Virus record (IMG/VR): IMGVR_UViG_3300031133_000383
Coordinates: 250,635 to 314,634 of that record
Strand: one strand, 5' to 3'
Length of the DNA stretch: 64,000 bases
From: a virus
Lineage: Duplodnaviria; Heunggongvirae; Uroviricota; Caudoviricetes
Shown here: positions 1 to 64,000 of the stretch, one piece after another
How positions within the stretch are numbered: position 1 is the first letter of the stretch
Layout of the letters: each line of letters starts with the position of its first letter
Position numbers and translations under genes: made by a program
The notes under the pieces: model-generated
Seen by the model: only the letters and a program-made list of their open reading frames with translations
The model's database searches: none
Told to the model about the DNA's origin: nothing

Positions 1-105
1 GCATGACCACTGAAAGTTGTGAAGCCCTTTTTCTACCTTCTTCAAAAAATGAAACTCATCTTCAACTATTTGAAAAAACTATCATTCATATTAAGGAGAC
101 ATTTA

Positions 106-765
106 ATGTTTAAATCAATCAGTTACATGCTAACTGTTTTATTAGGGTACTCATCTTTATGTTTGGCTGCCGACACTTTTGCCACTGAAAATTTTTTACC
201 AAAACTCACCATTCCGACCAGCCATGTAGAAATTGAAGTTAGGCAGCAGAATGATAATGAACCAATGCCTATTAAATCTTTTGGAGTTGAATTGGGCAAG
301 CCGTATAAAGATTTTTCTTTTAATCAATATGATTTGGGTCAAAGCATTAAGTTTGAACCATCAGAACCAATGAAAGATATTTTCAATTATTATAGTCTTT
401 CGATCTTGCCTAATAATAAAGTTTCACGTATCAATGCTTCGGGTGATATTGATGGAAGCAAATACTCATGTCCCGAAGTGGCGGCTCTTTTATCAAAAGA
501 TTTGTTGGCAAAATATGATAATGTACAACTTGTTAAAGAAACAAAAACTGTTGAAGGTAAAACAGTTGTTACTCATTATAAAACAAGTACTCGATTCAAG
601 ATAAAACGTGAAAAACTCGACGAGTATATTTACCTCAGTGATAAAGAAGGTATCAGTATTTTGTGCATGGGCAATTATATTTCTTATCAATCTCAATTAC
701 TTGATGTTTCAGATTCTGTTGATGTTCCATTGGATAGAGTGAAAAATATTAAGTCAACACTTTAA
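106..765 (+). CDS. Hypothetical secreted/periplasmic protein
   Basis: SD AAGGAG at 93-98 favours ATG 106 over ORF-track start 19; hydrophobic N-terminus ending SSLCLAA-D resembles a signal peptide. Confidence 0.6.
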   Translation: MFKSISYMLTVLLGYSSLCLAADTFATENFLPKLTIPTSHVEIEVRQQNDNEPMPIKSFGVELGKPYKDFSFNQYDLGQSIKFEPSEPMKDIFNYYSLSILPNNKVSRINASGDIDGSKYSCPEVAALLSKDLLAKYDNVQLVKETKTVEGKTVVTHYKTSTRFKIKREKLDEYIYLSDKEGISILCMGNYISYQSQLLDVSDSVDVPLDRVKNIKSTL

Positions 766-800
766 GAAATAGATGGAATATACAGTAAATCAACATAATT

Positions 801-823
801 AAAGTGCCATATGGCACTTTTTT
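801..823 (+). terminator. Rho-independent terminator
   Basis: AAAGTGCC-ATAT-GGCACTTT stem followed by T run. Confidence 0.7.
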
Positions 824-880
824 ATTTCTTTTTTTGAGCTATTGTGCTATCATTGTTTATAATTTTAAAGGAGATTACCC

Positions 881-1669
881 ATGGGTGGTACAGTTCAACT
901 TGTCGTTCGTAAATCATGTGGTGAAGTTATCGCGTTACCTGTGTGGACCAACAGTATGGCAAATAATATTCTTAAGAATGTTGACTTTTTTTCTGGTGAC
1001 TTTACTGCACTTGATAATTTCATAACTTATCACAACCAACTTCAAAAAGATTATGAACACAATAAAAAGAGTGAAACATTCATGGACAGTAATGCTCGCT
1101 TTTTCGGACAGCATCCATTTGGTAATATTAGACCAGTCGATTACGGTATTGTAGTCGTGGACTTCATTCAAAAACAAATTATTGATATGCAGGATTATAC
1201 TTCAGGAAAAACCCTTTATTTTTCGTTCAAGCGTCATATAGCCAGTGGTGAAGTTCAAATGGTTTCTCTGGAAAGAGAACAAGCCGATGTTAAACGATTA
1301 AATGATTTGATCAATAAAGGTCATGGACTTCAAATGGAACAGCGATATGCAGGTGTAAAGTTTGATATTAGTGATATTCGCACAATGGATGTACTTCTAA
1401 CCCGTGCTTCGCTGGCTTTAAAAGGCGTTGACATACCTATGACAATGGATGTTTTTGGCTACGAATCATTTGCATTAGATGTACACTTTGAACGAAAAGG
1501 ATTTACTCATAGTGAGTTTAATGTTAGAATGATTGACGAAATCAAACAGTGTTATGAAGCCATCAAAACGCTGGATATTCCAATGTCAAGTGATGATGAA
1601 AGTCATTGGGCTAAATTTATCAGTAATCGCGAAAGCATTATTAAAGAAAATGAACAATACGAAAAATAA
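881..1669 (+). CDS. Hypothetical protein, paralog of 6013..6840
   Basis: SD AAGGAG; starts MGG and shares P.DYG..(V/F)DF..K motif with 6013..6840. Confidence 0.7.
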   Translation: MGGTVQLVVRKSCGEVIALPVWTNSMANNILKNVDFFSGDFTALDNFITYHNQLQKDYEHNKKSETFMDSNARFFGQHPFGNIRPVDYGIVVVDFIQKQIIDMQDYTSGKTLYFSFKRHIASGEVQMVSLEREQADVKRLNDLINKGHGLQMEQRYAGVKFDISDIRTMDVLLTRASLALKGVDIPMTMDVFGYESFALDVHFERKGFTHSEFNVRMIDEIKQCYEAIKTLDIPMSSDDESHWAKFISNRESIIKENEQYEK

Positions 1670-1677
1670 GTGATTAT

Positions 1678-2049
1678 ATGACTATTAACGGTATTGAAAT
1701 CAAACAAAAAATCAACAAAATTGATGCAGTGTCAAAACTGATTCATAATGATTTGAGTATTTTCATTAACAGACAGCAAATGATTGATCTTTTATCAAAA
1801 AATGAATTGGTTCTTGCCTTTGTATTAACAAATAATATTCGTAATAAATCCGTTCGAAAACTTGTTTTTAATCACTTTTGTAACGAGTTGCTGGGTCATG
1901 ATTGGCCCAGCGATAGAGCGATGCTAAACATGGAACCTGATGAGTTTTCTGAGTTCACTTGTGAGCTTATTGCAGAAGCCATAGATCGTGGTTATATTTA
2001 TAATTCAGATTCTAATGGTATAATTGACTCTATTGAAAACTATGTTTAA
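1678..2049 (+). CDS. Hypothetical protein
   Basis: 123 aa ORF in co-directional run. Confidence 0.6.
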   Translation: MTINGIEIKQKINKIDAVSKLIHNDLSIFINRQQMIDLLSKNELVLAFVLTNNIRNKSVRKLVFNHFCNELLGHDWPSDRAMLNMEPDEFSEFTCELIAEAIDRGYIYNSDSNGIIDSIENYV

Positions 2050-2060
2050 TTGGAGACAAT

Positions 2061-2777
2061 ATGAATAAAATAAAGTTAATTATTATGTTTATTTTATCTC
2101 CTGCTTTACATTTTTTTATTTTTAGTATTTTTTATATTCATAAAGAAATTAATTCTATTTATAGTTCTTTCAATCCACTCAATAATGATCTAGTTTTTTC
2201 CATAGCTAATATGTTCAAATTAGTTTTTTTTGTATTAACCCTATTTATTATTTTAAATATATTTTTTAACATATTTAAAATAATCCTGCTTCATAGGATA
2301 TTTATAACATCATCAAATGATTATAAAAAAATACTAGTTTTTTTTATTTTATGGATATTTTTGTCATGTTTATCCTTGTTTTTTTATTTAAAAGATGGTT
2401 TATATGTGATTATTTTTAGTCTTGCATATGGTTTTTGTATTACAATTTGTATTAAAATAAGCATCCATTCATTGCATATGCATAATATTGATAAACGATA
2501 TTCTAATTTTATTAAATTTATTCCAATAAGTTTTCTTGAGCAAGACGTTTGCTTTTTTTGGCGTAATAATCGAATAGGCATTGTTAGCATAGAAGGTATG
2601 ACTGATAGAGGGATGCTTGATAAAATAATGATTAATAACAGAATAATTGATTATATAATGATTGATAACAAGATGGTTGATTATTCAACTGTACAGAAGT
2701 TTGAGCATATTTTTAGAAAAGAGATTCCTTTTTTCAATAATGAAGAATTGGATACTGTACTGATGTATTGTCATTAA
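2061..2777 (+). CDS. Multi-pass membrane protein with shared C-terminal motif
   Basis: SD GGAG; several hydrophobic segments; ends TVLMYCH. Confidence 0.6.
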   Translation: MNKIKLIIMFILSPALHFFIFSIFYIHKEINSIYSSFNPLNNDLVFSIANMFKLVFFVLTLFIILNIFFNIFKIILLHRIFITSSNDYKKILVFFILWIFLSCLSLFFYLKDGLYVIIFSLAYGFCITICIKISIHSLHMHNIDKRYSNFIKFIPISFLEQDVCFFWRNNRIGIVSIEGMTDRGMLDKIMINNRIIDYIMIDNKMVDYSTVQKFEHIFRKEIPFFNNEELDTVLMYCH

Positions 2778-2874
2778 TCCCAACTATTATTAACCGATCA
2801 TCTTCTATCAATAAAAAATGATGGTCGTCTACTTTTATTTGTGTTATAATACCCTCAATTAAAAGGAGCGGTCA

Positions 2875-3312
2875 ATGAAAAGTGTTATTTTATTTCTAGA
2901 TTTTGATGGTGTATTCCATCCTTTGATGGGCAGTGGCCTTAAATTTATTGATCTCCCTAATTTTGAAAATGTTATTCGTCAATACAAAGATCGGTTTGAT
3001 TTTAAACTGGTCATTAGTAGCACTTGGCGTCGTGAGTATACACTTTCTCAAATGTCCAAGTTCTTTTCCCCGGATATTGCGATGTTGCTGGTTGGTGTTA
3101 CGCCTGTCATCAATACTATTGGTGATGGTGTTCGTTACGAAGAAGCTCAACAATGGCGTGCTCAGAACGATATGAATTCGGATTGGATTGCCATTGATGA
3201 TGACCATTATGCGTGGAGTCGTGTGGAGCAGCTTGTTTGGTGCCATGATAAATTTCAAGAGAGAGAAGTAGGCATATTGCAATCTCAATTAAATAAAATA
3301 GAGATTATTTAA
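2875..3312 (+). CDS. HAD-superfamily phosphatase (Swiss Army Knife RNA-repair-like HAD domain)
   Basis: FLDFDGV motif I, ISSTWR motif II, VGVTP, WIAIDDD motif IV. Confidence 0.8.
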   Translation: MKSVILFLDFDGVFHPLMGSGLKFIDLPNFENVIRQYKDRFDFKLVISSTWRREYTLSQMSKFFSPDIAMLLVGVTPVINTIGDGVRYEEAQQWRAQNDMNSDWIAIDDDHYAWSRVEQLVWCHDKFQEREVGILQSQLNKIEII

Positions 3313-3313
3313 A

Positions 3314-3787
3314 ATGATTAAGCCCACACTTCTTATCTTTTTAGATTTTGATGGAGTGCTTCATTATTTCTTTCCAAAAGCTGGAATTCCAGATGAAGAC
3401 AATAAATTTTTTGCATTGATTCCCAATTTTGAAACTGTAATTAATCGCTATAAAAATCAAGTTGATTTTAAAATTGTTATTTCAAGTTCTTGGCGAGAAA
3501 TCAAAACTATTGCAGAACTGAAATCTCCATTTTCAATGGAAATTCAGAAACTTATTGTGGGGATTACACCGATTCATTTTGGAAGTGGCACTGGAAGTCG
3601 CTTGAAAGAATGTGAGATGTGGATGCAGCAAAATGAATACACTGGCAATTGGATTGGTATTGATGATAATCTGGACATTTGGAATTATCATCAAAATGTT
3701 GTTTTTTGTGAAGATGGTTTATTTAGCAACGAAATGAATGTTTTTTCTCAATGGTGTGAATCTATTATCAATAAGGAGTCCTTATGA
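3314..3787 (+). CDS. HAD-superfamily phosphatase, tandem paralog
   Basis: FLDFDGVLH, ISSSWR, VGITP, WIGIDDN. Confidence 0.8.
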   Translation: MIKPTLLIFLDFDGVLHYFFPKAGIPDEDNKFFALIPNFETVINRYKNQVDFKIVISSSWREIKTIAELKSPFSMEIQKLIVGITPIHFGSGTGSRLKECEMWMQQNEYTGNWIGIDDNLDIWNYHQNVVFCEDGLFSNEMNVFSQWCESIINKESL

Positions 3788-4266
3788 AATATAATGTTCA
3801 AATGATTTCAATTCATCAAATTATGCCGAATATTTCTCGTTCAACTTCATTAAGTTTAATTATGAAACCAACTTCTATTTTCTGTAGACCGTTTAAAAAA
3901 AATGAATACATTGAATTTTCTATTTATAATCGAAACGATGATGACTTGATAGAAATTCGTCCTTTTTCGGCAAAAGCTGATTACACTTATGTTGAAAAAT
4001 CTTTACTTGAAGCAGCTTTCAAAGCTGATAAATGTGTTGTTCTTTGTTTGAAAGATTCTGATGAAGTTGTTTTTGTTCCCTATGCTGATATTTCATGGCT
4101 GCTGTATGGAAAACATACTGTCCAATTCACACCTCATTATTTCGGCAAATCGGGATTGTTTAAAATTGTTGTAGATCATGACTTAATTTCATCTGTTGAT
4201 ATGCATAAAGTAACTTACAAGTCTTTTGAAGATATAGTTAACCTTAGTGATATTTCTCCTTTCTGA
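3784..4266 (+). CDS. Hypothetical protein
   Basis: SD AAGGAG, 4-nt overlap with upstream gene. Confidence 0.6.
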   Translation: MKYNVQMISIHQIMPNISRSTSLSLIMKPTSIFCRPFKKNEYIEFSIYNRNDDDLIEIRPFSAKADYTYVEKSLLEAAFKADKCVVLCLKDSDEVVFVPYADISWLLYGKHTVQFTPHYFGKSGLFKIVVDHDLISSVDMHKVTYKSFEDIVNLSDISPF

Positions 4267-4359
4267 CGTTTTAAAATTTTGTATCAAATCTTTACAAGTT
4301 ATTGTATATCTATACTGTAAATGCTATAATCTTATTCAAATCATATAGGAGTTTCATCC

Positions 4360-5088
4360 ATGCTTAAAACGTTGTCATATGCTGTTGCCTTTGCAACCAT
4401 TTTTCTAACAGGATGTGATCAAAAAGAATATCAAACACCAGCCGAGCGGGGTGTTGGCAATTCTAGTCAGTCTGTTCAAGAACCATCTTCTCAATCTAGT
4501 GTAACAGTGGAAGAAGAAAATGAATTGAAAGCTCTTGTTGCTGATATGAAGTCTAAAGATCCAACCATCGTTGATGCTTATTACAGTGTTGGTGAAGATG
4601 GGCAAAAAATTCTAAACGTAGTCAAAGAAGACGAAAAAACTGCAGGTAGTGGAAGTGAGGCTTCTGGTAGCAGTGGTTTGAGTACATTTATGTGGGCTAT
4701 GGCTGGTGGGTTGACTGCTAATGCACTGTTTAATGCATTTTCCAATAATCGTGGTAATATGAGTGCTGTTGCTAATCAATATAGACCAATGAATACAAAT
4801 CGTACAAGTTATTCAGGTTATACTGCTCAAAAACAGATGGCACAGTCTGGATATCGTGGTTCAATTGACCCAAACAAGTTTCAACCAAAAAGGTCAATCG
4901 ATACGAGTAAAAAATTGACACCAGTGACGAAAAATTCCAATAACGTGCGTCCACTCTCACAAGATGCTTATCGTAATACATCAACTCGACCTGTGGAAAC
5001 TCGTGTCATTCAAAAACAATCGACATCGAGCTATAGTAAGCCAAAACCTAGCATATTTAAACGTAGTACATTTGGTCGTCGTCGTTAA
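4360..5088 (+). CDS. Putative lipoprotein with Ser/Arg/Lys-rich tail
   Basis: Signal peptide with lipobox LTGC; low-complexity basic C-terminus ending STFGRRR. Confidence 0.7.
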   Translation: MLKTLSYAVAFATIFLTGCDQKEYQTPAERGVGNSSQSVQEPSSQSSVTVEEENELKALVADMKSKDPTIVDAYYSVGEDGQKILNVVKEDEKTAGSGSEASGSSGLSTFMWAMAGGLTANALFNAFSNNRGNMSAVANQYRPMNTNRTSYSGYTAQKQMAQSGYRGSIDPNKFQPKRSIDTSKKLTPVTKNSNNVRPLSQDAYRNTSTRPVETRVIQKQSTSSYSKPKPSIFKRSTFGRRR

Positions 5089-5102
5089 ATCCATCACAAA
5101 TT

Positions 5103-5131
5103 AAAAGACCTACTTCGGTAGGTCTTTTTTT
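5103..5131. terminator. Bidirectional Rho-independent terminator
   Basis: AAAAGACCTAC-TTCG-GTAGGTC-T7 between convergent genes. Confidence 0.85.
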
Positions 5132-5864
5132 ATTTCAATTTTAGTTTTGATAACATACAAGATTCTTCCAATGCTTCAGGCTTATCTTTATATTTGTACC
5201 CTAAGTGCTCTAATAGATCAATCATGTCTTTAATGGACAATTTCTTTGTATAATCATTTGTACGTATTTCAAAATGATACTCATCTATTTTATCAAAGTA
5301 ATCTGGTAACATTTCTTGCAATATATCACTCACATACAGATCAGGTTCTGAATCCAAACTGTCATAAAACCATATACAAAATGTACTTTCTGATCCTCTA
5401 AATCCATTATTACCGATCATAGGCGTATCCAGTCCATTAACAATAAATTTGGCTTCATTACCGTAAGACATGTCAGGGAAGTAGAAATAAAATTCATTGG
5501 CTACTTTTATTTTATCCGTTTGATTTAACTTCTTGGTTTCTTCCATAAACTTTTCCATTACATCGCCATTTTCGTCATTTTCAAGACGCTTGATGTTTCT
5601 TCTTAGAAAGGTTTTAGCATTGAATTCTTTTGAACCTTCTTTTTCAACAGTTTTCGCAACAATATTATCTTGATTAATTATTGAAAGCTCACCATTTTTG
5701 TTTTCTATAATAAAACAGTTGTCATGACCTTTAATAGAAAACTCTCTCATCACATCACCATTACCGTCTTTATATTTTCGTTCCCGTTTAATATTGACAG
5801 TAGAGGTAAGACCAAACTGCTCTTTGATAAAATTTTTGCAATCTTCGGTTGTAATTTTACTCAT
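5130..5864 (-). CDS. Hypothetical protein
   Basis: 244 aa ORF with SD GGAG. Confidence 0.65.
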   Translation of the reverse strand: MSKITTEDCKNFIKEQFGLTSTVNIKRERKYKDGNGDVMREFSIKGHDNCFIIENKNGELSIINQDNIVAKTVEKEGSKEFNAKTFLRRNIKRLENDENGDVMEKFMEETKKLNQTDKIKVANEFYFYFPDMSYGNEAKFIVNGLDTPMIGNNGFRGSESTFCIWFYDSLDSEPDLYVSDILQEMLPDYFDKIDEYHFEIRTNDYTKKLSIKDMIDLLEHLGYKYKDKPEALEESCMLSKLKLK

Positions 5865-6012
5865 ATAATAACTCCATTTTGGCCTTTATAATAGCATAAA
5901 ATATGAGAAAATGTCAAATTAATTATGTTATAACTGTTTTTATTGATGGCATGTCAATATTGAAATATTTTTTTATCATGTTACTTTATATAATTAATAA
6001 AGGTATTATATT

Positions 6013-6840
6013 ATGGGCGGAATGGTTTCAATTTTAGCAAGATTTAGCGATAATATAAAAATTTCATTCAGAATATCAACAGGTTGCATTAATTCTTTTC
6101 ATGATTTAGATTTACTCGATGAGAATAAATTTAAAGCTCATATAGAAAAAGAACACTATTACATAAATGAAGAAGTCACTGATGAGCATCATCAAGATTA
6201 TTATAATGCACGCTGTTTCTTTGCTCCCACTGACTATGGTCTTTTATTTTTCGACTTCAAAGAAAAATATGTGTGGTCTAGTAATAATTACAATGCATTT
6301 TTCTTGTTAAGTACTTGGTTGATTAAGTCTCAATATTCATACCTCGCTGATATTCTATCACTTAGTAACGAAACAAAAGAAACCTTGACTGTATCCGAAT
6401 GTGCTTTTGTAAATGGTCAAATTTTGACTACAAAAGAATATCATTTTCTTGCAGAGTACTCTGAACATTTCAGTTCCTTGTTCTACATTCAACAAGTCAT
6501 CGATAGAAAAGGCACGTTTAAATATAAAAAAAATATGCTACCCAGCACATTGAATGATCTCTATTCAGTATTGGCTTACATTACAGGGGAAGACTTACTG
6601 ACAGAGGCATCATTGAAAAAAGGTCCACAAAGATTGCAATTTATGACCCTCACTATGGATATGTATGATATGGAAGCTATTATTCCTGACTGGTCTTTTC
6701 ATAATTTGGATGGTTGTTATAACGCCATACAATCTGTTTTTGATTATGTTCAACAGCACAATATTTTGAGTGAACGAGATGCACATTACTGGCATGTTTA
6801 TTTAGCTGCAAAAAAAGATTTCGAAAATCAAGAAAACTAA
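6013..6840 (+). CDS. Hypothetical protein, paralog of 881..1669
   Basis: Starts MGG; FAPTDYGLLFFDFKEK aligns with RPVDYGIVVVDFIQK. Confidence 0.7.
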   Translation: MGGMVSILARFSDNIKISFRISTGCINSFHDLDLLDENKFKAHIEKEHYYINEEVTDEHHQDYYNARCFFAPTDYGLLFFDFKEKYVWSSNNYNAFFLLSTWLIKSQYSYLADILSLSNETKETLTVSECAFVNGQILTTKEYHFLAEYSEHFSSLFYIQQVIDRKGTFKYKKNMLPSTLNDLYSVLAYITGEDLLTEASLKKGPQRLQFMTLTMDMYDMEAIIPDWSFHNLDGCYNAIQSVFDYVQQHNILSERDAHYWHVYLAAKKDFENQEN

Positions 6841-6849
6841 CTCTATTTG

Positions 6850-6878
6850 TTGAAAAAACAGTCTACATGTGATATAAT
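6850..6878 (+). promoter_or_regulatory. sigma70 promoter
   Basis: TTGAAA-17 nt-TATAAT upstream of 6900. Confidence 0.7.
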
Positions 6879-6899
6879 CCAGTAAAATATGGAATAATC

Positions 6900-7682
6900 A
6901 TGAAAACTATCAATCTACAAAATCTTATCAATGATATCTTTACTTCTCGTTATCCGAAGAGTAATTTTACACTTGATGAGGTTAATGATGTTTTTCTTTT
7001 CAAATCTTTTTTTGATAAAGACAAACAATTTGTTGACTTTACTATCAAAAATAAATCAATCACCAACATTAAAACAAACAACAAATACCTTCCAGAAGTT
7101 AAAAAACTTTTATCTATCAATAAAATGAAACGCAGTGACTTTAAAATTGTGACTGATTTTTTCAACCTTATAAGTTCAAATTCTAATTTCAACAAGATGT
7201 TTTATATTGAGAATAAATTATCCAATGATGATATGTTTTCATTCAAAAAAGAAGGTTCCTTATTTCGTTTACCTTTGGTATATCCTAGTAGTAAACAATC
7301 TTTTTTTATTACTAAAATGTCAAAAAGTTATTTTCGTTATTATTTTGAAAATAATTTTAAGATTACAAGAGATGGCAATATACTAATGGTTCCTACTATT
7401 ACTCTATTTGAACATCAAAAAAACCAACATAAATTTGCTTTCAATATTTACAATCAAACCATTTACCGTGTGCGTAAAGAATGCGTTTATTTCGAAGATT
7501 TTTTCGAAAATAACGAAGTTTTTAATGCTGCATATCATGGTGATGTCTTTGTTGATGAATACATTGATAATTATATTATCAATAGCTTTGAAGACGATGA
7601 CGATATTAAACAGCTACTGATTAGACTTCCAAGAGAACATTTATATGAAAAGGTTGAATTGCTTTCAATGTATATGATATAA
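6900..7682 (+). CDS. Hypothetical protein with shared C-terminal motif
   Basis: 260 aa; ends LLSMYMI. Confidence 0.65.
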   Translation: MKTINLQNLINDIFTSRYPKSNFTLDEVNDVFLFKSFFDKDKQFVDFTIKNKSITNIKTNNKYLPEVKKLLSINKMKRSDFKIVTDFFNLISSNSNFNKMFYIENKLSNDDMFSFKKEGSLFRLPLVYPSSKQSFFITKMSKSYFRYYFENNFKITRDGNILMVPTITLFEHQKNQHKFAFNIYNQTIYRVRKECVYFEDFFENNEVFNAAYHGDVFVDEYIDNYIINSFEDDDDIKQLLIRLPREHLYEKVELLSMYMI

Positions 7683-7709
7683 CACTGTATACTCGCTTTT
7701 GTCAGAGTA

Positions 7710-8414
7710 TTATATAACCAACATTTTCACTATTATGCCATGTGTTTCTTCATCATATTCATCTAGACTATTGACTTGAAGATGATCTTTTAAGGTGGTT
7801 TCTGTTATAAAATGATATAAATAGCTTTTTTTAACTTCATTGTATATTTGCTCAGCAATTGAAGTATCGTCATCTATTTCAATTCTACCTTCTATATCAT
7901 TGTTTTCTGATGAAAATAAGGCCCATAATTTTTTTTCTGCATAAGATGCTTTTAATTGAATAAAAAATGGTTGGCCATTCATTTTTTTTGCTGTGTATGT
8001 ACTGAGTATCACTAAATCGTTGTCTGTTAAAATAAAAAAACTTTTTGATTCTTGTAGTCTATAAACAATATATTCATTCCATATGTCTAATTTTCGAATA
8101 TCTCTGCCTTTTTCAATAAGTTGACGAACTTTTCTTCTGAATATGTCTTCATTATTAATGATTTCAGGTTGTTCTGATACTAACCATTGAATATCGGAAG
8201 GTACGTTATCATATTTAACAACTACTTCTCTCTTGTTTTGAACAATATAATAAAATTTATTTTGATAAATGATATTTTGTTTAGCAATGAATTCACCAAG
8301 AATAATTGTCTTATATGAAGGGAATTCGGCATAAATATTAATGGATTTCAAATATGAAATAATGCCAGAGTATTTTTCATTTGCATTTTTAAAAATATTT
8401 TTAAACTTTATCAT
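7710..8414 (-). CDS. Hypothetical protein with shared C-terminal motif
   Basis: 234 aa; SD GAGGGA; ends IVKMLVI. Confidence 0.65.
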   Translation of the reverse strand: MIKFKNIFKNANEKYSGIISYLKSINIYAEFPSYKTIILGEFIAKQNIIYQNKFYYIVQNKREVVVKYDNVPSDIQWLVSEQPEIINNEDIFRRKVRQLIEKGRDIRKLDIWNEYIVYRLQESKSFFILTDNDLVILSTYTAKKMNGQPFFIQLKASYAEKKLWALFSSENNDIEGRIEIDDDTSIAEQIYNEVKKSYLYHFITETTLKDHLQVNSLDEYDEETHGIIVKMLVI

Positions 8415-8541
8415 TGGTCCCTCTCTATCATATATAATATTTCATTGTTGATTATTTTCAAGTTTGCAATTTTTTTATTGACCAATGATCCACACTTTTG
8501 AAATCAATTAGAAATGGTAAGTACACTTAAAATAATCAGAT

Positions 8542-8575
8542 ACAGCTTGAATAATTTTATTCAAGCTGTTATAAT
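8542..8575 (+). promoter_or_regulatory. sigma70 promoter P1 overlapped by 28-bp palindrome (putative operator)
   Basis: TTGAAT 8547-8552, 17 nt, TATAAT 8570-8575 with TGn extension; ACAGCTTGAATAA-TT-TTATTCAAGCTGT inverted repeat. Confidence 0.75.
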
Positions 8576-8607
8576 AGGTATTATATTATTACTTAGGAAA
8601 AACACCA

Positions 8608-8661
8608 ATGAAAACTACACTAATGACAACATCCTATTATTATTCATACTATTCTCATTAA
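8608..8661 (+). CDS. Putative attenuator leader peptide MKTTLMTTSYYYSYYSH
   Basis: SD AGGA 8595-8598; 8 of last 9 sense codons Ser/Tyr; followed by alternative hairpins and terminator; below ORF-track size cut-off. Confidence 0.7.
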   Translation: MKTTLMTTSYYYSYYSH

Positions 8662-8720
8662 CCGATCTGAGAGTAGGGGTCGGTTACGGCCTCTAGTTCT
8701 TGGGATAGTTTGTTAATCTC

Positions 8721-8755
8721 AAAACCCTTTGGAGGCCACTTCTAAGGGTTTTTTT
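8721..8755 (+). terminator. Rho-independent terminator (putative attenuator terminator)
   Basis: AAAACCCTT(T)GGAG-GCCAC-TTCTAAGGG followed by T7; 5' arm also complementary to 8688-8696 and 8675-8680. Confidence 0.75.
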
Positions 8756-8845
8756 ATGTCTTTATTTGACAGGTCTTCGTTCGACCTTAAATAACATAAG
8801 TTGTTGATTTAAAAGAAAAATATTTAAAATATTTTAAAATAAATG

Positions 8846-8874
8846 TTGACAATGTAAAAAAGACTTGGTAGAAT
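8846..8874 (+). promoter_or_regulatory. sigma70 promoter P2 for tRNA cluster
   Basis: TTGACA-17 nt-TAGAAT with AT-rich upstream tract. Confidence 0.85.
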
Positions 8875-8923
8875 GTACAACATGAAGAGTTAGGAAATAA
8901 ATAAAAACTAACTTAAAGAGTAT

Positions 8924-9011
8924 GGAAGATTGGCAGAGTGGTCTATTGCAGCAGTTTCGAAAACTGCAGGGTGTCAAAGCTCCGTGAGTTCGAATCTCAC
9001 ATCTTCCTCCA
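8924..9011 (+). tRNA. tRNA-Ser(CGA)
   Basis: Acceptor GGAAGAT/ATCTTCC, anticodon arm GCAGT-TTCGAAA-ACTGC, long variable arm, TTCGAAT T-loop, encoded CCA. Confidence 0.92.
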
Positions 9012-9025
9012 AGTTAAAGTTATAT

Positions 9026-9116
9026 GGTGTGTTGGTAGAGTGGTTGAATACGTCTCCCTGCTAAGGAGATAGGTCTGAAAATGGCCTCGTGAGTTCGAAT
9101 CTCACACACACCTCCA
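9026..9116 (+). tRNA. tRNA-Ser(GCT)
   Basis: Acceptor GGTGTGT/ACACACC, TCTCC-CTGCTAA-GGAGA, long variable arm, CCA. Confidence 0.92.
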
Positions 9117-9138
9117 AATTAAGTTGTAAATGTATTAT

Positions 9139-9222
9139 GGTTAGTTGGCAGAGTGGACGATTGCGGGGGACTGTAAATCCCTTCCGAAAGGCACGGTGGT
9201 TCGAATCCATCACTAACCACCA
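9139..9222 (+). tRNA. tRNA-Tyr(GTA)
   Basis: Acceptor GGTTAGT/ACTAACC, GGGGA-CTGTAAA-TCCCT, A73, CCA. Confidence 0.92.
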
Positions 9223-9245
9223 AATTTAGATGTAATGGTTTTAAT

Positions 9246-9329
9246 GGAGAGATGGCCGAGCGGTTGATGGCACCAGACTGTAAATCTGGCTCGAAAGACA
9301 CACTGGTTCAAATCCAGTTCTCTCTACCA
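9246..9329 (+). tRNA. tRNA-Tyr(GTA)
   Basis: Acceptor GGAGAGA/TCTCTCT (G1-U72), CCAGA-CTGTAAA-TCTGG, A73, CCA. Confidence 0.9.
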
Positions 9330-9433
9330 AATTAGACGTATGGTAATAAGAATTGACGCTTCTTGCAGAAGTTGTCAGGTTTAATGTAATTATTGTTATG
9401 TTATGATAATGGTTGACATCTACCCACCAATAT

Positions 9434-9521
9434 GGAAGCGTGGCCGAGTGGTTTAAGGCAACAGTCTTGAAAACTGTCGGGTGTAACAGCCCCGTGAGTT
9501 CGAATCTCACCGCTTCCGCCA
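9434..9521 (+). tRNA. tRNA-Ser(TGA)
   Basis: Acceptor GGAAGCG/CGCTTCC, ACAGT-CTTGAAA-ACTGT, G73, CCA. Confidence 0.93.
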
Positions 9522-9545
9522 AATTTAGATGTATAGCAATAAAAT

Positions 9546-9634
9546 GGACGCCTTTCCTGTCAGCGGTCTGTAAAACCGCCGCCTTAATAAGACAGGTCGG
9601 TTGGCGTGAGGTTCGAATCCTTGGGCGTCCACCA
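9546..9634 (+). tRNA. Non-canonical tRNA-Tyr(GTA)-like RNA lacking a D-arm
   Basis: Acceptor GGACGCC/GGCGTCC, GCGGT-CTGTAAA-ACCGC, T-arm with TTCGAAT, ACCA end; only 10 nt between acceptor and anticodon stems. Confidence 0.75.
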
Positions 9635-9702
9635 AATTTAGATTTATGGGAAGTATGTGCCATCATTATACTATAATTTTGGTAACTGCTGCCCACCAAT
9701 AT

Positions 9703-9790
9703 GGAAGCGTGGCCGAGTGGGTTAAGGCACTAGTCTAGAAAACTAGCGGGTGTAACAGCCCCGTGAGTTCGAATCTCACCGCTTCCGCCA
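9703..9790 (+). tRNA. tRNA-Ser(AGA)
   Basis: Near-identical copy of 9434..9521 with anticodon arm CTAGT-CTAGAAA-ACTAG. Confidence 0.88.
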
Positions 9791-9795
9791 AATAT

Positions 9796-9844
9796 GGGGT
9801 TTTTAACTGTTCATTCATTTCTTGATCAAATCTGATCATTTTGC
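9796..9844 (+). mobile_element. Orphan IS607-like left-end remnant
   Basis: GGGTTTTTA.CTG-N12-TTGATCAAATCTGATCATTT matches reverse complement of the IS607 end at 61332-61376 (20-nt exact block, same spacing). Confidence 0.65.
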
Positions 9845-9912
9845 TAATTACTATCTTATTGTAGATATGGATGGTATCTTAAAAAAAGTTTAATGTAAGA
9901 GTTCTCTCTATT

Positions 9913-10050
9913 ATGTCTACAGAACGCAGTGCAGTTTTGGTAATTGGTTGGCCGCGTGGTGATGCTGAAAGTCTGACTACACAGCTTAGTCCTATTGCTG
10001 AACATTACAACGTTGAACATGATGGTGATGATTTACATAACGACAGTTAA
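9913..10050 (+). pseudogene. Truncated (45 aa) paralog of 14229..14630
   Basis: MSTERSAVLVIGW...PIAEHYNVEHDGDDL aligns with MSTERNAMLVIGW...PIAEHFDIEHDSDNL, then stops. Confidence 0.65.
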
Positions 10051-10215
10051 TGCAAAAAGATTGCTTGAATGCCTAATTTTTCTTTCATTTTCTCAATCTC
10101 TTGATTCTTGAAATTTTTAAAATTTAAAAAATGGATGAAATAATTTAGCAAAATGACTCTTTTCTTTATAGTTCAAGTGTTTTAAACATAATAAACTAAT
10201 ATTATTTTTATTATT

Positions 10216-11118
10216 TCAAATTTTTACCATTTCTAATAAGGTAAAGTAGCGTTCTAGTTCTTCGTTGGAAATATTATCCAATTCTGTTTTCTTTAAGTTT
10301 AATGATGAACACATAACAGTTTTAAGTACAATATTAAATCTACGAGAAAAATAAGTCTCTATTTGTTCATTGTCCATATTTAAGGTGTGTAAATTAAACA
10401 GTCCTTGTTTAAGCTTCTTTTCATCGTCTGTAAAATAAAGTTTGGGCTTTTCTGTCTCAGTTGTATTTATAGGAACAATACAACACATCTTAGTTTCATT
10501 GCCAAAAGGTAATTTGATTTTGAAGAATGGCTGTATGGTATTACCGACTACAATATGAATCCAGTCAACGGTAATATAAGATTTCTTAAAATTAGATTGT
10601 TGATATCCTCTGCCTTTTTGAAGCATTCGATTAAAACTCAAAAGAGACGCTTTCTTACCTTTAAATCTCAAATGTTGGCTAAAATTATCGATGCCGAAAA
10701 AGTCTTGAATAGAGCCTTCTGTCCAGAGTTCATCAGCAGAATGAATCATTTTAGATTCAACACCTGTTTTGATAAAAGAGTCTATAATCATAAAGATTTT
10801 ATCAAGATCAAGTTTGTAGGTGGCTTCAAAATAATTAGCAATAGTTCTGCTTTTTGTTGATAGGATAGATCCCATACTGCTGCCATTGGCTTTAAAGGTT
10901 ATGTCTGGATAATGATTTTTTTGATGATTTAATCCAGTTGGGAAGGTAATGTCCATTCTCCATTTATGATCATCTGTAATCGCTGTATACACAAACTCCC
11001 CTGAGCTTCCATAAACCATTTCTTTATTATCTTCATAGAAATTAGTAAACTTCATCAGGGATGAGAGTGTTTTTACAAAATGATTAGCTTCATTGTGGTT
11101 TGAGAATTTTTTGAACAT
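10216..11118 (-). CDS. Family A paralog 1 (unknown function)
   Basis: KSY.V...PF/YFKI.LP motif; SD GGAG supports second Met; ends LLEMVKI. Confidence 0.75.
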   Translation of the reverse strand: MFKKFSNHNEANHFVKTLSSLMKFTNFYEDNKEMVYGSSGEFVYTAITDDHKWRMDITFPTGLNHQKNHYPDITFKANGSSMGSILSTKSRTIANYFEATYKLDLDKIFMIIDSFIKTGVESKMIHSADELWTEGSIQDFFGIDNFSQHLRFKGKKASLLSFNRMLQKGRGYQQSNFKKSYITVDWIHIVVGNTIQPFFKIKLPFGNETKMCCIVPINTTETEKPKLYFTDDEKKLKQGLFNLHTLNMDNEQIETYFSRRFNIVLKTVMCSSLNLKKTELDNISNEELERYFTLLEMVKI

Positions 11119-11174
11119 TCCGATCTCCAAAATATTCTCAATTATAGCATATAGTATAAAAAAATGGTAGTATT

Positions 11175-12068
11175 TTAAATTTTGATCATTTCAATCAATT
11201 CAAAATAACTCTTTAAATCTTCAGCCGTTGCATCTTTTATATCTGACTTGCTGATATTTAATGTCTTTACAATCAGCATTTTAATTTCATTTTGAAATTC
11301 AACAGCAAAATATGATTCTAGTTTTTCGGAATCCATACTGTGTGACTTCATTTGATCAACGGGCTTTTTTCTAAGACCATCGTCATTGTTCAAAAAATAA
11401 ACTTTGGCTTCTCCCGATAAGGGTATTACACAAGTTGTTTTCTTTTTGTCATTATAAGGTAATCGAATTTTGAAATAGGGATGTACAGAACTATCAGAGT
11501 GTACCAAAAAATCTAGACTCACACTCATGTAGGATTGCTTGTAATGATCACGTTTATAGCCAGAAGCTTTTTGAAGCAGTCTATTAAATTTGATAGTGCA
11601 AAAATTATTATCACAAATCATTACCTGCCCCCTATAATGATTTATATTAATATGCGATTTCATATGGGTTTTATACTTTCTGCCTATAGCTGAATTGAAT
11701 AATCCAGACTTAATGCCTTGATCAGTAAATATTTTAAGTACGTTTATCATTCTATCAAAATCAGGTCTATAATGTAATTGCATAAAATCTGCCAATTCTT
11801 TTTTCTTTTTTTGTCTGTCTTGTGGATTTTTTTTATTACTTAAATCTCGTTCTTTTATAAAAATAATACTTGGATAGTAACTCTTTTGAGGTTTTTCATC
11901 AGTAAAAGAAATAACAATATTCCATTTATCAGGGGTTCTTGCGATATATTGAAAAGTTGTTTTTTTATCTTGGTGCATTTCTGTATTGAATTCTGTACAG
12001 TTGAAGTGACCAGAAAATATTTTAAGTAAATTATTTGCTTCAAGATGGTTTGGGTGTTCTTTAAACAT
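11175..12068 (-). CDS. Family A paralog 2
   Basis: KQSYMSV..HPYFKIRLPY; ends LIEMIKI. Confidence 0.75.
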   Translation of the reverse strand: MFKEHPNHLEANNLLKIFSGHFNCTEFNTEMHQDKKTTFQYIARTPDKWNIVISFTDEKPQKSYYPSIIFIKERDLSNKKNPQDRQKKKKELADFMQLHYRPDFDRMINVLKIFTDQGIKSGLFNSAIGRKYKTHMKSHININHYRGQVMICDNNFCTIKFNRLLQKASGYKRDHYKQSYMSVSLDFLVHSDSSVHPYFKIRLPYNDKKKTTCVIPLSGEAKVYFLNNDDGLRKKPVDQMKSHSMDSEKLESYFAVEFQNEIKMLIVKTLNISKSDIKDATAEDLKSYFELIEMIKI

Positions 12069-12213
12069 AGTGGTCTCCAAAAAAAATAGTTTTTTATTAT
12101 AACATAAAATTCAAAAAGGCCAATAATTATTTGCCATATTTAAGAAATTACTATTAATAGTAGATTATATCGTCAAAATACTATAAGCTATTAAAAGAGC
12201 ATAGAGAGGTTGA

Positions 12214-13122
12214 GTGATGTATCAAATTAAAACTGTTGATAGAAATAAAAAAGGCCGAGATTTTATTGTAGGCGATATTCATGGAATGTATGATCACTTG
12301 TTAAAACTGCTAGATTCAGTAAATTTTGATAAAAATATTGATCGGCTGTTTTCTGTTGGTGATCTTATAGACCGTGGACCAAAATCATTGGAAGTTATTT
12401 TATTAAACAAACAGCCTTGGTTTTTTTCAATATTGGGCAATCACGAAACGATGTTGCTTACAGGCCATCTAGCCTACTCAAAAGATTGGTTCAAGCATTT
12501 ATCCAAGAAAGATAAAAAAAATTGCTTAGACATTATAAAAAAATTACCTATTGCCATAGAGATAGATACCTCTATTGGTAAAATTGGCTTGGTTCATGCT
12601 CAAGTTCCTTTACAGTTCAATGACTGGAATATATTTAAACAATATTTGAAAGAAGCCAATCTATCCTATGATATGAGTTCAAAGAAAGATTCTGATAGAG
12701 TCATTCGAGAGGCTTTATGGGGCAGAAAAAGAATTTATATGGAATTGAAAAAAAATGGTACAAGCTCTGCTCGGAAAGCCTACATGAAATTTGTAAAAGA
12801 TGGATTATGGAATCGTACGACCTTATACAGAATCATTACAACACGTAAAACATTGCCCTACATCAAGCATGGAATATCTTTTTCATTTAGATATATCAAA
12901 GAAAAATTCAAACAAAAAGTCCAACATAGAAGTTATATTGACAATATCAAATATACTGTACATGGGCATACGCCAGTCAAAATGCCTTTGTTGCTGGGTA
13001 ATCAATTTTTTATCGATACAGGTGCTGTTTATGGTATCAAGCAAAATAAAAAAGGCTACTTGACCCTTATAGAAATTTGTAATGACATGAAAATACATCA
13101 GTTGCTAATTGATCATGGTTGA
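12214..13122 (+). CDS. PPP-family metallophosphoesterase (PphA / lambda phosphatase-like)
   Basis: GDIHG, VGDLIDRG, GNHE, HGHTP, IDTG motifs. Confidence 0.88.
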   Translation: MMYQIKTVDRNKKGRDFIVGDIHGMYDHLLKLLDSVNFDKNIDRLFSVGDLIDRGPKSLEVILLNKQPWFFSILGNHETMLLTGHLAYSKDWFKHLSKKDKKNCLDIIKKLPIAIEIDTSIGKIGLVHAQVPLQFNDWNIFKQYLKEANLSYDMSSKKDSDRVIREALWGRKRIYMELKKNGTSSARKAYMKFVKDGLWNRTTLYRIITTRKTLPYIKHGISFSFRYIKEKFKQKVQHRSYIDNIKYTVHGHTPVKMPLLLGNQFFIDTGAVYGIKQNKKGYLTLIEICNDMKIHQLLIDHG

Positions 13123-13267
13123 CTATTGTATTTAAATTTATGGATTTCTTATAAGAATATGCTATTATAAGTATATAAGGACTATAATATGATCAATATT
13201 AATGAGATGAGAATCACTACAACCAACATTTTAAATTTATTGTTATTTATTATTGTAGTCAAATATT

Positions 13268-13621
13268 ATGAATAATATTCAACAACTTCAACATATTGTC
13301 TCTTTTATTTGTAAATGCATATTGGTTACGTGTTGTGTGTTATTTTTCGTAGCCATATCAGTTATGGGTTTAATTTATTTTGATGCAATAACGCCTCAAA
13401 TATTAAAAATCTCTGATAAGTTATTTATATCTTTGTATATAAAATTAAAATGTGCCACATGGGTCGTTTTTTGTATTGGAGTTCTTTTCCTAATGGTTGA
13501 TGATACTAAAAGTCGAGAGCATACCAAGACGCTTATTATGATTACTGTCTTTGTGACCATTATTGTCTGGATGTTGATGGCCGTCATATTGTTTCAACCC
13601 ATTCCAGAAGAAATAGTCTAA
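13268..13621 (+). CDS. Small membrane protein
   Basis: Three hydrophobic segments. Confidence 0.55.
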   Translation: MNNIQQLQHIVSFICKCILVTCCVLFFVAISVMGLIYFDAITPQILKISDKLFISLYIKLKCATWVVFCIGVLFLMVDDTKSREHTKTLIMITVFVTIIVWMLMAVILFQPIPEEIV

Positions 13622-13622
13622 T

Positions 13623-14093
13623 TTACCGTTCATATGGGCCAAAATTATGTGGTTTTTCTTGTATACTTTTCTGAGTATTTAAAAGCCTCTCTTCATACAA
13701 ATTTTTAAAACGTTCATCTAGTTTAATATTAGATTCTTTACCAGAAATAGTATGAAAAACTGCCAGATCTACCTGACTGTTATTGTTAATATCATCAGGA
13801 TGAGCATAGTTGAAAGGAGGCGTTATTTTCATAGTCACACCAATTTCTTTTAGTGCATCACCAATTTCATGAAAGTTTAAAAGAGCCATGACTGTAACAA
13901 ATTTAGTTTCACCCTTTTCCAGAATATCCAGAATTCTCCGGGCTGAAATTGGATTGCAACTGACTCCCATTAATATATCAAGAAACTTCTTATAATCTGA
14001 TGGAACTCCTTGAAAAGATAATCCAACTCCCATCAATTCATCATAATTCCAGTCATCTTGATAGTAATCACCAAACTTTAATTTTCTTTTCAT
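13623..14093 (-). CDS. Hypothetical protein
   Basis: ORF with SD AGGT before ATG 14093. Confidence 0.6.
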   Translation of the reverse strand: MKRKLKFGDYYQDDWNYDELMGVGLSFQGVPSDYKKFLDILMGVSCNPISARRILDILEKGETKFVTVMALLNFHEIGDALKEIGVTMKITPPFNYAHPDDINNNSQVDLAVFHTISGKESNIKLDERFKNLYEERLLNTQKSIQEKPHNFGPYER

Positions 14094-14228
14094 AAGCACC
14101 TATTTTATAATAATTCAGGAATATTGTATAATACAGTATAGAGCATACTTATGTCAATTATTATAAAATTATTGTGAGATTTTATATATCATGCTATAAT
14201 AGCATTCTATTTTCTAGGAGCTTATCAT

Positions 14229-14630
14229 ATGTCTACAGAACGCAATGCCATGTTGGTTATTGGTTGGGAAACTTCAAATTCATTTAGTTTAACCACTCTA
14301 TTAAAGCCTATTGCTGAACACTTTGATATTGAACATGACAGTGATAATCTGCCCGCCATACTAAGTGATGAATATAGTTCGACATTCATGAAGCATATGC
14401 CTAAGCATCTTAGAACGTTTTGTTCGGATCGTGAAATTGAAATTGTTTATGGTTCAAATGGGTATGAATCAGGGGCCTATTATTTTGGTATGGGTGTGCC
14501 ATATATCAGTGACATTCCAGTGCATGAATTTTTAAAGTTAATTGAAGAACTGAATCAGGTTATGGCTAAATCTGTTGATGGTATCGATGTTACACCAGCG
14601 ACTGTACAAAACGTTATCAGTTGGTTTTGA
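14229..14630 (+). CDS. Hypothetical protein
   Basis: SD AGGAG, TGCTATAAT promoter upstream, terminator 14648-14671 downstream. Confidence 0.7.
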   Translation: MSTERNAMLVIGWETSNSFSLTTLLKPIAEHFDIEHDSDNLPAILSDEYSSTFMKHMPKHLRTFCSDREIEIVYGSNGYESGAYYFGMGVPYISDIPVHEFLKLIEELNQVMAKSVDGIDVTPATVQNVISWF

Positions 14631-14680
14631 AATACAAATCATCTATAAAAGCTCCTTTTCAGGAGCTTTTTAATTTTTGA

Positions 14681-15805
14681 TTAATCATATTCATGGTTGA
14701 CGACGCTGTTTAATAAGGGAACGTCAGTGGCCATAGAGTCCGAAAAATAGGTGTTTATTCTAAAGCCTTTGTTTGTATCAAATACAAGGAATTCACTTTC
14801 ATCATTAAAATGTTCCATGTAATAATTAGCTGATTTAGGGTAAGTCATTCCTTTTAGTTCAAAAGGGAAAGAGTAATAGCTGTAAGGGTTGCCTATTTCT
14901 TTCATCAAATCAAAATAAGTATCATAATTATTCATTTCATATTCTACGTTTCCTGATTCAATATTTGCACAGTTCCATATTTTTATTTGTGATGTTTCAC
15001 AATCTATAATGTAGGCAAAAATAGTGTTTTGTGATTTTTGTACAATCATATGATATTTTTTGTTGTTCACATAATAGGCATCGTTATCTGAATCATTGAA
15101 TTCAAATTTGTTATTTTCTGTATAACTTCCTTTTTTTAGTTTTATTGTCCATTCCAGAAAGAACTTTGAAAGTTCAGAATCAAAGCCACTGCTTTGTTTT
15201 GCAAATTTTGTTTCACAAAATTTTTCGATAGCTTTTTTTTCATCATCATTAAATAATGATTTCAATTTATCAAAAACAATCAGTGCTTGGTCGGAGATAT
15301 AAGCACTGACTGTTTGATTGGTTCTAGATGCAATAATATTATTATAGAACTCCTTAGAATCTCTGTTGTATCCTTTATAAAACTGTTTTACAGCATATTC
15401 TTCACTAATCTGGTCCAGATCCTTTTTGAAACTTTCAACATTTTTTGATACCTTTTGATTCAGAATCTCCTTCATTTCAACGTGTTCATCCTCTTTGTAA
15501 TGGGCCAGATAGATAGAGTTTATTTGTGTATCAATCCGTAATTCATAGCGTTCATTTGCTAGATTAAATTCTATTTTGCTTTCGTTATTGTTATTTTGCA
15601 TATTTTGTTTTATCTTTTCAATAAGATTATCCTGTTCTTCGGAAGTATACTTTCGGAACTCTTCCATTGTACAACCAAGATCAAACTTATTGTTTGCTTC
15701 TGACTTATCAATAACTTGAATAAACTGTTCAACTTCTTGGGAAAACAATATCTTTGATAGCTTAAATATAATGTCTTGCGTTGTTACTGCTGATTGTAAT
15801 TGCAT
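14681..15805 (-). CDS. Hypothetical protein
   Basis: 374 aa acidic ORF, SD AAGGA. Confidence 0.65.
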   Translation of the reverse strand: MQLQSAVTTQDIIFKLSKILFSQEVEQFIQVIDKSEANNKFDLGCTMEEFRKYTSEEQDNLIEKIKQNMQNNNNESKIEFNLANERYELRIDTQINSIYLAHYKEDEHVEMKEILNQKVSKNVESFKKDLDQISEEYAVKQFYKGYNRDSKEFYNNIIASRTNQTVSAYISDQALIVFDKLKSLFNDDEKKAIEKFCETKFAKQSSGFDSELSKFFLEWTIKLKKGSYTENNKFEFNDSDNDAYYVNNKKYHMIVQKSQNTIFAYIIDCETSQIKIWNCANIESGNVEYEMNNYDTYFDLMKEIGNPYSYYSFPFELKGMTYPKSANYYMEHFNDESEFLVFDTNKGFRINTYFSDSMATDVPLLNSVVNHEYD

Positions 15806-15852
15806 ATGAATGAATCCTTATTTTTAATGAGAGTATTAGCGTTATATTTTTA

Positions 15853-16758
15853 TCAGATCTTGACCATTTCAACAAGCATAAAATATTTTTTTAGTTCATT
15901 TGTAGACAATGCACCTATGTCTTTTATTTTCATATTTAATGCTTTACAAATTAGATTTTTAGACTCATTTTTAAACAGTTCTTCAAAATAGCTACCAATT
16001 GACTTATTATCAATATTAAACGTATTAAAATTTCTCAAAAAATTGTTTTTTAAGGATTTCTCATTCGCAGTAATGTATGCTATTTTGGGATTGGAAATCG
16101 GAACGATCAGAACTATTTTATTATTGTCAGAATAGGGGAGCTTAATTTTAAAGTAAGGGCTAATCGTCTGATCGGGCTGAATCATGTGAGTGATGCCAAC
16201 ATTAATATATGAAGTTTTGAAGTGATTAGGGTGTTTATTATTTGTTCTTTGAAGAATGTTGTTAAATGTCACAACAGAAACATTTTTATCTCTGAACATT
16301 ACGTGTGTTGCATTATTGTCAGGTCGTAGATAATCACCTACATGCTGATTATAGTCTTTCTTTTCAACATTATGAATCAAACCTGAATAGAGTCCTTTTT
16401 CAATGAATAGATTAATAATATTGTTGACGACATTAAAGTCTGGTGTATACATCTTTTGAAAATGATCTGCTATTTCAATTCCTTTATATTCAATAATAGA
16501 TTGCATAGACACTATATTCTGTTTAAATTTAATTTCTGGATACTGATGCACTCTTTCAAGACCTGTATCAACTCTTTTATTGAATGAAATTTCTAGGCAC
16601 CAACTGTTGTCTTTTGTAGTTGCTGTGTAAACAGTATCCAGTCTATTGGCATAGTTTGAAGGCTTGATTTCTTCAGTGTATTTTTGAAATTCAAACAAAG
16701 GTTCCAATGACTTAACAAAATGGTTAACTTCGGTTTTGTTCAATAGTTTCTTAAACAT
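15853..16758 (-). CDS. Family A paralog 3
   Basis: FKTSYINV..SPYFKIKLPY; SD GAGGA; ends LVEMVKI. Confidence 0.75.
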   Translation of the reverse strand: MFKKLLNKTEVNHFVKSLEPLFEFQKYTEEIKPSNYANRLDTVYTATTKDNSWCLEISFNKRVDTGLERVHQYPEIKFKQNIVSMQSIIEYKGIEIADHFQKMYTPDFNVVNNIINLFIEKGLYSGLIHNVEKKDYNQHVGDYLRPDNNATHVMFRDKNVSVVTFNNILQRTNNKHPNHFKTSYINVGITHMIQPDQTISPYFKIKLPYSDNNKIVLIVPISNPKIAYITANEKSLKNNFLRNFNTFNIDNKSIGSYFEELFKNESKNLICKALNMKIKDIGALSTNELKKYFMLVEMVKI

Positions 16759-16768
16759 TATTTGTTCC

Positions 16769-17680
16769 TCAAAGTTTGACCATTTCGGCAATAACAAAGT
16801 ACTCTTTCAACTGATCCTGAGACAGTTTGGCAAGATCTGATTTGTTTAGTTTTAATTGGTTTGATAATTTTTTTACTACCTCATCTTTAAATGTTTTTTT
16901 GAAATAAGAACGAATATCAGATTCAACTAAATCAAATGGTTTTTGTGTATCGATATGTTGAGTAGTCAACTTTTTATCATTTTTAAACATATATACTTTG
17001 TTGCTTTTACCTAATGGCATTACATAGCTAATTTTTTTATTATCACTGTACGGCAATCTTATTTTAAAATATGGATGCATTGTCAAATCTGAATGCACCA
17101 GATATAGAATATCGACATTGATATATGATTTTTTAAAGTGCCTATTGTTATAGCCTACACCTTTTTGCAGAATATTGTTAAAATAAACATCACCAATATT
17201 ATTATCTCTAAGGCTTATTTTGCTACTATACATATTTGAACTCAAATAGGACATAAGGCTTTTTTCTACATATTTTTTATCAAATACTTCTATGATACCT
17301 GCTTTTTGACCTTCTTCAATAAACAAATCAATCAGCATTGTAAATTGATCAAATGATGGAGAATATAGGTTTTCTAAAATTTTTGAAAAATCTAGACGAT
17401 CTTGCCTTTTCATACTAGGATTTTGTATACAAGGTTTGTTTTGAATAATAGCAATATGGGCTTGATAGTTTTTTTCTATATTCTTTGTTTTTGTCTTGCT
17501 GGGAAAAGTGATTTCTAACGTTAAAAGTCTATCAGAAGTTTTTGCAGTATAGATTGTTTTAAGCACATTCATAGATCTATCGGTCTTGTTTTGCTCTTCA
17601 AAAGAGTCAAATGAATAACTATTTTTCAATATTTCTATAAGGTAATTGGATTCTTGATGATTGGGAAATTTTGAAAACAT
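16769..17680 (-). CDS. Family A paralog 4
   Basis: FKKSYINV..HPYFKIRLPY; ends IAEMVKL. Confidence 0.75.
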   Translation of the reverse strand: MFSKFPNHQESNYLIEILKNSYSFDSFEEQNKTDRSMNVLKTIYTAKTSDRLLTLEITFPSKTKTKNIEKNYQAHIAIIQNKPCIQNPSMKRQDRLDFSKILENLYSPSFDQFTMLIDLFIEEGQKAGIIEVFDKKYVEKSLMSYLSSNMYSSKISLRDNNIGDVYFNNILQKGVGYNNRHFKKSYINVDILYLVHSDLTMHPYFKIRLPYSDNKKISYVMPLGKSNKVYMFKNDKKLTTQHIDTQKPFDLVESDIRSYFKKTFKDEVVKKLSNQLKLNKSDLAKLSQDQLKEYFVIAEMVKL

Positions 17681-17791
17681 AATAAACTCCAAAAGTATTA
17701 AGCTATTCTAACATACTATAAAAAAATTTGCATCATTTTTTAAATTTGCATTTACCTTATTTTCATGTGATAATGGCATCAACTAAAAAAG

Positions 17792-18100
17792 GTGACTATA
17801 ATGATCGATTTCCTTTTACGTTTTACTGCTGCACGAGAATATGCACAAAAATTTGAAAATATGCCAGATAATTATATGTATAACGAACTCTATACGTTGG
17901 CTTCCTTGAGAAACAGTTCTTCTAGTGCTGTAGTCAGTCCTTATGGTAATTTGGACACTTCATATAGTGAACCACATTTATCAAATTCTGATTTAAAAAT
18001 GTTGTTGGATACTGTTTGGAAAGATGTAAAACAAAAACATGAACGCAAGTATTGGTACTTTGAAGTTAATCAGCGAATGAAAGAATTACAAGTTAACTAA
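17792..18100 (+). CDS. Hypothetical protein
   Basis: 102 aa ORF; upstream TTGCAT-17-GATAAT promoter. Confidence 0.55.
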   Translation: MTIMIDFLLRFTAAREYAQKFENMPDNYMYNELYTLASLRNSSSSAVVSPYGNLDTSYSEPHLSNSDLKMLLDTVWKDVKQKHERKYWYFEVNQRMKELQVN

Positions 18101-18114
18101 CTTCAATTTTTTTA

Positions 18115-18534
18115 TTAAACAACTTTTCTTAATCTATGATTATCAATCATTGTTTCGGGAATAGTGACAATTACCATATTTTTTAAAGATTCTTCTTCTA
18201 AAGAAAAGGCAGGAAAATCCACATCAAGATCTTGGTTCATTTTTCTAAAACTCTCTTTCAAGAAAATTGTTTCAACTCTTGTTAAGGCTGCAAATTCAAA
18301 ACCAGTCAAGACTAAATGATAATTGTTATGATTAAGTTGTTCTGCGTAAGTCTCAATGGCTGAGCGTGCGAGTGTCAACTCTCCCTCAGACAAGTCTTGT
18401 GCAAGCAATTTCTTTTTCAAGAAAACAGGGATAGATTCGCTATCTTGATAATCATACAGATTACTGAATTTGATATTGTTTTCTATTGCTAATATAGCCT
18501 GATTGATTTTGACAAATGAATGATGCCGACTCAT
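18115..18534 (-). CDS. Hypothetical protein
   Basis: SD GGAG supports start MSRHHSF. Confidence 0.55.
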   Translation of the reverse strand: MSRHHSFVKINQAILAIENNIKFSNLYDYQDSESIPVFLKKKLLAQDLSEGELTLARSAIETYAEQLNHNNYHLVLTGFEFAALTRVETIFLKESFRKMNQDLDVDFPAFSLEEESLKNMVIVTIPETMIDNHRLRKVV

Positions 18535-18744
18535 GTAATTCTCCATGTAGGTTATAAATATCAGCCTTATTATATCACCAATTAAGGTTTCTATCAACTA
18601 TAATATGCTTTAATTTTATAATTATTGTTGGTTTATAGTATTATAATATGTAAAAATAAAAAATACAGTCTTTTTTATTAATTTATTTTGATAAACCTAA
18701 GTAAAAGGTTATAATTTTTATATTATAGGAGAGGTAAACATTTA

Positions 18745-19275
18745 ATGAAATCCATAAATATTCAGATAAATAAAGTAAATAATGCCATGCAGATTGATCA
18801 GCGAGGAATCTTCAAAAGAATTACAAAATTATTTGAAGAGCATGGAGAACTCTATGAAGCTTATACACTCAACAAACGAGATAATATTATTGAAGAAGCC
18901 GTTGATAATTTTATTGTTTTAACATCTCTGCTGCATGAAGTTGATAATACCCTTTTAGAAAAATCTGAACAATTTGCTATGATGGGACTGGATCAAGCAT
19001 TAAAAGATAGAACTTTGACGTGGAAAACCAATAACGTTAGTTTACTGATGAATTACACCATAGTCGTTGGTAAAATGGTAGATATTATACAAAAATATGA
19101 ACAAATCATCAGTAGTCGATATAAGGGGGGCGTATCAAAAGAAGAAACGGTAGATTCTATTTTGGACAGTATCAGAGTTTTATTTTATTTTATTGCCACA
19201 ATTACAATGAATACTGATCTTATTAATATACTCATTGATAAAAAGATAAATAAATGGATAGAAAAAGTGAGTTAA
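18745..19275 (+). CDS. MazG-like NTP pyrophosphohydrolase
   Basis: KLFEEHGELYEA...EEAVD EExxE/EExxD pattern. Confidence 0.65.
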   Translation: MKSINIQINKVNNAMQIDQRGIFKRITKLFEEHGELYEAYTLNKRDNIIEEAVDNFIVLTSLLHEVDNTLLEKSEQFAMMGLDQALKDRTLTWKTNNVSLLMNYTIVVGKMVDIIQKYEQIISSRYKGGVSKEETVDSILDSIRVLFYFIATITMNTDLINILIDKKINKWIEKVS

Positions 19276-19334
19276 TAGTTACTAGCCTAAAACATGAATA
19301 AAAAAAAGACCACTTTTCAGTAGTCTTTTTAATG

Positions 19335-19511
19335 CTATCTTACAACTTTTGATACAGCTTTTCGACCCAGTAAGAAAGTAACAATACATATTATTAAGAA
19401 TAATATAAAGAGCACTTTAGCAATACCAATTGATGCACCAGCGATTGAAGTGAAACCCAACAATCCAGCTACCAATGCGAAGACTAAAAATATAAATGAC
19501 CATTTTAGCAT
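19335..19511 (-). CDS. DUF1328 (YtjA-like) small membrane protein, 58 aa
   Basis: Hand translation MLKWSFIFLVFALVAGLLGFTSIAGASIGIAKVLFILFLIICIVTFLLGRKAVSKVVR; SD AGGAGG; absent from ORF track. Confidence 0.8.
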   Translation of the reverse strand: MLKWSFIFLVFALVAGLLGFTSIAGASIGIAKVLFILFLIICIVTFLLGRKAVSKVVR

Positions 19512-19720
19512 ACTGACCTCCTGATGTTAGTTAGTGTTAATACTTTATCATTTTTTTATTAAAAGTCAATAGTATACAATTCTAAAATATTTTTTATCTC
19601 TATTTTTTGACATGTTTAAAGAACTATAAAATTTTAAATTTTGACAGTATTTATAAAAAAAACCGCATACTGCGATTTTTCTTATACTGATTTAGATGCA
19701 ACGATTTTTATTTTAAATTA

Positions 19721-21856
19721 TTAAACAACTGCTTTCAATGTATTATCATTACGATTTTTTATTACTTGTTTTTGTTCAAGTAATTTTAAATCATCCATAT
19801 TGAAAGACATTGAAACATCAATTTTTCCTTTTACCTTAAGCTCTTTGTGCAACTCGTTAAATTGAATCAATTTGTTTTCAGCCATTTTAGATAAATTGTC
19901 CATTTCTACTGTTTTAAACTCAGGTGCCATTCTTTTATAGTCCATGACACTTTTATGAGCATTCATCATGGTTTTATGTACATCGTTATTAAATCCATTC
20001 TGATTAAACTTTGCATTCAATGTGTTTTTAAACAGTGGATCATCAAGATCCATACAATTCAATTTAAAAGCCGATTCATTCAATTTTCCACATTTTAAGA
20101 AATTATTATTATCCAAATAATTTTTAATATCCTTAAATTGTTTTGCTGAATCTTTTTCTACAAAATCATGGTTATTGCTGAACGTGTTAACTTCCTTTTC
20201 CATTAGTAAGGCTTGATTATATTTCATTCTTAAATCCGACTCATTCATGGCTGGTTTTGTTTTATCTCCAATATCTTCTTTCATTTTTTGCACTTGATCC
20301 ATTATTGCATTTTCTGTATCACGTTTACTAACCAAATGAGAATAATTTCTTAATATTTCTTTTGAATTTTCTAAGCTTTTTGCTAATAAAACATCGGTTG
20401 TATCCATTTTTGAAACTTCAACTGCCCATTTTCTGATTTCAATCATTTGTGGTCTAATTTTATTTAAAGCATCTTTGTCTTTCAATAAGTCCATATCAGA
20501 AAATATTTCAATTTGCTTATTCATATTAACCATTCTAGCGTTAATAGAACCTATTGGTTTTATTGAATCCTGTTTTTCAATGATAGCTTCAACAGCGGCA
20601 GCCTTAACAATTGTAGGCGTTTGATTAGACGCTTTGGTTTCTTTTTTAATTGTAACATCAGAAGCACTGATTGATTCATTTATAACGGTATCAGTTTGCT
20701 GTTTAGATACTTCAACACTAGTTTTTTCTTTATCGAAACCAATTGATTTTCTAAGGCTGGTTATGCCAGCAGCTACTGCAACCGATAGTCTTGAAAATAA
20801 CGATTGTTTTTGCTCAGTGGGTGTTTCAATAGTCGCACTTGATTTAGAGTCAATAACATTAGTATTCAGATCTCTATTTTTATTATTCATTTTTGTTATA
20901 ATTTCCTTGTTGGAAAAATAGCTAGTGGGATCATCACTTAAAAATTTAATTCTGTTTCTCAATTCATTTGTATCTTTATTAGAAAACGATTCTTTTATAT
21001 ATGTATTCAAGTTAGGTTTATTATCTCTATAACTTTTTACGATATCTTGCATCTTTTCAATAGCTTTAACTTCAGATGGCCCTAATTCTCTAAGGTCTAC
21101 AAATTTCATTTTGTCCATTCTTTTAACCATATCTTCCATAAGTGGAATAGAATGCATATAGTATTCTTTATCATTTGATATTTTTTTAAAATCATGGCTC
21201 ACATGCTGCAGATTCGGCTTGTTTCGCATAACATGAGCTTCTGTCACTTTATCAAATTCTGCAACCATTCTTGGCATTTCCTTTAAAGATTTTATGGCAT
21301 CTTTCTTATTGTTCATGTTGGAAAACATGGATTTTAATTCAGGTACTGCCATCATTTTTTTCGCAAATGCATGTTGCTCTTTGTACTTGTCTTTATTGGC
21401 TTCCAAAAAAGGCATAATATCGTGAATCATCGTTACACCCGTTTGCACACGAATAGAGTCGATTTGAGCACCATAACGAAACTCCTTCATGGCTTTTAAC
21501 GTACTATTAATGGCAGCATCTTCCAAAGCTTGGATTAATCTAGGTTGATCAGCTAGTTTACTGTAAGCATCATTTAATGCCACGCTTCTATAGAAAGGTA
21601 ATGATTCGTTAAATTCATGACTTCCGTTTAGTGTTTTCTTTTGACTCCATGTGTTGGAATCATTCCAAGTGTTAGGGTGTCTTGCACTGTGATTATAAAT
21701 AATACTTTGAGCTATATTGTTTATTTCTATAGTTTTCAGTTCTTCACTTTCTTTGTTGTTGGCAACAGATCTCAATGCAGCTATTTGAGACGATATACCT
21801 TTTTGATTTGAATTAATGAATTTATCATATTCTTTACTGTTGAATAATTTAGCCAT
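19721..21856 (-). CDS. Large Lys/Glu/Asn-rich helical protein, unknown function
   Basis: 711 aa ORF, no recognisable motif. Confidence 0.65.
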   Translation of the reverse strand: MAKLFNSKEYDKFINSNQKGISSQIAALRSVANNKESEELKTIEINNIAQSIIYNHSARHPNTWNDSNTWSQKKTLNGSHEFNESLPFYRSVALNDAYSKLADQPRLIQALEDAAINSTLKAMKEFRYGAQIDSIRVQTGVTMIHDIMPFLEANKDKYKEQHAFAKKMMAVPELKSMFSNMNNKKDAIKSLKEMPRMVAEFDKVTEAHVMRNKPNLQHVSHDFKKISNDKEYYMHSIPLMEDMVKRMDKMKFVDLRELGPSEVKAIEKMQDIVKSYRDNKPNLNTYIKESFSNKDTNELRNRIKFLSDDPTSYFSNKEIITKMNNKNRDLNTNVIDSKSSATIETPTEQKQSLFSRLSVAVAAGITSLRKSIGFDKEKTSVEVSKQQTDTVINESISASDVTIKKETKASNQTPTIVKAAAVEAIIEKQDSIKPIGSINARMVNMNKQIEIFSDMDLLKDKDALNKIRPQMIEIRKWAVEVSKMDTTDVLLAKSLENSKEILRNYSHLVSKRDTENAIMDQVQKMKEDIGDKTKPAMNESDLRMKYNQALLMEKEVNTFSNNHDFVEKDSAKQFKDIKNYLDNNNFLKCGKLNESAFKLNCMDLDDPLFKNTLNAKFNQNGFNNDVHKTMMNAHKSVMDYKRMAPEFKTVEMDNLSKMAENKLIQFNELHKELKVKGKIDVSMSFNMDDLKLLEQKQVIKNRNDNTLKAVV

Positions 21857-21962
21857 GTATTATCATTGTTTATTTATATATAATCAGTATAGCATTAATT
21901 AAAAATAAATAAACAATGAACAATATTTTTATAAATTAAACAACAGCACTATATATAGTGTA

Positions 21963-22787
21963 CTATTTCAAAATATTTTGAATATCCTTGTATTCTTTAT
22001 TGAAACTATCTTCTTTTATTTTATCATTAATTTCTTCGTATCTTTTGTTGATGTGTATATTTTCAATCCCAATTACAAAAGCATAACTTTCTTGTAAAGA
22101 ATAATTCATAAAAGAGATATTTGATTTTAGTATCACCAATATATTTTCTTTGATATATCTCTTCTCACCAGAAAATTCACGAAAAAATGATTTTTCTTCT
22201 TTAAAACCATTTTTAATTAGATAATCGCTGAATTTTTCGTTCAGCAAATTAACCTTATCTTTCAAGCCGATTTTATCAGAAATATCACGTTTGCCACGTT
22301 CAAGATTTATTTTTAATGTAGTATTGTATAGATAACCACTTCCATAGTTATATGCCACTGTATAATTATTATTTGAATCACCAATTTCTAAACTTTTAGG
22401 AGGGCTGTTTTTTATATCAACGTCAACAAAAACGCCTTTTTCTTCGAAATGTATATTAGATAAGTAATTGCCATTAGGTAATCCAACTTTTATATTTCTG
22501 TATATAAACGCATATTCTTCATCTAGTGATTTCAATTGTTCTTGTGGATCGTTTGGATTGATTTCATTTATTTTATTGCGTTTATCGACATACTCAACAT
22601 AACTGTAAATATAACTTTTTTTGGGTACGAAAATTGTTATTTTATCTGTTTCTGTTTCTTCTTCTTTTAGGTTCATAGCCGCAATCATTTTACTCATATC
22701 AGGAGGAAAATAACTACCTGTTTCTTCTGCATAAGAAAAACAAGTAATAAGCAAAAGCATAAAAGTCATCACATATTTTTTTATCAT
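21963..22787 (-). CDS. Hypothetical secreted protein
   Basis: SD GGAG; signal peptide MIKKYVMTFMLLLITCFSYA. Confidence 0.6.
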   Translation of the reverse strand: MIKKYVMTFMLLLITCFSYAEETGSYFPPDMSKMIAAMNLKEEETETDKITIFVPKKSYIYSYVEYVDKRNKINEINPNDPQEQLKSLDEEYAFIYRNIKVGLPNGNYLSNIHFEEKGVFVDVDIKNSPPKSLEIGDSNNNYTVAYNYGSGYLYNTTLKINLERGKRDISDKIGLKDKVNLLNEKFSDYLIKNGFKEEKSFFREFSGEKRYIKENILVILKSNISFMNYSLQESYAFVIGIENIHINKRYEEINDKIKEDSFNKEYKDIQNILK

Positions 22788-22936
22788 TTTAGTCTCCATA
22801 ATAATGTTCAAAATTATAGACTTTTTTTGATTTTTGTCAACGTATAATTTATGTTGCAATTGAATCATAAATTTGTTATTCTACGTCGCTAGAATATAAT
22901 AATCACCACAAACTTCATGAATCGACAGGTATTTTA

Positions 22937-23647
22937 ATGTTGCCATTACAAATATATTTCATTCAATTCACACAATGGTTGTCTCAACCTTTATTGAAAT
23001 GGAAAGCTAACAGAATGGGATTATTCTCTATTCTCAATGATTTCTGCACAGTAATTAAAAAAGCTTCCATACCGGGAGCTTTTGTCCATGAGCCAAATGA
23101 TCTGTATATTATTTACGATTTCTTTTGTGGCATTCATGTCCGTCTTAAACATCACAATGCACTATTCTTGTCAGCTTTACCCAATAGATCAAGACGACAA
23201 TTGTATTCTACTACTGGTTGCTTTGAGACTCAGTGTATTCAAATAGATGAAATTTCAATCTTTGAAAATTTTTTTAGTTCAATCGATCTATCATCCTATC
23301 ATTTTTATAATCATTGGATGGTTTATTACAAAAATAAGAAAATTGATTATATGACTTGCACATTGAAATTGAGCGATTCAAATAATCCATGGTCCAATAA
23401 ACACTTCAAAAGATTATTTACTTTTGATTCTGATTTTAATTTAATCAATATTAAAAAGAACAATCAGGATGTTGATGATATTTCAGATTCTGTTTGCATA
23501 CAAGATGAGTTGTTGCTATTAAGGTTACTGGTTAGCAAGCCCAACTCAGAAGTCAGTCAGCTATTTCCAGAATTTTATATGCCATCAGTGTACGATTTCA
23601 ATTCAGAAGAATTCGCATCTCGTTTGAAATTAGCAAACATCCTATGA
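22937..23647 (+). CDS. Hypothetical protein, paralog of 23658..24311
   Basis: Shared ELL....PEF..PS.YDF....FA.R.K C-terminal block. Confidence 0.65.
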   Translation: MLPLQIYFIQFTQWLSQPLLKWKANRMGLFSILNDFCTVIKKASIPGAFVHEPNDLYIIYDFFCGIHVRLKHHNALFLSALPNRSRRQLYSTTGCFETQCIQIDEISIFENFFSSIDLSSYHFYNHWMVYYKNKKIDYMTCTLKLSDSNNPWSNKHFKRLFTFDSDFNLINIKKNNQDVDDISDSVCIQDELLLLRLLVSKPNSEVSQLFPEFYMPSVYDFNSEEFASRLKLANIL

Positions 23648-23657
23648 GGTAGATTTA

Positions 23658-24311
23658 ATGAGAACATCCGCTAGTTTATTTTCCTTTTTCATATCATGTT
23701 TACTATTGCCATTTATTGCCATCAAAAAAATCATTTATAAACATATACCAGCATCAGAAACACTGTGCCTTTTTTTTAATACCATGGCACTGCAAAAATA
23801 TAGTGGTAATGATATTGCATTAGTTCCTCATCGTATAGCAACAAATAGCACCCGAAAATCTTGGGTTGTTCATGGCTGTGATTTTAATAATACTTCATTT
23901 TTTTCTACATTCGCTAGAAATATGAAACATCATGCTCATCTTTCGGGCCAATTCCTTTTATCTTCTGACAATGGAATTATTTATCGTCTTATTTTTAGTT
24001 TGCACATTCAAGTTTCTTCAAAAAATCATCCTGTTAATAAACTAAATGTTAATTTTGTTTTTGATAATAAATTTAATTTAATTCAAATTCACAAACAGTA
24101 TCTAAAATCAAATAATGATATTATTCAGAATACAGCTAGTTATACACCTGTTGGATTAGAAAATGAACTCTTAATGATAAAAATATTTATACAAGGAAAC
24201 GCTTGCGAGTTGGCTAAATTATTACCTGAATTCTGTATTCCATCAGCTTACGATTTTTCAACAGACGATTTTGCTAAACGTATAAAAGTAGCAGGTATGA
24301 TTGATTATTGA
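23658..24311 (+). CDS. Hypothetical protein with shared C-terminal motif
   Basis: Paralog of 22937..23647; ends VAGMIDY. Confidence 0.65.
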   Translation: MRTSASLFSFFISCLLLPFIAIKKIIYKHIPASETLCLFFNTMALQKYSGNDIALVPHRIATNSTRKSWVVHGCDFNNTSFFSTFARNMKHHAHLSGQFLLSSDNGIIYRLIFSLHIQVSSKNHPVNKLNVNFVFDNKFNLIQIHKQYLKSNNDIIQNTASYTPVGLENELLMIKIFIQGNACELAKLLPEFCIPSAYDFSTDDFAKRIKVAGMIDY

Positions 24312-24389
24312 TTATTTTTTTTAAAACAAAGAAAAAAGTTGATATATAATCTATTAATATTCATTTTATTGTAACTTTTAATTAATGCG

Positions 24390-24418
24390 TTGACTTTATT
24401 GGATATTTATTCTATCAT
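24390..24418 (+). promoter_or_regulatory. sigma70 promoter of gatCAB
   Basis: TTGACT-17 nt-TATCAT, SD AAGGA before 24445. Confidence 0.7.
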
Positions 24419-24444
24419 ATATCCTTCAAATAAAGGAAAATAAC

Positions 24445-24723
24445 ATGACTTCGATAGACTTAAAGAAACTGGAATCACTCAGTTGTCTCAAAATTGATGA
24501 ATCTCAAGAACATAAAATGCTAGCAGGTATTCAAGGTGTGGTTGAAATGCTACATGCTATCGATCAAGTCAATGTTAACTCTTTTTCTGATAATCAAACT
24601 AATCCTACTCAACTCGCCACTGATGTTGTTGATGACACTTATCTTTTTGATAAAAATAAAACCAGTCAATCAGTTAACATGCAGGATGGCCTATTTTTGG
24701 CACCAAAAGTCATTAGCAAGTAA
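24445..24723 (+). CDS. gatC: Asp/Glu-tRNA amidotransferase subunit C
   Basis: 92 aa, L..LS.L pattern, C-terminal DGLFLAPKVI; first gene of gatCAB. Confidence 0.8.
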   Translation: MTSIDLKKLESLSCLKIDESQEHKMLAGIQGVVEMLHAIDQVNVNSFSDNQTNPTQLATDVVDDTYLFDKNKTSQSVNMQDGLFLAPKVISK

Positions 24724-24750
24724 ATTTATACATTATAATTGAGGTGGATT

Positions 24751-26181
24751 ATGTCATTACGTACCAAACAAAGCGAATTTAAAGCAACACAACACTATTG
24801 GACAAAAAGAACTGCAGCTATTAAAGAGTTGATAAAAAAAGATCAATCAGGTGCTTTCTGGCACCAGTCAGAAGTCTTTTCTCGTATGGAACAGGATTCT
24901 GATATTAAAGACCAACAAGATAAATCAATGAGTGAACCACTTTCAGGGATTGCAGTAGGAATAAAAGATCTTTTTTGTGTAAAAGGATTAACAACAACGG
25001 CTGGCTCCAAAATTCTTGAAGACTTTGTTTCTCCCTATGATTCTACCGTATGGGAAACGCTTCAATCCAAGGGAGCATTCATTGGTGGAAAGCTTGCCAT
25101 GGATGAATTTGCAATGGGATCATTTACCAATACTTCATTCCTAGGTAAAACATCTATTCCCGGTCAACTGGACCGATCAGCAGGTGGTTCATCAGGTGGC
25201 TCTGCTGCGGCTGTTGCATCGGGTATTGTGGATTTTAGTATTGGTTCGGATACAGGTGGATCTGTTCGCCAACCTGCTAGTTTTTGTGGCGTTGTTGGAT
25301 TTAAACCTTCTTATGGAGCCTTTTCACGTTTTGGAATGATTCCTTATGCTTCATCATTGGATCAAGCTGGTTTCTTGACCAAGAGTCTTGATGATTTATC
25401 ATTTTTGATCGAACAAAACTTGGCCAAGAAAGATTCAAGAGACATGACATGTGTAGGTTTGGGAGATTATCATAAAAGTTCAAAAACTATTATGAGTGTA
25501 GGCTACTTTAAAGATATTTTAGAAAGTAACGCTATTCAGCCAGAAGTTGCAGAAGCCTATCGCCTCACTTTACAGCAGTTCAAAGAAGCCGGTATAAAAT
25601 TGGTGCCTGTAAAACTAGATTTTATGGAACAAGCGGCTCAAATCTACTATATTATTGCCTGTTCTGAGGCCAGTTCTAACCTTGCTCGCTATCAAGGCAT
25701 CTACTTTGGCAAAAAGCTTACTGAGCAACCACTCCACGATTCATTTGCTGAAACAGTGGCTCATTACCGTAGTAAATTCTTTGGAGAAGAGGTACAACGT
25801 CGCATTATGTTGGGTTCCTTTATCCTCAGTGCTGAAAATTTTTCAACCATGTATGAAAAATCGTGGAACATGAGAAAGGCTTTAACAGCCAGTATTCAAA
25901 AAACACTAAAAGAAGTGGACACTATTGTTTTACCTGTTAGTCCTACAGTGGCTCCGAAATGGGAAGAAATAGATACAATGACACCCGCCCAAATCTATTA
26001 TTCAGATTATATGACAGTGCCTTTTAGTCTTGCAGGTGTTCCAGCTATTTCATTACCTTGGCATAAAACATCTGATGGCTTGAACATTGGCATGCAATTT
26101 GTTGGACAGAAGTTTAAGGATTATGAGTTGATTGACAGCTTGTCGGCTTTGGAAACTGAAATTTACGGAAAAGGATTATGA
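24751..26181 (+). CDS. gatA: Asp/Glu-tRNA amidotransferase subunit A
   Basis: Amidase signature GIKDLF, GGSSGGSAAAVA, GSDTGGSVRQPA; ASSNLARY; EVQRRIMLG; SD GAGGTGG supports ATG 24751. Confidence 0.93.
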   Translation: MSLRTKQSEFKATQHYWTKRTAAIKELIKKDQSGAFWHQSEVFSRMEQDSDIKDQQDKSMSEPLSGIAVGIKDLFCVKGLTTTAGSKILEDFVSPYDSTVWETLQSKGAFIGGKLAMDEFAMGSFTNTSFLGKTSIPGQLDRSAGGSSGGSAAAVASGIVDFSIGSDTGGSVRQPASFCGVVGFKPSYGAFSRFGMIPYASSLDQAGFLTKSLDDLSFLIEQNLAKKDSRDMTCVGLGDYHKSSKTIMSVGYFKDILESNAIQPEVAEAYRLTLQQFKEAGIKLVPVKLDFMEQAAQIYYIIACSEASSNLARYQGIYFGKKLTEQPLHDSFAETVAHYRSKFFGEEVQRRIMLGSFILSAENFSTMYEKSWNMRKALTASIQKTLKEVDTIVLPVSPTVAPKWEEIDTMTPAQIYYSDYMTVPFSLAGVPAISLPWHKTSDGLNIGMQFVGQKFKDYELIDSLSALETEIYGKGL

Positions 26182-27578
26182 ATATGAGCGATTATAAAAT
26201 TACAATTGGTTTGGAAGTTCATGTGGCCCTCAAAACCACATCAAAGTTATTTAGTCGCAGTGCTTGTGATTTTGAACTAAATAAATTCTCGTATTTTGAT
26301 GCTGGTATTCCGGGTATGCTTCCAGTTCTTGCTCAGGAACCCGTAGATATGGCATTGAAATTTGCAGTCAGTGTGGGTGCTGAAATTCCTGCTATCAGTA
26401 TTTTTGAACGCAAACATTATTTTTATCCTGATTTGTCATTGGGTTATCAAATCACTCAGCAACATCGCCCTATCATGATTGGCGGCACTGTGCCTATCGA
26501 AATTGATGGAAAGACCATCAATGTTCAAATCGAACATGCACACTTGGAATGTGATGCCGCAAAAAGCCTGCATGATCGCTATACAGATTATACCGCCATT
26601 GACCTTTCTCGTGGATCTTCACCTCTTCTTGAAATTGTGACGACCCCTTGTATGCACAGTACAAAGGAAGCTAAACTATATGCACAAACAGTGTGTGAAC
26701 TGGTTAAATATCTTGGAATTTGTGATGGCAAGCTAGAAGAAGGGTCATTTCGTGTAGATGCAAGTATTTCTTTATCAAAAACAGAGCAATTAGGAACTCG
26801 GGTAGAAATAAAAAATATTTCATCATTTGGCTTCTTGCAAGCTGCTTTGGATTACGAAATTGAACGTCAAACAGAAATACTGGATGCTGGTTTGAAACTT
26901 GACATGGAGACTCGTCTGTTTGATGAGTCCACATCAACCACTCATTCCATGCGAATGAAAGAAACTGTGCATGAGTATCGTTATATGCCTGATCCCGACA
27001 TTGTACCTTTGGTTTTGGATCAAGAAAAACTACAAGCTATTCGTGGAGATAACGAACTCTATTATTTTGAAATTCGTCAACAATTTATTGATATGTTTGA
27101 CAGGCTCTCTATCAAAATTGATAGTATTCCTTCATTGTTAGCATCAGATTATAAATCGGTTTGGATGAAATTACTAAGGAATCCTGATTTGCAGACAGAG
27201 CGGTTTATTAGGTTGTTGGCATTCTGGTTGCCAGAAGTGTTTGCTCGCATTGACTCAAAAAGAATTGTTGACTTTGACGATTTGAAATTTATTGCAGATA
27301 GTTCTTTAGAAGCAAAAGAAGTTAAGGAAATGCTAACACGGTGGGCAACAACTGACTTAACACTTAAAGCTTGTATTCCTGAGCGTATGTCCGAGGCTGA
27401 ACTTGGCACTATAATTCTTGATACCTTTAAAGAACTGGCTCCACAAGTAGAACAATACAAATCTGGACAGGAGAAAATTTTACAATTTATTATTGGTAAA
27501 GTAATGGCCAAAACAAAAGGCAAAGCACCCGCCAGTTTTGTAAAAGAGAAAACAAGTGAACTTATAAAGACCATTTAA
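26178..27578 (+). CDS. gatB: Asp/Glu-tRNA amidotransferase subunit B
   Basis: IGLEVH, RKHYFYPDL, PLLEIVT, EEGSFRVDA, VEIKN, YRYMPDPD, Yqey-like tail. Confidence 0.93.
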   Translation: MNMSDYKITIGLEVHVALKTTSKLFSRSACDFELNKFSYFDAGIPGMLPVLAQEPVDMALKFAVSVGAEIPAISIFERKHYFYPDLSLGYQITQQHRPIMIGGTVPIEIDGKTINVQIEHAHLECDAAKSLHDRYTDYTAIDLSRGSSPLLEIVTTPCMHSTKEAKLYAQTVCELVKYLGICDGKLEEGSFRVDASISLSKTEQLGTRVEIKNISSFGFLQAALDYEIERQTEILDAGLKLDMETRLFDESTSTTHSMRMKETVHEYRYMPDPDIVPLVLDQEKLQAIRGDNELYYFEIRQQFIDMFDRLSIKIDSIPSLLASDYKSVWMKLLRNPDLQTERFIRLLAFWLPEVFARIDSKRIVDFDDLKFIADSSLEAKEVKEMLTRWATTDLTLKACIPERMSEAELGTIILDTFKELAPQVEQYKSGQEKILQFIIGKVMAKTKGKAPASFVKEKTSELIKTI

Positions 27579-27703
27579 TATGGTCTTTTATTTTCGAATT
27601 TGTCATTTTTGCTTAAATAGCAATTGTCTTTTTCATTTTTACGCAATTGTTCTTTTCAATTATCATGCTAATATATGGAATACAAACTAATTGGAGATAA
27701 ATT

Positions 27704-27925
27704 ATGAAAAAAACAACATTTGCACTATTATCAATAATCGCACTTACCTCAACCACAGTATTTGCAGAAGATGGTTCTGACCGCACATTATTGGGTCAAC
27801 AAATCAGACATTCATATCAAGATCAAAATAAAACATATGCAATAGAGAATGGTAGTGATTACTCTAAAGCTGACCAGTCAAGAGTTAATACTTCTGATGT
27901 TACAACACCTGATGTAATGCAATAA
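27704..27925 (+). CDS. Small secreted protein (PtrA-like N-terminus)
   Basis: Signal peptide followed by AEDGSDRT, resembling Pseudomonas PtrA-type peptides. Confidence 0.45.
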   Translation: MKKTTFALLSIIALTSTTVFAEDGSDRTLLGQQIRHSYQDQNKTYAIENGSDYSKADQSRVNTSDVTTPDVMQ

Positions 27926-28033
27926 ATTCAATCGTTAATAAACATAACAAAGTCATCTTGCGATGGCTTTTTTTGTTGTATTTGTATTGTTTTTTTGGTA
28001 AAATAACAGAAATCTTTTAGAGGTACAACCATT

Positions 28034-28774
28034 ATGTTCAATCTTTCCCACACTGAATTCTTGGATGTTATTCAAAATAATCCCAATTTCGAATTCACTA
28101 GAAAACCTCAAACATTTATCAAAAGTGATGAGCATTCTTGTTCGTATGCTGCTTATATTCCAAAGGGTTCAAGCGTTTATTTTCATAACTTCGATCTAAA
28201 TGGCTCTTATCATGTTCAATTTTGGGGAACTTCATGGCATATTCTTTCCTATAATAAATTATTCAATGATAAAATTGTCTCACGGTACTTTAAACACAAG
28301 GTAGGTCTTATTTTTAAAGATGAAATTTACGAAAATATTAAACAGGGTCTATCAACTTGCATGCAGGAGATCAAGCAATTCACAAAACTTCGTCCGGCTG
28401 CATATAAATCCATTATGCATTTCAATATTGAATTATATTTTGATAAGGAGACTCATGTTTATTGCGGTTATAAAGTCAAGCTTAGTGTGGTTTTGAATAA
28501 CTTGAAATGTTCTATGAGTATTTCGCCGATGCTTGTTTTTGAGTTGAGTGGTAGCATTGAACAACCTGTTAGCATCAAAATGCCCTTTCCTTTGAGGGGA
28601 GATAAGTATAAGTCACCTTTTTCTTTCAGTGAAAAGATCCCGGAAAGTGTTTCTGTTTTACACCACTGGATTGCACGTTGCCGTGGTGATGAAAACGCTA
28701 CAATCTCTGATGCCTTAGATGGTTTGGAACGTTTGGACATGAAATATAAATTAAAAGAAATGCAAGCATACTAA
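28034..28774 (+). CDS. Hypothetical protein with shared C-terminal motif
   Basis: 246 aa; ends LKEMQAY. Confidence 0.65.
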   Translation: MFNLSHTEFLDVIQNNPNFEFTRKPQTFIKSDEHSCSYAAYIPKGSSVYFHNFDLNGSYHVQFWGTSWHILSYNKLFNDKIVSRYFKHKVGLIFKDEIYENIKQGLSTCMQEIKQFTKLRPAAYKSIMHFNIELYFDKETHVYCGYKVKLSVVLNNLKCSMSISPMLVFELSGSIEQPVSIKMPFPLRGDKYKSPFSFSEKIPESVSVLHHWIARCRGDENATISDALDGLERLDMKYKLKEMQAY

Positions 28775-28784
28775 GGAGAATTTT

Positions 28785-29615
28785 ATGTTGTGGATTGTGC
28801 AAGGAAATCTTAAAAAAGATGTCGGTATGGAATATTTGATAAAAGTGCTTCAGGAAGAAGGCTATGACCATCGTTTGGTAAGAACTATTCATTTTTCAAA
28901 TATCATTGTAGATGTTGATTTAGATATTAATCAATATCAAGAAGATAGTATTCCTCATGTTAGTATTGAAAACAATCAAAATATGGTAACGATGGGGTCC
29001 TATTCTCTTGCATTAAATGCAAAAGAGCAAGGATGGACTCCGGGTTCATTTATTAATGATAATTTTGAATTTTCAAAATGGCTTCAAGGTTGGGGTGCTT
29101 CCAATTTGCTGAATGGTGATGCTATTGAAGATACTGTTTCCAACATTATTCATAAAGTTCCAGAACATTTTATCAAGCTTTTTTCAAGACCATCCGAAGA
29201 TACAAAATCATTTGCAGGTCAATTGTTTGAACGGGAAAATTTTATTTATTGGCTTAAAAAAATTGAAAAAGGTCAAGATCGTTTTGGATTAAATGGTGAT
29301 ACCAATATCATTATTTCATCTGCTAAAAACATCCTAGCAGAGTATCGATTGTTTATTGTAGATGGGGTTGTGATTACGGGTAGTATGTACAAAGTAAGGG
29401 ATCAAGTTATTGCTTCTGAACATATTGATTCTGGTGTGCTGGATTTTGCCAATAAAATGCTGTCTATTTGGCAACCTGATAGAGCCTTTGTTCTCGATAT
29501 CGCTGTTACTGATGATGGAGAACGTGTTATTGAGGTCAACAATATTAACTCTGCCGGTTTTTACAAATCCGATATTTCCAAGATAGTAAAGTCTATAGAC
29601 TCAATGAAATTCTAA
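28785..29615 (+). CDS. ATP-grasp domain protein (DUF4343-like)
   Basis: F.RP...KSF.G, EYRLFIVDG, FVLDIA, VIEVNNINSAGFY. Confidence 0.75.
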   Translation: MLWIVQGNLKKDVGMEYLIKVLQEEGYDHRLVRTIHFSNIIVDVDLDINQYQEDSIPHVSIENNQNMVTMGSYSLALNAKEQGWTPGSFINDNFEFSKWLQGWGASNLLNGDAIEDTVSNIIHKVPEHFIKLFSRPSEDTKSFAGQLFERENFIYWLKKIEKGQDRFGLNGDTNIIISSAKNILAEYRLFIVDGVVITGSMYKVRDQVIASEHIDSGVLDFANKMLSIWQPDRAFVLDIAVTDDGERVIEVNNINSAGFYKSDISKIVKSIDSMKF

Positions 29616-29688
29616 TACTGTCATTGTTGTTTTACTTGTCTTTTAAAGGCTGTTTTGTTATACTAGACCTCTTTATCGGGGTCTTTTT

Positions 29689-30528
29689 ATGTTAAATATG
29701 ATTAAAAGAAAAGTGACTGAATTTTTAAAACTAAAGGAAAACCCCTTTTTTAGAATTTGCTATAATTCAGAACTTGATATTTTTGAAGTAGATACAAAGG
29801 ATCGAAAACATATTACAATTGATCATTACTCTAAGTCTATTGATGAAACAATGCTGAATATTAATATCTATAGATCTAAAAACAAGAGACTGTTCAGAAA
29901 AAATAAATATTATGGTAATGAATCTGTCTATACCTATCAATATCTTTTGCCTTTTAGTGAATATACTCTTTACAAGGAAAATAAATTTAAACTATCGACT
30001 TTGGAAAATCTTGTATATAAGGCTATATCCAGTAATGTAACTACTTATTCTTCTTTTACCGTAATTGAGTATATAAAATCTAATTTTAAAAAGTTTCACT
30101 CCACTCAATATTTATTTGATGACACTATTCCCTTTCCTAGTTTTTCTGTAGTTGGTAATTATTTGCATATAGAAGGTACTATCGAAACTTATTCTGAGTC
30201 TTTTTGGCTGATTGATGGCGATATTTATAAAATTTTTTCTGACTTGACAACCGATTTTTTACCTTTTTCAAAATACAAGCATTCTGAAGAACAAATAACC
30301 AATATGTTGGTTGCTAAATCTGTTACCAACAATCATTATTATTGGCATTATTTATATAATGGCTGTGAGATCGATATTCATTACAAGGATAGCCTATTAG
30401 TAGTTAAGGAGTATAACAAAGATAAACTTAACGAAATGATATTTGACCAAGAAAAAGATATATCTAAATACTTTGAGGCATTCTATAAAAAAGCGTTGAT
30501 GTCCAATATCATAGAAAAAAGGATATAA
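29689..30528 (+). CDS. Hypothetical protein (variant of C-terminal motif)
   Basis: 279 aa; ends LMSNIIEKRI. Confidence 0.6.
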   Translation: MLNMIKRKVTEFLKLKENPFFRICYNSELDIFEVDTKDRKHITIDHYSKSIDETMLNINIYRSKNKRLFRKNKYYGNESVYTYQYLLPFSEYTLYKENKFKLSTLENLVYKAISSNVTTYSSFTVIEYIKSNFKKFHSTQYLFDDTIPFPSFSVVGNYLHIEGTIETYSESFWLIDGDIYKIFSDLTTDFLPFSKYKHSEEQITNMLVAKSVTNNHYYWHYLYNGCEIDIHYKDSLLVVKEYNKDKLNEMIFDQEKDISKYFEAFYKKALMSNIIEKRI

Positions 30529-30529
30529 T

Positions 30530-31477
30530 ATGATTTTAAAAAAAATATCTGGCACTGTTAGCAGTATTCTTGCTTATACACCTCATTGTTTTTACAAGAA
30601 AGTATTCGACAACGATATTATTCAGGCTTATCATTATAATAACTTCATTCTTGTAAAAAATAACAATAACTTTTTTTCTATTTTTAAAACTTTTTGTTCA
30701 ACAGGTGGTGGTGCTTTAATCGTTAAAGTGTTTGATCAGCGTACCTTGTTGATGTCATTTAAAGAATGGGTAATCCCGGCTGTTTCAGCTAATATTTCTA
30801 ATTTTTCGAAGTGCTCTACGCTAGAATTCTTTAAAAATCATATGTTATCAAATCGTTTTATGAGTATTGCTCAAATCAATAAGTTTAATGAATTGGTTAC
30901 AAATTCAGGTAGCACTGAATTGGCCTTTATCAAATTCAATGAACATCGTTATCTTATGGATTATCTAATGTTCAATATTGAGATTTATTATTTTGCATCA
31001 GTGACTCATATAAGTTATTCAAGTCAGGAAATCGAAGGCTTCCAATTTTCAATGATGATTAAAGAAAACGATTTGTTGATTGAAGAGTGTGAAGAATCTG
31101 TGTTCAAACAGTCTTTAATAAAGGAAAAGTTTTCCAAATATACACAAGGTGTTAATATAGATTTTATGAAATCAGTCAATAATCATTCATTATATTGTTT
31201 TTATAATGAATCTTATTATACCGGATACATACAAGTAAATGAAAAGACACAAGTTTTAAGTGCGGTGTTCTATTGCCACGATACCAAGGAATCGAGTTAT
31301 TTGCATTCAAATAATTTAATTCAAGATTTCAATAGAAAGATTTATGAAATTTTACATTTTTTTGTACTAAAAAAACCATCAGTTTATTTAACTTCATTAC
31401 TGATTAGTTCATCTTTGTCATCAACCGATATCGATACTATTGATGGAATGCATTTAATTGAAATATTAGATTTTTAA
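30530..31477 (+). CDS. Hypothetical protein with shared C-terminal motif
   Basis: 315 aa; ends LIEILDF. Confidence 0.6.
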   Translation: MILKKISGTVSSILAYTPHCFYKKVFDNDIIQAYHYNNFILVKNNNNFFSIFKTFCSTGGGALIVKVFDQRTLLMSFKEWVIPAVSANISNFSKCSTLEFFKNHMLSNRFMSIAQINKFNELVTNSGSTELAFIKFNEHRYLMDYLMFNIEIYYFASVTHISYSSQEIEGFQFSMMIKENDLLIEECEESVFKQSLIKEKFSKYTQGVNIDFMKSVNNHSLYCFYNESYYTGYIQVNEKTQVLSAVFYCHDTKESSYLHSNNLIQDFNRKIYEILHFFVLKKPSVYLTSLLISSSLSSTDIDTIDGMHLIEILDF

Positions 31478-31502
31478 CTAGACTAAGAAACTGCTGTTCT
31501 GG

Positions 31503-32099
31503 TTATTTTTCATCTATGATCCCAAACAATGTTACCATTTTTCCTTGTGTGCATACTGTTATTAGTTTAGGAACTTGATATCCTAGAAAATTTGTTGTTT
31601 TCAAATAACTAGTCGATTCATCAAAGTCTACTATTTCATTTTGAAAGTAATCAAAATGTTTATTAAAGTAATCTGAAAATACTTGCATTCTTCTTTTTTT
31701 CTGCAAAAGACAATCTTTATGACTTTTATCGGAGATGAAATAGTAACTTTCTAATGTTGTTTTAGTTTGATTATGACTGCCTGATAATCGCGGTAAGATT
31801 TCTTTCGGAAAGAAATGTGAGTATTCGCTATCCGACGTTAAAATTTCTTTTTCATGAACTAGCAATGAGCCATTTTTAAGAATTAATCTATCAGATATAT
31901 CATCATAACTTGAATTTCTCTTATCACTTTCAAAATCATAATCAATAGCATAATAAGGTGCGAAATCTTTAGCCATTTGTACTCTTATATTGTCACTGGC
32001 AGTTATCATTGTCCATGTTTTATTTGCTGTAAAATATACAAGTACTCCTATGATTACTATTGATACAGTCATTATTCCATATTTTAGTATTTTGTTCAT
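31503..32099 (-). CDS. Membrane-anchored protein
   Basis: N-terminal TM helix, SD AGGAGG. Confidence 0.65.
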   Translation of the reverse strand: MNKILKYGIMTVSIVIIGVLVYFTANKTWTMITASDNIRVQMAKDFAPYYAIDYDFESDKRNSSYDDISDRLILKNGSLLVHEKEILTSDSEYSHFFPKEILPRLSGSHNQTKTTLESYYFISDKSHKDCLLQKKRRMQVFSDYFNKHFDYFQNEIVDFDESTSYLKTTNFLGYQVPKLITVCTQGKMVTLFGIIDEK

Positions 32100-32232
32100 T
32101 GCACACCTCCTTTAACAGTATAAATTATGATTGTTCATTGTCAAAAAACACCAGACAACGATATTGAAAAATAGATTGACCTTGTTGCAGAATTCTTATA
32201 TACTACAATCTTTCCTCACAGGAGCTTGATCA

Positions 32233-33441
32233 ATGACTATTAAAATTCCTCTCACTATTTCTCGCGGTTATGTTAGTAATTGGGGTATCTGGGAAGCTGC
32301 ACGCGAAATCAAACAAAATGCTCTTGATACCAAAGATTATGAAGTTCGTTATGAAGATAATCGTATGATCATTGAAACTCGGGCTGGCGTGCTTGATCGC
32401 AAAAATCTATTGTTGGGTATCTCCAGCAAGCGTGATGATAAAGAATCTATCGGGACATATGGGGAAGGCTTCAAGCTTGCTCTCTTGGTTCTGCTTCGTG
32501 AAGGAAAAGAAGTAGTGATTAAAAATGGTGCTGATACATGGACACCTTGTTTTGAGATGCACCCTAGTGTACATGATGAATGCCTAACTATCTTGATAGA
32601 AGAAAATGTGGTTGAAGACAATGAAAACAAGGTTGTCTTTATCATTGATGGATTGACACCAGAAGAAATTGAAGAGATTCAAGAAAAAACGTTACATAAT
32701 TTTGATAAAAATAGTGTTTTGGCAAGTTACAAACAATCCTTTTGCTGGCCTATCGAGTCAGGACTTGGCAAGCTGTATGTAGGTGGTCTTTTTGTCTGCG
32801 AGCTTGGTAATAACTACAAACTCAACTACAATTTTTCACCTGACATCTTGGAACTTGATCGGGATCGTCAAAGCGTATGCACTTTCTCTTTGTCGATTGC
32901 GGCTACAAAAATGATAGCATTGTCAGGAAACTATGATTTGTTGGCAGAATTGGCTGATATGCAGGCTGAGGATGTTTCCGATTACTATAATGTTGAAAGC
33001 ACTCGTTATTATAGTGATGACTATACTTCAAATGGCGATGTAAGTAGTAAGATTAAAGATGTTGTCACAGAAAACTTCATCAATAGTCATGGAATCAAAG
33101 CATATCCCATTAATGCAAGCCTAGATGAAAAACAAAAAAGAGTTCAGACTGTAAAAGCAGTAGATGCTGGCTTGGTTCCTGTTGTTGTTAAAGCCGGTTA
33201 TTACAATATGCTGCATGAAAAAGTTCGAAAGCAAAAGGTATCTGATTTTAAATCATTTAATTTAAGCGTTGAATTGATTAAATTTTATGAAGAAAACAAA
33301 GGTCAACTGCGAGGAAAGCCAAAACGTGCTTTGGAAAAACTCTTGGAAACTGTACGTCTTTATGAAGGAAAAATTGAGCTTCCTGATACAATCAAGGAAA
33401 AAGTAGTTGATGATTCTATCGATGCCGATATTTTTTTCTAA
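32233..33441 (+). CDS. GHKL-type (HATPase) ATP-binding protein
   Basis: REIKQNALD N-box; LLGISSKRDD..IGTYGEGFKLALL G-boxes; promoter TTGACC-17-TATACT at 32176-32204. Confidence 0.75.
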   Translation: MTIKIPLTISRGYVSNWGIWEAAREIKQNALDTKDYEVRYEDNRMIIETRAGVLDRKNLLLGISSKRDDKESIGTYGEGFKLALLVLLREGKEVVIKNGADTWTPCFEMHPSVHDECLTILIEENVVEDNENKVVFIIDGLTPEEIEEIQEKTLHNFDKNSVLASYKQSFCWPIESGLGKLYVGGLFVCELGNNYKLNYNFSPDILELDRDRQSVCTFSLSIAATKMIALSGNYDLLAELADMQAEDVSDYYNVESTRYYSDDYTSNGDVSSKIKDVVTENFINSHGIKAYPINASLDEKQKRVQTVKAVDAGLVPVVVKAGYYNMLHEKVRKQKVSDFKSFNLSVELIKFYEENKGQLRGKPKRALEKLLETVRLYEGKIELPDTIKEKVVDDSIDADIFF

Positions 33442-34279
33442 TAAAGGAAAAATTGTTTACAATGCTAATAGGGTTATTATTCGCCAAAATAATAACTCTA
33501 TGCTTCATATTCAATGCAAAAATGGATTTAGGTTTGAAGTTTTCAAACAAAGTTTTAAATTGTTTCACAATGAAACATTTATAATTGAAAATCAACCTTG
33601 TAGTCAATTATCTCTGCTTATTTCTCATGCTTGTTTTATACCTTCCTTTGATAACTTTTCGGCTTTAGCTGTTTATATCGAAGAATTCCCTCTCATACAA
33701 GGTAGCCTTGATAGATGTCTTTTACTTTTGAAAATATTGGGGATTAAACCTTACAGTTCTAACCATAAGCCTATTTCATTTTTTTACTGCACACCTTTAT
33801 TTCCATTTTTTAAACATATTAATAAAGTGTATTGTAACATTAGCTGTGGGAATTCTAAAATAAACCTTATATTTTTCAGAGACAATATCTATTTTGTAGG
33901 GGTTAAGCAACCATTAGTAGCAATATCGCCTTTTTTGATGCAATTCAAAGATGATATTTCTTTAAATTATCTTGAAGATTATTATGGTAATCCATGCTAT
34001 CTGTATTCTGGTGGGGGTGTTTGTTTGTTGGCTTACAAAGACATTGAATCCAACATGATAAAAATTATTAAACAAAGCCAAACAGATTACAGAGAACACT
34101 CACATTCATTGATTGTTTACAGTGATCTATATAAAATATTCTTGCTTTATCAACTTAATACCAATCCGATACTTAAAGAAAGATTTATAGCTGATTTACA
34201 TAATAAAGGCATCATATTAGAAAAAAACAACACAATCACCGAAGAACTACTCATTCTTAATAATATTATTGAACATTGA
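33407..34279 (+). CDS. Hypothetical protein with shared C-terminal motif
   Basis: Start uncertain; ends LNNIIEH. Confidence 0.55.
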   Translation: MMILSMPIFFSNKGKIVYNANRVIIRQNNNSMLHIQCKNGFRFEVFKQSFKLFHNETFIIENQPCSQLSLLISHACFIPSFDNFSALAVYIEEFPLIQGSLDRCLLLLKILGIKPYSSNHKPISFFYCTPLFPFFKHINKVYCNISCGNSKINLIFFRDNIYFVGVKQPLVAISPFLMQFKDDISLNYLEDYYGNPCYLYSGGGVCLLAYKDIESNMIKIIKQSQTDYREHSHSLIVYSDLYKIFLLYQLNTNPILKERFIADLHNKGIILEKNNTITEELLILNNIIEH

Positions 34280-34335
34280 GTTGTGTAAAAAAATAAATTG
34301 TTGTATAATTCATATTCAATAAGGTCTTGAAACCT

Positions 34336-34965
34336 ATGGAACACCATAATATTTCAATTTTTGATAGAGTTAATGAATACCATGACAGCCTTTGTAGCTC
34401 GCTGTCTGGTGTTCTTGATAAACCTATCATTAAAATTCAGGAACTAAGCCAGCATACTGATTATTGTTCTTTTTTTGCGATTAGTCAGAACGATGAATCA
34501 TACATTGAATTCAGTATTTTTTATAATGATTCCTACCTAGTATATGATTTTACTCTTGAAACTTCTATTTCAGTAATTGATCAATATATTGTGGATGATG
34601 CTTTTTTTTACGAGTACTATGCTATTTATAATAATGATTTTGAATATCAAGAAAATATTCTGACATTAAGATTGGAAGGGGTTGATTACCCGCGTGTGAT
34701 ATTGGTCATTCCAAAAAACTCATCTTCTATAGATGGAACTTTTTCAACAAATCCTGAAGATGATTTTCATTTTACGATACCTGATATAGCTAATTTTAAT
34801 GATTCTGTATTTGGGGGATTAAGTCGTTTTTTGTTTGATATTTTTATTAAAAATAATAATTCTTGTGTATTATTTTCGATTGACCAATGGATTTCGTCTA
34901 TTTTAAAAGAGGATAAATCAGATTTTTTGAAAATGTATAAACTATTGGAGATGTATAACGAATGA
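34336..34965 (+). CDS. Hypothetical protein with shared C-terminal motif
   Basis: Acidic protein; ends LLEMYNE. Confidence 0.6.
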   Translation: MEHHNISIFDRVNEYHDSLCSSLSGVLDKPIIKIQELSQHTDYCSFFAISQNDESYIEFSIFYNDSYLVYDFTLETSISVIDQYIVDDAFFYEYYAIYNNDFEYQENILTLRLEGVDYPRVILVIPKNSSSIDGTFSTNPEDDFHFTIPDIANFNDSVFGGLSRFLFDIFIKNNNSCVLFSIDQWISSILKEDKSDFLKMYKLLEMYNE

Positions 34966-36005
34966 GCAAAATACTTTTTTCTAAATTCTTTCCTTTTTTG
35001 TGGAAGTTTTTTTTTAAAATTTTTCCTACCTATGACTCTTTACCGTACAAGCTTTATGGCAATGATAAAAAAGGTTATTATGCTCTTTGTCAAAATGGAG
35101 TTAGTTATAAATTCTTCCTGAACGGTGATGGCACAGATTGCTATACTGTTTATCTTTATTTCAAGAATGAATTTAGATTTAAATATAAGACTCAGGCTTA
35201 CAAAAATACTAAAATTGTTGAAGGTAACATTTTATCATTTTGTCAACATGACCAATTCGAATTCACTCATCAGATATTGACTCATAATATGAGTGATTTA
35301 TTTAATATCAATCATCGCCATGACAAACTTCATATAGATTATCTTCATTATATGAGATTTAACATAATGGGATTCAGCACCAATTACCATTCTGACATTA
35401 TTTATAATGGATTTTCTGTCATTTTATATGAGCTTGATGGTAACAAGCCCTGTACCAATGTCCTGCTGGATGATGCTTTCTTTTGTATTGATTCCGAGGT
35501 TTATTATGGCCAACAATGTTTTTTCCGTCATATTGTTTCTGAGCTTAAATTATCTATAGGTGATTCAGATTTTGATAAAAACGAAATGACTATACTCAAT
35601 GCAATGGAAGGTGATTCAATTTATAAATACTATCGTGAACTTTATACAATTGAAGATTTTTTAAATGATCGCTATTTAGTGGGTAAAGCACATTCTAATA
35701 GAGTGGGCTATTTGTTCACTATCAAAGATTTTATGTACACGATCCTTCATGAAAGTTCTTTATACAGAGCCAGTATTTTTCAAAAAAGTCTAAGTATATA
35801 CAATAAGATACATCTAAAAAGCGAAATCCCAAAAGGTTTTTTTATTTATTATTCAATGCTGGATTTTTTCAAGCAATCGAGAATTAGACATCCTTCTTAT
35901 AAGATTCTTGATTTGTTAAAAGAGCAAGGAATTGATGTTAAATATGCCGAGACTCATGGACTTAATAAAATACATTCTCAATTATTGGATATGATTGAAT
36001 ATTGA
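34962..36005 (+). CDS. Hypothetical protein with shared C-terminal motif
   Basis: RHPSYKILDLLKEQG...LLDMIEY. Confidence 0.65.
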   Translation: MSKILFSKFFPFLWKFFFKIFPTYDSLPYKLYGNDKKGYYALCQNGVSYKFFLNGDGTDCYTVYLYFKNEFRFKYKTQAYKNTKIVEGNILSFCQHDQFEFTHQILTHNMSDLFNINHRHDKLHIDYLHYMRFNIMGFSTNYHSDIIYNGFSVILYELDGNKPCTNVLLDDAFFCIDSEVYYGQQCFFRHIVSELKLSIGDSDFDKNEMTILNAMEGDSIYKYYRELYTIEDFLNDRYLVGKAHSNRVGYLFTIKDFMYTILHESSLYRASIFQKSLSIYNKIHLKSEIPKGFFIYYSMLDFFKQSRIRHPSYKILDLLKEQGIDVKYAETHGLNKIHSQLLDMIEY

Positions 36006-36047
36006 TTGATTTGATGATATAATCCGTTATCTTTTGAGGGTTTTTCC

Positions 36048-37148
36048 ATGTTAACTATCATCAAATCTCTCTTTGAGAAAACCATCTATAGGAATGAATT
36101 TTTCCGAATAGTTCGTGTTTCCGAAAATAAGTGGCATGTAAAAGCTAGAAATAGCCTAGCTGGCACTCTTGTTTTTTCTGAAAGTATTGTATATATTTCT
36201 GTCAGTGATACTCCAGACAACATCACAAAGAAAGATTCAGTGATTGCTCGCTATGCTGTTTTAAAAAAAGACACTGATGTTTGTGTTGATGATTTTATCG
36301 TAAGCACTGTAAAAGCCAGTCTTATTTTCTATATTGATTCCTCTGATGTTTCTTATTTTCTAGGTAAAGAGAATACGACCTTTGGAGTGAGAAATACACA
36401 AAATCAACATGTTTACAAAACTGATATTAACCTACGTAAAATAAACATAAGCCGCTTTGAAGGTTTATTATTTGAGCAAGATATTTATTCATTGGTTGAA
36501 TTAAATAGTAAAAAAATTATTAATTCAGTTTTTCACTTTTCATTTAATTGTGTAACTATTCCTTCAAAGAACACCCAATTCAAAACCTATTATATTATTG
36601 GAAAAAAACTCTTTTCACTCAATAATATGACAATGTTCAAAGAATCAACACTTAACTATGTAAAAGGAGAAAATGCGTTCAATCCAGTAGGTTTTCAGTA
36701 TGGCATTCAAAATCAATTGGAAAATAAATTCGATGAACTTGAAAAAAAAATAGAACTTGATAATATTTCTATTTTGATGCATCGCAATCAATATTGTTTA
36801 TTGCAAAAAAATAAAGACACTATTTCTTTGAGCTATCTGGCTGATTTTAAATATGATAACTCAAAGATTCCAAAAGAAGAGATTTACACCATTGAACAAA
36901 AAAATTCTATTGTTATCAAAAGAAATTGCAAGGCTGGCTCAATACGTGCCAAATCGGAAAATTTTAGCTTACAAATGGCAAAAGAACATGAAATGTCAAT
37001 ATTCGAGAGTATCAATGTCAGAAGAGACCGATTAAAACACACACATCCTTCCAGACAAGTTTTACAAACTTTGAAAAAACTTGGGCTTTCTACAGAGACG
37101 CCTATTTTGGAAGAATCATTTAAAGTCATTGAGTTCTTTGAAATTTAA
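36048..37148 (+). CDS. Family B paralog
   Basis: VKARNSL N-motif; HPSRQVLQTLKKLG..ETP..VIEFFEI. Confidence 0.7.
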   Translation: MLTIIKSLFEKTIYRNEFFRIVRVSENKWHVKARNSLAGTLVFSESIVYISVSDTPDNITKKDSVIARYAVLKKDTDVCVDDFIVSTVKASLIFYIDSSDVSYFLGKENTTFGVRNTQNQHVYKTDINLRKINISRFEGLLFEQDIYSLVELNSKKIINSVFHFSFNCVTIPSKNTQFKTYYIIGKKLFSLNNMTMFKESTLNYVKGENAFNPVGFQYGIQNQLENKFDELEKKIELDNISILMHRNQYCLLQKNKDTISLSYLADFKYDNSKIPKEEIYTIEQKNSIVIKRNCKAGSIRAKSENFSLQMAKEHEMSIFESINVRRDRLKHTHPSRQVLQTLKKLGLSTETPILEESFKVIEFFEI

Positions 37149-37170
37149 TATCTATAGGAAATTTATTACT

Positions 37171-38283
37171 ATGTTAGAATGTTTTATTGACTATTTTAAG
37201 AAGCCTGTCTATAAGGAATCTGCTTTTTTTATAAAGAAGTCTAAGGAAAATGTCTATTTTCTAAAAGCTAAAAATGGGCTTTATGCAAATATTCATTTTG
37301 ATAATAATAACATGTATGTTTGTGTATTTATGACTAACGATAAAAATAAAAAGATTGAAAAACTCTCTTATTTTTCAAAAAAAAGTGATAAGGCAACATC
37401 AGTCATTGATTTTATCATACAGTCTATCCGCAACAATATTGTTTTTTATTTAAATAAAAAAGACATCGACCATTTTCTTGTTACCAATGCTAATCTAAGT
37501 AATGACGATTTTATTTATAAAATGCTTAAATATCATTTTAATCATCACGAAAAAAATCAATACAACTATTCATTTTCATTTTTTAATGATAAAAAATATG
37601 TAGAAGTAAATTTTTCAAAAAAAAGAGTTATTGGAAATATTTACAAGTTTAAATTTTATAAAGTTTGTGTATCCGGTAATTATACTGAAATGAATATTAA
37701 TTATATTATTAATAATGAGCTATTTGAACTATCCACAATGGATCAATTAAAAAAATCTGTTACTGAACGAAAGTCTACTAATCGTAAATTTTTTTCCCTT
37801 GTTTCTCCAAAGTCTAAAGTAGTTATAAAAGAATCTTATGGCTTTGATGGAAACTTAAATGAATCCATGAATAGCTTAATAAAATTGTGTGATTTGAAAA
37901 AAATAAGACTCCTGAAAAAAGGTAACGACTTTTGCTTTTTTGCAAGAAGTAAAAATAAATTAATTTTAAGGTATTTAACTGATTATAATATTTTTGAATC
38001 TGAGTTACGCAACTTGAATAATCGTATTATTTATTTCGGCAATAATTTGGTGTTGATGACATATACGGCCAAAGAAATAACAGTCGAAAAATCAGAATTT
38101 GGATTTAGGAAGGCCATGGATCATCAATTCGATATCTTGTCGATGGTTTCTAATAAACTGGATTATTTTACACGTTACCATCCTTCTGAATATGTATTAA
38201 AAACTCTTGCTGCACTTGGCATGTCTTGTGAAACGCCTTTATCAAACGAAGATCTCAAAATAGTAGAAATGTTTGAGGTATAA
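37171..38283 (+). CDS. Family B paralog
   Basis: LKAKNGL; HPSEYVLKTLAALG..ETP..IVEMFEV. Confidence 0.7.
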   Translation: MLECFIDYFKKPVYKESAFFIKKSKENVYFLKAKNGLYANIHFDNNNMYVCVFMTNDKNKKIEKLSYFSKKSDKATSVIDFIIQSIRNNIVFYLNKKDIDHFLVTNANLSNDDFIYKMLKYHFNHHEKNQYNYSFSFFNDKKYVEVNFSKKRVIGNIYKFKFYKVCVSGNYTEMNINYIINNELFELSTMDQLKKSVTERKSTNRKFFSLVSPKSKVVIKESYGFDGNLNESMNSLIKLCDLKKIRLLKKGNDFCFFARSKNKLILRYLTDYNIFESELRNLNNRIIYFGNNLVLMTYTAKEITVEKSEFGFRKAMDHQFDILSMVSNKLDYFTRYHPSEYVLKTLAALGMSCETPLSNEDLKIVEMFEV

Positions 38284-38324
38284 AAAAAGTCCTTATCAAA
38301 GGACTTTTTTATTTTTTATTGTTT

Positions 38325-39113
38325 TCAAACATCGATAATCTCAATTAACTGTTTAAACTGGCCCAGATTCTTGTAAAAATACTCCACATTCTCTATATCA
38401 ATTAATTTACCTTCATTTTTAAAAATATATTCATGAGGAATCATTGAAAACAAAATGGTTCTGGCTAGTTCTCTTGGGTCGGCTGACATATCAACAACAG
38501 GCGATTCGTTTTTTAAATGTCGAGTGAAACAAGTGAGTTGACTGTCATATAAGTAAAAATGAACATCTTTGTCAAACTTAATACCTTCCCTGTAAATATC
38601 AAAACATGCTTTGATGTGAGCGTTCAGTGACTGGCCTTCAAATTTTATGAATCCATCAACAATATAAAAATGTTCATGGATTTGACGATCATCTTTAGTT
38701 GTAATGTAATTAAAAAAATACTTCTGATAGGCTTTTATAGTGTGTTGGCGAAGACCTTGTACAATGTCATGTTGTGAAGGGGTTACATGTTCAACGACAT
38801 AAGCGAGCACATCCGCAATATATTGAATCTGCTCAGGTGTAAAGCAGTCAATTTTTGGAAACATCTCTACAAAATTGCTGCGTTGATGTCCTTGAACACT
38901 AACCTTATGAATCCTTATCCCCTTATGAAATGTCCCTGTATAATTAAATGCGATATCATCCAACCAGTATTCTTTTGACTTTAAATGTTTACGTTTTAAA
39001 CAAAATACTGTATTTTCATCGTTGTCTTCCGGTTCAATATCCATAGAGCGATCAGACACCGAACAAATTTCAAAACGCAATCTATTTTCTCTTTCTTGTC
39101 TGTTTTCTTGCAT
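38325..39113 (-). CDS. Hypothetical protein with shared C-terminal motif
   Basis: SD GAGGT; ends LIEIIDV. Confidence 0.65.
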   Translation of the reverse strand: MQENRQERENRLRFEICSVSDRSMDIEPEDNDENTVFCLKRKHLKSKEYWLDDIAFNYTGTFHKGIRIHKVSVQGHQRSNFVEMFPKIDCFTPEQIQYIADVLAYVVEHVTPSQHDIVQGLRQHTIKAYQKYFFNYITTKDDRQIHEHFYIVDGFIKFEGQSLNAHIKACFDIYREGIKFDKDVHFYLYDSQLTCFTRHLKNESPVVDMSADPRELARTILFSMIPHEYIFKNEGKLIDIENVEYFYKNLGQFKQLIEIIDV

Positions 39114-39228
39114 AGATACCTCGCATTAATTAATATTGCATTCTAGCAACTTTCATCTTTTTTATCAATATTTATTTGAAGACTAGTATTCTTTTGTTAT
39201 AATGTTTAAAATCAATTTTGAGGTTTTG

Positions 39229-40227
39229 ATGTTGGAATTTTTGAAATTCTTTTATAAGAAAAAGCCTATTCATGTCAATGATTTATTGACGGTAAAGGAA
39301 ATAGAACCCAATCAGTTTTGGGTCGAGGCAAAGAATGGTTTATCAGCCTCTGTTGATTTTCATGACAATTATATGTTTGTCAATATAAAAGATAGATCCA
39401 ACAGTACAGTAGTCAACTATTGTACCGAAAGACTTAATACTGAACAAAGTGTTATTTCCTTTGTCAGTGATACTTTATCCGAAAATATCTTTTTTCAATT
39501 TGATAAGAAAAATTTTTCCTACTTGAAAAATCGCTATACCGCTGTTTTTACAAATCATCCTAATGTCTTGAACATGTTGCTGAGTCCAACTTCTTTTGAA
39601 AACACTCATAATCCATCCACTCATTATTTTAACGATATTTATTATGCGGAAGTGATTGTTGTTCAAAAAGAAATTGTGAAGAATATAAAAAAAGTCAGTT
39701 TTCATTTGTTATCCTCTCATAAAAAAGCAGTTCAAAAGGCCCATTTCTATATCGTTGACAATCAATTATTTGAAATAGGCCGTTTTAGCGATTTTTCATC
39801 CATTAGCATTGTTAAAACAAAACTACTTGAGTTTTCAAACACAATAGATATTAAAAGAGTTAGAATACTCAAACACGATTATAATGCATGCCTTATTATA
39901 AAAGAAGGCAGAAAAATATCTTTAATTGTTGAGGACTTTAAGGATCTTGATACCAATAACAATGATAAGGATAAAGAAAAGAATAATAAATTCTTAAAAT
40001 TAACTTATGAGAATGGCCTCATTCAGCAAGAAAGTAAGACTTATACACAAGTTGATTACGATAATTATTATCATCAGTTTATTAATGTGTATAGTCAGCG
40101 ATTGAATTATTTTCGTTCTCATTACCCTTCCTTAAAAGCACTAGCAGCCTTGAAAGAGCTAGAACTGGACCATGAGATTCCATTGAGTTCTGAAATTTTG
40201 AATGTTTTATCTATGTATGAGATCTAA
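39229..40227 (+). CDS. Family B paralog
   Basis: VEAKNGL; HYPSLKALAALKELEL..EIP..VLSMYEI. Confidence 0.7.
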   Translation: MLEFLKFFYKKKPIHVNDLLTVKEIEPNQFWVEAKNGLSASVDFHDNYMFVNIKDRSNSTVVNYCTERLNTEQSVISFVSDTLSENIFFQFDKKNFSYLKNRYTAVFTNHPNVLNMLLSPTSFENTHNPSTHYFNDIYYAEVIVVQKEIVKNIKKVSFHLLSSHKKAVQKAHFYIVDNQLFEIGRFSDFSSISIVKTKLLEFSNTIDIKRVRILKHDYNACLIIKEGRKISLIVEDFKDLDTNNNDKDKEKNNKFLKLTYENGLIQQESKTYTQVDYDNYYHQFINVYSQRLNYFRSHYPSLKALAALKELELDHEIPLSSEILNVLSMYEI

Positions 40228-40282
40228 TCATGTCAACAATATTACTAATTATTAAAAAACCTCATTAAGAGGCTTTTTTATA

Positions 40283-40735
40283 TTATTTATCGTTTTGTTT
40301 TAACCAATCTTGCATTTCTTTGATTTCTAATTCTTGGGCAGCAATTATACTTTTTGCCAATTGAATCATTTTTTCATCTTTTCCATACTGTAGTTGTATT
40401 TTTGCCATATCGACTGCTCCAATATGGTGAGCCAACATACTTTTCACAAAATAGACATCAGCATTACCAGTATCTTGAACCAGCATTCCTTTATGCATAT
40501 CAGTATTTGCTTTGATATAAGCAGTTGCATATTCTGATTGTACTTCATTTCCTGCTTTTAGATGAGATTGATGCGTTTGACCCGAGTTTTTGTCATAAAT
40601 AGTCACGTCTCGGGTTTCGGTTTGATGCATATCATGATTCATATGATTTTCTACTTCGGTTGCACTCACAGCAGCCGATGAAATCGTAATCGCAGTAAGA
40701 AAAATGAATTTAGACATTGTAGTTAATTTTTTCAT
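40283..40735 (-). CDS. DUF305 (CopM-like) secreted protein
   Basis: Signal peptide; MHKGM...D..FVKSMLAHHIGAVDMA...LA..II.AQ..EI.EM..WL. Confidence 0.8.
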   Translation of the reverse strand: MKKLTTMSKFIFLTAITISSAAVSATEVENHMNHDMHQTETRDVTIYDKNSGQTHQSHLKAGNEVQSEYATAYIKANTDMHKGMLVQDTGNADVYFVKSMLAHHIGAVDMAKIQLQYGKDEKMIQLAKSIIAAQELEIKEMQDWLKQNDK

Positions 40736-40882
40736 AAGTAGTTCTCCTATTTTCAGCTACATTCTATAATAAGGGCCGACCAATGTCAAAAAAGTTTTTA
40801 TGAAAAATAACTTAAAATAGAGTTGTTTTATTAAAAGTATTATAGTATGCTCTGCTTTCTTTCAACAAAGGACGATTAACAG

Positions 40883-41515
40883 ATGAAATCTTTGGATTTT
40901 TTTGCTTTATCTTTTGCTTTGGCTGGAACTGCATGCTTGGCTGGCAAGGCATATGATAATTACATCTATGAACAACCTGCCGTCAAATTTGTAAATGTTG
41001 TAAAAATGGATGATAGTTATATTGTAGCAAAACTTCAACGAAAGGAAAAAACTCGTATTGCATTACAAGAACATGTAAGAAAAAACAACATGTTGAAATG
41101 TAAGGCTGATTTCAATTGTCTGACAATGGCTGAAGCTATTTATTTTGAAGCTCGCGGCGAAAACGAGAAAGGACAAATCTCTGTAGGTCAGGTGATTCTA
41201 ACCAGAACTAAACGCTCAGGTTTCCCCAATACAGTCTATAAAGTAGTGCATCACAAAAATAGTGAAGGAATTTGTCATTTCTCTTATGTATGTGATATTG
41301 AAAGTGGTCGGATAAGTGGACGTATTGTGAACAATCGCTCTTATAAAAAAGCACTCGAATATGCTGCAGGCGTTATGAATGGTCAGTATCCTAATTATGT
41401 GAAAAATGCCGATCATTATTACAATCCGAATAAAGTTGAACGTGTACCATTTTGGGTAGCTAAAATGACTCAAATAGCTTATATTGGTAATCATCGATTT
41501 CTTAGTTCTCTGTAA
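40883..41515 (+). CDS. Cell wall hydrolase, SleB/Hydrolase_2 family
   Basis: AIYFEARGE, VGQVILTR, FPNTVYKVV, HYYNP, IGNHRF; N-terminal hydrophobic anchor. Confidence 0.85.
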   Translation: MKSLDFFALSFALAGTACLAGKAYDNYIYEQPAVKFVNVVKMDDSYIVAKLQRKEKTRIALQEHVRKNNMLKCKADFNCLTMAEAIYFEARGENEKGQISVGQVILTRTKRSGFPNTVYKVVHHKNSEGICHFSYVCDIESGRISGRIVNNRSYKKALEYAAGVMNGQYPNYVKNADHYYNPNKVERVPFWVAKMTQIAYIGNHRFLSSL

Positions 41516-41612
41516 AAAAGCCCCTATTTGGGGGTTTTTTGTATTTTAGCCTTGCCAATTTTCGCAGTTTTTGATATACTTCTCCCACACAAACAGACAA
41601 AGGTATACAGCT

Positions 41613-42206
41613 ATGAGTAAAGTTCGAATTGTACATGATCAATACCCACAGAATCCTCGTGAAAACGATAATATTTGTTTGATGGTATGCCGTCATGGTC
41701 GTTACCAATTGGGTGATACAAATGCTAAACAAATTTTGGCAAAAGCCCTTGACGTGTGTGCTTATGAATACGATGAAATTGAACTAGTCCAAATGGCTGA
41801 AAAAGCAGGGCTGATTTTCGCTCAAAGTCCTGTTTATCTTTATGACCATGGTGGTATTACTATGTCAACGACCCCTTTTTCTTGCCCTTTTGACAGTGGT
41901 CAAGTTGGTGTCATTTTGGTACTGAAAGAAACGCTTCGGCAGGATTTTAATATCAAGAGGTTTGGTAAAAAAGTAACAGAACGTATGATGGAACTAGCAA
42001 ATAAGCATATCAAGTCAGAAGTTTCTGCCTATGATAATTATATTTCAGGTGACATCTATAGGCTTGAATTTTTGAATAAAAAAGGCGAAGTAGAAGATAG
42101 CATTGGTGGTTTTTACGGAGATAACGTAGAGATTAATGGCATGCTTGATTATGTATCTCCTGATTTGCACCAAGCTGTTAGAGAATGCGATGTCACTTTC
42201 ATCTGA
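41613..42206 (+). CDS. Hypothetical phage-type protein
   Basis: YLYDHGGITMSTTPFSCPFDSGQVG motif; promoter TTGCCA-17-TATACT upstream. Confidence 0.7.
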   Translation: MSKVRIVHDQYPQNPRENDNICLMVCRHGRYQLGDTNAKQILAKALDVCAYEYDEIELVQMAEKAGLIFAQSPVYLYDHGGITMSTTPFSCPFDSGQVGVILVLKETLRQDFNIKRFGKKVTERMMELANKHIKSEVSAYDNYISGDIYRLEFLNKKGEVEDSIGGFYGDNVEINGMLDYVSPDLHQAVRECDVTFI

Positions 42207-42978
42207 TGGAAAGTTTGGATTTTTTCGAAGAGGCTTGAATCGTATTCAATGCCTTTTCAGAAAAAACCTAGCTCCTACAAATGTTCTATCTTTATTTGCT
42301 GTTTCTCGGTTGGCGAATAAAAAACAGAGCTTGCATGATTTTACTCCTTTTTACGATCAAAATTGCGATCCTACCAAAATCTTTGTTACATCAAGTCAAT
42401 ATCGTGACTTACAATTGATTTCACAGTCTAAGCATACAGAATCATACATTGAGGATCAATTCAAACCTTATGATTCAATTGATTCTGACACCATGCAGAT
42501 TTTCAAGGATTTTTCTTCTTTTATAGATTTGATTTCTACGGTTACTGATGATATTTGCTTTAATTCACTCAGATACGCTTGCATTCATAAAGACAGAGTT
42601 ATCTTGATTAAGCGATGTTCTATAGTTTTTTATAAAACATCAGTTCAATGCGTTCATATCACAAAATATTTTTTCACTCTTATTCATGATGATGGAATTA
42701 CGTATATTGGCGATATTCAATTAGAAGGAACTCATACTTTTGAGTCCAAATTGAATTTTATGCGTATTGATTTCAAGCGTAATTTTACAGGACAAGATAA
42801 TTTTGAGATAGTTAAAGAAATTATAAATTCTTACAATAAAGGTCACTACCATTTGTTAGATGAAGGTATTTGGTTAGGTAAGTGTAGTTTACTAGATTTA
42901 CATTATCCAGATTGGAAAGAAATTGGATTTCCTAACAATAAAGACGATATGAAGTTAATCCAGATATTGCATTATTAA
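42190..42978 (+). CDS. Hypothetical protein with shared C-terminal motif
   Basis: Ends LIQILHY; start uncertain. Confidence 0.6.
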   Translation: MSLSSDGKFGFFRRGLNRIQCLFRKNLAPTNVLSLFAVSRLANKKQSLHDFTPFYDQNCDPTKIFVTSSQYRDLQLISQSKHTESYIEDQFKPYDSIDSDTMQIFKDFSSFIDLISTVTDDICFNSLRYACIHKDRVILIKRCSIVFYKTSVQCVHITKYFFTLIHDDGITYIGDIQLEGTHTFESKLNFMRIDFKRNFTGQDNFEIVKEIINSYNKGHYHLLDEGIWLGKCSLLDLHYPDWKEIGFPNNKDDMKLIQILHY

Positions 42979-43037
42979 CACTTGAGATAAATCCATAAAA
43001 ATGGTATTATCATTACTTCATAAAATGGAGACAAAAA

Positions 43038-43514
43038 ATGACTACTCACCATCATGAAGACCCTCAGCAGTGCTATAAGATGAGTAAAAATTATCTTGTA
43101 ATGGAAACTAATGGACTTTTATATAGTGGTCATTTTGATTTGGTTTCTCACATTCTCAAAAATAAAGCACATCTGGAAAAACTTGGCAATATGCGAGTTG
43201 GTGATCTTCTTGGCACACATCTTGATGGCTATTCTTTATCTATAAAAAGAAGTCCAAAAGGGCACTATGTTGTTGAGCCTAATGATGATAAAAAAAGAAG
43301 CAACTACATAGTCCAAATTGTAGATATTGATGATTATGAAAAACTGAATTATCTAGGCACTCTTCTTGAGGCTCGCAATGTTATTGAAAATATCAATAGC
43401 ATCATCGAACTGGCAGAAAATATGCAATTGATGTTTACATCTTCTATTTTCAATATCACTATTTATGCTTGTCGTAAAGATAATCTGATTATTTTTAGCG
43501 GTAAGAAATTTTGA
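43038..43514 (+). CDS. Hypothetical protein
   Basis: SD GGAG; 158 aa. Confidence 0.6.
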   Translation: MTTHHHEDPQQCYKMSKNYLVMETNGLLYSGHFDLVSHILKNKAHLEKLGNMRVGDLLGTHLDGYSLSIKRSPKGHYVVEPNDDKKRSNYIVQIVDIDDYEKLNYLGTLLEARNVIENINSIIELAENMQLMFTSSIFNITIYACRKDNLIIFSGKKF

Positions 43515-43607
43515 TAATTAATAATTTTGAAAAAAAGTAAATTGATAAGAAAATCAGTTTACTTTTTTATTTTTTTGTGATACCTTCTGGATAACAGGAG
43601 ATATTAT

Positions 43608-43955
43608 ATGAGAATGCCATCACTTAGACAAGATATTGAACAAGATGTAATTACCGAAACTTATTCACCCATTCGTAAATGGCTTGAACACATTGCTGAA
43701 TTGACACGTCAACATAATCAAGACATGGTTTTATATGTAAAATCCAATTCCCCAGTCAATTTTTATATAACAAGCAATCCAGATTTGGCCATGAATATTG
43801 AGCAGCGTTATCTAGTACAAGATACTGAAATGACTTTAAAACAATGGAAAGAATGTCTTATTAATCTAAGTCATAAGTTTGGCAATGATGCTTTCTTGTA
43901 CACTGTGCCAAGTCAGCCTGTAGATTTTTATCTATCGCCTATTAAATTGAAATAA
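43608..43955 (+). CDS. Hypothetical protein
   Basis: SD AGGAG; internal repeat SP.(N/D)FY. Confidence 0.6.
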   Translation: MRMPSLRQDIEQDVITETYSPIRKWLEHIAELTRQHNQDMVLYVKSNSPVNFYITSNPDLAMNIEQRYLVQDTEMTLKQWKECLINLSHKFGNDAFLYTVPSQPVDFYLSPIKLK

Positions 43956-44043
43956 GTTGTTTTTCATGTAGTTATTTGCTATAATAGATCTGTTGAAAAT
44001 CTATTATAGTAATAGATTATGACTTGTCTCAGAGGATTTACTA

Positions 44044-44379
44044 ATGTTTCGAGAAATGTGGAAAGTACCGCCAGCACGTCTATTGATGATTTTCTATTTT
44101 GTATCCGCCTTTGCAGTAGTTTATCCAATTGTTTACAGACCCTCTATTGTAAATTTTATTATATATTTTGGTTATCTTTACTATCTTGTCATTAAATGTA
44201 AAGGATATGAACTCTTTAAAGATTATCGCCATATTATCAACCATTCAGAAGATGTCAGCGAATTTATCGCTCGTACCGAAGATTTTATGGATGCACGTTA
44301 TTATAAATTCAAAAATGTTCTTTCTTATTCCTATGGCTGGATTTTGATTCAGTGTATCTTTATGTTTTTCAGAGCTTGA
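44044..44379 (+). CDS. Small membrane protein
   Basis: SD GAGG; hydrophobic segments. Confidence 0.6.
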   Translation: MFREMWKVPPARLLMIFYFVSAFAVVYPIVYRPSIVNFIIYFGYLYYLVIKCKGYELFKDYRHIINHSEDVSEFIARTEDFMDARYYKFKNVLSYSYGWILIQCIFMFFRA

Positions 44380-44448
44380 AATTAAGCTCTGTTTATTTCT
44401 TCAAATAATCTCTTGATATGATATACTATAAGAAAAAGAGAATTATCA

Positions 44449-46275
44449 ATGGAATTTTATAAAAAAATTGAAGTATTTACTAATATCATTAGTGGATCAG
44501 TAAAAACCAGACGCATACAAGATAATTATATGCCTAGTGCTGCTGACAATATTCGTAATATTGAGCGTGCAAATGAAATCCGTGAGAGTTCATGGACAAG
44601 TATTATAAATATGTGTAATGGCGTGCTTCCTGATAAGTATAATGTTTTTTCAAATAGATCTATTGGGTTCAATCTGATTTCAAATAATATTGACGTAACA
44701 ATAGCCAATTTAAATACAAAATTTGTTGAATCCATTCATAAAGCTAGAGATATTTATACACAACTTTCAAAATCTCATGATATTGATTTTTCAAAACAAT
44801 TAAATCAATTGGATTTATTATCCACCAATTTTTCTTCTGATCCCGCTATAACCCATACCATTAATAAATTGTTAGAATTCAAAAAATTCTGTCATCAGGG
44901 TGAAGCAACCATTAAATCCATTGAAGCGGTTATGTATAAAGAGCAAAGAGATGTTCAACAAGGAAGAGCTTACTTTGATAATAATCTAGATACAAATCCT
45001 TACTTGAAACCTTTAAAGGATCTGTTGATTATTCATAAAGACGTTTATCAAGATTATACACCTGACAGTAAATTTTATTATGACAACAAGGTATTGTTAT
45101 CCTATTCTGATTCATTTAATTCATTGGTTAAAGAGATGTATCATCAGTTAAGAGAGTCTACTAAAATTTCTTTTTGCCAAGCAGAAGATTTCAAAGATAA
45201 CCAGTTAAAATCCAAAGCTTCTGTTTTATCTTTTTTGACTAATAAAGAAAATGAGTCAACCATAAAATATAAGCTTGAATTTGAACAATCTCGTTATTCT
45301 GAAATTTTATTCTTTAAAGATGACAGTATTATGGTTAAGGATTCTAGAGGTCACTATATTGATATTTTAGAAAACAAAGAAGTAAAAGTTATATTGGAAA
45401 CATTGATAAAAGATGAAATAAAATTTAGACTTAGAAAAACACCAACAATGTGTAAAGATTTTTTATCTATTGCTGAACCCAATCTATTTGATTGCCGCTA
45501 TTTAGAAAGCATCTTAAATACCTATCAGAACAATGAAGATATTTTAAAAACTCATCAATATAATTTTAAAAAGGCTTATAAAGAATCTGCTGACAAGTAT
45601 ACCAGTAGCTATAGAATATTGGAAAATATGAATGATACTATGCATGCTATTATTAAAGATCATAAAATACAACAGTTGGCTCATAGTATATCTAGCAATA
45701 AATACATGCATCTGTATGATGAAAAAAGTTATAAAATCGTTGAACTTATTTACGATTTAAAGATTGATGAGTCTAAATTTCAAGATTACATTGGTAAAAA
45801 AATGGCTGCTTACAAAACTACTGAGGAATTTAATACGGCTTTAAGACAATTTGTTGCGTCTCTTGATTCCTTTAATCCTTTCAACATAGAAGAAAAAGCG
45901 AACCAGTATGATGCTAGAATTATATCTTATACTGACGATATCATGATATTGGAAATTACTGATTTTGAACAAAGTACCAGTTTAGGCAGTAGTAGCTGGT
46001 GTATCTCTCGTGAAGAATCTTATTTTGAAAGCTATACTGAAAACAACAACGTACAGTATTTTATTTATGATTTTAACAAACTGTCTTCTGATAATAATTC
46101 CATGATTGGGATCACTTTGGATAGTGATGGTCTTATATATGCTGCTCATTTAAAAAATGATGATTCTGTCGAGCAAGATTCACCTGCTATCAGTCAGATT
46201 GTCGATATGATTTTTCAAGGTTGTAAAAACAAAGACACTATAACAATTGCACCAAAAAACATATTGATGCCTTAA
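44449..46275 (+). CDS. Large hypothetical protein
   Basis: 608 aa; C-terminal LGSSSWCISR...YF.YDF block typical of large-phage hypotheticals. Confidence 0.7.
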   Translation: MEFYKKIEVFTNIISGSVKTRRIQDNYMPSAADNIRNIERANEIRESSWTSIINMCNGVLPDKYNVFSNRSIGFNLISNNIDVTIANLNTKFVESIHKARDIYTQLSKSHDIDFSKQLNQLDLLSTNFSSDPAITHTINKLLEFKKFCHQGEATIKSIEAVMYKEQRDVQQGRAYFDNNLDTNPYLKPLKDLLIIHKDVYQDYTPDSKFYYDNKVLLSYSDSFNSLVKEMYHQLRESTKISFCQAEDFKDNQLKSKASVLSFLTNKENESTIKYKLEFEQSRYSEILFFKDDSIMVKDSRGHYIDILENKEVKVILETLIKDEIKFRLRKTPTMCKDFLSIAEPNLFDCRYLESILNTYQNNEDILKTHQYNFKKAYKESADKYTSSYRILENMNDTMHAIIKDHKIQQLAHSISSNKYMHLYDEKSYKIVELIYDLKIDESKFQDYIGKKMAAYKTTEEFNTALRQFVASLDSFNPFNIEEKANQYDARIISYTDDIMILEITDFEQSTSLGSSSWCISREESYFESYTENNNVQYFIYDFNKLSSDNNSMIGITLDSDGLIYAAHLKNDDSVEQDSPAISQIVDMIFQGCKNKDTITIAPKNILMP

Positions 46276-46308
46276 AAAAAAACCCTTGCAGTAGCAGGGG
46301 TTTTTTTT
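46274..46308 (+). terminator. Rho-independent terminator
   Basis: A-run-CCCTTGC-AGTA-GCAGGGG-T8. Confidence 0.8.
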
Positions 46309-46431
46309 GTTCTTATTTTTAAAATTTATTCTATTTTTACTCAAAAAACTCTTTGTTTTTAAACATTTACTTGATTTTATTAAGCAAATTTGTTATTATC
46401 AAGCTCTAAATTAACCACATAGGTATTGTAT

Positions 46432-47187
46432 ATGTTGAATATTAAAGGTGCAAAAGAGTTTGCTGTTCAAGATGTTGCACGTTCAGCCACTGTTACTCGT
46501 TGGCACTCAGTAAACTGTCTTCGTTATCCATCGATTGCCGAACATAGTTTTCTGGTTACCATGTATGCTCGCGAAATTCTTAAACGTATCAATCCTAATG
46601 CGACCGCAGAAGAAAAGCTACTTCTGCTGGAATTTTGCTCTTTTCATGATTTGCCAGAAGTGTTGACAGGTGATATGGCAACTCCGGTGAAGCGTCTGTT
46701 AGAAGCTCAGTTTCCTGATGGTGAATCTCCTTTGGACATGATTGAAGAGGCTTTGTGTCCAGAATACAAAGAATTGAAGCACCGTATCTCCAATACCTAT
46801 CTGGCCCGTATTGCCAAGCTGGCTGATGTGTTGGAAGCTGTTAAGTTTATCTATGTTGAAGGTAAAAGCTATATTCAGCGTCAAGACCAAAATCGAAAGG
46901 TGATTTTGGCATTGGATACATTGACTGATTTGGTTGAAACTCGTCTTAATGGTCTTGAAAACTGTGCAGACTCCATTCATAATGTTAAAAGTATTCTGAC
47001 TGATATTACTGCTACCGAGGAATCGGATGCTATTTATGGCATCTTGAATGAACGTAAAAGTAATTATGAAGCTCGTGTAGAAGCTGCCAAACAAGAATTC
47101 CCTCATTTTGAATGGGATGTATGTCTTGCAGTTATGAATGACTTGTTGTATGGCAAAACTTCTCAAATTGATTTTATTGATAAATAA
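46432..47187 (+). CDS. HD-domain 5'-deoxynucleotidase (YfbR-like)
   Basis: RWH, SIAEHS, HDLPEVLTGDMATPVK, KLADVLEA. Confidence 0.85.
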   Translation: MLNIKGAKEFAVQDVARSATVTRWHSVNCLRYPSIAEHSFLVTMYAREILKRINPNATAEEKLLLLEFCSFHDLPEVLTGDMATPVKRLLEAQFPDGESPLDMIEEALCPEYKELKHRISNTYLARIAKLADVLEAVKFIYVEGKSYIQRQDQNRKVILALDTLTDLVETRLNGLENCADSIHNVKSILTDITATEESDAIYGILNERKSNYEARVEAAKQEFPHFEWDVCLAVMNDLLYGKTSQIDFIDK

Positions 47188-47196
47188 TACCTGTAT

Positions 47197-47224
47197 AAAA
47201 AAGAGCCTGAAGGCTCTTTTTTTT
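47197..47224 (+). terminator. Rho-independent terminator
   Basis: AAAAAAGAGCC-TGAA-GGCTC-T8. Confidence 0.85.
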
Positions 47225-47290
47225 GCATTATCAATTATGGACTTTTAAATTTCAATATGCTATTATTACCTGTCGGTATATGGAGACTTT

Positions 47291-48517
47291 ATGAAATATT
47301 TAACATCGTTAGCCTCAAATTCCAAAAATCTTGAAGCAGCTTTTATAGCTGCCGGGTTATCAGATATTACCTATTCGTATGATTCCGATACTGTATCCAT
47401 TGGACAAAGAGACTATCCATGTTTTAAAAATTTAAACCCCTTAGTAAGTAATAATACGTTAAATCAATATCACTATTCGACAAATATTGATCATACATTA
47501 ATGATTAAGCTGTTGTTTCCACAGTTTTCATCCGGTGAATGTCGGCAGATTGGTAGTCTTTTAGATTTTCAAAAAAAATTGTTTAACCTTGGCTCATTAA
47601 AAGAAAAAGAAACAGATAAAAATAGTATTTTTATCTTGCAAAATGGAGTACTTCATATTTCTTCTTCTATTCTAGATTTTATCATTAAAAACAAAAGTCT
47701 TATTATTTCTTGGAATAATTATGATAAAAAAGAAAAACACTATAAAAAAATATCCTTTTTATCAATTTATAAACTTTTTTTAACCTATTTCAAAAATGAT
47801 ATAGAATCCTATGTTGAAAAAAGAATACCTGTTGATAAAATGGATTCTAAACTTTTTAACATGATTGCAAATGAAAACACTTATGCTTATCTATCTCGTA
47901 TATCAAAAAATAATGACTTAAAAGATTTTAAGTCTTCTGATTTATTTCAATTTTTAAAAGATAATTTACACAAAATTAGACCAATATATAAGAAAAAAAT
48001 TCCTGTTGAAAAAGGATTGTTATATATTATGGATTATCATTTATCTTATTTGGATATACCTCTATTAGATGAACAATATGAAATGCAATTTTCTTTACAT
48101 CAAGATTCTATTCATGAACAAAAATTATTTTTTAGAAATTTTCTAGAAAACGATGCGTGTAATTATTTATTAAATATATGTTCGTTGATTCAATTTAATA
48201 ATAAAGTTTTAGCAAATGAACCCTATGAGCCTATTATTACAAATATAATCCATTCTGACTATTTTTCTAAAACCGTTGTACAAAAGACCAATTTATCTCC
48301 CTTGTCTTTACAAATTGGTTTATCATCTATTAACTTTAAAAAAACACTTGAATTTACGTATTTTTTATCAGGACGATGCTATTGTTTTAAATCAACAAGT
48401 CTAAAAAAAATTTATAAAGATTTCACTGAATTTACTCAAAATGTATTAGCCTACCAGCTAGGCCGTAGAGAAGTTTCAAATATAGATTTACAACTACTTA
48501 AAATGATAAATATTTAA
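47291..48517 (+). CDS. Hypothetical protein with shared C-terminal motif
   Basis: SD GGAG; ends LLKMINI. Confidence 0.65.
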   Translation: MKYLTSLASNSKNLEAAFIAAGLSDITYSYDSDTVSIGQRDYPCFKNLNPLVSNNTLNQYHYSTNIDHTLMIKLLFPQFSSGECRQIGSLLDFQKKLFNLGSLKEKETDKNSIFILQNGVLHISSSILDFIIKNKSLIISWNNYDKKEKHYKKISFLSIYKLFLTYFKNDIESYVEKRIPVDKMDSKLFNMIANENTYAYLSRISKNNDLKDFKSSDLFQFLKDNLHKIRPIYKKKIPVEKGLLYIMDYHLSYLDIPLLDEQYEMQFSLHQDSIHEQKLFFRNFLENDACNYLLNICSLIQFNNKVLANEPYEPIITNIIHSDYFSKTVVQKTNLSPLSLQIGLSSINFKKTLEFTYFLSGRCYCFKSTSLKKIYKDFTEFTQNVLAYQLGRREVSNIDLQLLKMINI

Positions 48518-48534
48518 AAGGAAAGATAAATAAA

Positions 48535-49110
48535 ATGTTAATTTCAAATAATATAGAACATTTAATACAGTCAATTAATGAAAGCAATTGCAGTACATTT
48601 ATTTATTCAGATGATGAGACGACGATTCCAGACACTGATATTAAAATCTTAATGTTTAGCTTATCTCAGTGTTCTAGTATTGAAGACTTAAAAACTGCAT
48701 TTGGCTTTGTACTGACGGCTTCAGTCTATAAACATGCTATAATAAAATCTATATTTTCAACGTTGCTGACAGAAAAAGAAATTGGTTATTTTATATCTCT
48801 TGTATCCTTGATAAATTTTTACAATAATTTAGTAAAAAAATCAGAACAAGATATGTTTGCTCTTTCAAAAATGCCGAGCGGATATGAAATCAGAGTTGGT
48901 TTCTCCACGATAGTAGAAGATGGAGATTATATTAAACTGACCACAGATGATTTAGATGAACATGGCGTTGAATTCAAAAATAAAACGTTTATGGCACTCT
49001 ATTACAATTATCTTCAATATATTCGAAAAGAGATTGCAGATACTATCGAGATTTCCATAGATAATTTAAATAATGATAATTTAGGTGTATTTCGAATGAT
49101 GATTGACTAG
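48535..49110 (+). CDS. Hypothetical protein with shared C-terminal motif
   Basis: Ends VFRMMID. Confidence 0.6.
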   Translation: MLISNNIEHLIQSINESNCSTFIYSDDETTIPDTDIKILMFSLSQCSSIEDLKTAFGFVLTASVYKHAIIKSIFSTLLTEKEIGYFISLVSLINFYNNLVKKSEQDMFALSKMPSGYEIRVGFSTIVEDGDYIKLTTDDLDEHGVEFKNKTFMALYYNYLQYIRKEIADTIEISIDNLNNDNLGVFRMMID

Positions 49111-49138
49111 CTATTGACCATAAAAATGTTGAATTTTT

Positions 49139-50062
49139 TTGGGCGTCATGATAGAATACCAGCAATTAAACCAGATAGAGAATAGTATGAACATTATCGA
49201 AAACTCCCAACTTCCAGAAGTCTTGTCTTCTTTTGTAGATTATCTCAAAGAGTCTTTTCATTATGATTCAAATAGAGTTCAATATTTTGTTTCAACATCT
49301 TTGACGGCAAATGATTCGGCTTTGACGCCTATTCTTCGAAAAAAAATGAAAGCTCTCAATAATACAATTGATTTTGAGGAAATCAGGAATGAGTTGAATA
49401 CCATTGCCGCTGAGTTAGAAGAATTTTATGTAATCAGCATGATGCGTCATACTGATAATTTTGATGATACCGATTATTTCTTTGTTACTGTAAATAAAAA
49501 CAAGGTTTTTATCCATCAAAATTTTTCAACATTTGATCTTGTTGACATGTACTATTTTCGAGGAAGTGATGGAGAACTTGGAGAAGGAACTTATGTATCC
49601 AATACGCCTGTCTTTGAATCTTCTGACACCCAAAACTTTCTTTACAGATTGATGACTTATAAATTTACCTTCAATGCTACACTCAATAAGATATTGGATA
49701 GAAATTCTATTAATCAAGTTGATATTAAAAATCACAAATTGGAAGTTCAAGTTCTTTCAGGTATTCATCCATCAACTGTTGATTCAATTAATCGTAAAAA
49801 AATTCTAGATTTATTGCAACATAATTACAATGAATTTCATCCAGATAATCTTATTTTGGTTAAAATTCTCTATAAATCCGAACTAATTTATGATAAATTT
49901 TTCTATAAAGTGTCTCCACAACAAGCAGTATCTACCATGATTAAGCCTTTTAAATTGACCGATGCTGAGTATTCTCAGATTGAACGGAAGCCCACTCTAT
50001 CAAAAGAATATCTTGATGATTTTGAAGATCAGTACAAAGTTCTTGAAATGATTATGGAATAA
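49139..50062 (+). CDS. Hypothetical protein with shared C-terminal motif
   Basis: Ends VLEMIME. Confidence 0.6.
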   Translation: MGVMIEYQQLNQIENSMNIIENSQLPEVLSSFVDYLKESFHYDSNRVQYFVSTSLTANDSALTPILRKKMKALNNTIDFEEIRNELNTIAAELEEFYVISMMRHTDNFDDTDYFFVTVNKNKVFIHQNFSTFDLVDMYYFRGSDGELGEGTYVSNTPVFESSDTQNFLYRLMTYKFTFNATLNKILDRNSINQVDIKNHKLEVQVLSGIHPSTVDSINRKKILDLLQHNYNEFHPDNLILVKILYKSELIYDKFFYKVSPQQAVSTMIKPFKLTDAEYSQIERKPTLSKEYLDDFEDQYKVLEMIME

Positions 50063-50226
50063 GAATTAAATCAAGATCTCTTGAAAGCATAGTGGTATTG
50101 TTCTTTTATTACTAGATTAATGACAGTGGCTATCAATGACGTTTTATATTTTAATAACATTTAAAACCATTGCATTTTAGTGCGTTTTTTGTTAGAATCA
50201 AGTATTACCAATAATAGAGATAATAT

Positions 50227-50475
50227 ATGAAAATTGATATTGAAGCCTTCTTAAAAATGAAACCCGATGCATATGTCACTATGCTTAAAAATCTTCATGT
50301 GAAACAAGTCAAACAAATTTATGAAGTACTTCGTGGGTTTGATGATTTTTATGAAGAAATTGAAGAACTTAAAAGATTGACAAAGAATGTATATGGTACA
50401 CTAGAACATGTCCCTAACAAGCAAGAGAGTAAAGCTATTCGACAAGCTCTCCAAAAACAGAAACAATCGAGGTAG
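50227..50475 (+). CDS. Hypothetical protein
   Basis: 82 aa ORF after promoter. Confidence 0.55.
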   Translation: MKIDIEAFLKMKPDAYVTMLKNLHVKQVKQIYEVLRGFDDFYEEIEELKRLTKNVYGTLEHVPNKQESKAIRQALQKQKQSR

Positions 50476-50478
50476 TAA

Positions 50479-50658
50479 ATGAAAACAAGTCAAGAATTTA
50501 AACGCTTTGCTCGAAAGATTATGAAACATTATGGAAAGAAAAATGGAGTTGTTCGCTCTGTTTATCTAGAAAGCCCATCAATGGAACGAAAAGAGATCAA
50601 TAACAAAATTATCAAAGCGAGAAAAGATATTGCTTGGAAAAATGAAATTAACGATTAA
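50479..50658 (+). CDS. Small basic hypothetical protein (59 aa)
   Basis: Hand translation MKTSQEFKRFARKIMKHYG...WKNEIND; SD GAGGT; not in ORF track. Confidence 0.5.
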   Translation: MKTSQEFKRFARKIMKHYGKKNGVVRSVYLESPSMERKEINNKIIKARKDIAWKNEIND

Positions 50659-51214
50659 ACTTACAGGAGCCTTTGCAACGCTCTTACTGTGGGGGTGCTC
50701 AACTCATTCTAACGATGAGTATGGAACTGTCTCATCAGGAGATTCGTCTGCCAGTTATATTCAGTGGAATGAAAACTATGCAGTGACCGTAAAGCATATT
50801 AAACAATTAGACAGTTATGTTTATCTTTCTGGTAAATATGACATACAGTTTTTTGAAAAAAAATCTACCAAAATACCTAAATGGAGGTCTTTAAAATCTA
50901 AGGAATCTCTTACGATGTCTGGTTTTTATAACGGTGAACATATATCACTAGAAGGCCATGATATGGGCATTAATGTAAAGCCTAATAGTACGCCTATTCC
51001 TGTATACAGAGTAGTTGATGTTGCTATTAAGCCCGGTATGTCAGGAGGCCCAGTAACAGGAGATGATGGAGCCGTTGTTGGCATGAATATTGGGTTTTCC
51101 AAAGAGTCTTTGAATTTTGGTGAAAGGTCTTATAAGATTTCTGTGTATATACCCTATGAAATCATCTTAAAAGAATGGATAAATTATCAAAAAATTCTTG
51201 ATGAAGATGATTGA
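50642..51214 (+). CDS. Trypsin-like serine protease lipoprotein
   Basis: Lipobox LWGC; TVKH, YDI, PGMSGGPV give His/Asp/Ser triad. Confidence 0.75.
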   Translation: MKLTIKLTGAFATLLLWGCSTHSNDEYGTVSSGDSSASYIQWNENYAVTVKHIKQLDSYVYLSGKYDIQFFEKKSTKIPKWRSLKSKESLTMSGFYNGEHISLEGHDMGINVKPNSTPIPVYRVVDVAIKPGMSGGPVTGDDGAVVGMNIGFSKESLNFGERSYKISVYIPYEIILKEWINYQKILDEDD

Positions 51215-51402
51215 AACCTCTATAATAGACACTTCAAGACGGAAATCGTCTTTATCATAACCGGCTATTGCTGCGTTTAATTAAAACTAAAAATTAACAC
51301 CATGATTGTAGTGCGTACAAGCAATAATAAAAATAACAAGACGCTTCTGCCTTATTAACTGCCACACTATTTTATGACAGTATTTAATTGACAGGAGAGA
51401 CT

Positions 51403-51561
51403 ATGTATAAATTTAAACGTGCTATGCTGATGACATTGGCTATTGGTTTTGTTGGCGGTGGTGATCATAGTCAACATCATGACCGTCATCCTTCACAATC
51501 AAAAGTCAGACGTTTTTCAACACTGACTCAAAAGAAACATCAAGTGTTTCATCCTAAATAA
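51403..51561 (+). CDS. Small His-rich hypothetical protein (52 aa)
   Basis: SD AGGAG; followed by terminator GGAGCC-GTCA-GGCTC-T7. Confidence 0.45.
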   Translation: MYKFKRAMLMTLAIGFVGGGDHSQHHDRHPSQSKVRRFSTLTQKKHQVFHPK

Positions 51562-51645
51562 AATTTGGAGCCGTCAGGCTCTTTTTTTATTGATAATTTT
51601 TAAAATTCATGTATACTGGCTAATATTAAAATATATGGAGACTTT

Positions 51646-52326
51646 ATGAAATCGCTTGATGGTGCATCACCCGAAAAGCCAGATCCTATTTTTGAAGCTG
51701 CAACAGCAAAATTAAAAAAGTTTCGTCATATTATGTCAAAAACCATTGATAAAAAATTTTCTATCAATACACATGATTTTAAATTTTATATAACCCCTGT
51801 TGTAGAAAAATATCTGATTGGTCAATCGTTTCATCATGTGTATGTTTCTCAAATTAATAATAGGGGATTCAATTTTTATATTAATATTTATAATAGTGTT
51901 CATCATGCTGATATAACTTTTACTATTCAAAACGACTACCTTAAAACCAATCTGCGTAATATTCTGGCTTTTTTTGAAACATTTTATAAAGATGTCTCTA
52001 TTGTTTATATGGCAAACTGTAAGACCAGTCGTTCAATGAATAATATTTTTTCATCATGGTTCTTGCCTGATTTAGAAGTTTATCAGTCTAATTTTAAGTT
52101 TTTTGGTCGTAATCCCATCTATAAATCAGCTTTGCCTTGGGATGTTAGTCAAAAAATCGAAATGCTTGATTTTCTAGAAGGGGATGAACTTCACTTTGTA
52201 CAACAATTTATTGATCTGTATCGTGAACATGTCATTCCTAAAGATATTTTGTTTAATTTCGACTTTACAGCACCACCAGACGATATGAGAAACTATCTTG
52301 ACATGATTAAAATGATTAAATTTTAA
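51646..52326 (+). CDS. Hypothetical protein with shared C-terminal motif
   Basis: SD GGAG; ends MIKMIKF. Confidence 0.65.
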   Translation: MKSLDGASPEKPDPIFEAATAKLKKFRHIMSKTIDKKFSINTHDFKFYITPVVEKYLIGQSFHHVYVSQINNRGFNFYINIYNSVHHADITFTIQNDYLKTNLRNILAFFETFYKDVSIVYMANCKTSRSMNNIFSSWFLPDLEVYQSNFKFFGRNPIYKSALPWDVSQKIEMLDFLEGDELHFVQQFIDLYREHVIPKDILFNFDFTAPPDDMRNYLDMIKMIKF

Positions 52327-52328
52327 AC

Positions 52329-52353
52329 AAAAAAACCGTCGCTTGACGGTTTT
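52329..52353. terminator. Bidirectional terminator
   Basis: A7-CCGTC-GCTT-GACGG-TTTT between convergent genes. Confidence 0.8.
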
Positions 52354-52372
52354 CTTTATTGAACGTTTATAT

Positions 52373-53740
52373 TTATAAAATATCTTTACCCGTTCTTGTT
52401 TTATAAGACTGGTAATGGATATCTTTCTTCAACGCTTCTGCACTCATTGTATCAGCCGAGTTCAATGTATTTGTCAATGTTGAGAGCGATGCAGAAATTC
52501 GAGAGTCTGTGTAAGCTGCTCCTATATCGTTTAGCATTCCTGTAGCCCCACGAAGAAGACCTTTAGCACCTTCAAGATTACCGGCTGCAATTTGAGCACT
52601 GGCTTCCAATTTGTTTTTGGCTATAATCAACAATGTTTCCTGAATCTTAACTTCTTGATTGAATTCCAGTTTTTCCCACTTTTTAGAGCTTGTAGTAGGT
52701 AGTTCAACTGTTACAGTTTGGTTGACTTTATTACCATTTTCATCTTTGTATTCTAAATTCAATTCACCTATAACTACTTTTTCACCTGACTTTTTAGGGT
52801 ATGTTGTATCCAATTTGAACAATAATGATAATTTAGATTCTGATAGAACATTGGCTAAATGATAAACACCCTCTTTTATTTCAAAACAATTCATCTGATC
52901 GGCCACTTTGAATCCTTCATTAAGAGTCAATGTAAACTTTATTTCAGATCCTGCAATGTTTGCCATACCCGTAAATTCTTCTGCAAACATCTGGTCGAAT
53001 TCCTTTTCATCTTTGATGTAATAGAAATTGCCACCACCACTTTCAGTCATGGATTGAAGAAGATTTTCATTAAAACTGTCACCAACACCAAATGTTGAAG
53101 TGGTAATGCCACTCTTATAAAGGGCCGCTACATCAGCCGCAATTTCTTTGGAATTAGTTACACCAATACCTGTTTCACCATCAGTGAGGACCATGACACG
53201 ATTGATATATTTTTCTTTGAGATTTTTAACAACCTCAGTGGCTCCTGTTACCCAGCCTTCATGAAGATTAGTCCCACCCATAGCACGCAGACCACTAACT
53301 TTTGTAATCATTTCCAATTTACTATTGGCAGATACTTGTTTGGCATCAATTATAATTTGGGCTTTATTAGAAAACACAACCAATGATACATAATCACCAT
53401 CTTTTAAACTCTCAATGGCTTTAATTGCTGCTTTCTTGACTAATTCAATTTTTGTAATCGATGGTACATTGAAATGATTGTTTGGAAAATTTTCAAGTCC
53501 ATTAAACTGACTGTTAAATAGTTTATTTTTTAGTATTACACCGCGTTCAAATTGATTGCTTCTGCCAATATAATCAGACATTGAACCCGAAACGTCGATG
53601 ACTAAACTAAGATTAAGCTTTTGACGTTTAACCGCTTTTGAAACTTGTTTTTTCTGACCTTCAAGCTCTACCAAGAACAGAGCATCCTTGGAATTCATAT
53701 TCAGAGCGGCTTTTTCTGCTAAGTATTTAATATTGATCAT
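52373..53740 (-). CDS. von Willebrand factor A domain protein
   Basis: MIDAS DVSGS, GGTNLHEG, VLTDGE, GVG..FNE.LL..M...GGGNFYYI. Confidence 0.85.
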   Translation of the reverse strand: MINIKYLAEKAALNMNSKDALFLVELEGQKKQVSKAVKRQKLNLSLVIDVSGSMSDYIGRSNQFERGVILKNKLFNSQFNGLENFPNNHFNVPSITKIELVKKAAIKAIESLKDGDYVSLVVFSNKAQIIIDAKQVSANSKLEMITKVSGLRAMGGTNLHEGWVTGATEVVKNLKEKYINRVMVLTDGETGIGVTNSKEIAADVAALYKSGITTSTFGVGDSFNENLLQSMTESGGGNFYYIKDEKEFDQMFAEEFTGMANIAGSEIKFTLTLNEGFKVADQMNCFEIKEGVYHLANVLSESKLSLLFKLDTTYPKKSGEKVVIGELNLEYKDENGNKVNQTVTVELPTTSSKKWEKLEFNQEVKIQETLLIIAKNKLEASAQIAAGNLEGAKGLLRGATGMLNDIGAAYTDSRISASLSTLTNTLNSADTMSAEALKKDIHYQSYKTRTGKDIL

Positions 53741-53742
53741 GA

Positions 53743-54426
53743 TTATTCTCCTATTCCTAATATTTGTTTAATTTTTTCAAGAATTTCTTCTTTATTGACT
53801 GGGTTATAGTTTTGTTCCATTTTTAAGTATAGCTTTCCTGTATTATCTAAAGGAATTTCACTAAACACTTTAATGTTGTGCTTTTGTGATTCTACATATT
53901 CCAAGCTCTTTTTCATAACAGAAGATTTTTCCAATAACTCAGATCCTACGGACCTACCCAATGATCCTACTGCTCTAGGTGATTGACTGCCGCCTATCAT
54001 GAAATTAGCTGGTTGTACATTATGGTTGTTAGTGGGCATCATGGTTCTAGCTTTTATAGCTTCCAACACACTTAAAGCATCAAACTGTGCAATAGATGCA
54101 GATGCCTCACTGGTATCGTTCACCGCGTTTGAACTCATGTATGAGGTTGAAATCATATTTTTCAACATTTTTTCACCTACCCCTTCTTTTTGAAGCTCCT
54201 TGATTCCAAGAATTTGAGTGACATGAGAATCATCAAAATAGTTTTTGCGGCCTTCTTTCAGTGGACTTCCAATCATGTCTTTCGACATCCAGTCTGTGAT
54301 TTTTCGAGGTGTTACGATATCAGATACACGCCCATCTGAACTCTTTCCAATATATTTATTTTCTTCAAGTCTTTTGTTGACTTCATTCGCTAATTCATCT
54401 AATGTATAACGTTTCAGCATTACCAT
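53743..54426 (-). CDS. MerR-like HTH protein
   Basis: YTLDELA...DGRVSD..TPRKI..W...GR..YF...HV.QIL.IK.LQ.EG; translationally adjacent to vWA gene. Confidence 0.6.
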   Translation of the reverse strand: MVMLKRYTLDELANEVNKRLEENKYIGKSSDGRVSDIVTPRKITDWMSKDMIGSPLKEGRKNYFDDSHVTQILGIKELQKEGVGEKMLKNMISTSYMSSNAVNDTSEASASIAQFDALSVLEAIKARTMMPTNNHNVQPANFMIGGSQSPRAVGSLGRSVGSELLEKSSVMKKSLEYVESQKHNIKVFSEIPLDNTGKLYLKMEQNYNPVNKEEILEKIKQILGIGE

Positions 54427-54567
54427 ATTCTCCGTTGATAGATTTAATTTACATCAATTGATGTAAGTTGTCAATATATAATGTAAATTAAATTGAAAAT
54501 ACTATAATGCTATGTTATGATATTGATTTACAGCCATTTTCTAAATATAATTTATGGAGTTTGTTAT

Positions 54568-55347
54568 ATGCTTACTAATAGAACTAAAAAATTTATTAAA
54601 ACTTTTTTATTTGATACCTATGATATTTGTTGTCAGAGCATCCGTATCCCAGCAGGATTTTACTATGGTTCACAATCTTATATACTTCATTGCACTTCAA
54701 ATGACATTAAATTTCAGATGTCATTAACTATAACAATTAACCAGTCTGATATTTTCACTGATGACCAACCTCGTGATTTATCATTTAATTTAACCATTAA
54801 TCCTCTTGTTGCTAATGATGTTAAATCTTTATCAAATTTTATTCACAATCACTTATTGGTTCAACAATTGGACAGTATCAATTCTGAAAATGCAATGGGC
54901 CTGAAAGACAATCTTTCTTTGTGTATGTTTTGTAGTCACATTAGCTTGTTGTCTGGTTACATGATCAAGGACAAGGGTTGTTTCTCCGTCGAAGAATATA
55001 ATAAAGAAATTTGTATCCTTGCCGATATTTCAGCACATGAAACCTATGGACAATTTTTGAATCAAGGTTACAGGCTGTTATCAATTGGAATTGAAGGTGA
55101 AAAATTTGTTTATGAATTTTCTTGGTATGAAGGTATATCAAAGCATAAAGAAATAAACACATCCTATAATCTATCCATACAATCCGATATTTTAAAATTT
55201 AAAGGATCAGCTTTTAAAGAATATATCAACTATGCGGTTAAAAAACAACTGATAACACATTCTTATATTGAGAATTTAAGTATGGATGGGCTATCTTATG
55301 AGGAATTGTTGCAGTATCTGAAGATTCAAAAGATGTACCAAATTTAA
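54568..55347 (+). CDS. Hypothetical protein with shared C-terminal motif
   Basis: SD GGAG; ends IQKMYQI. Confidence 0.65.
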   Translation: MLTNRTKKFIKTFLFDTYDICCQSIRIPAGFYYGSQSYILHCTSNDIKFQMSLTITINQSDIFTDDQPRDLSFNLTINPLVANDVKSLSNFIHNHLLVQQLDSINSENAMGLKDNLSLCMFCSHISLLSGYMIKDKGCFSVEEYNKEICILADISAHETYGQFLNQGYRLLSIGIEGEKFVYEFSWYEGISKHKEINTSYNLSIQSDILKFKGSAFKEYINYAVKKQLITHSYIENLSMDGLSYEELLQYLKIQKMYQI

Positions 55348-55404
55348 CTTTCAATCTGATTGAATTTATGTTAATATCTAATCAAACGAAATAGAGGTTA
55401 AATT

Positions 55405-55875
55405 ATGTGTAAAGTTCTTGAATTTCCTAAGAGAAAAACCGTCATTGATGCAGAAACCCTTGAAAATTATGTGGCTGTTTTAGAAAAGAAGAAAAATATT
55501 GTTTTCAGGCAAGATATGATTTTATCATCTTCTAATATTAATCGTTTGTTTAGTGGCTGTCATAATGCCTATGGTGAACTGCCAGAAAAACAATACAAGC
55601 TATTGCTGACCTTTCATAATCAGCCTTCATTAGAAACATGGAATATGATTAAAAATATCTTTATCTTTGGCCGTGTAACCCCACTTGATATGGCTATTAC
55701 TTATGATATAAAAAATCAGGAAATCGATGAATATCCAAGTAAAGCAGACTTTATGTTGTATTTCTCTGCTTATAAACAAAAAACGCTCCTGAGCAATGCT
55801 AGACTTATTTCTAATTATGACAGGTTGCTTCATGAAACAGAAATTAAATATCCAGAAATAAAAAATATTTTTTAA
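55405..55875 (+). CDS. Hypothetical protein
   Basis: SD GAGGT; 156 aa. Confidence 0.6.
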   Translation: MCKVLEFPKRKTVIDAETLENYVAVLEKKKNIVFRQDMILSSSNINRLFSGCHNAYGELPEKQYKLLLTFHNQPSLETWNMIKNIFIFGRVTPLDMAITYDIKNQEIDEYPSKADFMLYFSAYKQKTLLSNARLISNYDRLLHETEIKYPEIKNIF

Positions 55876-55889
55876 TAGGCGTCATTTTA

Positions 55890-56294
55890 ATGAAAATTAT
55901 TATACAAGATATTGAAAATAAAGATAATGCTTATCATGTTGTCAAGAATTTCGACTCTTTTAATATCAAGCGTGCTGTTGAATTTGCCATCAAACAAGAA
56001 TATGGTGGTGGAGCAAAAATTGAAGGTTTATGTATGAATCCTTCTGTTCATCATCATGCTGATTATGTCATTGTGACAGGTGTTGAATATGATGGTTCTG
56101 GCACTGAACGATATCCGGTACTTTGTAATGGTGATACACTTTATCTTGAAAAGTCTGTATTGAAGCGTTTGACAACCAAAGTACGTATTGAAATTAAGCT
56201 AGATACATTAGCTCAAAAAAAATTAAATTGTTTACAAAAATTAATTAAAGAAATTAAATTTAGAAAAATGATAAAGAGTCAGTTTGATAATTGA
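55890..56294 (+). CDS. Hypothetical protein
   Basis: 134 aa ORF. Confidence 0.6.
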   Translation: MKIIIQDIENKDNAYHVVKNFDSFNIKRAVEFAIKQEYGGGAKIEGLCMNPSVHHHADYVIVTGVEYDGSGTERYPVLCNGDTLYLEKSVLKRLTTKVRIEIKLDTLAQKKLNCLQKLIKEIKFRKMIKSQFDN

Positions 56295-56348
56295 TTTTTA
56301 TTGTAAAATAACGTATGCTTATAAAATAATTGAAAAATAGGAGTTTTT

Positions 56349-56618
56349 ATGATTGACGGTATTAGTGAAGAGTTTTCAATCGCTGTTGATAAAGCGATTA
56401 TGAAAAAAGGTGAAAAAGGAATTCGTGATGTTGTCACTCAGTATATGTTTGGTGAAAAAAAATTATTTAACTCATCATGGGGTAAGTTAAGTCAAGATGA
56501 TAGGCTTGTATTTGTTGATCGCTTTATTGATAATGTAAAAGCAAGTTATCAATCAGATGGCCGTACTGGTGTTTGTTGCTACATTCAAAATTTTAATAAT
56601 CAAGGAGTTTCTGTTTGA
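56349..56618 (+). CDS. Hypothetical protein
   Basis: SD AGGAG; 89 aa. Confidence 0.6.
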   Translation: MIDGISEEFSIAVDKAIMKKGEKGIRDVVTQYMFGEKKLFNSSWGKLSQDDRLVFVDRFIDNVKASYQSDGRTGVCCYIQNFNNQGVSV

Positions 56619-56881
56619 TGAAAGTTATTACACTGATTTATGATCCAGTCGAAGGCCAACCAATTCCAGATTCTAAAGTGGTAAGCTCTGTGTCTTCCTT
56701 TCTTGATGTCTTTAAACGCGAAGTGTATTTTAAATCAACTTTTGGGAATTTTAGAATTATTGAAGAGTTTATCAGACAATCTGTTGAACGTGGAATTTCG
56801 CTAGATAACATTGCAATTATTTATAAGATTGCAGGTCAGGAAATTACAATAAATACAAGCAATGATCCCTCATCGTATTGA
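56615..56881 (+). CDS. Hypothetical protein
   Basis: SD AAGGAG; overlaps upstream stop. Confidence 0.55.
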   Translation: MMKVITLIYDPVEGQPIPDSKVVSSVSSFLDVFKREVYFKSTFGNFRIIEEFIRQSVERGISLDNIAIIYKIAGQEITINTSNDPSSY

Positions 56882-56931
56882 TTTTTTTCTTGTCTTGTAG
56901 TATACTAAACCTCTAATTAATTGGAGGTTTT

Positions 56932-57582
56932 ATGAAAATTATTCTTGTTGGTGCTCCCGGCTCAGGAAAGGGTACACAAGCTAAATTCATTTCTCAAAAG
57001 CTTAATGTCCCTCACATTTCCACTGGCGATATGCTCCGCGAAGAAAAAGACAGTGGATCTGAACGTGGTAATCTCATAAAATCTCTTATTGATAATGGTC
57101 AATTCGTATCAGATGAGTTAATTATCTCTATTGTCGAACATCGTATTGCTCAATCTGACTGTGCCAATGGCTTTATTTTGGATGGTTTTCCTAGGACATT
57201 GAATCAGGCTACTAAAATGATTGAAATGGGTATCACCATCGATCATGTTATTGAAATTTTTGTACCTTTTGATCTAATTATTGAACGTATTACCGGTCGC
57301 TTGATGCATACCCAGTCAGGTCGAGTCTACCATACTGTTTTCAATAAACCAAAGGTAGCAGGACTTGATGATATTACCGGTGAATCTCTGACTCAACGCA
57401 GTGACGATACTGTTGAGTTTGTAACCGAACGTCTCAAAGATTATGAAAAAAAGACGCTGCCTGTTGTCAACTTCTATCAAGAACTAGCCCTGAGCAAAAA
57501 TAATTTTAAGTTCTCTCGTATTGATGGTGTTGGAACATTGGATGAAATTACTGCACATGTTTATAATAGCCTGTCTATTTGA
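56932..57582 (+). CDS. adk: Adenylate kinase
   Basis: GAPGSGKGTQA P-loop, HISTGDMLR, GFILDGFPRT, LID RLMHTQSGRVYH of the Gram-negative (non-Cys) type. Confidence 0.93.
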   Translation: MKIILVGAPGSGKGTQAKFISQKLNVPHISTGDMLREEKDSGSERGNLIKSLIDNGQFVSDELIISIVEHRIAQSDCANGFILDGFPRTLNQATKMIEMGITIDHVIEIFVPFDLIIERITGRLMHTQSGRVYHTVFNKPKVAGLDDITGESLTQRSDDTVEFVTERLKDYEKKTLPVVNFYQELALSKNNFKFSRIDGVGTLDEITAHVYNSLSI

Positions 57583-57800
57583 ATGAATTAGTTCAGTTAA
57601 ATACAAAATTCAGTCTGGTTCATGTGGACATTTCTATGTTTAATATCAATTCAATATCAAAGATTAATAGCATAATAAGGCCCGTCAAAATCATGATTTG
57701 ACAGATTTGATACCAGAGGATTGGGTGTAATTTATCTTTCACCCTTGTAATTGTCTCAAAAAGATGTATAATAAGACCAACCAATTATGTTGGAGGTTTT

Positions 57801-57956
57801 ATGGATAACTATTTCTTTACTAACCTATTCATGTTGATTATGTTAGTAGCAGCACTAGTGCCCGTCAGCTTTATATTCTTTCTTAACAATACGTTTTCAC
57901 CAAGAAAGAGAAAGTCACCTACAATAAATCTGGATGCTCTTGATGGTAAAGAGTAA
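57801..57956 (+). CDS. Small membrane protein (51 aa)
   Basis: SD GGAGG; single hydrophobic helix; terminator downstream; not in ORF track. Confidence 0.55.
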   Translation: MDNYFFTNLFMLIMLVAALVPVSFIFFLNNTFSPRKRKSPTINLDALDGKE

Positions 57957-58098
57957 GTGTCAAATTAAAGCTGCCTAGCAGCTTTTCTTTTTTCATAATC
58001 ATGTCATAATTGATTTTTAATTTATGGATGTTGCTAATCTTTTTAATTTTTGGTATAATAAGCATCACTTAATTCACTAGCCTTTAAAGGAAAAAAAC

Positions 58099-58647
58099 AT
58101 GACTTACCAAGCCTTGGAAATGCAGAAGTTTGTAAAAGAACATTATCGACTCAGCCCCGTTTCAGAAATGGAATTTGCTTTTGAACCACATGGTGAAACT
58201 GATCAGCATAAACGTAATTCATCACTTGCTTTCACCAAGCGAATAAAGGCTCTTGATCCTGTTCTACAAGAAATGTTTGATGTTCAGCACAAGTTATTTT
58301 TGTGTTTCAACGAAATGCCTGTGGTGTTTAAACTCGGATTCAATTATCATGCTTTCAATGCACTGGCCCCCTTGTATGCGAAGCTAGAAAAAACTGTCAA
58401 AGAGTTTCAGAAAACACTAAAAAAACATTCTGGCCAACCCGAAGTTGTAGAATACTATAAAGAGCTTGAGCCTTTTCTTGCTGTTAGTGTTTATGACATG
58501 ATGAAATCTGATTTTGCTCTATTCGAATCTGAAACTGTGAAGCGTATGTCTGAAAACAAGGCGTCTGATCCTGTATGGGATCATTGGGATTCTGAATTTA
58601 TCAACTGGGAAATGGTGAATCAGCTTTACAAAGAAGCTAAAAAGTAA
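58099..58647 (+). CDS. Hypothetical protein
   Basis: SD AAGGA; terminator AAAAAAGACCT..AGGTCTTTTT follows. Confidence 0.65.
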   Translation: MTYQALEMQKFVKEHYRLSPVSEMEFAFEPHGETDQHKRNSSLAFTKRIKALDPVLQEMFDVQHKLFLCFNEMPVVFKLGFNYHAFNALAPLYAKLEKTVKEFQKTLKKHSGQPEVVEYYKELEPFLAVSVYDMMKSDFALFESETVKRMSENKASDPVWDHWDSEFINWEMVNQLYKEAKK

Positions 58648-58846
58648 AAAATAGTCAAAAAAGACCTTTCTTGAGGTCTTTTTTGTTTTTATGGTTTTAA
58701 ATTTTTTAATTATGGCTTCATTACTAAAAAAGATCTGGAAAATTAAAAATTTAATGTTATTGAAAAAACTACTTTTCGAATGTTTTTTTTTGATTTTTGT
58801 TATAATTTTTGTTATTGTTTAAAATAGAATAAATAAGGAGTTCTTG

Positions 58847-58982
58847 ATGCTTAATTCTGTTACTTTATTGTTTGATACACATAAACGTCCACCACTTAAA
58901 TCCATTGTTGAAGCTTTGAAGTCTGGTCTAGATGATAAACGTATCATTGTATCCACTAATCCTGAAGATCATGACTACTGCC
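58847..58982 (+). pseudogene. 5' part of gene interrupted by IS607
   Basis: SD AAGGAG, MLNSVTLLFD...EDHDYC; joins in frame to 61376..61881 when the IS is removed. Confidence 0.7.
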
Positions 58983-58986
58983 GTTC

Positions 58987-60630
58987 TTATAAAGATGAAA
59001 AAATATGATCATCTTGTTCAAACGTTCTGCAGTCGGTCAAACTTCGCCTCTGCTGTTTACCTTTACTATTTGATTTAAGAAACAAATCAAAATCGTTGGT
59101 ACTTTTTATCTTTCTTGGATTGCAAACTTTCCATAAATTGGTTTTATATACACCGAGATCAGTCTTCGGGAAACCTACTTTTATATGGTTTGCTGCTCCA
59201 TTGAGATCTGAGTTAAATACTTTATTTAACTCTCTGTCTTTGTACATGCCACGCCCTAACCTATTACCTTTCGCACCACGATTACCATTTAAATCATTAG
59301 GTGTTACTGCAATATTTAAAGCTTTTCTTGCTTGATTGTCATTTACATCTCTTGTTAAACAACTTGTTTTAGAGGTATAGGCTTCATCTTTATCAACGAC
59401 ACATATCCCAAATTCACTTCCTTTTGTTTTAAGCAGATTAAGCATTTTACCAAATGGAATTTGGTAAAACTTCTGCTTTGTCTTTTTTTGCATTTCAATG
59501 GAACCATCTTCTTTGGCCTTGCTAAGATTGGTTGAAATGACCAGATCGCTTACTTTATTTGCTTTTAGGTATGTCAACACTTTTTTTGAAATCTTATTCA
59601 TTTCGCTATCAAAATAACGATTTCTATTTTCGTGAAGTTGACTACGCTGCTTATGTAGAGATCTTCCAATAGAATTGTAAGCCACTGGTATTTCAACAGT
59701 TGATTTATCTTTTTTGATAATAGTTTTATACTCAATAACGTTTTTTGATAGTTCAATGTTTAATTTGGCTAATTGTTTATTGAAATAAGAATTATATTTA
59801 ATAAAAGGCGATCCACTTACAATAAGTGATTGTATTTTTTCATCATCAATAAAAAGTGAAAGAGTATTAATAACACCCACATCACCACCGGCTACTTTTT
59901 GAACTTTTTGCAATTTCGATGATGTTTTAACTTTCTCTTTTTTCGGAACTTCATAGTTAAAGTTATAATAGATGTTATTGTTTGACAATGAAACTGTCAT
60001 GCTTGTGATAGTTTTTGAACTAACATAGTCGTTAGTTCTAAATCGAGTATAAATCATTCTTTTAAAAACAGTTAAACCAAGAACATTTTTTCGTTTAAAT
60101 GAAAACTTATCTTGTTCCATCGGAATAGAATATTGATGAACTTTTGCTATTTTTTTAGCCGATGGAAATTGCGGAACACCTGTAAAGGCAGATGGATTTT
60201 CAAAGAACTCTTTTCTTCTATCAAAAATATTGTTCCAATCTTTTGATAATCGACGAACAATCATGGAGATGTTTTTGTCATTGAGAATATTCCCCATTTC
60301 TTTTGCATCTTGAAAAATTTTATTATCTTTAAAATAATCATTAACCAAAGTAATGTTGTCTTTGGTCTTTTCAGCACCGTTGGTGTTGGAAAGAACAGCT
60401 TTCATAATAGTTGGGTTTAATAGTAAATTAAACATGGAATAATTTCTATCTTCAATTGTTTCTATGGCATAGATTTTATCAAGTTCTGTTTTCAAAATGA
60501 TGTTAAGCATATTTTCAAGATGCTTATAAGAAAGAATGGCTTTTTTAAGATGACGAACGACCTTCATATCTGTTTCATGAACAGTAAAACTTTTAAGGTG
60601 TTTTTTGTCTTTTTTAATTGTCATAGTCAT
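58987..60630 (-). CDS. tnpB: TnpB RNA-guided endonuclease (IS607-associated)
   Basis: RuvC-I GGDVGV, QIPF..L..K...GI, shifted Glu in DEAYTSK, RuvC-III NSDLNGA. Confidence 0.88.
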   Translation of the reverse strand: MTMTIKKDKKHLKSFTVHETDMKVVRHLKKAILSYKHLENMLNIILKTELDKIYAIETIEDRNYSMFNLLLNPTIMKAVLSNTNGAEKTKDNITLVNDYFKDNKIFQDAKEMGNILNDKNISMIVRRLSKDWNNIFDRRKEFFENPSAFTGVPQFPSAKKIAKVHQYSIPMEQDKFSFKRKNVLGLTVFKRMIYTRFRTNDYVSSKTITSMTVSLSNNNIYYNFNYEVPKKEKVKTSSKLQKVQKVAGGDVGVINTLSLFIDDEKIQSLIVSGSPFIKYNSYFNKQLAKLNIELSKNVIEYKTIIKKDKSTVEIPVAYNSIGRSLHKQRSQLHENRNRYFDSEMNKISKKVLTYLKANKVSDLVISTNLSKAKEDGSIEMQKKTKQKFYQIPFGKMLNLLKTKGSEFGICVVDKDEAYTSKTSCLTRDVNDNQARKALNIAVTPNDLNGNRGAKGNRLGRGMYKDRELNKVFNSDLNGAANHIKVGFPKTDLGVYKTNLWKVCNPRKIKSTNDFDLFLKSNSKGKQQRRSLTDCRTFEQDDHIFSSL

Positions 60631-60669
60631 TCCAAATTAAAACGATAATACAATAAATAGCTATAAAAG

Positions 60670-61266
60670 TCAAGTAGTTATTGATTTTTTATTTTTATGA
60701 GAACGTTTACCATAAAGTTTAGCAGAAAAGACCGTCATTAGTTCAATCACATCTTGAACAAGTTCTTGTTCAAATGTGACACATTGAACAGCATCAACAA
60801 TGACCACTTTCGTTCCGAATTTTTTACATAAGGAAAATATTAATTCACTTCCAAAACGCAATAACCTATCTTTATGAGTTAAATACAAGGTATGGACTTG
60901 TTGTGAAGTGATAAGATTAATTAACTTTCTCAATCCACTCTTGTTATAATTTAAGCCACTTCCAAGATCGGATATGAGCATTTTATGCTCATATCGTTCA
61001 ATAATAAGTTCTAGTCTTTTAGATTGAGTTTCAAGATCTTTCTTTTGGTCATGAGAGGAAACTCTAGCATAAGCAACGTGTAATTTATTACGAGATGGAT
61101 TAATAATGTCAAGAACATCGTTGAGATGAAAGCGGCGATGATCACCAAAAGTACGAAAAGCTTTTAATTTACCAAGTTTATTCCAACGACGAAGCGTTAC
61201 AACAGAAACACCAAGCAAAACAGCAGTTTTGCCAATGGATAAAGATTCAGATGAGTATTCAATCAT
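60670..61266 (-). CDS. tnpA: IS607 serine transposase TnpA
   Basis: N-terminal HTH (LGVSVVTLRRW..G), YARVSS catalytic Ser, DLGSGLN, KDRLLRFG, ELVQD...FSAKLYGKRS. Confidence 0.92.
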   Translation of the reverse strand: MIEYSSESLSIGKTAVLLGVSVVTLRRWNKLGKLKAFRTFGDHRRFHLNDVLDIINPSRNKLHVAYARVSSHDQKKDLETQSKRLELIIERYEHKMLISDLGSGLNYNKSGLRKLINLITSQQVHTLYLTHKDRLLRFGSELIFSLCKKFGTKVVIVDAVQCVTFEQELVQDVIELMTVFSAKLYGKRSHKNKKSITT

Positions 61267-61375
61267 AAAAGTAATCTCAAAAAATGGTTAATTAAGGAAA
61301 GATTACAATAAAAAAGAATACAAGAAAAGCGAAATGATCAGATTTGATCAAACAACAGTGGTGCAGCTAAAAACC

Positions 61376-61881
61376 CTGATTTCGTCATGGACAGTGGAGT
61401 TGCCATTTCATATAAAAAACTATCAGATCACGACAATGTTTTTTTATACCGTATGCTGTTTAAGGTTGCTGCCAAATATGGGAAAAAAGAAATCAATTTA
61501 AAAGATAATAAACTTTATCCGTTTACTTATTATGATGAAGATGAAAAAGTATTTCTGATAGAGGAACATCGTTGGGATGATGTTTATAATGATGGCTATG
61601 TTGCAAAATATGACTCTGATCTTGGGAAACTTCGAATTTTATCAGAACTGGAACTAGGGCTTCTTGAAAAAGAAGAAGAAAGAGGCAATGATGATGTTTG
61701 GGATCAATGTCATTTTTATGATTTTTTATGTATTACAGAAACTACGATCTATGAAGAAGATGAGCCATCTTTTTTTGTTTCGAGATTTTTTTGGGAGCGT
61801 AGAAAAAAAGCATATGAAACTGATGTCAGACGTGCATTGAAAAACGTAGATTATATAGGCTTAAAAAATGGTATCATTTAG
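61376..61881 (+). pseudogene. 3' part of IS607-interrupted gene
   Basis: Frame of ORF 61387..61881 extends upstream as PDFV-MDSG; no good SD at 61387. Confidence 0.65.
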
Positions 61882-61956
61882 TTATAGAAAAATATTTTAT
61901 TGATATTTATTAAAAAAAATGCTATAATTTTGTAATTAAAGAAAGGTGATACTATC

Positions 61957-63150
61957 ATGGATATTCAAGACATTCTTAAAAACCACTATAACGTTGACCA
62001 ATTTATTGAAATGGTCGGTGATAGGTTTCCTTTGCTTTTGAAATTCAAAGATACTCCGCAAGACAAGATTTGGCATGCAGAAGGCGATGTTCACATTCAC
62101 ACAGACATGGTATTAAATGAAACCTATAAAGTCATTGCAAATGAAGCCTCTCATCTTAGTGATGACGATAAATTCTGTTTGATTATAGGAGCTTTGCTGC
62201 ATGATATATTTAAACCAGTTGTTACAAAAGAGATTGAACGTAACAATCGCGTGTGTGTGATTGCACCCAAGCATGAGTATGGTGGTTTGGGGTACTTGAT
62301 TCACAAAATTCAAGGGTTGGGTATCTCTAAGGAAAACATAAATAAAATCCTTGGAATGGTAGGATATCATCAATCACCTAAATTAATGGTAGTGCGTGAA
62401 GCCAATCAATGGAACTATTTTAATCTCGCTCGAAAAGCTCGTCTTGATTTGTTATACTATCTTGAAATTGCAGATATGAAGGGCAGAACCAGTGATGATT
62501 TAGATAACCAATTAGAACTGTTGGAATTGTTTAAACTGTATTCAGAAGAGTTAGGTTGCTTCGGACAACCTAATACGCCTGTTATCAGTGACAATCAATA
62601 TGTTCAACAAAAGGGGTTTAAAGCATTAATTAATGGCAGCATCTTTATGCCGGAAGAAGCAGATGGTAAATTTTATAAGCATAAAGATAATCATGCAGAA
62701 TTGGTGGTTATGACTGGCCTAAGTGGTGTAGGCAAATCCTCATTGATTGAGCAAAATTATGCTGACCATGTTTTGATTTCACTTGATGAAATTAGAGCGG
62801 AAATTTGTAAGAGCCGTCAGGACCATACACAAGAAGACAAAGTACTTCAGGTGGCTAAGCTCAGAATGAAAACGTTGCTCGCAAAAAAACAAAAAATTGT
62901 ATATGATGCCACAAACGTTAGACGTGATTTTAGAGATAAAGTATTATCATTAGGATCTCAATATGATGCATTGACATCTGTATGTTTTGTAACCGACTCT
63001 CTTGAAAACATCATTAAACGTGATAGCGATAGAGAACATTCAGTAGGTGGCAAAATCATTCATTATCAAGATGATCGATTCGAATATCCTGAAATTGATG
63101 AAGGTGATGGATATGCTGTTCATTTTGTTGAAAGCAAGAGAAAAAGATAA
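61957..63150 (+). CDS. HD-domain + P-loop kinase (AAA_33 / PNK-like) fusion
   Basis: WHAEGDV..HT, ALLHDIFK (HD), GLSGVGKS Walker A, YDATN. Confidence 0.8.
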   Translation: MDIQDILKNHYNVDQFIEMVGDRFPLLLKFKDTPQDKIWHAEGDVHIHTDMVLNETYKVIANEASHLSDDDKFCLIIGALLHDIFKPVVTKEIERNNRVCVIAPKHEYGGLGYLIHKIQGLGISKENINKILGMVGYHQSPKLMVVREANQWNYFNLARKARLDLLYYLEIADMKGRTSDDLDNQLELLELFKLYSEELGCFGQPNTPVISDNQYVQQKGFKALINGSIFMPEEADGKFYKHKDNHAELVVMTGLSGVGKSSLIEQNYADHVLISLDEIRAEICKSRQDHTQEDKVLQVAKLRMKTLLAKKQKIVYDATNVRRDFRDKVLSLGSQYDALTSVCFVTDSLENIIKRDSDREHSVGGKIIHYQDDRFEYPEIDEGDGYAVHFVESKRKR

Positions 63151-63156
63151 AGCCTT

Positions 63157-63765
63157 TCAAGGCTTTATTTTTATTGCTCTTACCGGTTGTGCTGGTTGAA
63201 ATCGTTCTGTGTCTATATTGCTTTCCCACTCTACTTGATTTCTTCTTGCTTCCATCTGTTTTATAAATCTATCCATACTAGCGGTATGATATTCATTAGG
63301 GTTCCATAATCCCATTTCTTTAGCATACTTTTCTGAACCTGATACGTAGGCTTTTATTTCTTTATCTTTTCGAATTATAGCTCCGGCCAATCTATGATTA
63401 CCATCATCGATTATGTGATCAACATGAGCATTTAGTTCTGGTATTCCAACATCAATTGATATGGGTTTTTGCATTTCATTAGTTGCAAAATAAGCTATTT
63501 TTTTTACATGATTATAACGAATCTCTTCAGGTGTCAGGTCTTTTTTGCTGTACGTCAACTCTATCCAAGAAGGTGTTTCAACCAACTCAGCTTCTCCAGC
63601 CTTGATACAGTCAATAACTTCTTTTTTTGTAATAGGCTTATCAACCAATTCAATCCAGCAACCTCTGAAAGGATTACAATATTCTGTTAGTTTTTTTAAG
63701 TCTAATGTATGAAATCCCATAGTATTAAGTTCATCATTAGAGTATTGAGCGTATTTATCAGTCAT
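63157..63765 (-). CDS. ParB/Srx-like nuclease domain protein
   Basis: PI.I....IIDDGNHRLA motif. Confidence 0.6.
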   Translation of the reverse strand: MTDKYAQYSNDELNTMGFHTLDLKKLTEYCNPFRGCWIELVDKPITKKEVIDCIKAGEAELVETPSWIELTYSKKDLTPEEIRYNHVKKIAYFATNEMQKPISIDVGIPELNAHVDHIIDDGNHRLAGAIIRKDKEIKAYVSGSEKYAKEMGLWNPNEYHTASMDRFIKQMEARRNQVEWESNIDTERFQPAQPVRAIKIKP

Positions 63766-63870
63766 AGAGATAATTATAGTTTATATTTACATTTTAACAC
63801 AAAAATAAAAATATTAAAGTTGATAATTCTTTAAAGTTCAACTATTATAGTGGACACAATGGGAGAGTTT

Positions 63871-64000
63871 ATGACTATTTTAACACTTGATATATTAAAA
63901 GAGATGACGGAAAACCATTTCAATGAATTGTTTATTGATTACAGTCTTGGGGTAGGGCGTTTGATTGGCTACGCTGAAAGTGACGAAGACTATTATTATA
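63871..64000 (+). CDS. Partial ORF running off the window
   Basis: SD GGGAG, open frame MTILTLDILKEM... to end. Confidence 0.45.
   Translation, partial: MTILTLDILKEMTENHFNELFIDYSLGVGRLIGYAESDEDYYY

Follow-up and report, generated by a model that had tools for sequence, protein, structure and literature searches.

The same short C-terminal signature (the tag) closes roughly one in five ORFs of a huge, uncultured phage-like element, and we propose, with a modest preference over other readings, that it is an end-dependent docking helix joining ~110-120 different proteins to one common partner. The genome is represented by a 437-kb IMG/VR record of 528 ORFs, possibly a fragment, and the tag total counts I/L/A/F variants and four one-residue extensions (~1/5 of ORFs). 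Huge-phage genes are mostly of unknown function; here a 15-residue signature groups ~20% of the ORFs of one genome, ORFs that no database can name, and predicts that they converge on one partner. Full-text literature searches turned up no description of the tag.

The tag in the window and across the genome

A preliminary description of the window, the whole 64,000-nucleotide stretch of this record that was analysed, had reported 18 ORFs with Met exactly at position -4, five with Ile or Phe at that position, and two variants, one shortened and one extended. All 18, all five and both variants were recovered, and they are listed here by coordinates, strand and final residues.

2061-2777, plus strand: tagged gene, TVLMYCH (238 aa)
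6900-7682, plus strand: tagged gene, LLSMYMI (260 aa)
7710-8414, minus strand: tagged gene, IVKMLVI (234 aa); a tagged relative with 27% identity lies at L046:19210-19950
10216-11130, minus strand: tagged gene of the A1 family, LLEMVKI (304 aa); AlphaFold pLDDT 84, tag predicted as helix 289-303
11175-12080, minus strand: A1-family paralog, LIEMIKI
15853-16797, minus strand: A1-family paralog, LVEMVKI
16769-17692, minus strand: A1-family paralog, IAEMVKL
22937-23647, plus strand: variant with a degenerate tag, RLKLANIL; paralog of 23658-24311
23658-24311, plus strand: tagged gene, VAGMIDY (217 aa)
28034-28774, plus strand: tagged gene, LKEMQAY (246 aa)
29689-30528, plus strand: extended variant, in which four more residues, EKRI, come after tag-like ALMSNII
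30530-31477, plus strand: variant with Ile at -4, LIEILDF
33407-34279, plus strand: variant with Ile at -4, LNNIIEH; PSSM score high even without Met
34327-34965, plus strand: tagged gene, LLEMYNE (212 aa)
34962-36005, plus strand: tagged gene, LLDMIEY (347 aa)
36048-37148, plus strand: variant with Phe at -4, VIEFFEI
37081-38283, plus strand: tagged gene, IVEMFEV; gene callers put the start later (370 aa)
38325-39113, minus strand: variant with Ile at -4, LIEIIDV
39202-40227, plus strand: tagged gene, VLSMYEI (341 aa); paralog of 37081-38283
42136-42978, plus strand: variant with Ile at -4, LIQILHY
47291-48517, plus strand: tagged gene, LLKMINI (408 aa)
48535-49110, plus strand: tagged gene, VFRMMID (191 aa)
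49139-50062, plus strand: tagged gene, VLEMIME (307 aa)
51646-52326, plus strand: tagged gene, MIKMIKF (226 aa)
54517-55347, plus strand: tagged gene, IQKMYQI (276 aa)

The tail of 36048-37148 resembles those of 37081-38283 and 39202-40227, which makes a paralogous relation probable. A word-index search of a 5.8-billion-protein collection with the 34962-36005 protein returned the self match only. RNA contigs span parts of the stretch, a kind of coverage that does not prove transcription.

Met occupies position -4 in 18/73 ORFs of the window, against a Met frequency of 2.7% (binomial P = 8e-13), and in 102/528 ORFs genome-wide against the same 2.7% background (P = 1.5e-54). Chance is excluded as the origin of the Met(-4) pattern, and the enrichment over background holds for the whole genome, where the signal is stronger than first stated. 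In the C-terminal alignment, information content exceeds the small-sample baseline at positions -15 to -1, and the consensus reads [DE]-phi-phi-x-[DEN]-x-phi-x-[LIV]-[LIV]-[EK]-M-[ILY]-x-[IY]-stop, Glu being present at -5 in only ~40% of tags. Windows scoring >=10 bits numbered 93 among ~117,670; 83 of them were exactly terminal, 4 had one extra residue and 6 were internal. With the Met column left out, the threshold was passed by 59/102 termini vs 8/2,437 internal Met windows. These counts support a tag that is strictly end-anchored, as a recognition peptide should be. In the phage XacN1, which is of comparable size (384 kb), Met stands at -4 in 15/554 ORFs, which equals background, and the termini carry no signal; this genome, rejected as a relative, was taken as the negative control because only 22/528 proteins match and the tag is absent.

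That selection acts on the protein terminus rather than on the DNA, as the preliminary description had supposed, is borne out by the codons and the flanking sequence. Positions -7, -6, -3 and -1 are encoded by many codons, synonymous and class-equivalent, with a conserved T at the second codon position; the tagged genes use all three stop codons at background proportions, and no conserved sequence was found 3' of the tagged ORFs. A DNA-level origin of the motif (promoter, terminator or start of the next gene) is ruled out by this codon variation, the three stops and the unconserved 3' flank. The k-mer excess (GAAGAT/AGATTT) seen 5' of tagged genes is no upstream signal: it lies in the last coding stretch of the tagged gene that comes before. 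In 37081-38283 two natural variants fall within the tag and both are synonymous, an anecdotal observation drawn from four sequencing runs and from the 40 of 333 differences listed.

Carrier proteins, relatives and predicted structure

The carriers are soluble, fast-evolving, lineage-specific proteins of ~250 aa, often arranged in tandem arrays and subject to turnover between related genomes. Their lengths are tight (10th-90th percentile 188-313 aa), and no shared N-terminal motif was found among them; an N-terminal hydrophobic segment occurs in only 9/93, and most carriers are therefore cytoplasmic. A Pfam and PHROG scan of 91 carriers gave 0 credible matches, the best E-values (0.0013 for Pfam and 0.00013 for PHROG) belonging to single members only and standing at noise level for such numbers of comparisons. 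Most of the large untagged ORFs tested, unlike the carriers, have Pfam or PHROG matches, and the NAD ligase, the RNA ligase and the DEDDh-like exonuclease family all belong to the untagged set. The first impression that no recognisable enzyme is tagged thus holds for the 91 carriers scanned.

The carriers had also been called otherwise dissimilar, which stands only in part. After removal of the last 20 aa, 80/102 bodies are singletons by BLAST and 73/102 by jackhmmer, and an hhalign comparison of two family profiles aligned them over the last ~30 columns only (Prob 3%), so that none of these comparisons finds body homology. On the other side stand the tight lengths, the lack of known domains, the similar secondary-structure order of two models described below, and an excess of weak matches: at E<0.1 there are 16 per 1,000 tagged-body pairs vs ~5 in tagged-untagged controls, a 2-3x excess. 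A gapped alignment also shows semi-conserved blocks N-terminal to the tag, and it is possible that the carriers comprise one or a few hyper-diverged superfamilies. Between orthologs and paralogs, residue identity is 0.40 in the tag vs 0.33 in the bodies; it is the pattern of the tag that is conserved, not its sequence. A tagged protein of G000 (205983-206558) weakly resembles the untagged product of window positions 6013-6840 (34% over 80 aa, E = 3e-5), but portability of the tag does not follow from so slight a likeness.

Related metagenomic contigs from other samples retain the tag. Positional orthologs in these relatives are 27-49% identical when tagged, and their untagged neighbours are 34-77% identical. 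In the A1 family, ~25 full-length representatives all end at the same position and Met(-4) is present in all but one; these are divergent cluster representatives from a 1.84-billion-protein library, reaching down to relatives at E = 2e-5. In IMG/VR, no relatives came up in scans with a 778-aa protein or with the A1 alignment. One relative contig, L048, encodes an FtsH-like protein (AAA + Peptidase_M41) and a second AAA protein within a few kb of tagged genes.

In two AlphaFold2 models (pLDDT 84 and 78.5) the tag is predicted as a terminal helix that follows a loop and is lower in pLDDT than the core. Both models run in the same order, with a helix, beta hairpins, helices, a 6-8-stranded sheet, a long helix, the loop and the tag helix. 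Searches with both models (PDB Foldseek, AFDB clusters, ESM Atlas and VIA-align wide) returned no convincing fold; the best Z scores were 6.3 and 5.0, the best TM was <=0.41 and no informative match was common to both, an outcome that gives no firm word on the newness of the folds or on their mutual likeness. A profile of the last 45 residues had 0 matches among PDB sequences at E up to 10. The terminal helix usually opens with a Ser/Thr-x-x-Asp/Glu capping box and is amphipathic, with a last turn that is hydrophobic on all sides (Met -4, phi -3, phi -1), and the chain ends exactly three residues past the near-invariant Met.

The docking helix and its alternatives

We propose that each carrier ends in a module of ~35-45 residues, of which the tag forms the final 12-15; the module would consist of the end of the long helix, a variable loop and the terminal helix. 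The common partner would be a hub, supplied either by the element itself or by the host. The carriers multiply through tandem duplication; their variable bodies would bind various targets or bear various activities, while the plug would link them to the shared machine. One constant plug with many variable bodies would be the most economical logic, to be compared with F-box/PRANC adaptors and T4 clamp-binding tails. We infer that the tag binds a partner, that this partner is a single one, and that the carriers meet it either as adaptors or as cargo. A search of the 437-kb record for a candidate reader gave no match to PDZ_2, ClpP or ClpX-type AAA_2; the last three residues fit a class II PDZ ligand (phi-x-phi-COOH), for which the search covered the PDZ_2 model.

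The preliminary description had offered a packaging label, a docking motif and a degron side by side. The analysis singles out none of the three, and packaging or injection is the least favoured because the record yielded neither a capsid nor a terminase gene and the polyvalent-protein-type genes are untagged. In a further reading, which we consider unlikely, the carriers would belong to a single hyper-diverged, lineage-specific superfamily of paralogs, or to a few of them; the helix would simply be the part of a common fold that has changed least, with neither a shared external partner nor an address function. The tight length distribution, the clear paralogs in tandem arrays, the semi-conserved blocks before the tag, the common secondary-structure order, the excess of weak matches and the lack of any Pfam/PHROG domain in 91 carriers all speak for it. 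A mere structural helix, however, leaves the residue-exact chain end unexplained, both in the 83 terminal windows (vs 4 at +1 and 6 elsewhere) and in the ~25 divergent A1-family representatives with an identical end; the profile-profile comparison shares nothing past the last ~30 columns, the tag helix is lower in pLDDT than the cores, and the weak-match excess may stem from a common AT-driven composition of the carriers. Still less probable is a degron function, in which an AAA+ protease of the FtsH, Lon or ClpXP type, from host or element, would recognise the non-polar tail and clear all the carriers jointly at a fixed moment. Non-polar C-terminal tails are the classical signals of ClpXP, Tsp and FtsH (ssrA-type tags), the motif is strictly C-terminal with a non-polar end, and the FtsH-like gene of L048 lies near tagged genes. 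Known C-terminal degrons, on the other hand, are short and unstructured, whereas 12-15 residues are constrained here, with a helix capping box, an amphipathic pattern and a predicted helical structure. Neither ClpP nor AAA_2 was matched in the 437-kb record, and the AAA genes found there are all MoxR-like and paired with DUF2201/VWA genes, none being of the FtsH type; to our knowledge there is no precedent for a fifth of a proteome marked for destruction.

As a label for capsid packaging or injection, the tag would do at the C-terminus what the T4 capsid targeting sequence (CTS) does at the N-terminus, and the head would take up the carriers and deliver them along with the DNA; we hold this to be very improbable. 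Phage heads do load cargo by short terminal peptides (the N-terminal T4 CTS, and the C-terminal peptides that direct the HK97 protease and encapsulin cargo), and the carriers resemble fast-evolving host-interaction genes; yet ~110-120 cargo species of ~28 kDa far exceed any virion content that we know to have been described. Moreover, the genes for ART-PolyVal (L001:3029-4927) and PBECR5 (L008:5138-6628), of the polyvalent-protein class usually linked to delivery with phage DNA, are untagged, no capsid, terminase or prohead-protease genes were found in the 437-kb record, and its one S49 peptidase has a SohB-type N-domain. We give hardly any credence to an uncleaved export signal of the type I kind, read by the HlyD-type and TolC-type export genes of the element. 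Substrates of type I systems do have uncleaved C-terminal signals, which in the protease/lipase class close with hydrophobic residues preceded by an acidic one, and an MFS pump, an HlyD-family adaptor and a TolC-like outer-membrane factor (OEP) adjoin at L006:13040-17132. Type I systems are defined by an ABC exporter, however, whereas the inner-membrane part of this triad is an MFS transporter and the triad is of the drug-efflux type; RTX repeats and other hallmarks of type I substrates were not seen in the carriers, and the type I signals known to us are much less sharply defined than the tag motif.

The docking helix may also be read on a larger scale, which we put forward tentatively and as rather doubtful: a so far undescribed hub-and-plug system of huge phages, in which a single phage or host reader would recognise a Met-centred amphipathic helix by its free C-terminus and a fifth of the genes would form a rapidly diversifying library of adaptors or effectors connected to that reader. 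Such a system would be to bacterial viruses what the F-box/PRANC strategy is to eukaryotic ones; alternatively, it could be seen as the T4 clamp 'toolbelt' extended to giant size. Identification of the partner would give a cellular context to >100 dark-matter proteins at once and could show how host takeover is organised in very large phages, and the tag would serve as a ready handle for reporter targeting.

Comparison with known terminal labels

The SspB XB motif, which binds the ClpX N-domain, and the ssrA degrons are likewise short free-C-terminus peptides read by one AAA+ machine, but they lack fixed structure, span five to eleven residues and differ in sequence, with one or a few carriers per genome vs a hundred here. 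Cargo-loading peptides of encapsulins and encapsulation peptides of microcompartments are also short terminal amphipathic helices placed after a flexible linker on unrelated proteins and read by one shell protein; their motifs differ, however, their sets are small and made up of recognisable enzymes, and no shell or encapsulin gene was seen here. The CTS of T4 IPI, IPII and IPIII is, like the tag, a terminal address label of ~10 residues common to unrelated, fast-evolving phage proteins. It differs in being N-terminal, in being cleaved after L/I-x-E by the prohead protease and in marking a handful of proteins, whereas the tag is C-terminal, end-dependent and present on a fifth of the ORFs, and T4-type head genes were not found. 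The low frequency of Glu at -5 leaves little resemblance between the tag and the T4 L-x-E cleavage site.

Expansions of F-box and BTB proteins exist in giant viruses and Parachlamydiaceae (PMC4209131). F-box proteins and the poxvirus ankyrin/PRANC proteins would resemble the carriers in forming, within a parasite genome, a large and rapidly diversifying set whose sole common element is a small helical plug into a host machine, the PRANC module being C-terminal as well. Their modules, however, are domains of 40-50 residues, their partner is Skp1 and their hosts are eukaryotic. The present element has a bacterial host, and the tag resembles those modules neither in sequence nor by profile; the comparison holds by logic only.

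In T4, the unrelated proteins gp43, gp33 and gp55 carry one acidic-hydrophobic C-terminal helix that is read by the gp45 clamp, the tail of the gp43 DNA polymerase being ...EKASLDFLFG (PMC2988020, PMC6212786). These epitopes follow a variable linker, can be interchanged between proteins, may form an amphipathic helix and dock in the one hydrophobic pocket of the hub (PMC2988020, PMC6212786). The tag is similar in its acidic-hydrophobic character, its position at the extreme C-terminus and its predicted amphipathic helix. It differs in scale, T4 having three or four carriers, all engaged in DNA or RNA transactions, and this element ~110-120 with no known domain; the recognisable nucleic-acid enzymes of the record are untagged. 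No clamp gene was found in the 437-kb record, either gp45-like (PF02916) or beta clamp (PF02768), though the PF02916 control matched no genome above the cut-off. The clamp-binding tail of the RB69 polymerase, ...LFDMFDF, would match the pattern phi-phi-acid-M-phi-x-phi-COOH position for position.

Extent and end anchoring of the tag

Every terminus listed in the preliminary description, which had proposed a C-terminal tag with Met four residues from the chain end, is present in the window, where Met occupies position -4 (counted back from the last residue, -1) in 18 of 73 ORFs (P = 8e-13). The enrichment extends to the whole record: of the 528 ORFs in a simple set chosen for length (80 aa or more) and lack of overlap, 102 carry Met at -4, against 2.7% for Met among all residues (P = 1.5e-54). 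Information content lies above the small-sample baseline over positions -15 to -1, and the consensus, in which phi is a hydrophobic residue, is [DE]-phi-phi-x-[DEN]-x-phi-x-[LIV]-[LIV]-[EK]-M-[ILY]-x-[IY]-stop. Roughly nine of the 102 are chance occurrences of Met at this position; to set against them, some 14-22 termini in which I, L, A or F replaces Met score as highly as true members, and four tags have one extra C-terminal residue, so that the set comprises some 110-120 proteins, one fifth of the ORFs. Tagged genes occur across the entire record, in 21 of its 22 20-kb bins. Xanthomonas phage XacN1, treated in the same way as a negative control, has Met at -4 in 15 of 554 ORFs and no terminal information. 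The tag is a real, statistically overwhelming feature, and no description of it was found in the literature. The terminus of one ORF (36218-36997 of the record), ...QWKMINAMIDY, resembles two overlapping tag cores, KMINA followed by AMIDY.

Anchoring to the chain end is the most telling property of the tag. When the proteome (approximately 117,670 windows) was scanned with a 12-column matrix at a cut-off of 10 bits, 93 windows reached the threshold, 83 of them exactly terminal, four with one residue after them and six elsewhere. With the Met column omitted and leave-one-out scoring applied, 59 of 102 termini exceeded a threshold reached by just 8 of 2,437 internal Met-centred windows. The earlier suggestion that selection acts on the protein and not on the DNA is borne out: synonymous and class-equivalent codons vary (ATT, TTA, GTA, GTT, TTG, ATA, CTT and CTA at position -7 alone), the stops of tagged genes (TAA, TGA and TAG) follow background proportions, and the 40 bases past the stop carry no information. 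Conservation at the DNA level concerns the T at the second position of codons for hydrophobic residues. A k-mer enrichment upstream of tagged genes was rejected as a separate signal, as it proved to be coding sequence from the end of the tagged gene in front.

The carriers and their relatives

The tagged proteins (carriers) vary little in length: the median is 246 aa and the 10th-90th percentiles span 188-313 aa, versus 104-421 aa for other ORFs. In composition they lean towards residues with AT-rich codons, F, Y, I and N being more frequent and G, A and W less so. A hydrophobic N-terminal segment occurs in just 9 of 93 carriers. None of the 91 carriers scanned gave a credible Pfam or PHROG match, while most of the larger untagged ORFs scanned do match Pfam. 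Many carriers lie in tandem arrays of recognisable paralogs, such as the four genes of the A1 family at 10216-17692 of the window.

The description of the carriers as otherwise dissimilar stands at the sequence level, as judged by BLAST, jackhmmer and profile-profile comparison; a single ancient superfamily is nevertheless possible. Searches with two predicted folds gave neither a convincing nor a common match. By BLAST at E<1e-5, 80 of 102 carriers match no other protein of the genome, and 73 of 102 are still singletons in jackhmmer searches with the last 20 residues removed. Between A3 (16 sequences) and A5 (9 sequences), two families with usable alignments, just the final ~30 columns align (Prob 3%). 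Other results point towards kinship of the bodies. Weak matches at E<0.1 number 16 per 1,000 pairs among tagged bodies, compared with about 5 for tagged-untagged and 5.5 for untagged pairs. Gapped alignment of the last 45 residues reveals two more semi-conserved blocks, one a helix end and the other a capping box of the form phi-x-[DN]-phi-[ST], and the two AlphaFold2 models share an order of elements: helix, beta hairpins, helices, a 6-8-stranded sheet, long helix, loop and tag helix.

With the A1 family as query, a hidden-Markov search through 1.84 billion representatives returned 31 proteins. The full-length ones (about 25) all share the end position, including relatives at E = 7e-7 and 2e-5, and all but one (Val) have Met at -4. 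The family occurs as tagged five-gene arrays on contigs from other samples, and further tagged families, in some cases with one residue added (...LEMIKIS), are found on contigs less closely related. A word-index search of a 5.8-billion-protein collection with the carrier at 34962-36005 returned just itself. A relative lies on a JGI contig of 1.85 Mb, a stretch of which is syntenic with 346-362 kb of the record; in this stretch tagged positional orthologs are 27-49% identical and untagged neighbours 34-77%. Across ortholog and paralog pairs, exact identity is just 0.40 in the last 15 residues and 0.33 in the bodies. What selection keeps is therefore Met(-4) together with the pattern of hydrophobic residues and the position of the chain end, and not particular residues. 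Within A1, the tag ranks with the segments conserved best (0.51 versus 0.29).

The syntenic stretch, some 20 kb including tagged genes, is placed as follows:
JGI 3300028584, 1,851,360-bp contig, 271169-291792

This contig may be a chimaeric assembly, a concatemer or a real replicon; to our knowledge, 1.85 Mb is far beyond the size of any described phage genome.

Predicted structure and possible role of the tag

In the AlphaFold2 model of an A1 protein (pLDDT 84, pTM 0.84) the tag is a helix at residues 289-303, following helices 254-277 and 281-285; in that of a second family (pLDDT 78.5, pTM 0.78) it is a helix at 198-208, following helix 170-189 and an eight-residue loop. Confidence over the last 20-30 residues is 64-78 in both models, below that of the core. 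Judging from positional information content, a helical wheel would place -14, -13, -10, -9, -7, -6 and -3 on one broad hydrophobic face and the acidic or basic positions -15, -12, -11, -8 and -5 on the opposite one, with the last turn, through Met(-4), -3 and -1, probably hydrophobic all round.

Families without other detectable likeness keep exactly the same number of residues between helix and carboxylate, whereas an ordinary structural helix would allow ragged ends. We therefore lean, by a little over even chances, towards a docking peptide recognised by a single reader, which would bind the last helical turn and the free carboxylate; in this view each carrier would join a variable body to the constant plug. 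Among phages, the nearest documented parallel is in T4, where gp43, gp33 and gp55 bear a common acidic-hydrophobic C-terminal epitope on a variable linker; the epitopes are interchangeable, bind a hydrophobic pocket of the gp45 clamp and form an amphipathic helix in one structure (PMC2988020, PMC6212786). However, no clamp was found in the record, its DNA enzymes are untagged and the scale differs thirty-fold, so membership in the T4 clamp-epitope system is not supported. Mechanistically the tag would belong to an established kind, in which a hub recognises short docking motifs at chain ends; what is unusual here is the scale and the complete anonymity of the carriers.

A purely structural helix of one superfamily, to which the exact chain end is the difficulty, seems unlikely. 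A degron, one of the roles originally suggested, is rather improbable; in its favour is an FtsH-like gene that lies a few kb from tagged genes on a related contig:
SRR23945768 contig, 2352-7371 of stretch L048: a 729-aa AAA protein and a 946-aa FtsH-like AAA and Peptidase_M41 protein

No counterpart of this pair was found in the 437-kb record. The original suggestion of a capsid-packaging label carries a small probability; CheckV completeness notwithstanding, the whole record has no match to terminase (PF17289, PF03237), HK97-type capsid (PF05065) or NCLDV capsid. Least probable, and hardly to be expected, is an export signal.

Gene content of the element

The window covers bases 250,635-314,634 of a linear, 437,043-bp IMG/VR virus record of 31% G+C and an estimated 98% completeness (CheckV). 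Its closest named phage is XacN1, matched by merely 22 of 528 record proteins, and its biggest ORF is just 778 aa. Contigs of 323 kb and 604 kb, from ENA and elsewhere, also carry its genes, and near-identical DNA occurs in metagenomes of 17 studies (phyllosphere, plant and dairy). The absence of capsid and terminase matches, the slight overlap with XacN1 and the occurrence on other contigs lead us to call it a huge phage-like element. No 16S rRNA was found in the record. Recognisable genes, listed here together with one family that lacks a Pfam match, include:

Record: DnaK, GatA/GatB, adenylate kinase, seryl-tRNA synthetase, a second class II synthetase and TilS
Record: NAD ligase and RNA ligase
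Record: M3 and S49 (SohB-type) peptidases
Record: methyl-accepting chemotaxis protein
Record: two polyvalent-protein domains, ART-PolyVal and PBECR5
Window 8924-9790: six clustered tRNA genes, of which four are for Ser (cga, gct, tga, aga) and two for Tyr (gta)
Window 24445-27578: adjoining GatA (amidase, 480 aa) and GatB (466 aa), with a 92-aa ORF just before them
Window 52373-53740 (-): additional VWA gene, adjoining a MerR-type gene at 53743-54426 (-)
Window 58987-60630 (-), section L014 7855-9288 and record 421236-422648: three TnpB/Cas12f-like genes (OrfB_IS605 and TNB domains), one paralog cluster
Record 113040-117132: MFS pump, HlyD-family adaptor and TolC-like outer-membrane factor, side by side
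Record 154405-162637: MoxR-type AAA gene with a DUF2201 metallopeptidase-like/VWA gene after it, present as two tandem pairs
Window 44449-46275: untagged ~600-aa protein without Pfam match, with five paralogs in the record (20688, 53903, 71916, 238249, 326356)

All six tRNAs have long variable arms, and the Tyr genes are therefore of bacterial type. The 92-aa ORF could be GatC, in which case a complete tRNA amidotransferase would be encoded on a virus-like record, and the MFS/HlyD/TolC-like trio is an efflux set of the EmrAB-TolC type on the same record. The ~600-aa untagged family also adjoins tagged genes in two relatives (L046, 17253-19199; L048, 12913-14826).

Follow-up and report, generated by a model that had tools for sequence, protein, structure and literature searches.

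A putative leader-peptide attenuator with a Ser/Tyr codon run upstream of a Ser/Tyr tRNA array in a large phage genome

Results

The window analysed here, a stretch of 64,000 nucleotides, comprises bases 250635-314634 of a single 437,043-bp virus genome with 31% G+C, which carries 26 tRNA genes in several clusters. One tRNA array (8924-9790, plus strand; positions given without a genome or contig label are those of the window) is preceded on the same strand by a compact cassette, and the whole is flanked by a minus-strand ORFan (7710-8414) on one side and by minus-strand genes from 10216 onward on the other. The cassette consists of a promoter, P1 (8547-8575, TTGAAT-17-TATAAT with a TG before the -10 hexamer), a Shine-Dalgarno sequence AGGA (8595-8598) 9 nt upstream of an ATG, a leader ORF of 17 codons plus TAA (MKTTLMTTSYYYSYYSH, 8608-8661) and an intrinsic terminator, T (8721-8755, -14.0 kcal/mol; stem 8721-8752 with outer CCCUU/AAGGG and inner GGAG/CUUC pairings, seven T residues at 8749-8755), all on the plus strand. 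A second plus-strand promoter, P2 (8846-8874, TTGACA-17-TAGAAT, TG-extended, 11 of 12 consensus matches), lies after the terminator, and all of these elements were found where an initial annotation of this DNA, made from the letters alone, had placed them. A promoter-proximal short ORF with a ribosome-binding site is thus present, with both Shine-Dalgarno sequence and ORF conserved in relatives, and an intrinsic terminator stands between this ORF and the genes proposed to be under its control.

The array reads Ser(CGA), Ser(GCT), Tyr, Tyr, Ser(TGA), a Tyr-like gene and Ser(AGA), and is composed solely of tRNAs with a long variable arm (Ser and Tyr). The count of four tRNA-Ser and three tRNA-Tyr genes given initially stands for the four tRNA-Ser (CGA, GCT, TGA, AGA) and for two tRNA-Tyr, all called by ARAGORN, but the third Tyr gene (9546-9634), tRNA-like and non-canonical, has a GTA anticodon arm, was not called by ARAGORN and scores only 23.7 bits, to tRNA-Sec. 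This gene is conserved in relatives (at 1530-1620, minus strand, of the related contig L256). Its anticodon stem differs on both sides between the window and L256 (GCGGT/ACCGC and TCGCT/AGCGA respectively), which argues for a functional tRNA gene. In two relatives a TnpB-type gene (OrfB_IS605, Cas12f1-like; L259:8317-9750 and L260:4071-5504) lies right after the array and in other relatives a PDDEXK_5 gene follows it; the end of the array looks like a hot spot for insertions. Tyr and Ser account for 5.0% and 7.5% of the residues in the long ORFs of this phage. Asn, Lys, Ile and Phe, which AT-rich genomes favour as they do Tyr, are no less frequent, and demand by codon usage would thus not by itself set Ser and Tyr apart.

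Codons 9 to 16 of the leader (TCC TAT TAT TAT TCA TAC TAT TCT) are all Ser or Tyr, so that eight consecutive Ser/Tyr codons stand before an array of Ser and Tyr tRNA genes only. Across all six frames of the 437-kb genome, where 0.055 Ser/Tyr runs of at least eight codons would be expected, there are two, one a plain poly-Ser stretch and the other that of the leader ORF; the placement of an ORF with such a run ahead of Ser/Tyr tRNA genes is more than chance. SYYYSYY codons at genome 236171-236191 come directly after the TGA stop of a gene and without a start codon, and were treated as a chance occurrence.

Most other tRNA clusters of the genome have a similar promoter-like hexamer pair just upstream, and a leader like the Ser/Tyr one was found before none of them. 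Other elements do accompany tRNA genes in this phage: a conserved element of about 230 nt occurs in two copies, with a separate promoter ahead of each, one directly before tRNA-Pro/Met and one directly before tRNA-Asn (L283:1-296, genome 385080-385375, and L284:1-296, genome 388270-388565), and a G+C-rich element of about 180 nt occurs in two tandem copies before tRNA-Cys (L282:150-465, genome about 381750-382064). No Rfam family matched either the elements before tRNA-Pro/Met and tRNA-Asn or the tandem elements before tRNA-Cys. The genome also holds a tRNA with anticodon CTA, which reads the TAG stop and is labelled Pyl by ARAGORN, and one whose anticodon is called as four bases (agaa), at genome 375947-376020 and 389162-389237 respectively; the pair hints at stop-codon or frameshift suppression.

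Three synthetase genes are encoded by the 437-kb phage, namely a full serS (L272:844-2127, genome about 230740-232023; 505 bits to TIGR00414), a thrS-like gene that lacks the N-terminal part of the model (L271:1213-2478, genome about 208838-210103), and tyrS. Upstream of tyrS is a 15-codon ORF, MKATFHFQKSFTVRY, which ends Arg-Tyr-stop (L117:220-267, genome 242919-242966) and starts MKATF, like the MKPTF start of the Ser/Tyr leader in relatives of the phage, and the two leaders may be akin. The presence of serS, tyrS and a Tyr-ending tyrS leader in one phage suggests a coordinated Ser/Tyr decoding module.

A pattern of promoter hexamers plus the Ser/Tyr run detected a homologue of the locus in metagenome contigs, L256, which is syntenic with the window and 65-79% identical to it in nucleotides outside the tRNA genes, and homologues of the neighbouring 260-aa protein (54-84% identical to that of the window) led to further contigs from different samples. 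Ten related metagenomic contigs carry P1, a Shine-Dalgarno sequence, an ORF of 16-17 codons, the terminator and P2 in the same order, with the ORF homologous in all relatives; four further metagenome contigs of identical sequence were excluded as uninformative, and contigs P0012 and P0010 end before the leader. A Ser/Tyr-only array is present on every relative contig that reaches far enough, and the arrays of the relatives contain Ser(TGA) and Tyr(GTA) only. Some contigs that carry relatives or identical copies of window genes (those behind L256, L262 and P0001) measure 1.86 Mb, 773 kb and 604 kb, more than the 437 kb of the present genome, and may be larger genomes or concatenated assemblies. 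Half or more of the sampled sequence words occur in sequencing runs labelled as phyllosphere, leaf and dairy metagenomes, from which we draw no habitat.

Other searches gave no further copies of the cassette. Degenerate scans of IMG/VR for the Ser/Tyr run returned, among the matches listed, unrelated protein-coding ones, and at none of the loci checked (ten from the first scan and all from the second) was the match in an upstream ORF before same-strand tRNAs. Matches to a tRNA-Tyr anticodon-arm scan were unrelated phage tRNA arrays. The promoter-plus-run pattern found nothing relevant in IMG/VR and a P2-based pattern gave 0 matches there; the core pattern had 7 matches in GTDB genomes, all without tRNAs and ascribed to chance. 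When the cassette of the relatives was compared with GenBank phages by blastn only short AT-rich matches were returned, and the tRNA region of a Rak2-like Yersinia phage contained no comparable leader. The neighbouring 234-aa and 304-aa proteins and tyrS had no relatives in IMG/VR by pattern, the 234-aa protein being an ORFan found only on identical copies of the same phage.

Three variants of the leader peptide were obtained: that of the window, the common MKPTF(A/T)VSYYYSSYSS and, in L270, MKPTFKFSSSYYYSYSR. They share only MK.T at the N-terminus and their tails also change, but a Ser/Tyr run containing SYYYS is kept in all three, and the putative sensing core TCC TAT TAT TAT TCA (Ser-Tyr-Tyr-Tyr-Ser, 8632-8646, plus strand) is invariant. 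Changes inside the run are Tyr to Ser (TAC to TCA) and His to Ser (CAT to AGT), and the Shine-Dalgarno sequence of the relatives is GGAG at about the same distance upstream of the ATG. The initial annotation had staked its proposal on the Ser/Tyr run being conserved in relatives that retain the tRNA cluster, and there it is conserved; the four Thr codons that it had flagged as unexplained are not, and are evidently incidental.

Identity was compared along the cassette among those relatives whose neighbouring gene is 72-85% identical in DNA. The stretch from ORF to terminator is 97-100% identical, the first tRNA gene 94-100%, the spacer 87-97% and the 5' UTR 76-97%, so that conservation from ORF to terminator equals or exceeds that of the first tRNA gene; the high conservation of the whole cassette could come in part from recent exchange between phages. 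The copy in the window is the divergent one: its identity to the others is only 78%, with 23 substitutions and a further 10 gap columns between them, and despite this divergence it keeps the ORF and the run and has all four of the helices H1, B, AT and T described below at -12.9 kcal/mol or stronger. We simulated 4000 trials in which 23 random substitutions were placed on the leader of the relatives. The ORF stayed intact in 1367 of the 4000 and the Ser/Tyr run of eight was kept in 190, all four helices reached -9 kcal/mol or better in 4 (a strict test, since this threshold is near the relatives' own AT value of -9.3), and helices, run and ORF survived together in 0 of 4000. These results bear on the alternative that the ORF is a chance reading frame beside an ordinary terminator. 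Short ORFs are common in AT-rich DNA and the region has no more terminator-like sites than shuffled sequences do, as such a coincidence would have it, but with ORF, Shine-Dalgarno sequence and Ser/Tyr run conserved in ten relatives, no simulated leader keeping what the window has kept, and 0.055 runs expected per genome, we regard coincidence as extremely improbable.

Both promoters show a conserved pattern. In the ten relatives the hexamers of P1 are kept and its spacer is free to vary. Over the -35 hexamer and spacer of P1 lies a palindrome (8543-8569, plus strand) whose arms vary in sequence yet remain complementary (CAGCTTGAA, CCGCTT and GGAATCCTT types, at the same place in L256, L259, L265 and L267), which suggests a putative hairpin or symmetric binding site. 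In relatives this palindrome is directly 3' of the stop codon of a 300-aa gene, which the window lacks. P2 likewise has conserved hexamers and a varying spacer in relatives and, judged by this usual comparative sign, is a real promoter. Between terminator and P2 a small hairpin (8771-8787, plus strand, AGGTC/GACCT) is also conserved, reading GGTT/AACC in relatives, which amounts to the change of one C-G pair to U-A.

Five plus-strand helices can form in the leader RNA of every variant, and they overlap pairwise so that each excludes the next. Helix A (8649-8657 with 8668-8676, 9 bp, -9.8 kcal/mol), the hairpin over the last sense codons that had been described initially, exists in the window and is weak in the relatives (-2.4 to -3.7 kcal/mol). 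Helix H1 (8659-8668 with 8677-8686, 10 bp, -13.1 kcal/mol) has a 5' arm that starts at the U of the stop codon; it is 100% paired across 8 distinct sequences and is also predicted by RNAalifold. Helix B (8674-8682 with 8687-8695, loop GUUA, -13.9 kcal/mol) would act as an anti-antiterminator, and the antiterminator AT (8688-8696 with 8729-8737, outer helix -12.9 kcal/mol) encloses a hairpin at 8700-8706/8716-8722. AT is kept through a register shift: the relatives pair GGCCUCGAA with UUUGAAGGCC with one bulge (-9.3 kcal/mol) and the window pairs GGCCUCUAG with UUGGAGGCC with no bulge. The terminator, last of the five, is more stable in relatives (-19.5 to -19.8 kcal/mol). A second antiterminator proposed at the outset (8675-8680/8724-8729) contains a mismatch in the sequences of the relatives and is unsupported. 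The general layout of an attenuator did hold, and is conserved in relatives, but the wiring first drawn for it had left out H1 and B, through which the position of the ribosome would act on the terminator.

Covariation in relatives, which the initial annotation had named as a check, was found at one position as a single lineage contrast, the window against the rest: G8682 is A in every relative, and its partners C8663 (in H1) and C8687 (in B) are both U. The register shift of AT falls under this same contrast. The shuffle control is weak, column shuffles reaching the observed covariation in 59-70 of 500 trials (for H1 and B), and the folding of the leader as a whole has z = -2.3 against shuffles.

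Each modelled ribosome was taken to cover the RNA from 15 nt 5' to 11 nt 3' of the first base in its A-site codon. The minimum-energy fold of the full-length window RNA without a ribosome is A + B + T; with a ribosome on codons 11-14 it is H1 + AT, without T, and with a ribosome at codon 15 through to the stop it is B + T. The antiterminator at 8688-8696/8729-8737 with its inner hairpin, proposed initially, is thus the fold obtained with a ribosome on codons 11-14. On this predicted switch by ribosome position, the invariant core sits where stalling would give read-through and the variable last codons do not. The leader of the relatives ends in AGT, which is unread by their Ser(TGA) tRNAs, at a position where stalling should not give read-through.

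Any slow ribosome on codons 11-14 would give the same fold, and the UAU, UCA and UCU codons of the leader are the commonest Tyr and Ser codons of the phage, as would suit an attenuator that reports general translation capacity, through ribosome-RNA polymerase coupling, and not Ser/Tyr decoding in particular. We think this improbable, given that the eight-codon Ser/Tyr run is expected so rarely in a genome of this size, has been conserved despite codon changes within it (Tyr to Ser, His to Ser) and belongs to a leader that is present ahead of the Ser/Tyr array but at none of the genome's other tRNA clusters.

In the relatives the full-length folds are not cleanly separated into equilibrium states, T winning at every ribosome position. 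When the RNA was ended just before 8725 B was favoured over H1 in nearly all states, and when it was ended at 8738 AT was favoured nearly always, by a margin of about 9 kcal/mol with H1 allowed and about 4 kcal/mol with H1 blocked. As equilibrium folding leaves the states unseparated, the decision must be co-transcriptional, or kinetic, as in classical attenuators.

The stability of the relatives' terminator (-19.8 kcal/mol) and its success in every full-length fold also fit a different reading, that P1, ORF and terminator form a free-standing small RNA or encode a 17-residue trans-acting peptide, with termination always efficient and the tRNAs transcribed from P2 only. The unit does begin with a promoter, end in a strong terminator and stand ahead of another promoter that is independent and conserved, and there is a precedent in Sinorhizobium, where attenuator RNAs, once released, and leader peptides are both reported to be capable of acting in trans (PMC6614838 and PMC7298713). 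Left unexplained by such a unit are the conserved codons naming the amino acids of the tRNAs that follow, the retention through a register shift of a segment complementary to the 5' half of the terminator, and the covariation of position 8682 with two alternative partners; the peptide, moreover, is not conserved outside the Ser/Tyr run. We therefore consider a free-standing unit unlikely.

Discussion

From the arrangement, conservation and predicted folding of the cassette we think it fairly likely that a ribosome-mediated (leader-peptide) attenuator of the his-leader type controls read-through from P1 into the Ser/Tyr tRNA array, and that the cassette probably raises Ser/Tyr tRNA output when ribosomes read those codons slowly. 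Transcription from P1 would give a short RNA carrying the Shine-Dalgarno site and the 17-codon ORF. With no ribosome on this RNA, A would form and bar H1, leaving B to hold 8687-8695, so that AT would be barred and T would form, stopping transcription at 8755. A ribosome that reached the stop codon would cover the 5' arm of H1 and give the same termination outcome. If instead a ribosome were held on the core at 8632-8646 when charged tRNA-Tyr or tRNA-Ser is scarce, A would be masked and H1 free; H1 would then take 8677-8686 from B, allowing 8688-8696 to pair with 8729-8737 and barring T, and RNA polymerase would continue through P2 into the tRNA array. The signal would be slow decoding of Tyr or Ser codons, whatever its cause, and the response more of the same tRNAs.

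Attenuators usually have no further promoter after the terminator, whereas here a conserved P2 occupies 8846-8874. The caution entered initially, that P2 might express the tRNAs by itself, was well placed, and P2 has proved to be conserved as well. Because P2 is near-consensus, conserved and positioned after the terminator, the tRNA array is independent of read-through and the attenuator can only add to its expression; P2 would provide a basal supply which the switch supplements rather than gates. Polymerases arriving from P1 could also disturb P2. P2 lowers the regulatory weight of the switch, yet it leaves the conservation of the cassette unexplained.

The same switch may have been selected specifically as a counter-defence, in which class II tRNA nucleases would cause stalling and so bring about expression of nuclease-resistant phage copies of the tRNAs. 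Phage tRNA-Tyr serves as counter-defence in T5 and SP15 against retron-Eco7 and in T6 against Septu, as described in PMC11555353 and PMC13096335, so an anti-defence reading is plausible from the literature. An array of long-variable-arm tRNAs only would suit such a role, as would the failure of codon usage by itself to account for the choice of Ser and Tyr. Against it, nothing links this phage to a nuclease, a host or a defence system, a search of PMC11555353 and PMC13096335 brought up no tRNA-Ser nuclease, the switch would be blind to the difference between tRNA cleavage, amino-acid starvation and high demand, and constitutive supply already comes from P2. We hold selection for counter-defence to be possible but doubtful. 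The closed loop that it would imply, with the ribosome testing tRNA supply on a decoy mini-gene and so switching on replacement Tyr and Ser tRNAs against nucleases of the PtuAB/Septu kind, is an equally tentative proposal.

Leader-peptide attenuation is textbook control of amino-acid biosynthesis and of a few synthetase genes, and a literature search turned up no account of phage tRNA genes governed by a leader peptide or attenuator, the published cases that it found being amino-acid and synthetase genes. If the favoured reading, a his-type attenuator governing read-through into the array, is true, tRNA genes are a new target class of attenuation in which the leader codons match the tRNAs behind them. 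It would also be the most direct feedback possible, with a sensor that measures decoding and an output that is the decoder, and would mean that large phages adjust their supply of tRNAs to demand rather than just expressing them. The cassette is small and portable, at about 175 nt.

The closest likeness is to the enterobacterial his leader (hisL, Rfam RF00514), in which helices A:B, B:C, C:D and D:E and the terminator E:F are mutually exclusive; both have a short leader with regulatory codons and a chain of five exclusive helices. Both the window sequence and the relatives' variant L265 align end to end with the His_leader model, helix B falling on the second hairpin of the model and the terminator being aligned too, with scores of 29.8 and 32.2 bits that lie below the gathering cut-off of 49 and so indicate a likeness of architecture rather than membership. 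Unlike the his leader, the present one has Tyr and Ser in place of His codons, precedes tRNA rather than biosynthetic genes, belongs to a phage and has a second promoter after its terminator.

In multivalent attenuators such as the thr leader (Thr and Ile codons) and the ilv leaders (Ile, Leu and Val), too, several amino acids are represented among the leader codons, in keeping with several products under control, though here the pair is Ser and Tyr and the products would be tRNAs. The pheST attenuator of E. coli, where a Phe-rich leader controls phenylalanyl-tRNA synthetase, resembles the proposed system in placing a translation part for the sensed amino acid under leader-peptide control, with the supply of charged tRNA as the signal, but its target is a synthetase and not tRNA genes, and the match of the present leader to the Phe_leader model is weak (17.1 bits). 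T-box riboswitches, which precede synthetase genes of Firmicutes, also sense the state of one tRNA species and use an antiterminator to govern read-through of a terminator; they differ in binding uncharged tRNA directly, with translation not needed, and the T-box covariance model had no match at E up to 10 for the window leader or up to 5 for L265.

Among phages the nearest comparison is with T5, SP15 and T6, which share with the present phage the carriage of tRNA-Tyr copies whose expression level matters. In those phages a strong promoter or gene amplification provides the high supply, and the searched passages of PMC11555353 and PMC13096335 describe no sensing element, whereas the present array would be supplied in part through a sensor. 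A cassette that adjusts tRNA-Tyr output would fit this recent work, in which the level of tRNA-Tyr decides the outcome of retron and Septu defence.

Follow-up and report, generated by a model that had tools for sequence, protein, structure and literature searches.

Canonical class II tRNA-Tyr(GUA) (RF00005) has its acceptor and T stems in a 7/5 arrangement and a long variable region, part of which forms a short stem by the T arm, and its genes can lie in phage tRNA arrays. The (8/4) allo-tRNAs and the (8/4) forms of tRNA-Ser and tRNA-His (Mukai et al., PMC5389517) combine a 12-bp acceptor/T branch, divided 8/4, with a long variable region, and these types occur in tRNA clusters of uncultured phages and some bacteria (PMC5389517). 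They retain a normal D hairpin within a nested cloverleaf and have Ser, His, or suppressor identities (PMC5389517); the text of that paper makes no mention of a pseudoknot, and tRNA-Tyr appears solely in its reference list. In tRNA-Sec (RF01852), a lengthened acceptor stem, a 6-bp helix at the position of the D stem, and a long variable arm are found together with a 13-bp branch (8/5 in bacteria), a closed D hairpin (6 bp, 4-nt loop), and a UCA anticodon. In D-arm-less mitochondrial tRNAs (e.g. nematode and mammalian mt-tRNA-Ser), the acceptor stem is joined to the anticodon stem by a flexible connector in place of the D hairpin, T arms are shrunken, and specialised mitochondrial factors are involved (PMC7609411).

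A second body of work concerns tRNA-Tyr as a target of antiphage defence. The variable arm of Escherichia coli tRNA-Tyr is cut by Septu and by retron-Eco7; phage tRNA-Tyr genes counter this cleavage, over-supply of tRNA-Tyr rescues phages, and the tRNA-Tyr of phage T5 is reported to be cleavage-resistant owing to its distinctive variable loop (PMC13096335, PMC11555353). The phage-borne tRNA-Tyr of T5 and T6, which is sometimes key to escape from Septu and retron-Eco7 PtuAB, is an ordinary cloverleaf (PMC11555353, PMC13096335).

Here, we describe an 89-nt tRNA-Tyr(GUA)-like gene, with CCA encoded and without a D hairpin, that is present in a single copy in the 437-kb genome of a tailed phage (Caudoviricetes; IMG/VR record IMGVR_UViG_3300031133_000383) and lies in the 64,000-nucleotide window that was analysed (positions 250,635 to 314,634 of that record). 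With canonical tRNA-Tyr, including two genes of the same array (9139-9222 and 9246-9329), it shares the CUGUAAA anticodon loop, A73, G1-C72, CCA, the T loop UUCGAAU (9612-9618), the long variable region with a short stem by the T arm, and the array location. Unlike canonical tRNA-Tyr, it has a D-stem-like partner strand and a GG 3' of the anticodon arm, a pseudoknot core, and an 8/4 rather than 7/5 branch, and it scores below the RF00005 threshold. The 8-bp acceptor stem and 4-bp T stem are those of the (8/4) allo-tRNA type (PMC5389517); the nested cloverleaf of that type was rejected, as the D hairpin is absent and two helices, here called S1 and S2, interleave. Compared with the mitochondrial tRNAs, the gene has its helix rebuilt in trans, a canonical T loop, and a bacterial setting. 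The original prediction, made from this sequence alone, had placed D-arm-less tRNAs mainly in metazoan mitochondria; D-hairpin-less forms are evidently not confined to them. Neither literature searches nor directed reading turned up an account of this tRNA architecture.

Gene structure and annotation

The original prediction described a D-arm-less tRNA-Tyr-like gene with a possible pseudoknot, and every element that it named is present, each in its predicted place (Table 1). Its perfect 7-bp acceptor stem was right as to the seven pairs and wrong as to the 7/5 layout, which covariation replaces with 8/4; the single-sequence fold likewise gives an 8-bp acceptor stem. Just 10 nt (9553-9562) occupy the site of the D arm. 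Between the acceptor and anticodon stems lie 2 nt, a 6-nt strand, and 1 nt, and no D hairpin is found there.

Table 1. Features of the tRNA-Tyr-like gene and its surroundings (coordinates in the window)
Feature	Coordinates	Strand	Details
Near-consensus sigma-70-type promoter (putative), upstream of array	8846-8874	+	TTGACA, 17 nt, TAGAAT, with TG
tRNA array holding the gene	8924-9790	+	Ser(CGA), Ser(GCU), Tyr, Tyr, Ser(UGA), odd Tyr, Ser(AGA); ARAGORN and Rfam
Whole gene	9546-9634	+	94.5 bits with family model R1, rank 3 of 51 matches; member of the R1 seed alignment, so the match is partly by construction
Acceptor stem, 5' strand, 8 nt	9546-9553	+	Partner 9623-9630; GGACGCC (9546-9552) with GGCGTCC (9624-9630), eighth pair U9553.G9623
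UU connector, acceptor stem to S1	9554-9555	+	Nearly invariant; T at least 90% in both columns (alignment A1)
S1, 5' strand, CCUGUC	9556-9561	+	Stands in for D stem; complementary to 9591-9596
Single purine A, junction of S1 and anticodon stem	9562	+	Equivalent to position 26
Anticodon arm	9563-9579	+	5-bp stem; 7-nt loop CUGUAAA with U33 and purine at 37; anticodon GUA at 9570-9572
S2, 5' strand, CGCC, variable-stem-like	9580-9583	+	Complementary to 9603-9606; interleaves with S1 to give pseudoknot
L2 linker UUAAUAA, A-rich	9584-9590	+	Leads from S2 back to base of S1
S1, 3' strand, GACAGG	9591-9596	+	Covariation, as for 5' strand
L3, UCGGUU	9597-9602	+	G9599 and G9600, likely equivalent of G18/G19, predicted to meet T loop
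S2, 3' strand, GGCG	9603-9606	+	Covariation
U9607 (single) and T arm	9607-9622	+	4-bp stem, 9608-9611 with 9619-9622
Acceptor 3' strand, discriminator, CCA	9623-9634	+	9623-9630; A9631; CCA 9632-9634
3' trailer AAATTTAGATTTAT	9635-9648	+	Common to neighbouring canonical tRNAs

Standard annotation passes the gene by. ARAGORN called six tRNAs around the element and none on 9546-9634 itself, and Rfam at the gathering score gave no RF00005 match there (threshold 29 bits); the Rembedalsseter homolog (see below), at 26.3 bits, also falls under this gathering score. The best sub-threshold Rfam match of the window gene is to tRNA-Sec RF01852 (23.7 bits, cut-off 47), which it resembles in its lengthened acceptor stem, its 6-bp helix at the D-stem position, and its long variable arm. 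We rejected that identity on the score, on the anticodon (GUA, not UCA), and on the 12-bp rather than 13-bp branch. Folded on its own, the sequence does not stand out in energy (z = -1.1). Failure to be called by tRNA finders and an ordinary fold energy are both what would be expected of a decayed tRNA-Tyr pseudogene in which the D arm was deleted, filler entered the variable region, and the complementarity arose by chance; the homologs bear directly on that reading.

Homologs

More than 55 distinct homologs were found in phage contigs, metagenomes, mobile tRNA arrays on bacterial chromosomes, and cultured Pseudomonas phages (Rembedalsseter, Lyrsu01-03, and SCYZ1). They range from 42 to 72% GC, and their phage and bacterial sources are highly diverse. 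Homologs with the same layout came from a motif scan of viral contigs, and a metagenome scan in which the fixed parts were solely 5' TTCC and the two loops (anticodon and T) gave 39 matches, 36 of which score 70-97 bits with R1 and show the full architecture. R1 scores are 62-97 bits in family A, 44-52 bits in family B, and at most 28 bits among canonical tRNAs. The window copy has the S1, S2, U(Y)GG, and GUA of the family. Since the helices were unconstrained in the searches, it can be argued that the homologs are not search artefacts.

Other routes to relatives were less productive. R1 found nothing besides the seed genome in a sample of 150 genomes of Alphaproteobacteria; an exact-motif scan of viral contigs (TTTCCTGTCA, 5 free bases, CTGTAAA) gave 16 matches, all by chance and in unrelated sequence; a search through the flanking protein (10216-11130, minus strand) gave no relatives in viral contigs; BLAST of the whole array against GenBank phages matched the canonical Ser and Tyr parts only; and BLAST with one member (L054) matched nothing. 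No members with other anticodons emerged from an anticodon-free motif scan followed by R1 over 100 of its loci, and the non-GUA matches from a loose structural script were all spurious. The same anticodon-free scan with R1 turned up a different, 76-nt Tyr-like RNA; further odd tRNA-like RNAs occur in phage tRNA arrays.

Covariation supports a pseudoknotted 8/4 structure

In the alignment of 42 distinct homologs, pairing holds in 98.0% of the cells of the complete structure, pseudoknot included. Shuffled controls reached 69%, with none of 500 attaining the real value, and sliding the partners gave 40-48%. It is this comparative evidence, and not the single-sequence fold, that places the feature beyond chance. 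Compensatory changes are present in all five helices. The acceptor stem is 99.7% paired, with changes on both sides at 8/8 pairs, and its eighth pair is UG in 17 sequences, GC in 16, AU in 4, UA in 4, and other in 1; the anticodon stem is 99.5% paired and covaries at 5/5 pairs; and the 4-bp T stem is 93.5% paired. A 7/5 reading was rejected, as its first T-stem pair would be unpaired in 33/42 sequences. The acceptor/T branch thus comprises 8 + 4 = 12 bp, all covarying, followed in the window gene by A73 and CCA.

The two helices of the core, both proposed by the original prediction, show strong covariation. S1 is 98.8% paired, with changes on both sides at 5/6 pairs; its 5' strand takes the form of 22 distinct hexamers among 39 sequences and makes 6/6 pairs in 36 of these. 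Against its own variable region, this strand makes a mean of 5.92 of 6 pairs, compared with 4.84 against the variable regions of other members even when the best position is allowed. S2 is 95.8% paired, with changes on both sides at 2/4 pairs: pair 38-70 is CG 19, UA 16, GC 5, AU 1, and UG 1, and pair 39-69 is CG 32, GC 4, AU 3, UA 2, and UG 1. The GG that the prediction sought in TCGGTT is near-universal: U(Y)GG follows S1 in 38/39 sequences (the remaining one has GUGG), conservation is 90% or more in each G column (alignment A1), and the linker from GG to S2 is usually just 2-4 nt. Rembedalsseter has UGUGU at this place, so the GG is not absolute. The L2 linker measures 4-12 nt across the family, is 58% A, and ends in AA in 25/39 sequences; the equivalent of position 26 is G in 20, A in 17, and U in 2 of the 39.

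Close relatives of the window copy vary in the same manner. One copy, on a 520-kb contig (L351), is identical except for two fully compensated anticodon-stem pairs, and a contig from a wastewater run (X30) has two compensated anticodon-stem pair swaps, as in L351. Contigs of two runs carry C9593T together with A9594G, by which both S1 pairs are kept, as G.U and U.G. These variants suggest that selection on the structure has been recent.

The pseudogene reading is refuted by the covariation, and we give it next to no credence: more than 55 distinct homologs carry compensatory changes in all five helices, the closest relatives differ by compensated pairs only, and the window copy, although in the R1 seed, is among the best-scoring members. 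The original prediction had counted a lack of homologs with compensatory changes among the signs of a pseudogene; such homologs were clearly found, and its preferred reading, a selected alternative architecture, is supported by the covariation of both core helices and the near-universal GG in more than 50 homologs, and further by the copy on the 520-kb contig. The two functions that the prediction suggested, a nuclease-resistant tRNA or a decoy, are plausible.

Tyrosine identity

The window copy has the bacterial tRNA-Tyr identity set, i.e. A73, G1-C72, and G34 U35 A36, and the covarying 4-bp S2 sits at the position of the variable stem. S2 may stand for the long variable arm that is presented to the C-terminal domain of TyrRS, though its loop is tied into S1, which may alter its orientation. 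A73 occurs in 36/39 sequences, G1-C72 in 37/39, and an encoded NCCA in 29/39 (27 ACCA and 2 UCCA). The anticodon is GUA in every member of families A and B, including the cultured-phage copies in the alignment; most homologs were retrieved with patterns fixing CTGTAAA and the T loop, so that conservation of those motifs is partly built in. A model-based genome search in which the loop sequence was left free gave 5 clear matches (72-79 bits), all GUA.

A full-length bacterial-type TyrRS (381 bits to TIGR00234) is encoded by this phage at 243050-244309 of its genome, about 6 kb upstream of the window. TyrRS is absent from nine other carrier records, three of them complete, so a dedicated synthetase is not required, and the idea of one as a general rule was rejected. 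Nor is any protein partner consistently encoded beside family members. The last observation weighs against the suggestion that the RNA is tRNA-shaped with a role outside translation (e.g. an array processing signal, a primer, or the substrate of a phage enzyme) and that its tyrosine identity is incidental. Rejection by standard tRNA models, the company of other odd tRNA-like RNAs in phage arrays, and a genome-end location in Pseudomonas podophages, adjoining the small terminase gene, would all suit such a role. We nevertheless consider it highly improbable, since the GUA anticodon (without exception) and the bacterial TyrRS identity set persist across members of 42-72% GC and a co-encoded partner is not consistently found.

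Genomic context

The array in the window consists of class II tRNAs only. The promoter upstream of it is putative, on the strength of a consensus match at 11/12 hexamer positions, and a terminator-like hairpin (8726-8748) lies just upstream of it. Trailers near-identical to AAATTTAGATTTAT follow Tyr-1, Tyr-2, and Ser(UGA), which suggests joint processing, or duplication as a unit with the neighbouring tRNAs. Contigs from two RNA-labelled libraries contain the gene, in assemblies with possible DNA carry-over that we do not count as transcription. TAG recoding was sought because of a phage tRNA(CUA); reading TAG as sense extends open frames by only 5.5%, with no sign of recoding.

Members examined for context adjoin other tRNA genes, usually within arrays of 2-28 tRNAs. 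The exception is Rembedalsseter, in whose complete genome the odd Tyr gene is the sole tRNA-like match. Canonical tRNA-Tyr is absent from the available stretch of four arrays of 16-25 tRNAs (L043, L054, L224, and L038), and in arrays covering 17-19 amino acids the odd gene is present exactly where tRNA-Tyr is otherwise missing. Two complete phage genomes of 68 kb (G311) and 74 kb (G312) have 2 and 3 canonical tRNAs, respectively, none of them Tyr. Given its two canonical tRNA-Tyr genes, the window phage does not need the odd copy merely for tyrosine decoding.

Proposed function

We interpret the window gene as an intact member of a conserved tyrosine-tRNA family with a rewired core, i.e. as a working tRNA that may have been selected for escape from nucleases acting on the tRNA-Tyr variable arm, and assign this reading a probability of roughly 0.6. 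The following model is what we infer from the observed sequence, conservation, covariation, and genomic context of the family. Together, the 8-bp acceptor and 4-bp T stems would add up to the 12-bp acceptor/T branch of ordinary tRNAs. Immediately before the anticodon arm, a 6-nt segment would pair into the enlarged variable region (S1) and stack on the anticodon stem in place of the D stem, while the first 4 nt of the variable region and the 4 nt before the T arm would form S2, resembling a class II variable stem. Interleaving of S1 and S2 is expected to create a pseudoknot core, which would have to be sterically feasible with the short linker of 2-4 nt that is usual between GG and S2. The elbow is most likely closed by the conserved GG, which leaves S1 at its far end and would contact the canonical T loop as G18/G19 do.

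The RNA would be transcribed with the Ser/Tyr array from the putative promoter and trimmed like its neighbours. It would probably be charged with tyrosine by a bacterial-type TyrRS, that of the host and, in this phage, also its own, and, once charged, it would read UAY codons. With its variable/D region rebuilt, the RNA may be cleaved poorly by defence nucleases whose target is the variable arm of canonical tRNA-Tyr, candidates being the PtuAB effector of Septu and retron-Eco7, and such an escape would keep tyrosine decoding alive during infection. Evasion is plausible by analogy with the E. coli systems, the T5 tRNA-Tyr being the one whose altered variable region is reported to give resistance (PMC11555353, PMC13096335); the likeness of the pseudoknotted family to the cloverleaf T5 and T6 tRNAs in matters of defence is one of analogy throughout.

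For the hosts concerned, we know of no tRNA-Tyr nuclease, which tells against evasion. Alternatively, the RNA could serve as a decoy or sponge, a tRNA-Tyr mimic that occupies the nuclease, or another tRNA-Tyr-binding host factor, while remaining uncharged and unused by the ribosome. A core radically unlike that of canonical tRNA, the two canonical tRNA-Tyr genes already beside the odd copy, and the documented role of tRNA-Tyr as a defence target whose extra supply rescues phages all speak for this possibility, and the small phages in which few or no other tRNA-like genes accompany the odd one would fit a dedicated counter-defence RNA. But conservation extends to what charging and translation require, beyond what mimicry alone would call for (A73, G1-C72, encoded CCA, a GUA anticodon in a loop of the standard 7 nt, and an 8/4 branch of 12 bp whose eighth pair covaries), and the gene fills the missing tRNA-Tyr slot in arrays covering 17-19 amino acids. 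The evidence thus favours a working tRNA, and we regard the decoy as unlikely.

A wider proposal builds on the working tRNA: that the family represents a third natural elongator-tRNA architecture (pseudoknotted, D-hairpin-less, and 8/4) after the cloverleaf and the reduced forms of mitochondria, accepted by ordinary bacterial TyrRS, EF-Tu, and ribosomes, and spread among phages and mobile arrays because its rebuilt variable/D core escapes host nucleases of canonical tRNA-Tyr. We offer it tentatively, and would sooner wager against it than for it.

Implications

Standard annotation is blind to a widespread class of tRNA. Rembedalsseter and Lyrsu01-03, described as having none or one tRNA, do carry the odd Tyr gene, and arrays seemingly without tRNA-Tyr do have one, of the pseudoknotted type. 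The family offers a natural scaffold for engineering, one that may be orthogonal or nuclease-resistant, and the cultured Pseudomonas phage carriers make tests feasible. It also provides a testable candidate in the arms race over cleavage of tRNA-Tyr by Septu and retron-type defences. Should the RNA prove to be charged and to decode, a core of different topology would be acceptable to bacterial translation, with consequences for the question of which parts of the tRNA body are needed by TyrRS, EF-Tu, RNase P, the CCA enzyme, and the ribosome.

The locus and its tRNA array

The window spans bases 250635-314634 of a 437,043-bp virus record (~30% G+C; estimated completeness 98%). Its array at 8924-9790 bears six called tRNA genes, all class II, and an uncalled gap between them (9522-9702) contains the Tyr(GUA)-like gene under study (9546-9634, + strand), a single-copy gene in its own genome by covariance-model search. 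Counting this gene, the array comprises four Ser and three Tyr tRNAs, every one with a long variable arm; their bodies are diversified, and most have in common the 3' trailer AAATTTAGATGTA; the odd gene carries the same trailer motif as its canonical neighbours. The tRNA-Ser with anticodon AGA (9703-9790) nearly duplicates Ser(UGA) (9434-9521), and its anticodon stem differs in a fully compensated way; apart from tRNA-Arg(ACG), bacterial-type tRNAs seldom carry A34. Of the neighbouring open reading frames, which include 10216-11130 (-) and 12214-13122 (+), most lack family matches; one gives a weak PAZ-domain match below threshold (E 0.0046), and another encodes a calcineurin-like phosphoesterase (E 5.8e-15). 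Among public runs, DNA of the array was found in phyllosphere, leaf, plant, dairy, and wastewater samples.

The best Rfam match of 9546-9634 is tRNA-Sec, at 23.7 bits and far under the cut-off of that family. Its minimum-energy fold contains the CCUGUC/GACAGG helix enclosing the anticodon arm, together with an 8-bp acceptor stem. For its composition, the fold has an unexceptional energy (z = -1.1), and the meaning of the complementarity is therefore undecidable from one sequence.

Features of the pseudoknotted tRNA-Tyr, its locus, and related elements (window positions unless a record or contig is named; paired cells and pairs changed on both sides are from the model-fitted alignment)
Feature	Coordinates	Evidence or remarks
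Near-consensus promoter (TTGACA, 17 nt, TAGAAT)	8846-8874	Consensus match; terminator-like hairpin directly before
tRNA genes Ser(CGA), Ser(GCU), Tyr(GUA), Tyr(GUA), Ser(UGA), Ser(AGA), in order	8924-9790	ARAGORN and Rfam
Acceptor stem, 8 bp	9546-9553 with 9623-9630	99.7% paired; 8/8 pairs changed
Helix S1	9556-9561 with 9591-9596	98.8% paired; 5/6 pairs changed
Anticodon stem	9563-9567 with 9575-9579	99.5% paired; 5/5 pairs changed
Helix S2	9580-9583 with 9603-9606	95.8% paired; 2/4 pairs changed
T stem, 4 bp	9608-9611 with 9619-9622	93.5% paired; 3/4 pairs changed
Family B loci	L042:11585-11674; L052:2707-2795; L099:10850-10939; L098:7052-7143	
Multi-copy contig L368	5320-5408; 5141-5227; 3697-3784	
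Multi-copy contig L358	269-357; 90-176	
Multi-copy contig L345	2794-2882; 2653-2740	
TyrRS gene	Own genome 243050-244309 (L378:1411-2670)	381 bits to TIGR00234
TrpRS gene	L379:1495-2490	Outside window
tRNA(CUA) and four-base-anticodon (agaa) tRNA	Own genome 375947-376020 and 389162-389237	Outside window
76-nt Tyr(GUA)-like RNA	L103:977-1052; L151:7724-7799	35.7 bits with R1
65-nt Tyr(GUA)-like element, Myxococcus phage Mx1	L394:2496-2560 (record 43291-43355)	29.2 bits

Homologs and covariance model

An exact-motif scan of viral contigs gave chance matches only, and no relatives of a protein flanking the array were found in such contigs. A looser pattern, in which a canonical T loop had to lie unusually far beyond a Tyr anticodon loop, recovered true homologs of two subtypes from viral contigs: family A, including the window copy, has a 5' connector of 10 nt, and family B has one of 8-9 nt. 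The same pattern also recovered members on contigs of bacterial metagenome-assembled genomes, two of them megabase-sized. R1, a covariance model built from 39 family A sequences, scores family A at 62-97 bits, family B at 44-52 bits, and canonical tRNAs at no more than 28 bits; the window copy, itself a member of the seed alignment, ranks third at 94.5 bits. A scan of metagenome contigs with a pattern whose sole fixed elements were TTCC and the anticodon and T loops (acceptor pairing, S1, S2, and the GG being free to vary) returned 39 stretches; 36 have the full architecture (70-97 bits with R1), and the other three, about the expected number, resemble chance matches by eye.

Family B members have an S1 of 5 bp and an S2 of CCUU/AAGG, CCCU/AGGG, or CCGC/GCGG, with UAA separating S2 from the T arm; a T-stem mismatch recurs, and an eighth acceptor pair is not evident at the four loci. 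Some phage contigs bear the pseudoknotted gene in two or three diverged copies lying close together.

Structure and covariation

Helix counts were taken from 42 distinct sequences in a model-fitted alignment, which leans toward the model. Over the whole structure, 98.0% of cells are paired, compared with 69% in shuffles (0 of 500 reaching the observed value) and 40-48% when helix partners are slid. At one of the S1 pairs, 13 sequences have CG, 13 GC, nine GU, six UA, and one AU; at one of the S2 pairs, 19 have CG, 16 UA, five GC, and one each AU and UG. Because of the lean of the fitted alignment, a model-free control was made for S1: its 5' hexamer, which takes 22 different forms among 39 sequences, pairs on average at 5.92 of 6 positions with its own variable region and at 4.84 with those of other members, even with the best position allowed.

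Every element listed in the original prediction is present where it had been placed, and homologs with a covarying S1, the check proposed with that prediction, do exist; its 7-bp acceptor stem has to be revised. Under a 7/5 reading, 33 of 42 sequences lack the first T-stem pair, and the nucleotide after acceptor pair 7 covaries with that 3' partner (UG 17, GC 16, AU 4, UA 4, other 1), so the family has an 8-bp acceptor and a 4-bp T stem (8/4). In the window copy, the extra pair is U9553.G9623, and U9607 is single. Also conserved are the connecting UU (9554-9555), the CC/GG terminus of S1, which is invariant, the purine that separates S1 from the anticodon stem, a linker from S2 to S1 that is rich in A (58% A, usually ending in AA), and, directly after S1, U(Y)GG in 38 of 39 sequences and GUGG in the other.

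Close relatives of the window copy vary in a compensated manner. The copy on L351, a 520-kb metagenome contig, is identical save for two anticodon-stem pairs swapped on both sides; the same swap occurs in contigs from other public runs, in some of which C9593T accompanies A9594G in S1, with both pairs kept as wobbles, and in which the gene sits within rearranged Ser/Tyr arrays. Judged from sequence comparison, these variants are evidence of selection near the window copy and, with the covariation of the helices among homologs, support the proposal of a selected alternative tRNA architecture.

In the fold that we propose, S1 would probably stack on the anticodon stem at the usual place of the D stem. 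Its 3' strand would have the polarity of D-stem positions 10-13, pointing away from the anticodon stem, and would end in GG at about the place of G18 and G19, and the GG should thus be able to meet the unchanged T loop. S2 would occupy the place of the class II variable-arm stem. The arrangement would in effect be an opened D hairpin whose loop and second strand are relocated behind the anticodon arm.

Distribution

Members of the family range from 42% to 72% G+C. R1 matched six of 150 further Planctomycetota genomes and none of 150 further Alphaproteobacteria genomes, a patchy distribution that fits carriage on mobile arrays. In Planctomycetota genomes with the gene, tRNAs for Leu, Ser, Cys, and Tyr also lie in clusters (L386, L389-L391). 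Unannotated copies are also present in cultured phages, namely Pseudomonas phage Rembedalsseter (88.6 bits), SCYZ1, and the P. syringae phages Lyrsu01-03 (73.8 bits; 82% identity to the window copy). In Lyrsu02, the gene adjoins the sole annotated tRNA, a tRNA-Pro, and the Lyrsu phage paper lists one tRNA per phage. The whole Rembedalsseter genome has no other tRNA-like match, and the available text of the paper on Rembedalsseter mentions no tRNA in that phage.

Tyrosine identity and possible charging

The anticodon is GUA in every member of families A and B, including five clear Planctomycetota genome hits found with R1 alone (72-79 bits; anticodon loops such as UUGUAAC or CCGUAAA) and two aligned cultured-phage copies found by BLAST. 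A73 occurs in 36 of 39 sequences, G1-C72 in 37, and an encoded NCCA (N73 then CCA) in 29. All members examined for context adjoin other tRNA genes, usually within an array, except the solitary Rembedalsseter copy. A canonical tRNA-Tyr is absent from the examined stretches of four arrays of 16-25 tRNAs (L043, L054, L224, and L038) and from among the canonical tRNAs beside the gene in two complete phage genomes (two such tRNAs in the 68-kb G311, three in the 74-kb G312). The RNA could instead be a decoy for enzymes that target tRNA-Tyr, a reading that we favour less: the tyrosine identity set, the encoded CCA, the position in the Tyr slot, and the shared trailer favour a working tRNA-Tyr, and its function in translation is likely on these sequence grounds.

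The phage has its own TyrRS, full-length and of the bacterial type, encoded about 6 kb upstream of the window, and a TrpRS encoded elsewhere. A TyrRS was not found in nine other carrier records (three complete), and a host enzyme must therefore usually charge the RNA, if it is charged. The genome also carries an amber-suppressor-type tRNA (anticodon CUA) and one to which ARAGORN assigns a four-base anticodon; treating TAG as a sense codon extends open frames by just 5.5%, giving no sign of genome-wide recoding.

Comparison with known tRNAs

The RNA would work like a class II tRNA-Tyr, but it fails the RF00005 score and has no D hairpin. It has the 8/4 branch of the allo-tRNAs and of the (8/4) tRNA-Ser/His of phage clusters (PMC5389517), but differs from them in the pseudoknot and the missing D hairpin. 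With tRNA-Sec it shares a 6-bp helix at the D position and a long acceptor stem, whereas branch length and anticodon differ. Mitochondrial D-arm-less tRNAs do not rebuild the helix (PMC7609411), whereas this RNA does. A literature search found no description of the architecture, and the window gene is an archetypal member of a widespread, apparently undescribed family.

Other unusual elements were observed. One, adjoining tRNA genes at L018, L028, L038, L056, L064, L069, and ~15 other viral loci, combines an acceptor-like stem (starting UCUCUGUA and finishing UACGGAGA-CCA) with a canonical T arm and a GC-rich internal hairpin, but no anticodon arm occupies the usual place. A 76-nt Tyr(GUA)-like RNA follows a third design, with its anticodon arm inside a 9-bp long-range helix and with neither the GG motif nor a second helix. 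The unannotated 65-nt element heading the tRNA cluster of phage Mx1 lacks the D arm and long variable region, has two acceptor mismatches, and may be a remnant or another reduced form. Arrays with the pseudoknotted gene (L224, L054, L284, L244, and L099) also contain tRNA-Leu genes that measure just 76-78 nt and cannot accommodate the long variable arm of a normal bacterial tRNA-Leu.

Why tyrosine?

Septu and retron-Eco7 (effector PtuAB) block phages through cleavage of Escherichia coli tRNA-Tyr in its variable arm; T5-like and T6 phages escape by means of their own tRNA-Tyr, that of T5 reportedly being cleavage-resistant owing to a distinctive variable loop (PMC11555353, PMC13096335). A tRNA-Tyr with its variable arm knotted into the core would be a natural candidate for similar escape. 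For Rembedalsseter, a 45-kb phage with this sole tRNA-like gene, a specific benefit would fit better than codon supply. By analogy with T5, nuclease evasion by the pseudoknotted tRNA-Tyr is a reasonable hypothesis.

Follow-up and report, generated by a model that had tools for sequence, protein, structure and literature searches.

An apparently functional gatCAB operon conserved in a lineage of giant, orphan-rich and possibly non-cellular replicons

We analysed a 64,000-nt stretch (positions 250,635 to 314,634, hereafter the window) of the 437-kb IMG/VR virus record IMGVR_UViG_3300031133_000383. On its plus strand, positions 24390–27596 form one predicted transcription unit, consisting of a sigma-70-like promoter, gatC, gatA, gatB, and an intrinsic terminator. 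The gatC gene (24445–24723) encodes a small subunit of 92 aa, which wraps the GatA-GatB interface, gatA (24751–26181) a glutaminase subunit of 476 aa from the amidase-signature family, and gatB (26178–27578) the kinase/transamidase and tRNA-binding subunit of 466 aa. The gatA ATG is preceded by GAGGTGG, and an in-frame TTG upstream, at 24739, is the start given in the ORF list; the gatB start overlaps the gatA stop in an ATGA. The initial annotation had described an operon with its own promoter and the bacterial gene order gatC-gatA-gatB. All three genes are indeed complete, and a promoter-like site (TTGACT-17-TATCAT, 10 of 12 consensus matches) lies exactly where it was claimed, at 24390–24418, 26 nt before the gatC ATG. 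The region has no excess of such sites (12 observed, 15.1 expected in a consensus scan), so a hexamer pair alone is weak evidence, and its role as the gatCAB promoter is suggested rather than established. An intrinsic-terminator-like hairpin with a 9-bp stem and a 5-nt loop, followed by a T-rich run, spans the gatB stop codon (27566–27596); a terminator scan found six such sites in the region, where 2.5 would be expected. GGAG or GAGG precedes 45% of ATG starts compared with 2.9% of random positions, and the replicons probably use bacterial-type transcription and translation.

GatB exceeded two equivalog cut-offs (NF004012, 382.5 against 338; TIGR00133, 359.5 against 314.8), matched Pfam GatB_N (E = 1e-93) and, over residues 369–460, GatB_Yqey (E = 3e-13), and aligned with Aquifex GatB (3h0l_B) along residues 5–465. 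GatA matched Pfam Amidase (E = 2e-120), aligned over its full length with Aquifex GatA (3h0l_A, E = 2.5e-93), and scored just below the TIGR00132 cut-off (471.2 against 481.1 bits). GatC matched TIGR00135 along residues 2–90 of 92 (E = 3e-7), with a score below the cut-off (30.7 against 47.1), and its C-terminal FLAPKVI(S)K is kept in five relatives. The modeled GatC-GatA complex reached an ipSAE of 0.91, against 0.01 for the best of three controls, with three runs sharing at least 92% of contacts and a partner pLDDT of at least 73. Of 80 solved complexes, 58 reach the mark that it passed, as do 2 of 110 mismatched pairs, and the pass may partly reflect memory of solved GatCAB complexes; the model supports binding of GatC to GatA.

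The GatA triad motifs and the GatB His/Glu ligands had been described as intact, and all of the catalytic residues that we checked are present. The Lys/cis-Ser/Ser residues of GatA lie in GIKD (K72), GGSSGGS (S147/S148), and GSDTGGS (S171), and are invariant across five clade members. The Mg/ATP ligand motifs of GatB are GLExH, HLE, LLEIV, and KNxS, corresponding in yeast GatB to E34, H36, E156, E186, N230, and S232 (PMC4027206). Here they supply E13 and H15 (GLEVH), E124 (HLE), E152 (LLEIV), and N213 and S215 (KNIS); the first five residues are invariant in a 16-sequence alignment that includes cellular GatBs, and the S215 column is not. Bacterial GatB distinguishes U1-A72 from G1-C72 through a 3-10 turn (PMC2811023). 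In an alignment, K185-L186-E187 lies opposite K183-M184-E185 of S. aureus, without a deletion, which suggests that this GatB has the bacterial-type, U1-A72-reading turn, and a Lys-rich motif in its tail, GKVMAKTKGKA (440–450), is of the type that binds the tRNA D-loop and variable loop. The locus is apparently a self-contained, functional gatCAB operon for a bacterial-type tRNA-dependent amidotransferase, with an enzymatic activity that we presume from the family.

GatB was also said to be altered in segments that are usually conserved. Both variants, HLECDAAKS and DLSRGSSPL, are there as first quoted, but they are not damage. Of the 117 closest full-length homologues, 114 have HLECDAAKS as well, and ordinary bacterial GatBs carry E, A, T, S, D, or Q at the changed position as natural variation. 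Because this is a clade-wide signature at a position that varies in ordinary bacteria, the variants are no sign of unusual chemistry.

The clade itself is distinct. GatB identity is 51–100% within it and about 33–41% to sampled cellular GatBs, with no cellular GatB above ~41% among the best 80 GTDB loci or in 401 Pseudomonadota genomes. A GatB tree recovers the clade as monophyletic, with a stem 1.79 substitutions per site long, and its branch adjoins the GatB of Saccharibacteria/Patescibacteria, perhaps through long-branch attraction. Purifying selection acts strongly on gatC (dN/dS of 0.13–0.17), gatA (0.08–0.11), and gatB (0.07–0.09), which is the one indirect sign of transamidation activity, and their neighbors evolve freely: amino-acid identity to relatives is 66–80% for gatC, gatA, and gatB, compared with 24–45% for the flanking ORFs.

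The same gene order and the same orphan neighbors recur in at least nine independent contigs, drawn from ENA, JGI, Logan, and NCBI metagenomes, and syntenic loci of the GatB clade lie on contigs of 0.3–1.9 Mb, including contigs of 1.04, 1.84, 1.85, and 1.92 Mb. The operon probably belongs to the long-established core of giant, AT-rich (~31% GC) replicons that form one lineage and are composed mostly of orphan genes. This recurrence bears on the possibility that the operon is recent host DNA, brought in by assembly chimerism or a very recent horizontal capture and lacking a stable role. Its GC content of 35–36% over 24–28 kb, against 28–30% on both sides, would fit such an origin, as would the fact that GatB matches in deposited "phage" records mostly resemble host contamination or prophage flanks. 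Raised GC is nonetheless what one would expect when an enzyme gene is constrained and the genome around it is AT-rich, and neither the long private stem nor the lack of a close cellular GatB in those samples is what a recent host gene should show. The synteny, at 66–80% identity, largely refutes this explanation, and we consider it very improbable.

The ORFs flanking gatCAB have no Pfam match, except for an R2K-clade ATP-grasp gene (28785–29615, plus strand; Pfam R2K_3, E = 1.6e-20; phrog_7313, E = 1.2e-63). It lies 1.2–3.7 kb downstream of gatB in all five relatives examined, is 68–74% identical to its counterparts, and has a dN/dS of 0.10–0.14, a conservation equal to that of gatCAB. What appears to link the two is conserved adjacency only.

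The nature of the carrier is harder to assign. The record is incomplete: an identical assembly extends 199.7 kb further, which makes the CheckV completeness estimate of 98% wrong and the genome at least about 637 kb long. Either virion genes or ribosomal genes could lie in the part that is missing. In the 437-kb fragment, there was no six-frame match to Terminase_6N, Terminase_6C, Phage_capsid (HK97), or Phage_sheath_1; no structural annotation occurs among the PHROG matches listed for 81 ORFs of at least 345 aa, which for one subset comprise 25 of 35 families, and no portal, tail, or structural family among the top 25 Pfam families listed for 136 ORFs of 236–344 aa. The same fragment, with about 570 ORFs, holds no 16S rRNA, GTP_EFTU (EF-Tu/EF-G/IF2-type), or RNA_pol_Rpb2_6 (RNA polymerase beta), and no ribosomal family is among the top 25 Pfam families listed for each of two sets (ORFs of 236–344 aa, and ORFs of at least 300 aa outside the window). 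On whether the contig belongs to a bacterial chromosome, a doubt raised in the initial annotation, these searches divide, with neither these cellular genes nor a virion gene found in the 437 kb.

The rest of the record consists mostly of orphans, with only 32 Pfam families matching among the 136 ORFs of 236–344 aa, and of a jumbo-phage-like kit of tRNAs, aminoacyl-tRNA synthetases, tRNA repair, and NAD salvage. The record encodes RNA ligases, polynucleotide kinase, Thg1, several NAD-dependent ligases, HNH, and TnpB, and ligase and DEDDh-domain genes occur in multiple copies. The phage context first proposed is only partly borne out, by the orphan-rich genome and this kit; against it stand the lack of a packaging or virion gene in the record, which is a fragment, and relatives of 1.0–1.9 Mb. 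From its gene content, the replicon is in our view more likely a non-cellular element, either a huge phage or a phage-like extrachromosomal element, than a cell.

A serious possibility, though one that we rate as short of probable, is that the record is mislabeled and is a chromosome piece of an undescribed, host-dependent, AT-rich bacterium of ~1.9 Mb with an extremely divergent, orphan-rich proteome, in which gatCAB would be a housekeeping operon for making Asn-tRNA and Gln-tRNA. The contigs of 1.04–1.92 Mb with syntenic loci, the continuation of the genome for at least 199.7 kb past the record end, and the missing virion and packaging genes in the 437-kb record all fit a bacterium, as does a GatCAB that is inherited vertically and is the most conserved element of its neighborhood. 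The 1.0- and 1.9-Mb JGI contigs with the locus are, moreover, absent from the IMG/VR motif-scan matches. Cell-like genes point the same way: the record has an HtpX-like M48 peptidase, an SppA-like S49 peptidase, an OEP outer-membrane efflux protein, two MFS transporters, a cation efflux pump, a chemoreceptor signaling domain, and DnaK; OmpA-like genes lie immediately upstream in locus L112, and a more distant relative has signal peptidase I, a Na/H exchanger, and LuxI/LuxR. A bacterium would, however, have to run for 437 contiguous kb without rRNA, an EF-Tu/EF-G/IF2-type GTPase, RpoB, GluRS, or AspRS/LysRS/AsnRS, with no ribosomal family among the Pfam matches listed and 32 Pfam families for 136 ORFs; we know of no bacterial lineage with a stretch so poor in ribosomal genes and Pfam matches. 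The multiplied ligase and DEDDh genes, the phage-typical tRNA-repair and NAD-salvage kit, and the tRNA set also speak against it.

That set comprises 26 tRNAs in the 437-kb record and is highly redundant, with six CAU and six Ser tRNAs; it includes an amber suppressor tRNA(CUA) and one tRNA with a 4-base anticodon. The U1-A72 pair, an identity element for bacterial GatCAB (PMC2811023), is found in only 3 of the 26. One of these is tRNA-Asn(GUU), which combines it with G73. No tRNA-Gln, tRNA-Glu, or tRNA-Asp and no match to PF00749 (GluRS/GlnRS) or PF00152 (AspRS/AsnRS/LysRS) was found in the 437-kb record, itself a fragment. With GluRS and AspRS missing from the record, misacylation has to be supplied from outside it. 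The earlier proposal that the element supplies its own indirect aminoacylation route, perhaps to serve its own tRNAs, thus holds for the second step only: the tRNA-Asn(GUU) with U1-A72 is in its favor, and the missing GluRS, AspRS, and tRNA-Gln are against a full route. The proteome encoded in the record is 7.0% Asn (8,861 codons), compared with 3.5% Gln, and the enzyme would be expected to prefer Asn.

The suppressor tRNA raises a different role, in which GatCAB would serve recoding or a special tRNA and not the bulk supply of Asn or Gln; for example, Glu on tRNA(CUA) would be amidated and TAG read as Gln. This tRNA does carry the scarce U1-A72 pair. It also has A73, however, and its nearest match in a small tRNA sample is tRNA-Trp (72%). 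The standard code fits the record, since opening TAG adds little to the coverage by long ORFs (80% instead of 77%) and 64 of 568 ORFs end in TAG, and there is again no GluRS. We regard recoding as improbable.

GatCAB amidates Asp-tRNA(Asn) to Asn-tRNA and Glu-tRNA(Gln) to Gln-tRNA. Based on the family, for which the mechanism is established, GatA would hydrolyze glutamine and the ammonia would pass through the GatA-GatB tunnel. GatB, with ATP and Mg, would activate the Asp or Glu bound to tRNA-Asn or tRNA-Gln and then amidate it, with the U1-A72 pair and the D-loop guiding its choice of substrates. The host, or an unsampled part of the genome, would provide the misacylating non-discriminating AspRS or GluRS, and the substrates would be the tRNA-Asn(GUU) of the replicon together with host tRNAs. 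The second step in the synthesis of Asn-tRNA(Asn), and possibly Gln-tRNA(Gln), would thereby gain capacity, to the benefit of a proteome with 7% Asn. In sum, we propose that a functional gatCAB is a core operon of giant, likely non-cellular replicons and boosts their supply of Asn-tRNA and possibly Gln-tRNA, a reading that we hold with moderate confidence and see as evenly poised. A bolder version, tentative and on balance unlikely, is that a lineage of bacterial viruses or virus-like extrachromosomal elements with genomes of >0.6 to ~1.9 Mb, a size well past that of any phage described so far, keeps the complete GatCAB as a vertically inherited core gene and, with its own tRNA-Asn, frees Asn-rich synthesis from the amidation capacity of the host; this would be the first viral tRNA-dependent amino-acid transformation.

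Genes for tRNAs, synthetases, and translation factors are already known from phages and giant viruses. Should the carrier prove to be a virus or mobile element, the indirect route to Asn- and Gln-tRNA would join the translation steps taken over by parasites of bacteria, and the deep private GatB clade would offer a marker gene for finding and tracing this giant replicon family. If it is a bacterium, the operon would be ordinary, and the organism itself, with orphans making up ~80% of its genes, would remain a remarkable one. In both cases, the label "virus, 98% complete" on the record is unreliable.

The closest known systems differ from the locus in separate respects. Bacterial GatCAB (Staphylococcus aureus 2DF4/2F2A/3IP4; Aquifex aeolicus 3H0L; Thermotoga 3AL0) has the same subunits, order, and domain set, with an amidase-signature GatA, a GatB composed of cradle, helical domain, and YqeY tail, and a small GatC; the glutaminase motifs, Mg/ATP ligands, 3-10 turn, and Lys-rich tail are also shared (PMC2811023, PMC4027206). 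The GatB of the record is set apart by its low identity to the sampled cellular GatBs, its long private branch, and HLECDAAKS/DLSRGSSPL, and the carrier by being an orphan-rich giant replicon with no non-discriminating AspRS or GluRS found in the 437-kb record. Huge phages share a size of hundreds of kb, the standard code, many tRNAs, several synthetases, tRNA modification and repair enzymes, and mostly unknown-function genes (Al-Shayeb et al. 2020, PMC7162821), and the main text of that study does not mention an amidotransferase. They differ from the present replicon, in whose record no terminase or capsid was found and whose genome is at least about 637 kb, with relatives up to 1.9 Mb; the largest phage genomes that we found reported are 735 kb, 841 kb, and, in one preprint, ~1.03 Mb (PMC7162821 among the sources).

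The initial annotation held that phages more commonly carry only YqeY-like pieces, and full-length GatB indeed hardly occurs elsewhere in phage collections; we found no genuine complete GatCAB in the literature or in deposited phage genomes. A motif scan of 2.9 million IMG/VR contigs returned one other GatB-like locus, at the edge of a provirus record. Among phage-labeled records with gatB or gatA are "Acinetobacter phage MD-2021a," Komagataeibacter phage phiKM1, and Microcystis phage MaAM05, the last with a lone gatA-like amidase. Identity of their proteins to those of the record does not exceed 36% (GatB, full length) or 44% (GatA), and none is a relative of its clade; most such matches suggest host DNA, because they sit in multi-contig or unannotated records or at the very end of a record. 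The stand-alone or truncated GatB/YqeY proteins of jumbo phages, finally, are likewise encoded by translation accessory genes beside tRNA and synthetase genes in very large genomes, but they are tRNA-binding tails without the catalytic cradle, GatA, or GatC, whereas the present record has all three subunits and every catalytic motif checked.

The window carries gatC, gatA and gatB as consecutive plus-strand genes, as established by its ORF listing and by family searches. The product of gatC (24445-24723; 92 aa) matched TIGR00135 over its full length (E = 3e-7) but under the cut-off, and it had no Pfam match at 1e-3. gatA (24751-26181; 476 aa), whose ATG is preceded by GAGGTGG, matched Pfam Amidase (E = 2e-120) and scored 471 bits against TIGR00132, which has a cut-off of 481. 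gatB (26178-27578; 466 aa) matched GatB_N (E = 1e-93) and GatB_Yqey (E = 3e-13), and was above two NCBIfam GatB equivalog cut-offs. Its ATG overlaps the gatA stop codon in the sequence ATGA. The initial annotation had proposed a promoter at 24390, and the hexamer pair TTGACT-17-TATCAT is indeed found there (24390-24418, plus strand). Because promoter-like sites are not enriched locally, it is the position alone that speaks for it. A terminator-like 9-bp hairpin with a T-run (27566-27596, plus strand) spans the gatB stop codon, and terminator-like sites are enriched, with 6 observed against 2.5 expected. A leader-peptide attenuator 5' of gatC was ruled out, since the 5' untranslated region of about 26 nt is too short.

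The subunits themselves are intact. Both GatA and GatB can be aligned along their whole length to their solved Aquifex counterparts (E = 2.5e-93 and 2.6e-75, respectively). GatA keeps its catalytic motifs, namely K72 (GIKD), the GGSSGGS loop and S171 (GSDTGGS). The ATP and Mg ligands of GatB have been named (PMC4027206), and their equivalents are present: E13 and H15 (GLEVH), E124 (HLE), E152 (LLEIV), and N213 and S215 (KNIS). In bacterial GatCAB, a 3-10 turn distinguishes U1-A72 from G1-C72 (PMC2811023); its counterpart in this GatB, K-L-E at 185-187, is kept, as is the Lys-rich tail motif. The sequence match of GatC is weak, yet the protein is conserved among relatives, including its C-terminal FLAPKVI(S)K. 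Modelled as a complex, GatC and GatA scored 0.91, versus 0.01 for the best of three controls, with at least 92% contact agreement between runs and a partner pLDDT of at least 73. Of 80 solved complexes, 58 attain the mark used for such models, as do 2 of 110 mismatched pairs; because GatCAB complexes have already been solved, passing it indicates likeness and may partly reflect those known structures. The complete operon described by the initial annotation is thus real, as borne out by the ORF listing, family matches and residue checks, and it is very probably functional.

The same annotation had described two GatB segments as altered. Both are present as sequence, but they are not damage. Of the 117 closest full-length homologues (51-100% identity), 114 have HLECDAAKS, and DLSRGSSPL and close variants show a similar distribution. 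Among 80 named bacterial GatBs, HxE is followed by E, A, T, S, D or Q. The position is tolerant, and therefore the change from Glu to Cys is a clade signature rather than a lost ligand.

We compared the window with two syntenic relatives on other metagenome contigs, L082 and L083/L084. The three subunits share 66-80% amino-acid identity, with dN/dS of 0.07-0.17 and dS saturated near 2, whereas four flanking orphan ORFs share 24-45% identity with dN/dS of 0.17-0.46. The operon's genes rank with the best conserved of the neighbourhood. Gene order is common to the clade loci and the window: a minus-strand ORF of about 700 aa, gatC, gatA, gatB, small orphans, and an R2K-clade ATP-grasp gene. In the window, this last gene lies at 28785-29615 and matches Pfam R2K_3/R2K_2 and phrog_7313. 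All relatives examined have it 1.2-3.7 kb downstream of gatB, and its conservation matches that of gatCAB (68-74% identity, dN/dS 0.10-0.14); it may be functionally linked to tRNA amidation. Relatives with 68% identity carry a PTH2 peptidyl-tRNA hydrolase gene between gatB and the R2K gene. Directly 3' of the gatCAB terminator, the window has a 73-aa ORF (27704-27925) with a signal-peptide-like N-terminus, its own promoter-like site (27638-27666) and a terminator (27949-27970).

Homologues of this GatB sit on very long contigs. At about 75% identity, the longest are 1,917,244 bp (JGI 3300034157 Ga0370506_000001), 1,851,360 bp and 1,843,594 bp (ENA); at 68%, 1,042,066 bp (JGI 3300034072 Ga0310127_000002); at 64%, 662,595 bp; at 55%, 598,106 bp; and at 53%, 1,358,036 bp. 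A concatemer artefact was ruled out for the 1.9-Mb contig, which has a single GatB. A maximum-likelihood tree built from 24 clade members and 80 named bacterial GatBs recovered the clade as monophyletic, with a stem of 1.79 substitutions per site. The clade adjoined Saccharibacteria/Patescibacteria with an SH-aLRT of 95, a placement to which long-branch attraction may contribute. Cellular GatBs were sampled from the 80 best GTDB loci, from 5 chosen genomes and from 401 Pseudomonadota genomes drawn evenly (including one unpublished genome, G388, on which no claim depends). The closest of these GatBs had about 41% full-length identity, so gatB was not recently captured from any host lineage sampled. 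A contig scan was dominated by the universal RKHYFYPD motif, with a best GatB identity of 37-39% among the matches listed. This deep, private GatB clade marks a family of giant AT-rich replicons.

Some members of the clade have genes inserted between gatA and gatB. On the 1.04-Mb contig this is a Pirin/cupin gene (L110, 9236-9937), which is absent from the close kin L114-L117. In L108, a locus on a 294-kb scaffold with 53% GatB identity and a cluster of contigs up to 1.36 Mb, it is a 170-aa orphan (9474-9986). Identity of this orphan with the Patescibacteria membrane HEPN protein of that spot was ruled out, as it has no similarity and no RNxxxH motif. Around its gatCAB, L108 (11835-13147) has LuxR and LuxI quorum-sensing genes, an ankyrin-repeat gene, signal peptidase I, a Na/H exchanger and an Aas-like acyltransferase, a neighbourhood more cell-like than that of the window.

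The window takes up positions 250635-314634 of a single IMG/VR record labelled as a virus, which has 437,043 bp and 31% GC; IMG/VR classes it as linear and CheckV gives a completeness of 98%. A protein encoded 3 kb from its left end has identical copies on two ENA contigs, one of 521,788 bp and one of 322,998 bp; the longest contig in that protein's cluster, likewise from ENA, has 604,313 bp. A fetched piece of the 521,788-bp contig (ERZ27247405 k141_914738) matches record bases 1-14,927 at 100%, and this contig extends 199.7 kb further upstream than the record. Therefore, the genome has at least about 637 kb, and the CheckV value is wrong. OmpA-like genes lie immediately beyond the record's end on this piece.

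In the standard bacterial code, 77% of the record is taken up by ORFs of 150 aa or longer. Opening TAG or TGA adds only 2-5 points of long-ORF coverage, and no meaningful gain comes from opening TAG, TGA or TAA, so an alternative genetic code was rejected and code 11 stands. GGAG/GAGG lies 5' of 45% of ATG starts versus 2.9% of random positions, which indicates bacterial-type ribosome binding in the record's genes. Together with operon-style gene overlaps, this enrichment rules out a eukaryotic giant virus.

The choice is between a phage-like element and a cell, and here the interpretation in the initial annotation is at its weakest. The phage-like context it claimed holds for a jumbo-phage-like kit: TyrRS-type and class II synthetases, a TilS-like PP-loop enzyme and Thg1; RNA ligases, a polynucleotide kinase and several NAD-dependent DNA ligases; NAD salvage enzymes, HNH and TnpB genes, and nine DEDDh-domain paralogues. 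It does not extend to hallmark genes in the record, itself only a fragment: six-frame searches gave no match to Terminase_6N, Terminase_6C, HK97 capsid or tail sheath. Likewise, no structural or packaging annotation appeared among the matches listed in a PHROG scan that covered the 81 ORFs of 345 aa or more (one list of three holding the best 25 of 35 families), or in a Pfam scan of 136 ORFs of 236-344 aa. Orphans dominate, with only 32 Pfam families matching among these mid-size ORFs. The record lacks 16S rRNA, an EF-Tu-family GTPase and RNA polymerase beta, and ribosomal families are absent from the Pfam matches listed. It also carries some cell-like envelope genes: HtpX-type and SppA-type peptidases, an outer-membrane efflux protein, MFS and cation transporters, a chemoreceptor domain and DnaK. 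We read the carrier as a giant phage-like replicon that is somewhat more likely to be a non-cellular element than a cell.

A 402-aa protein (window 32233-33441) matches phrog_6077 (E = 1e-95) and is 33-37% identical to 'histidine kinase-like ATPase'/RIIA-like proteins from phages that infect Vibrio, Klebsiella, Erwinia and Pectobacterium; this hints at phage kinship and at a Gram-negative host range. The window also encodes a TnpB/IS605 OrfB-like gene (58987-60630, minus strand), one of 3-4 in the record, a von Willebrand A domain protein (52373-53740, minus strand) and an HD + AAA_33 kinase-type protein (61957-63150, plus strand).

The record has 26 tRNA genes, all with an encoded CCA. The tRNA and synthetase genes that the initial annotation named as a check were found in part: tRNA-Asn(GUU) is present and carries U1-A72, the GatCAB identity pair, with G73, but the 26 include no tRNA-Gln, tRNA-Glu or tRNA-Asp, and the record has no match to GluRS/GlnRS or AspRS/AsnRS/LysRS. 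tRNA-Lys shares U1-A72, as does an amber-suppressor tRNA(CUA) with A73, whose best match in a small local tRNA sample without tRNA-Gln was tRNA-Trp at 72%. This suppressor (record positions 375947-376020) and a tRNA with a 4-base anticodon, AGAA (389162-389237), lie outside the window. TAG ends 64 of 568 ORFs in the record, which otherwise uses the standard code. Asparagine makes up 7.0% of its predicted residues (8861 codons) and glutamine 3.5%.

We infer that the operon encodes an active, canonical GatCAB with a preference for Asn, which would convert Asp-tRNA(Asn) to Asn-tRNA(Asn) with a non-discriminating AspRS. It might also convert Glu-tRNA(Gln) to Gln-tRNA(Gln), perhaps with a non-discriminating GluRS. 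The misacylating synthetases would come from the host or from an unsampled part of the genome. GatCAB would then join a translation-support set, comprising tRNAs for A/T-rich codons and several synthetases, that may serve an AT-rich, Asn-, Lys- and Ile-rich proteome. For the possible toxin-evasion role suggested initially, a reported type VI effector linked to GatCAB (bioRxiv 10.1101/733030) offers a precedent.

This is a canonical enzyme in an unprecedented carrier. Our literature search found no paper describing phage GatCAB, and scanning 2.9 million IMG/VR contigs for the near-universal RKHYFYP motif gave one other GatB locus, which begins 690 bases short of the end of a 26-kb provirus-type record. 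Among deposited phage records, Microcystis phage MaAM05 has GatA alone. If the carrier is a virus or other element, the finding is of high interest; if it is an odd bacterium, the operon itself is ordinary. Full-length GatB occurs in 14 of 50,697 deposited phage records, always at 36% identity or less to the window's GatB, and most of these records suggest host DNA because they are multi-contig, unannotated, or matched at the record end.
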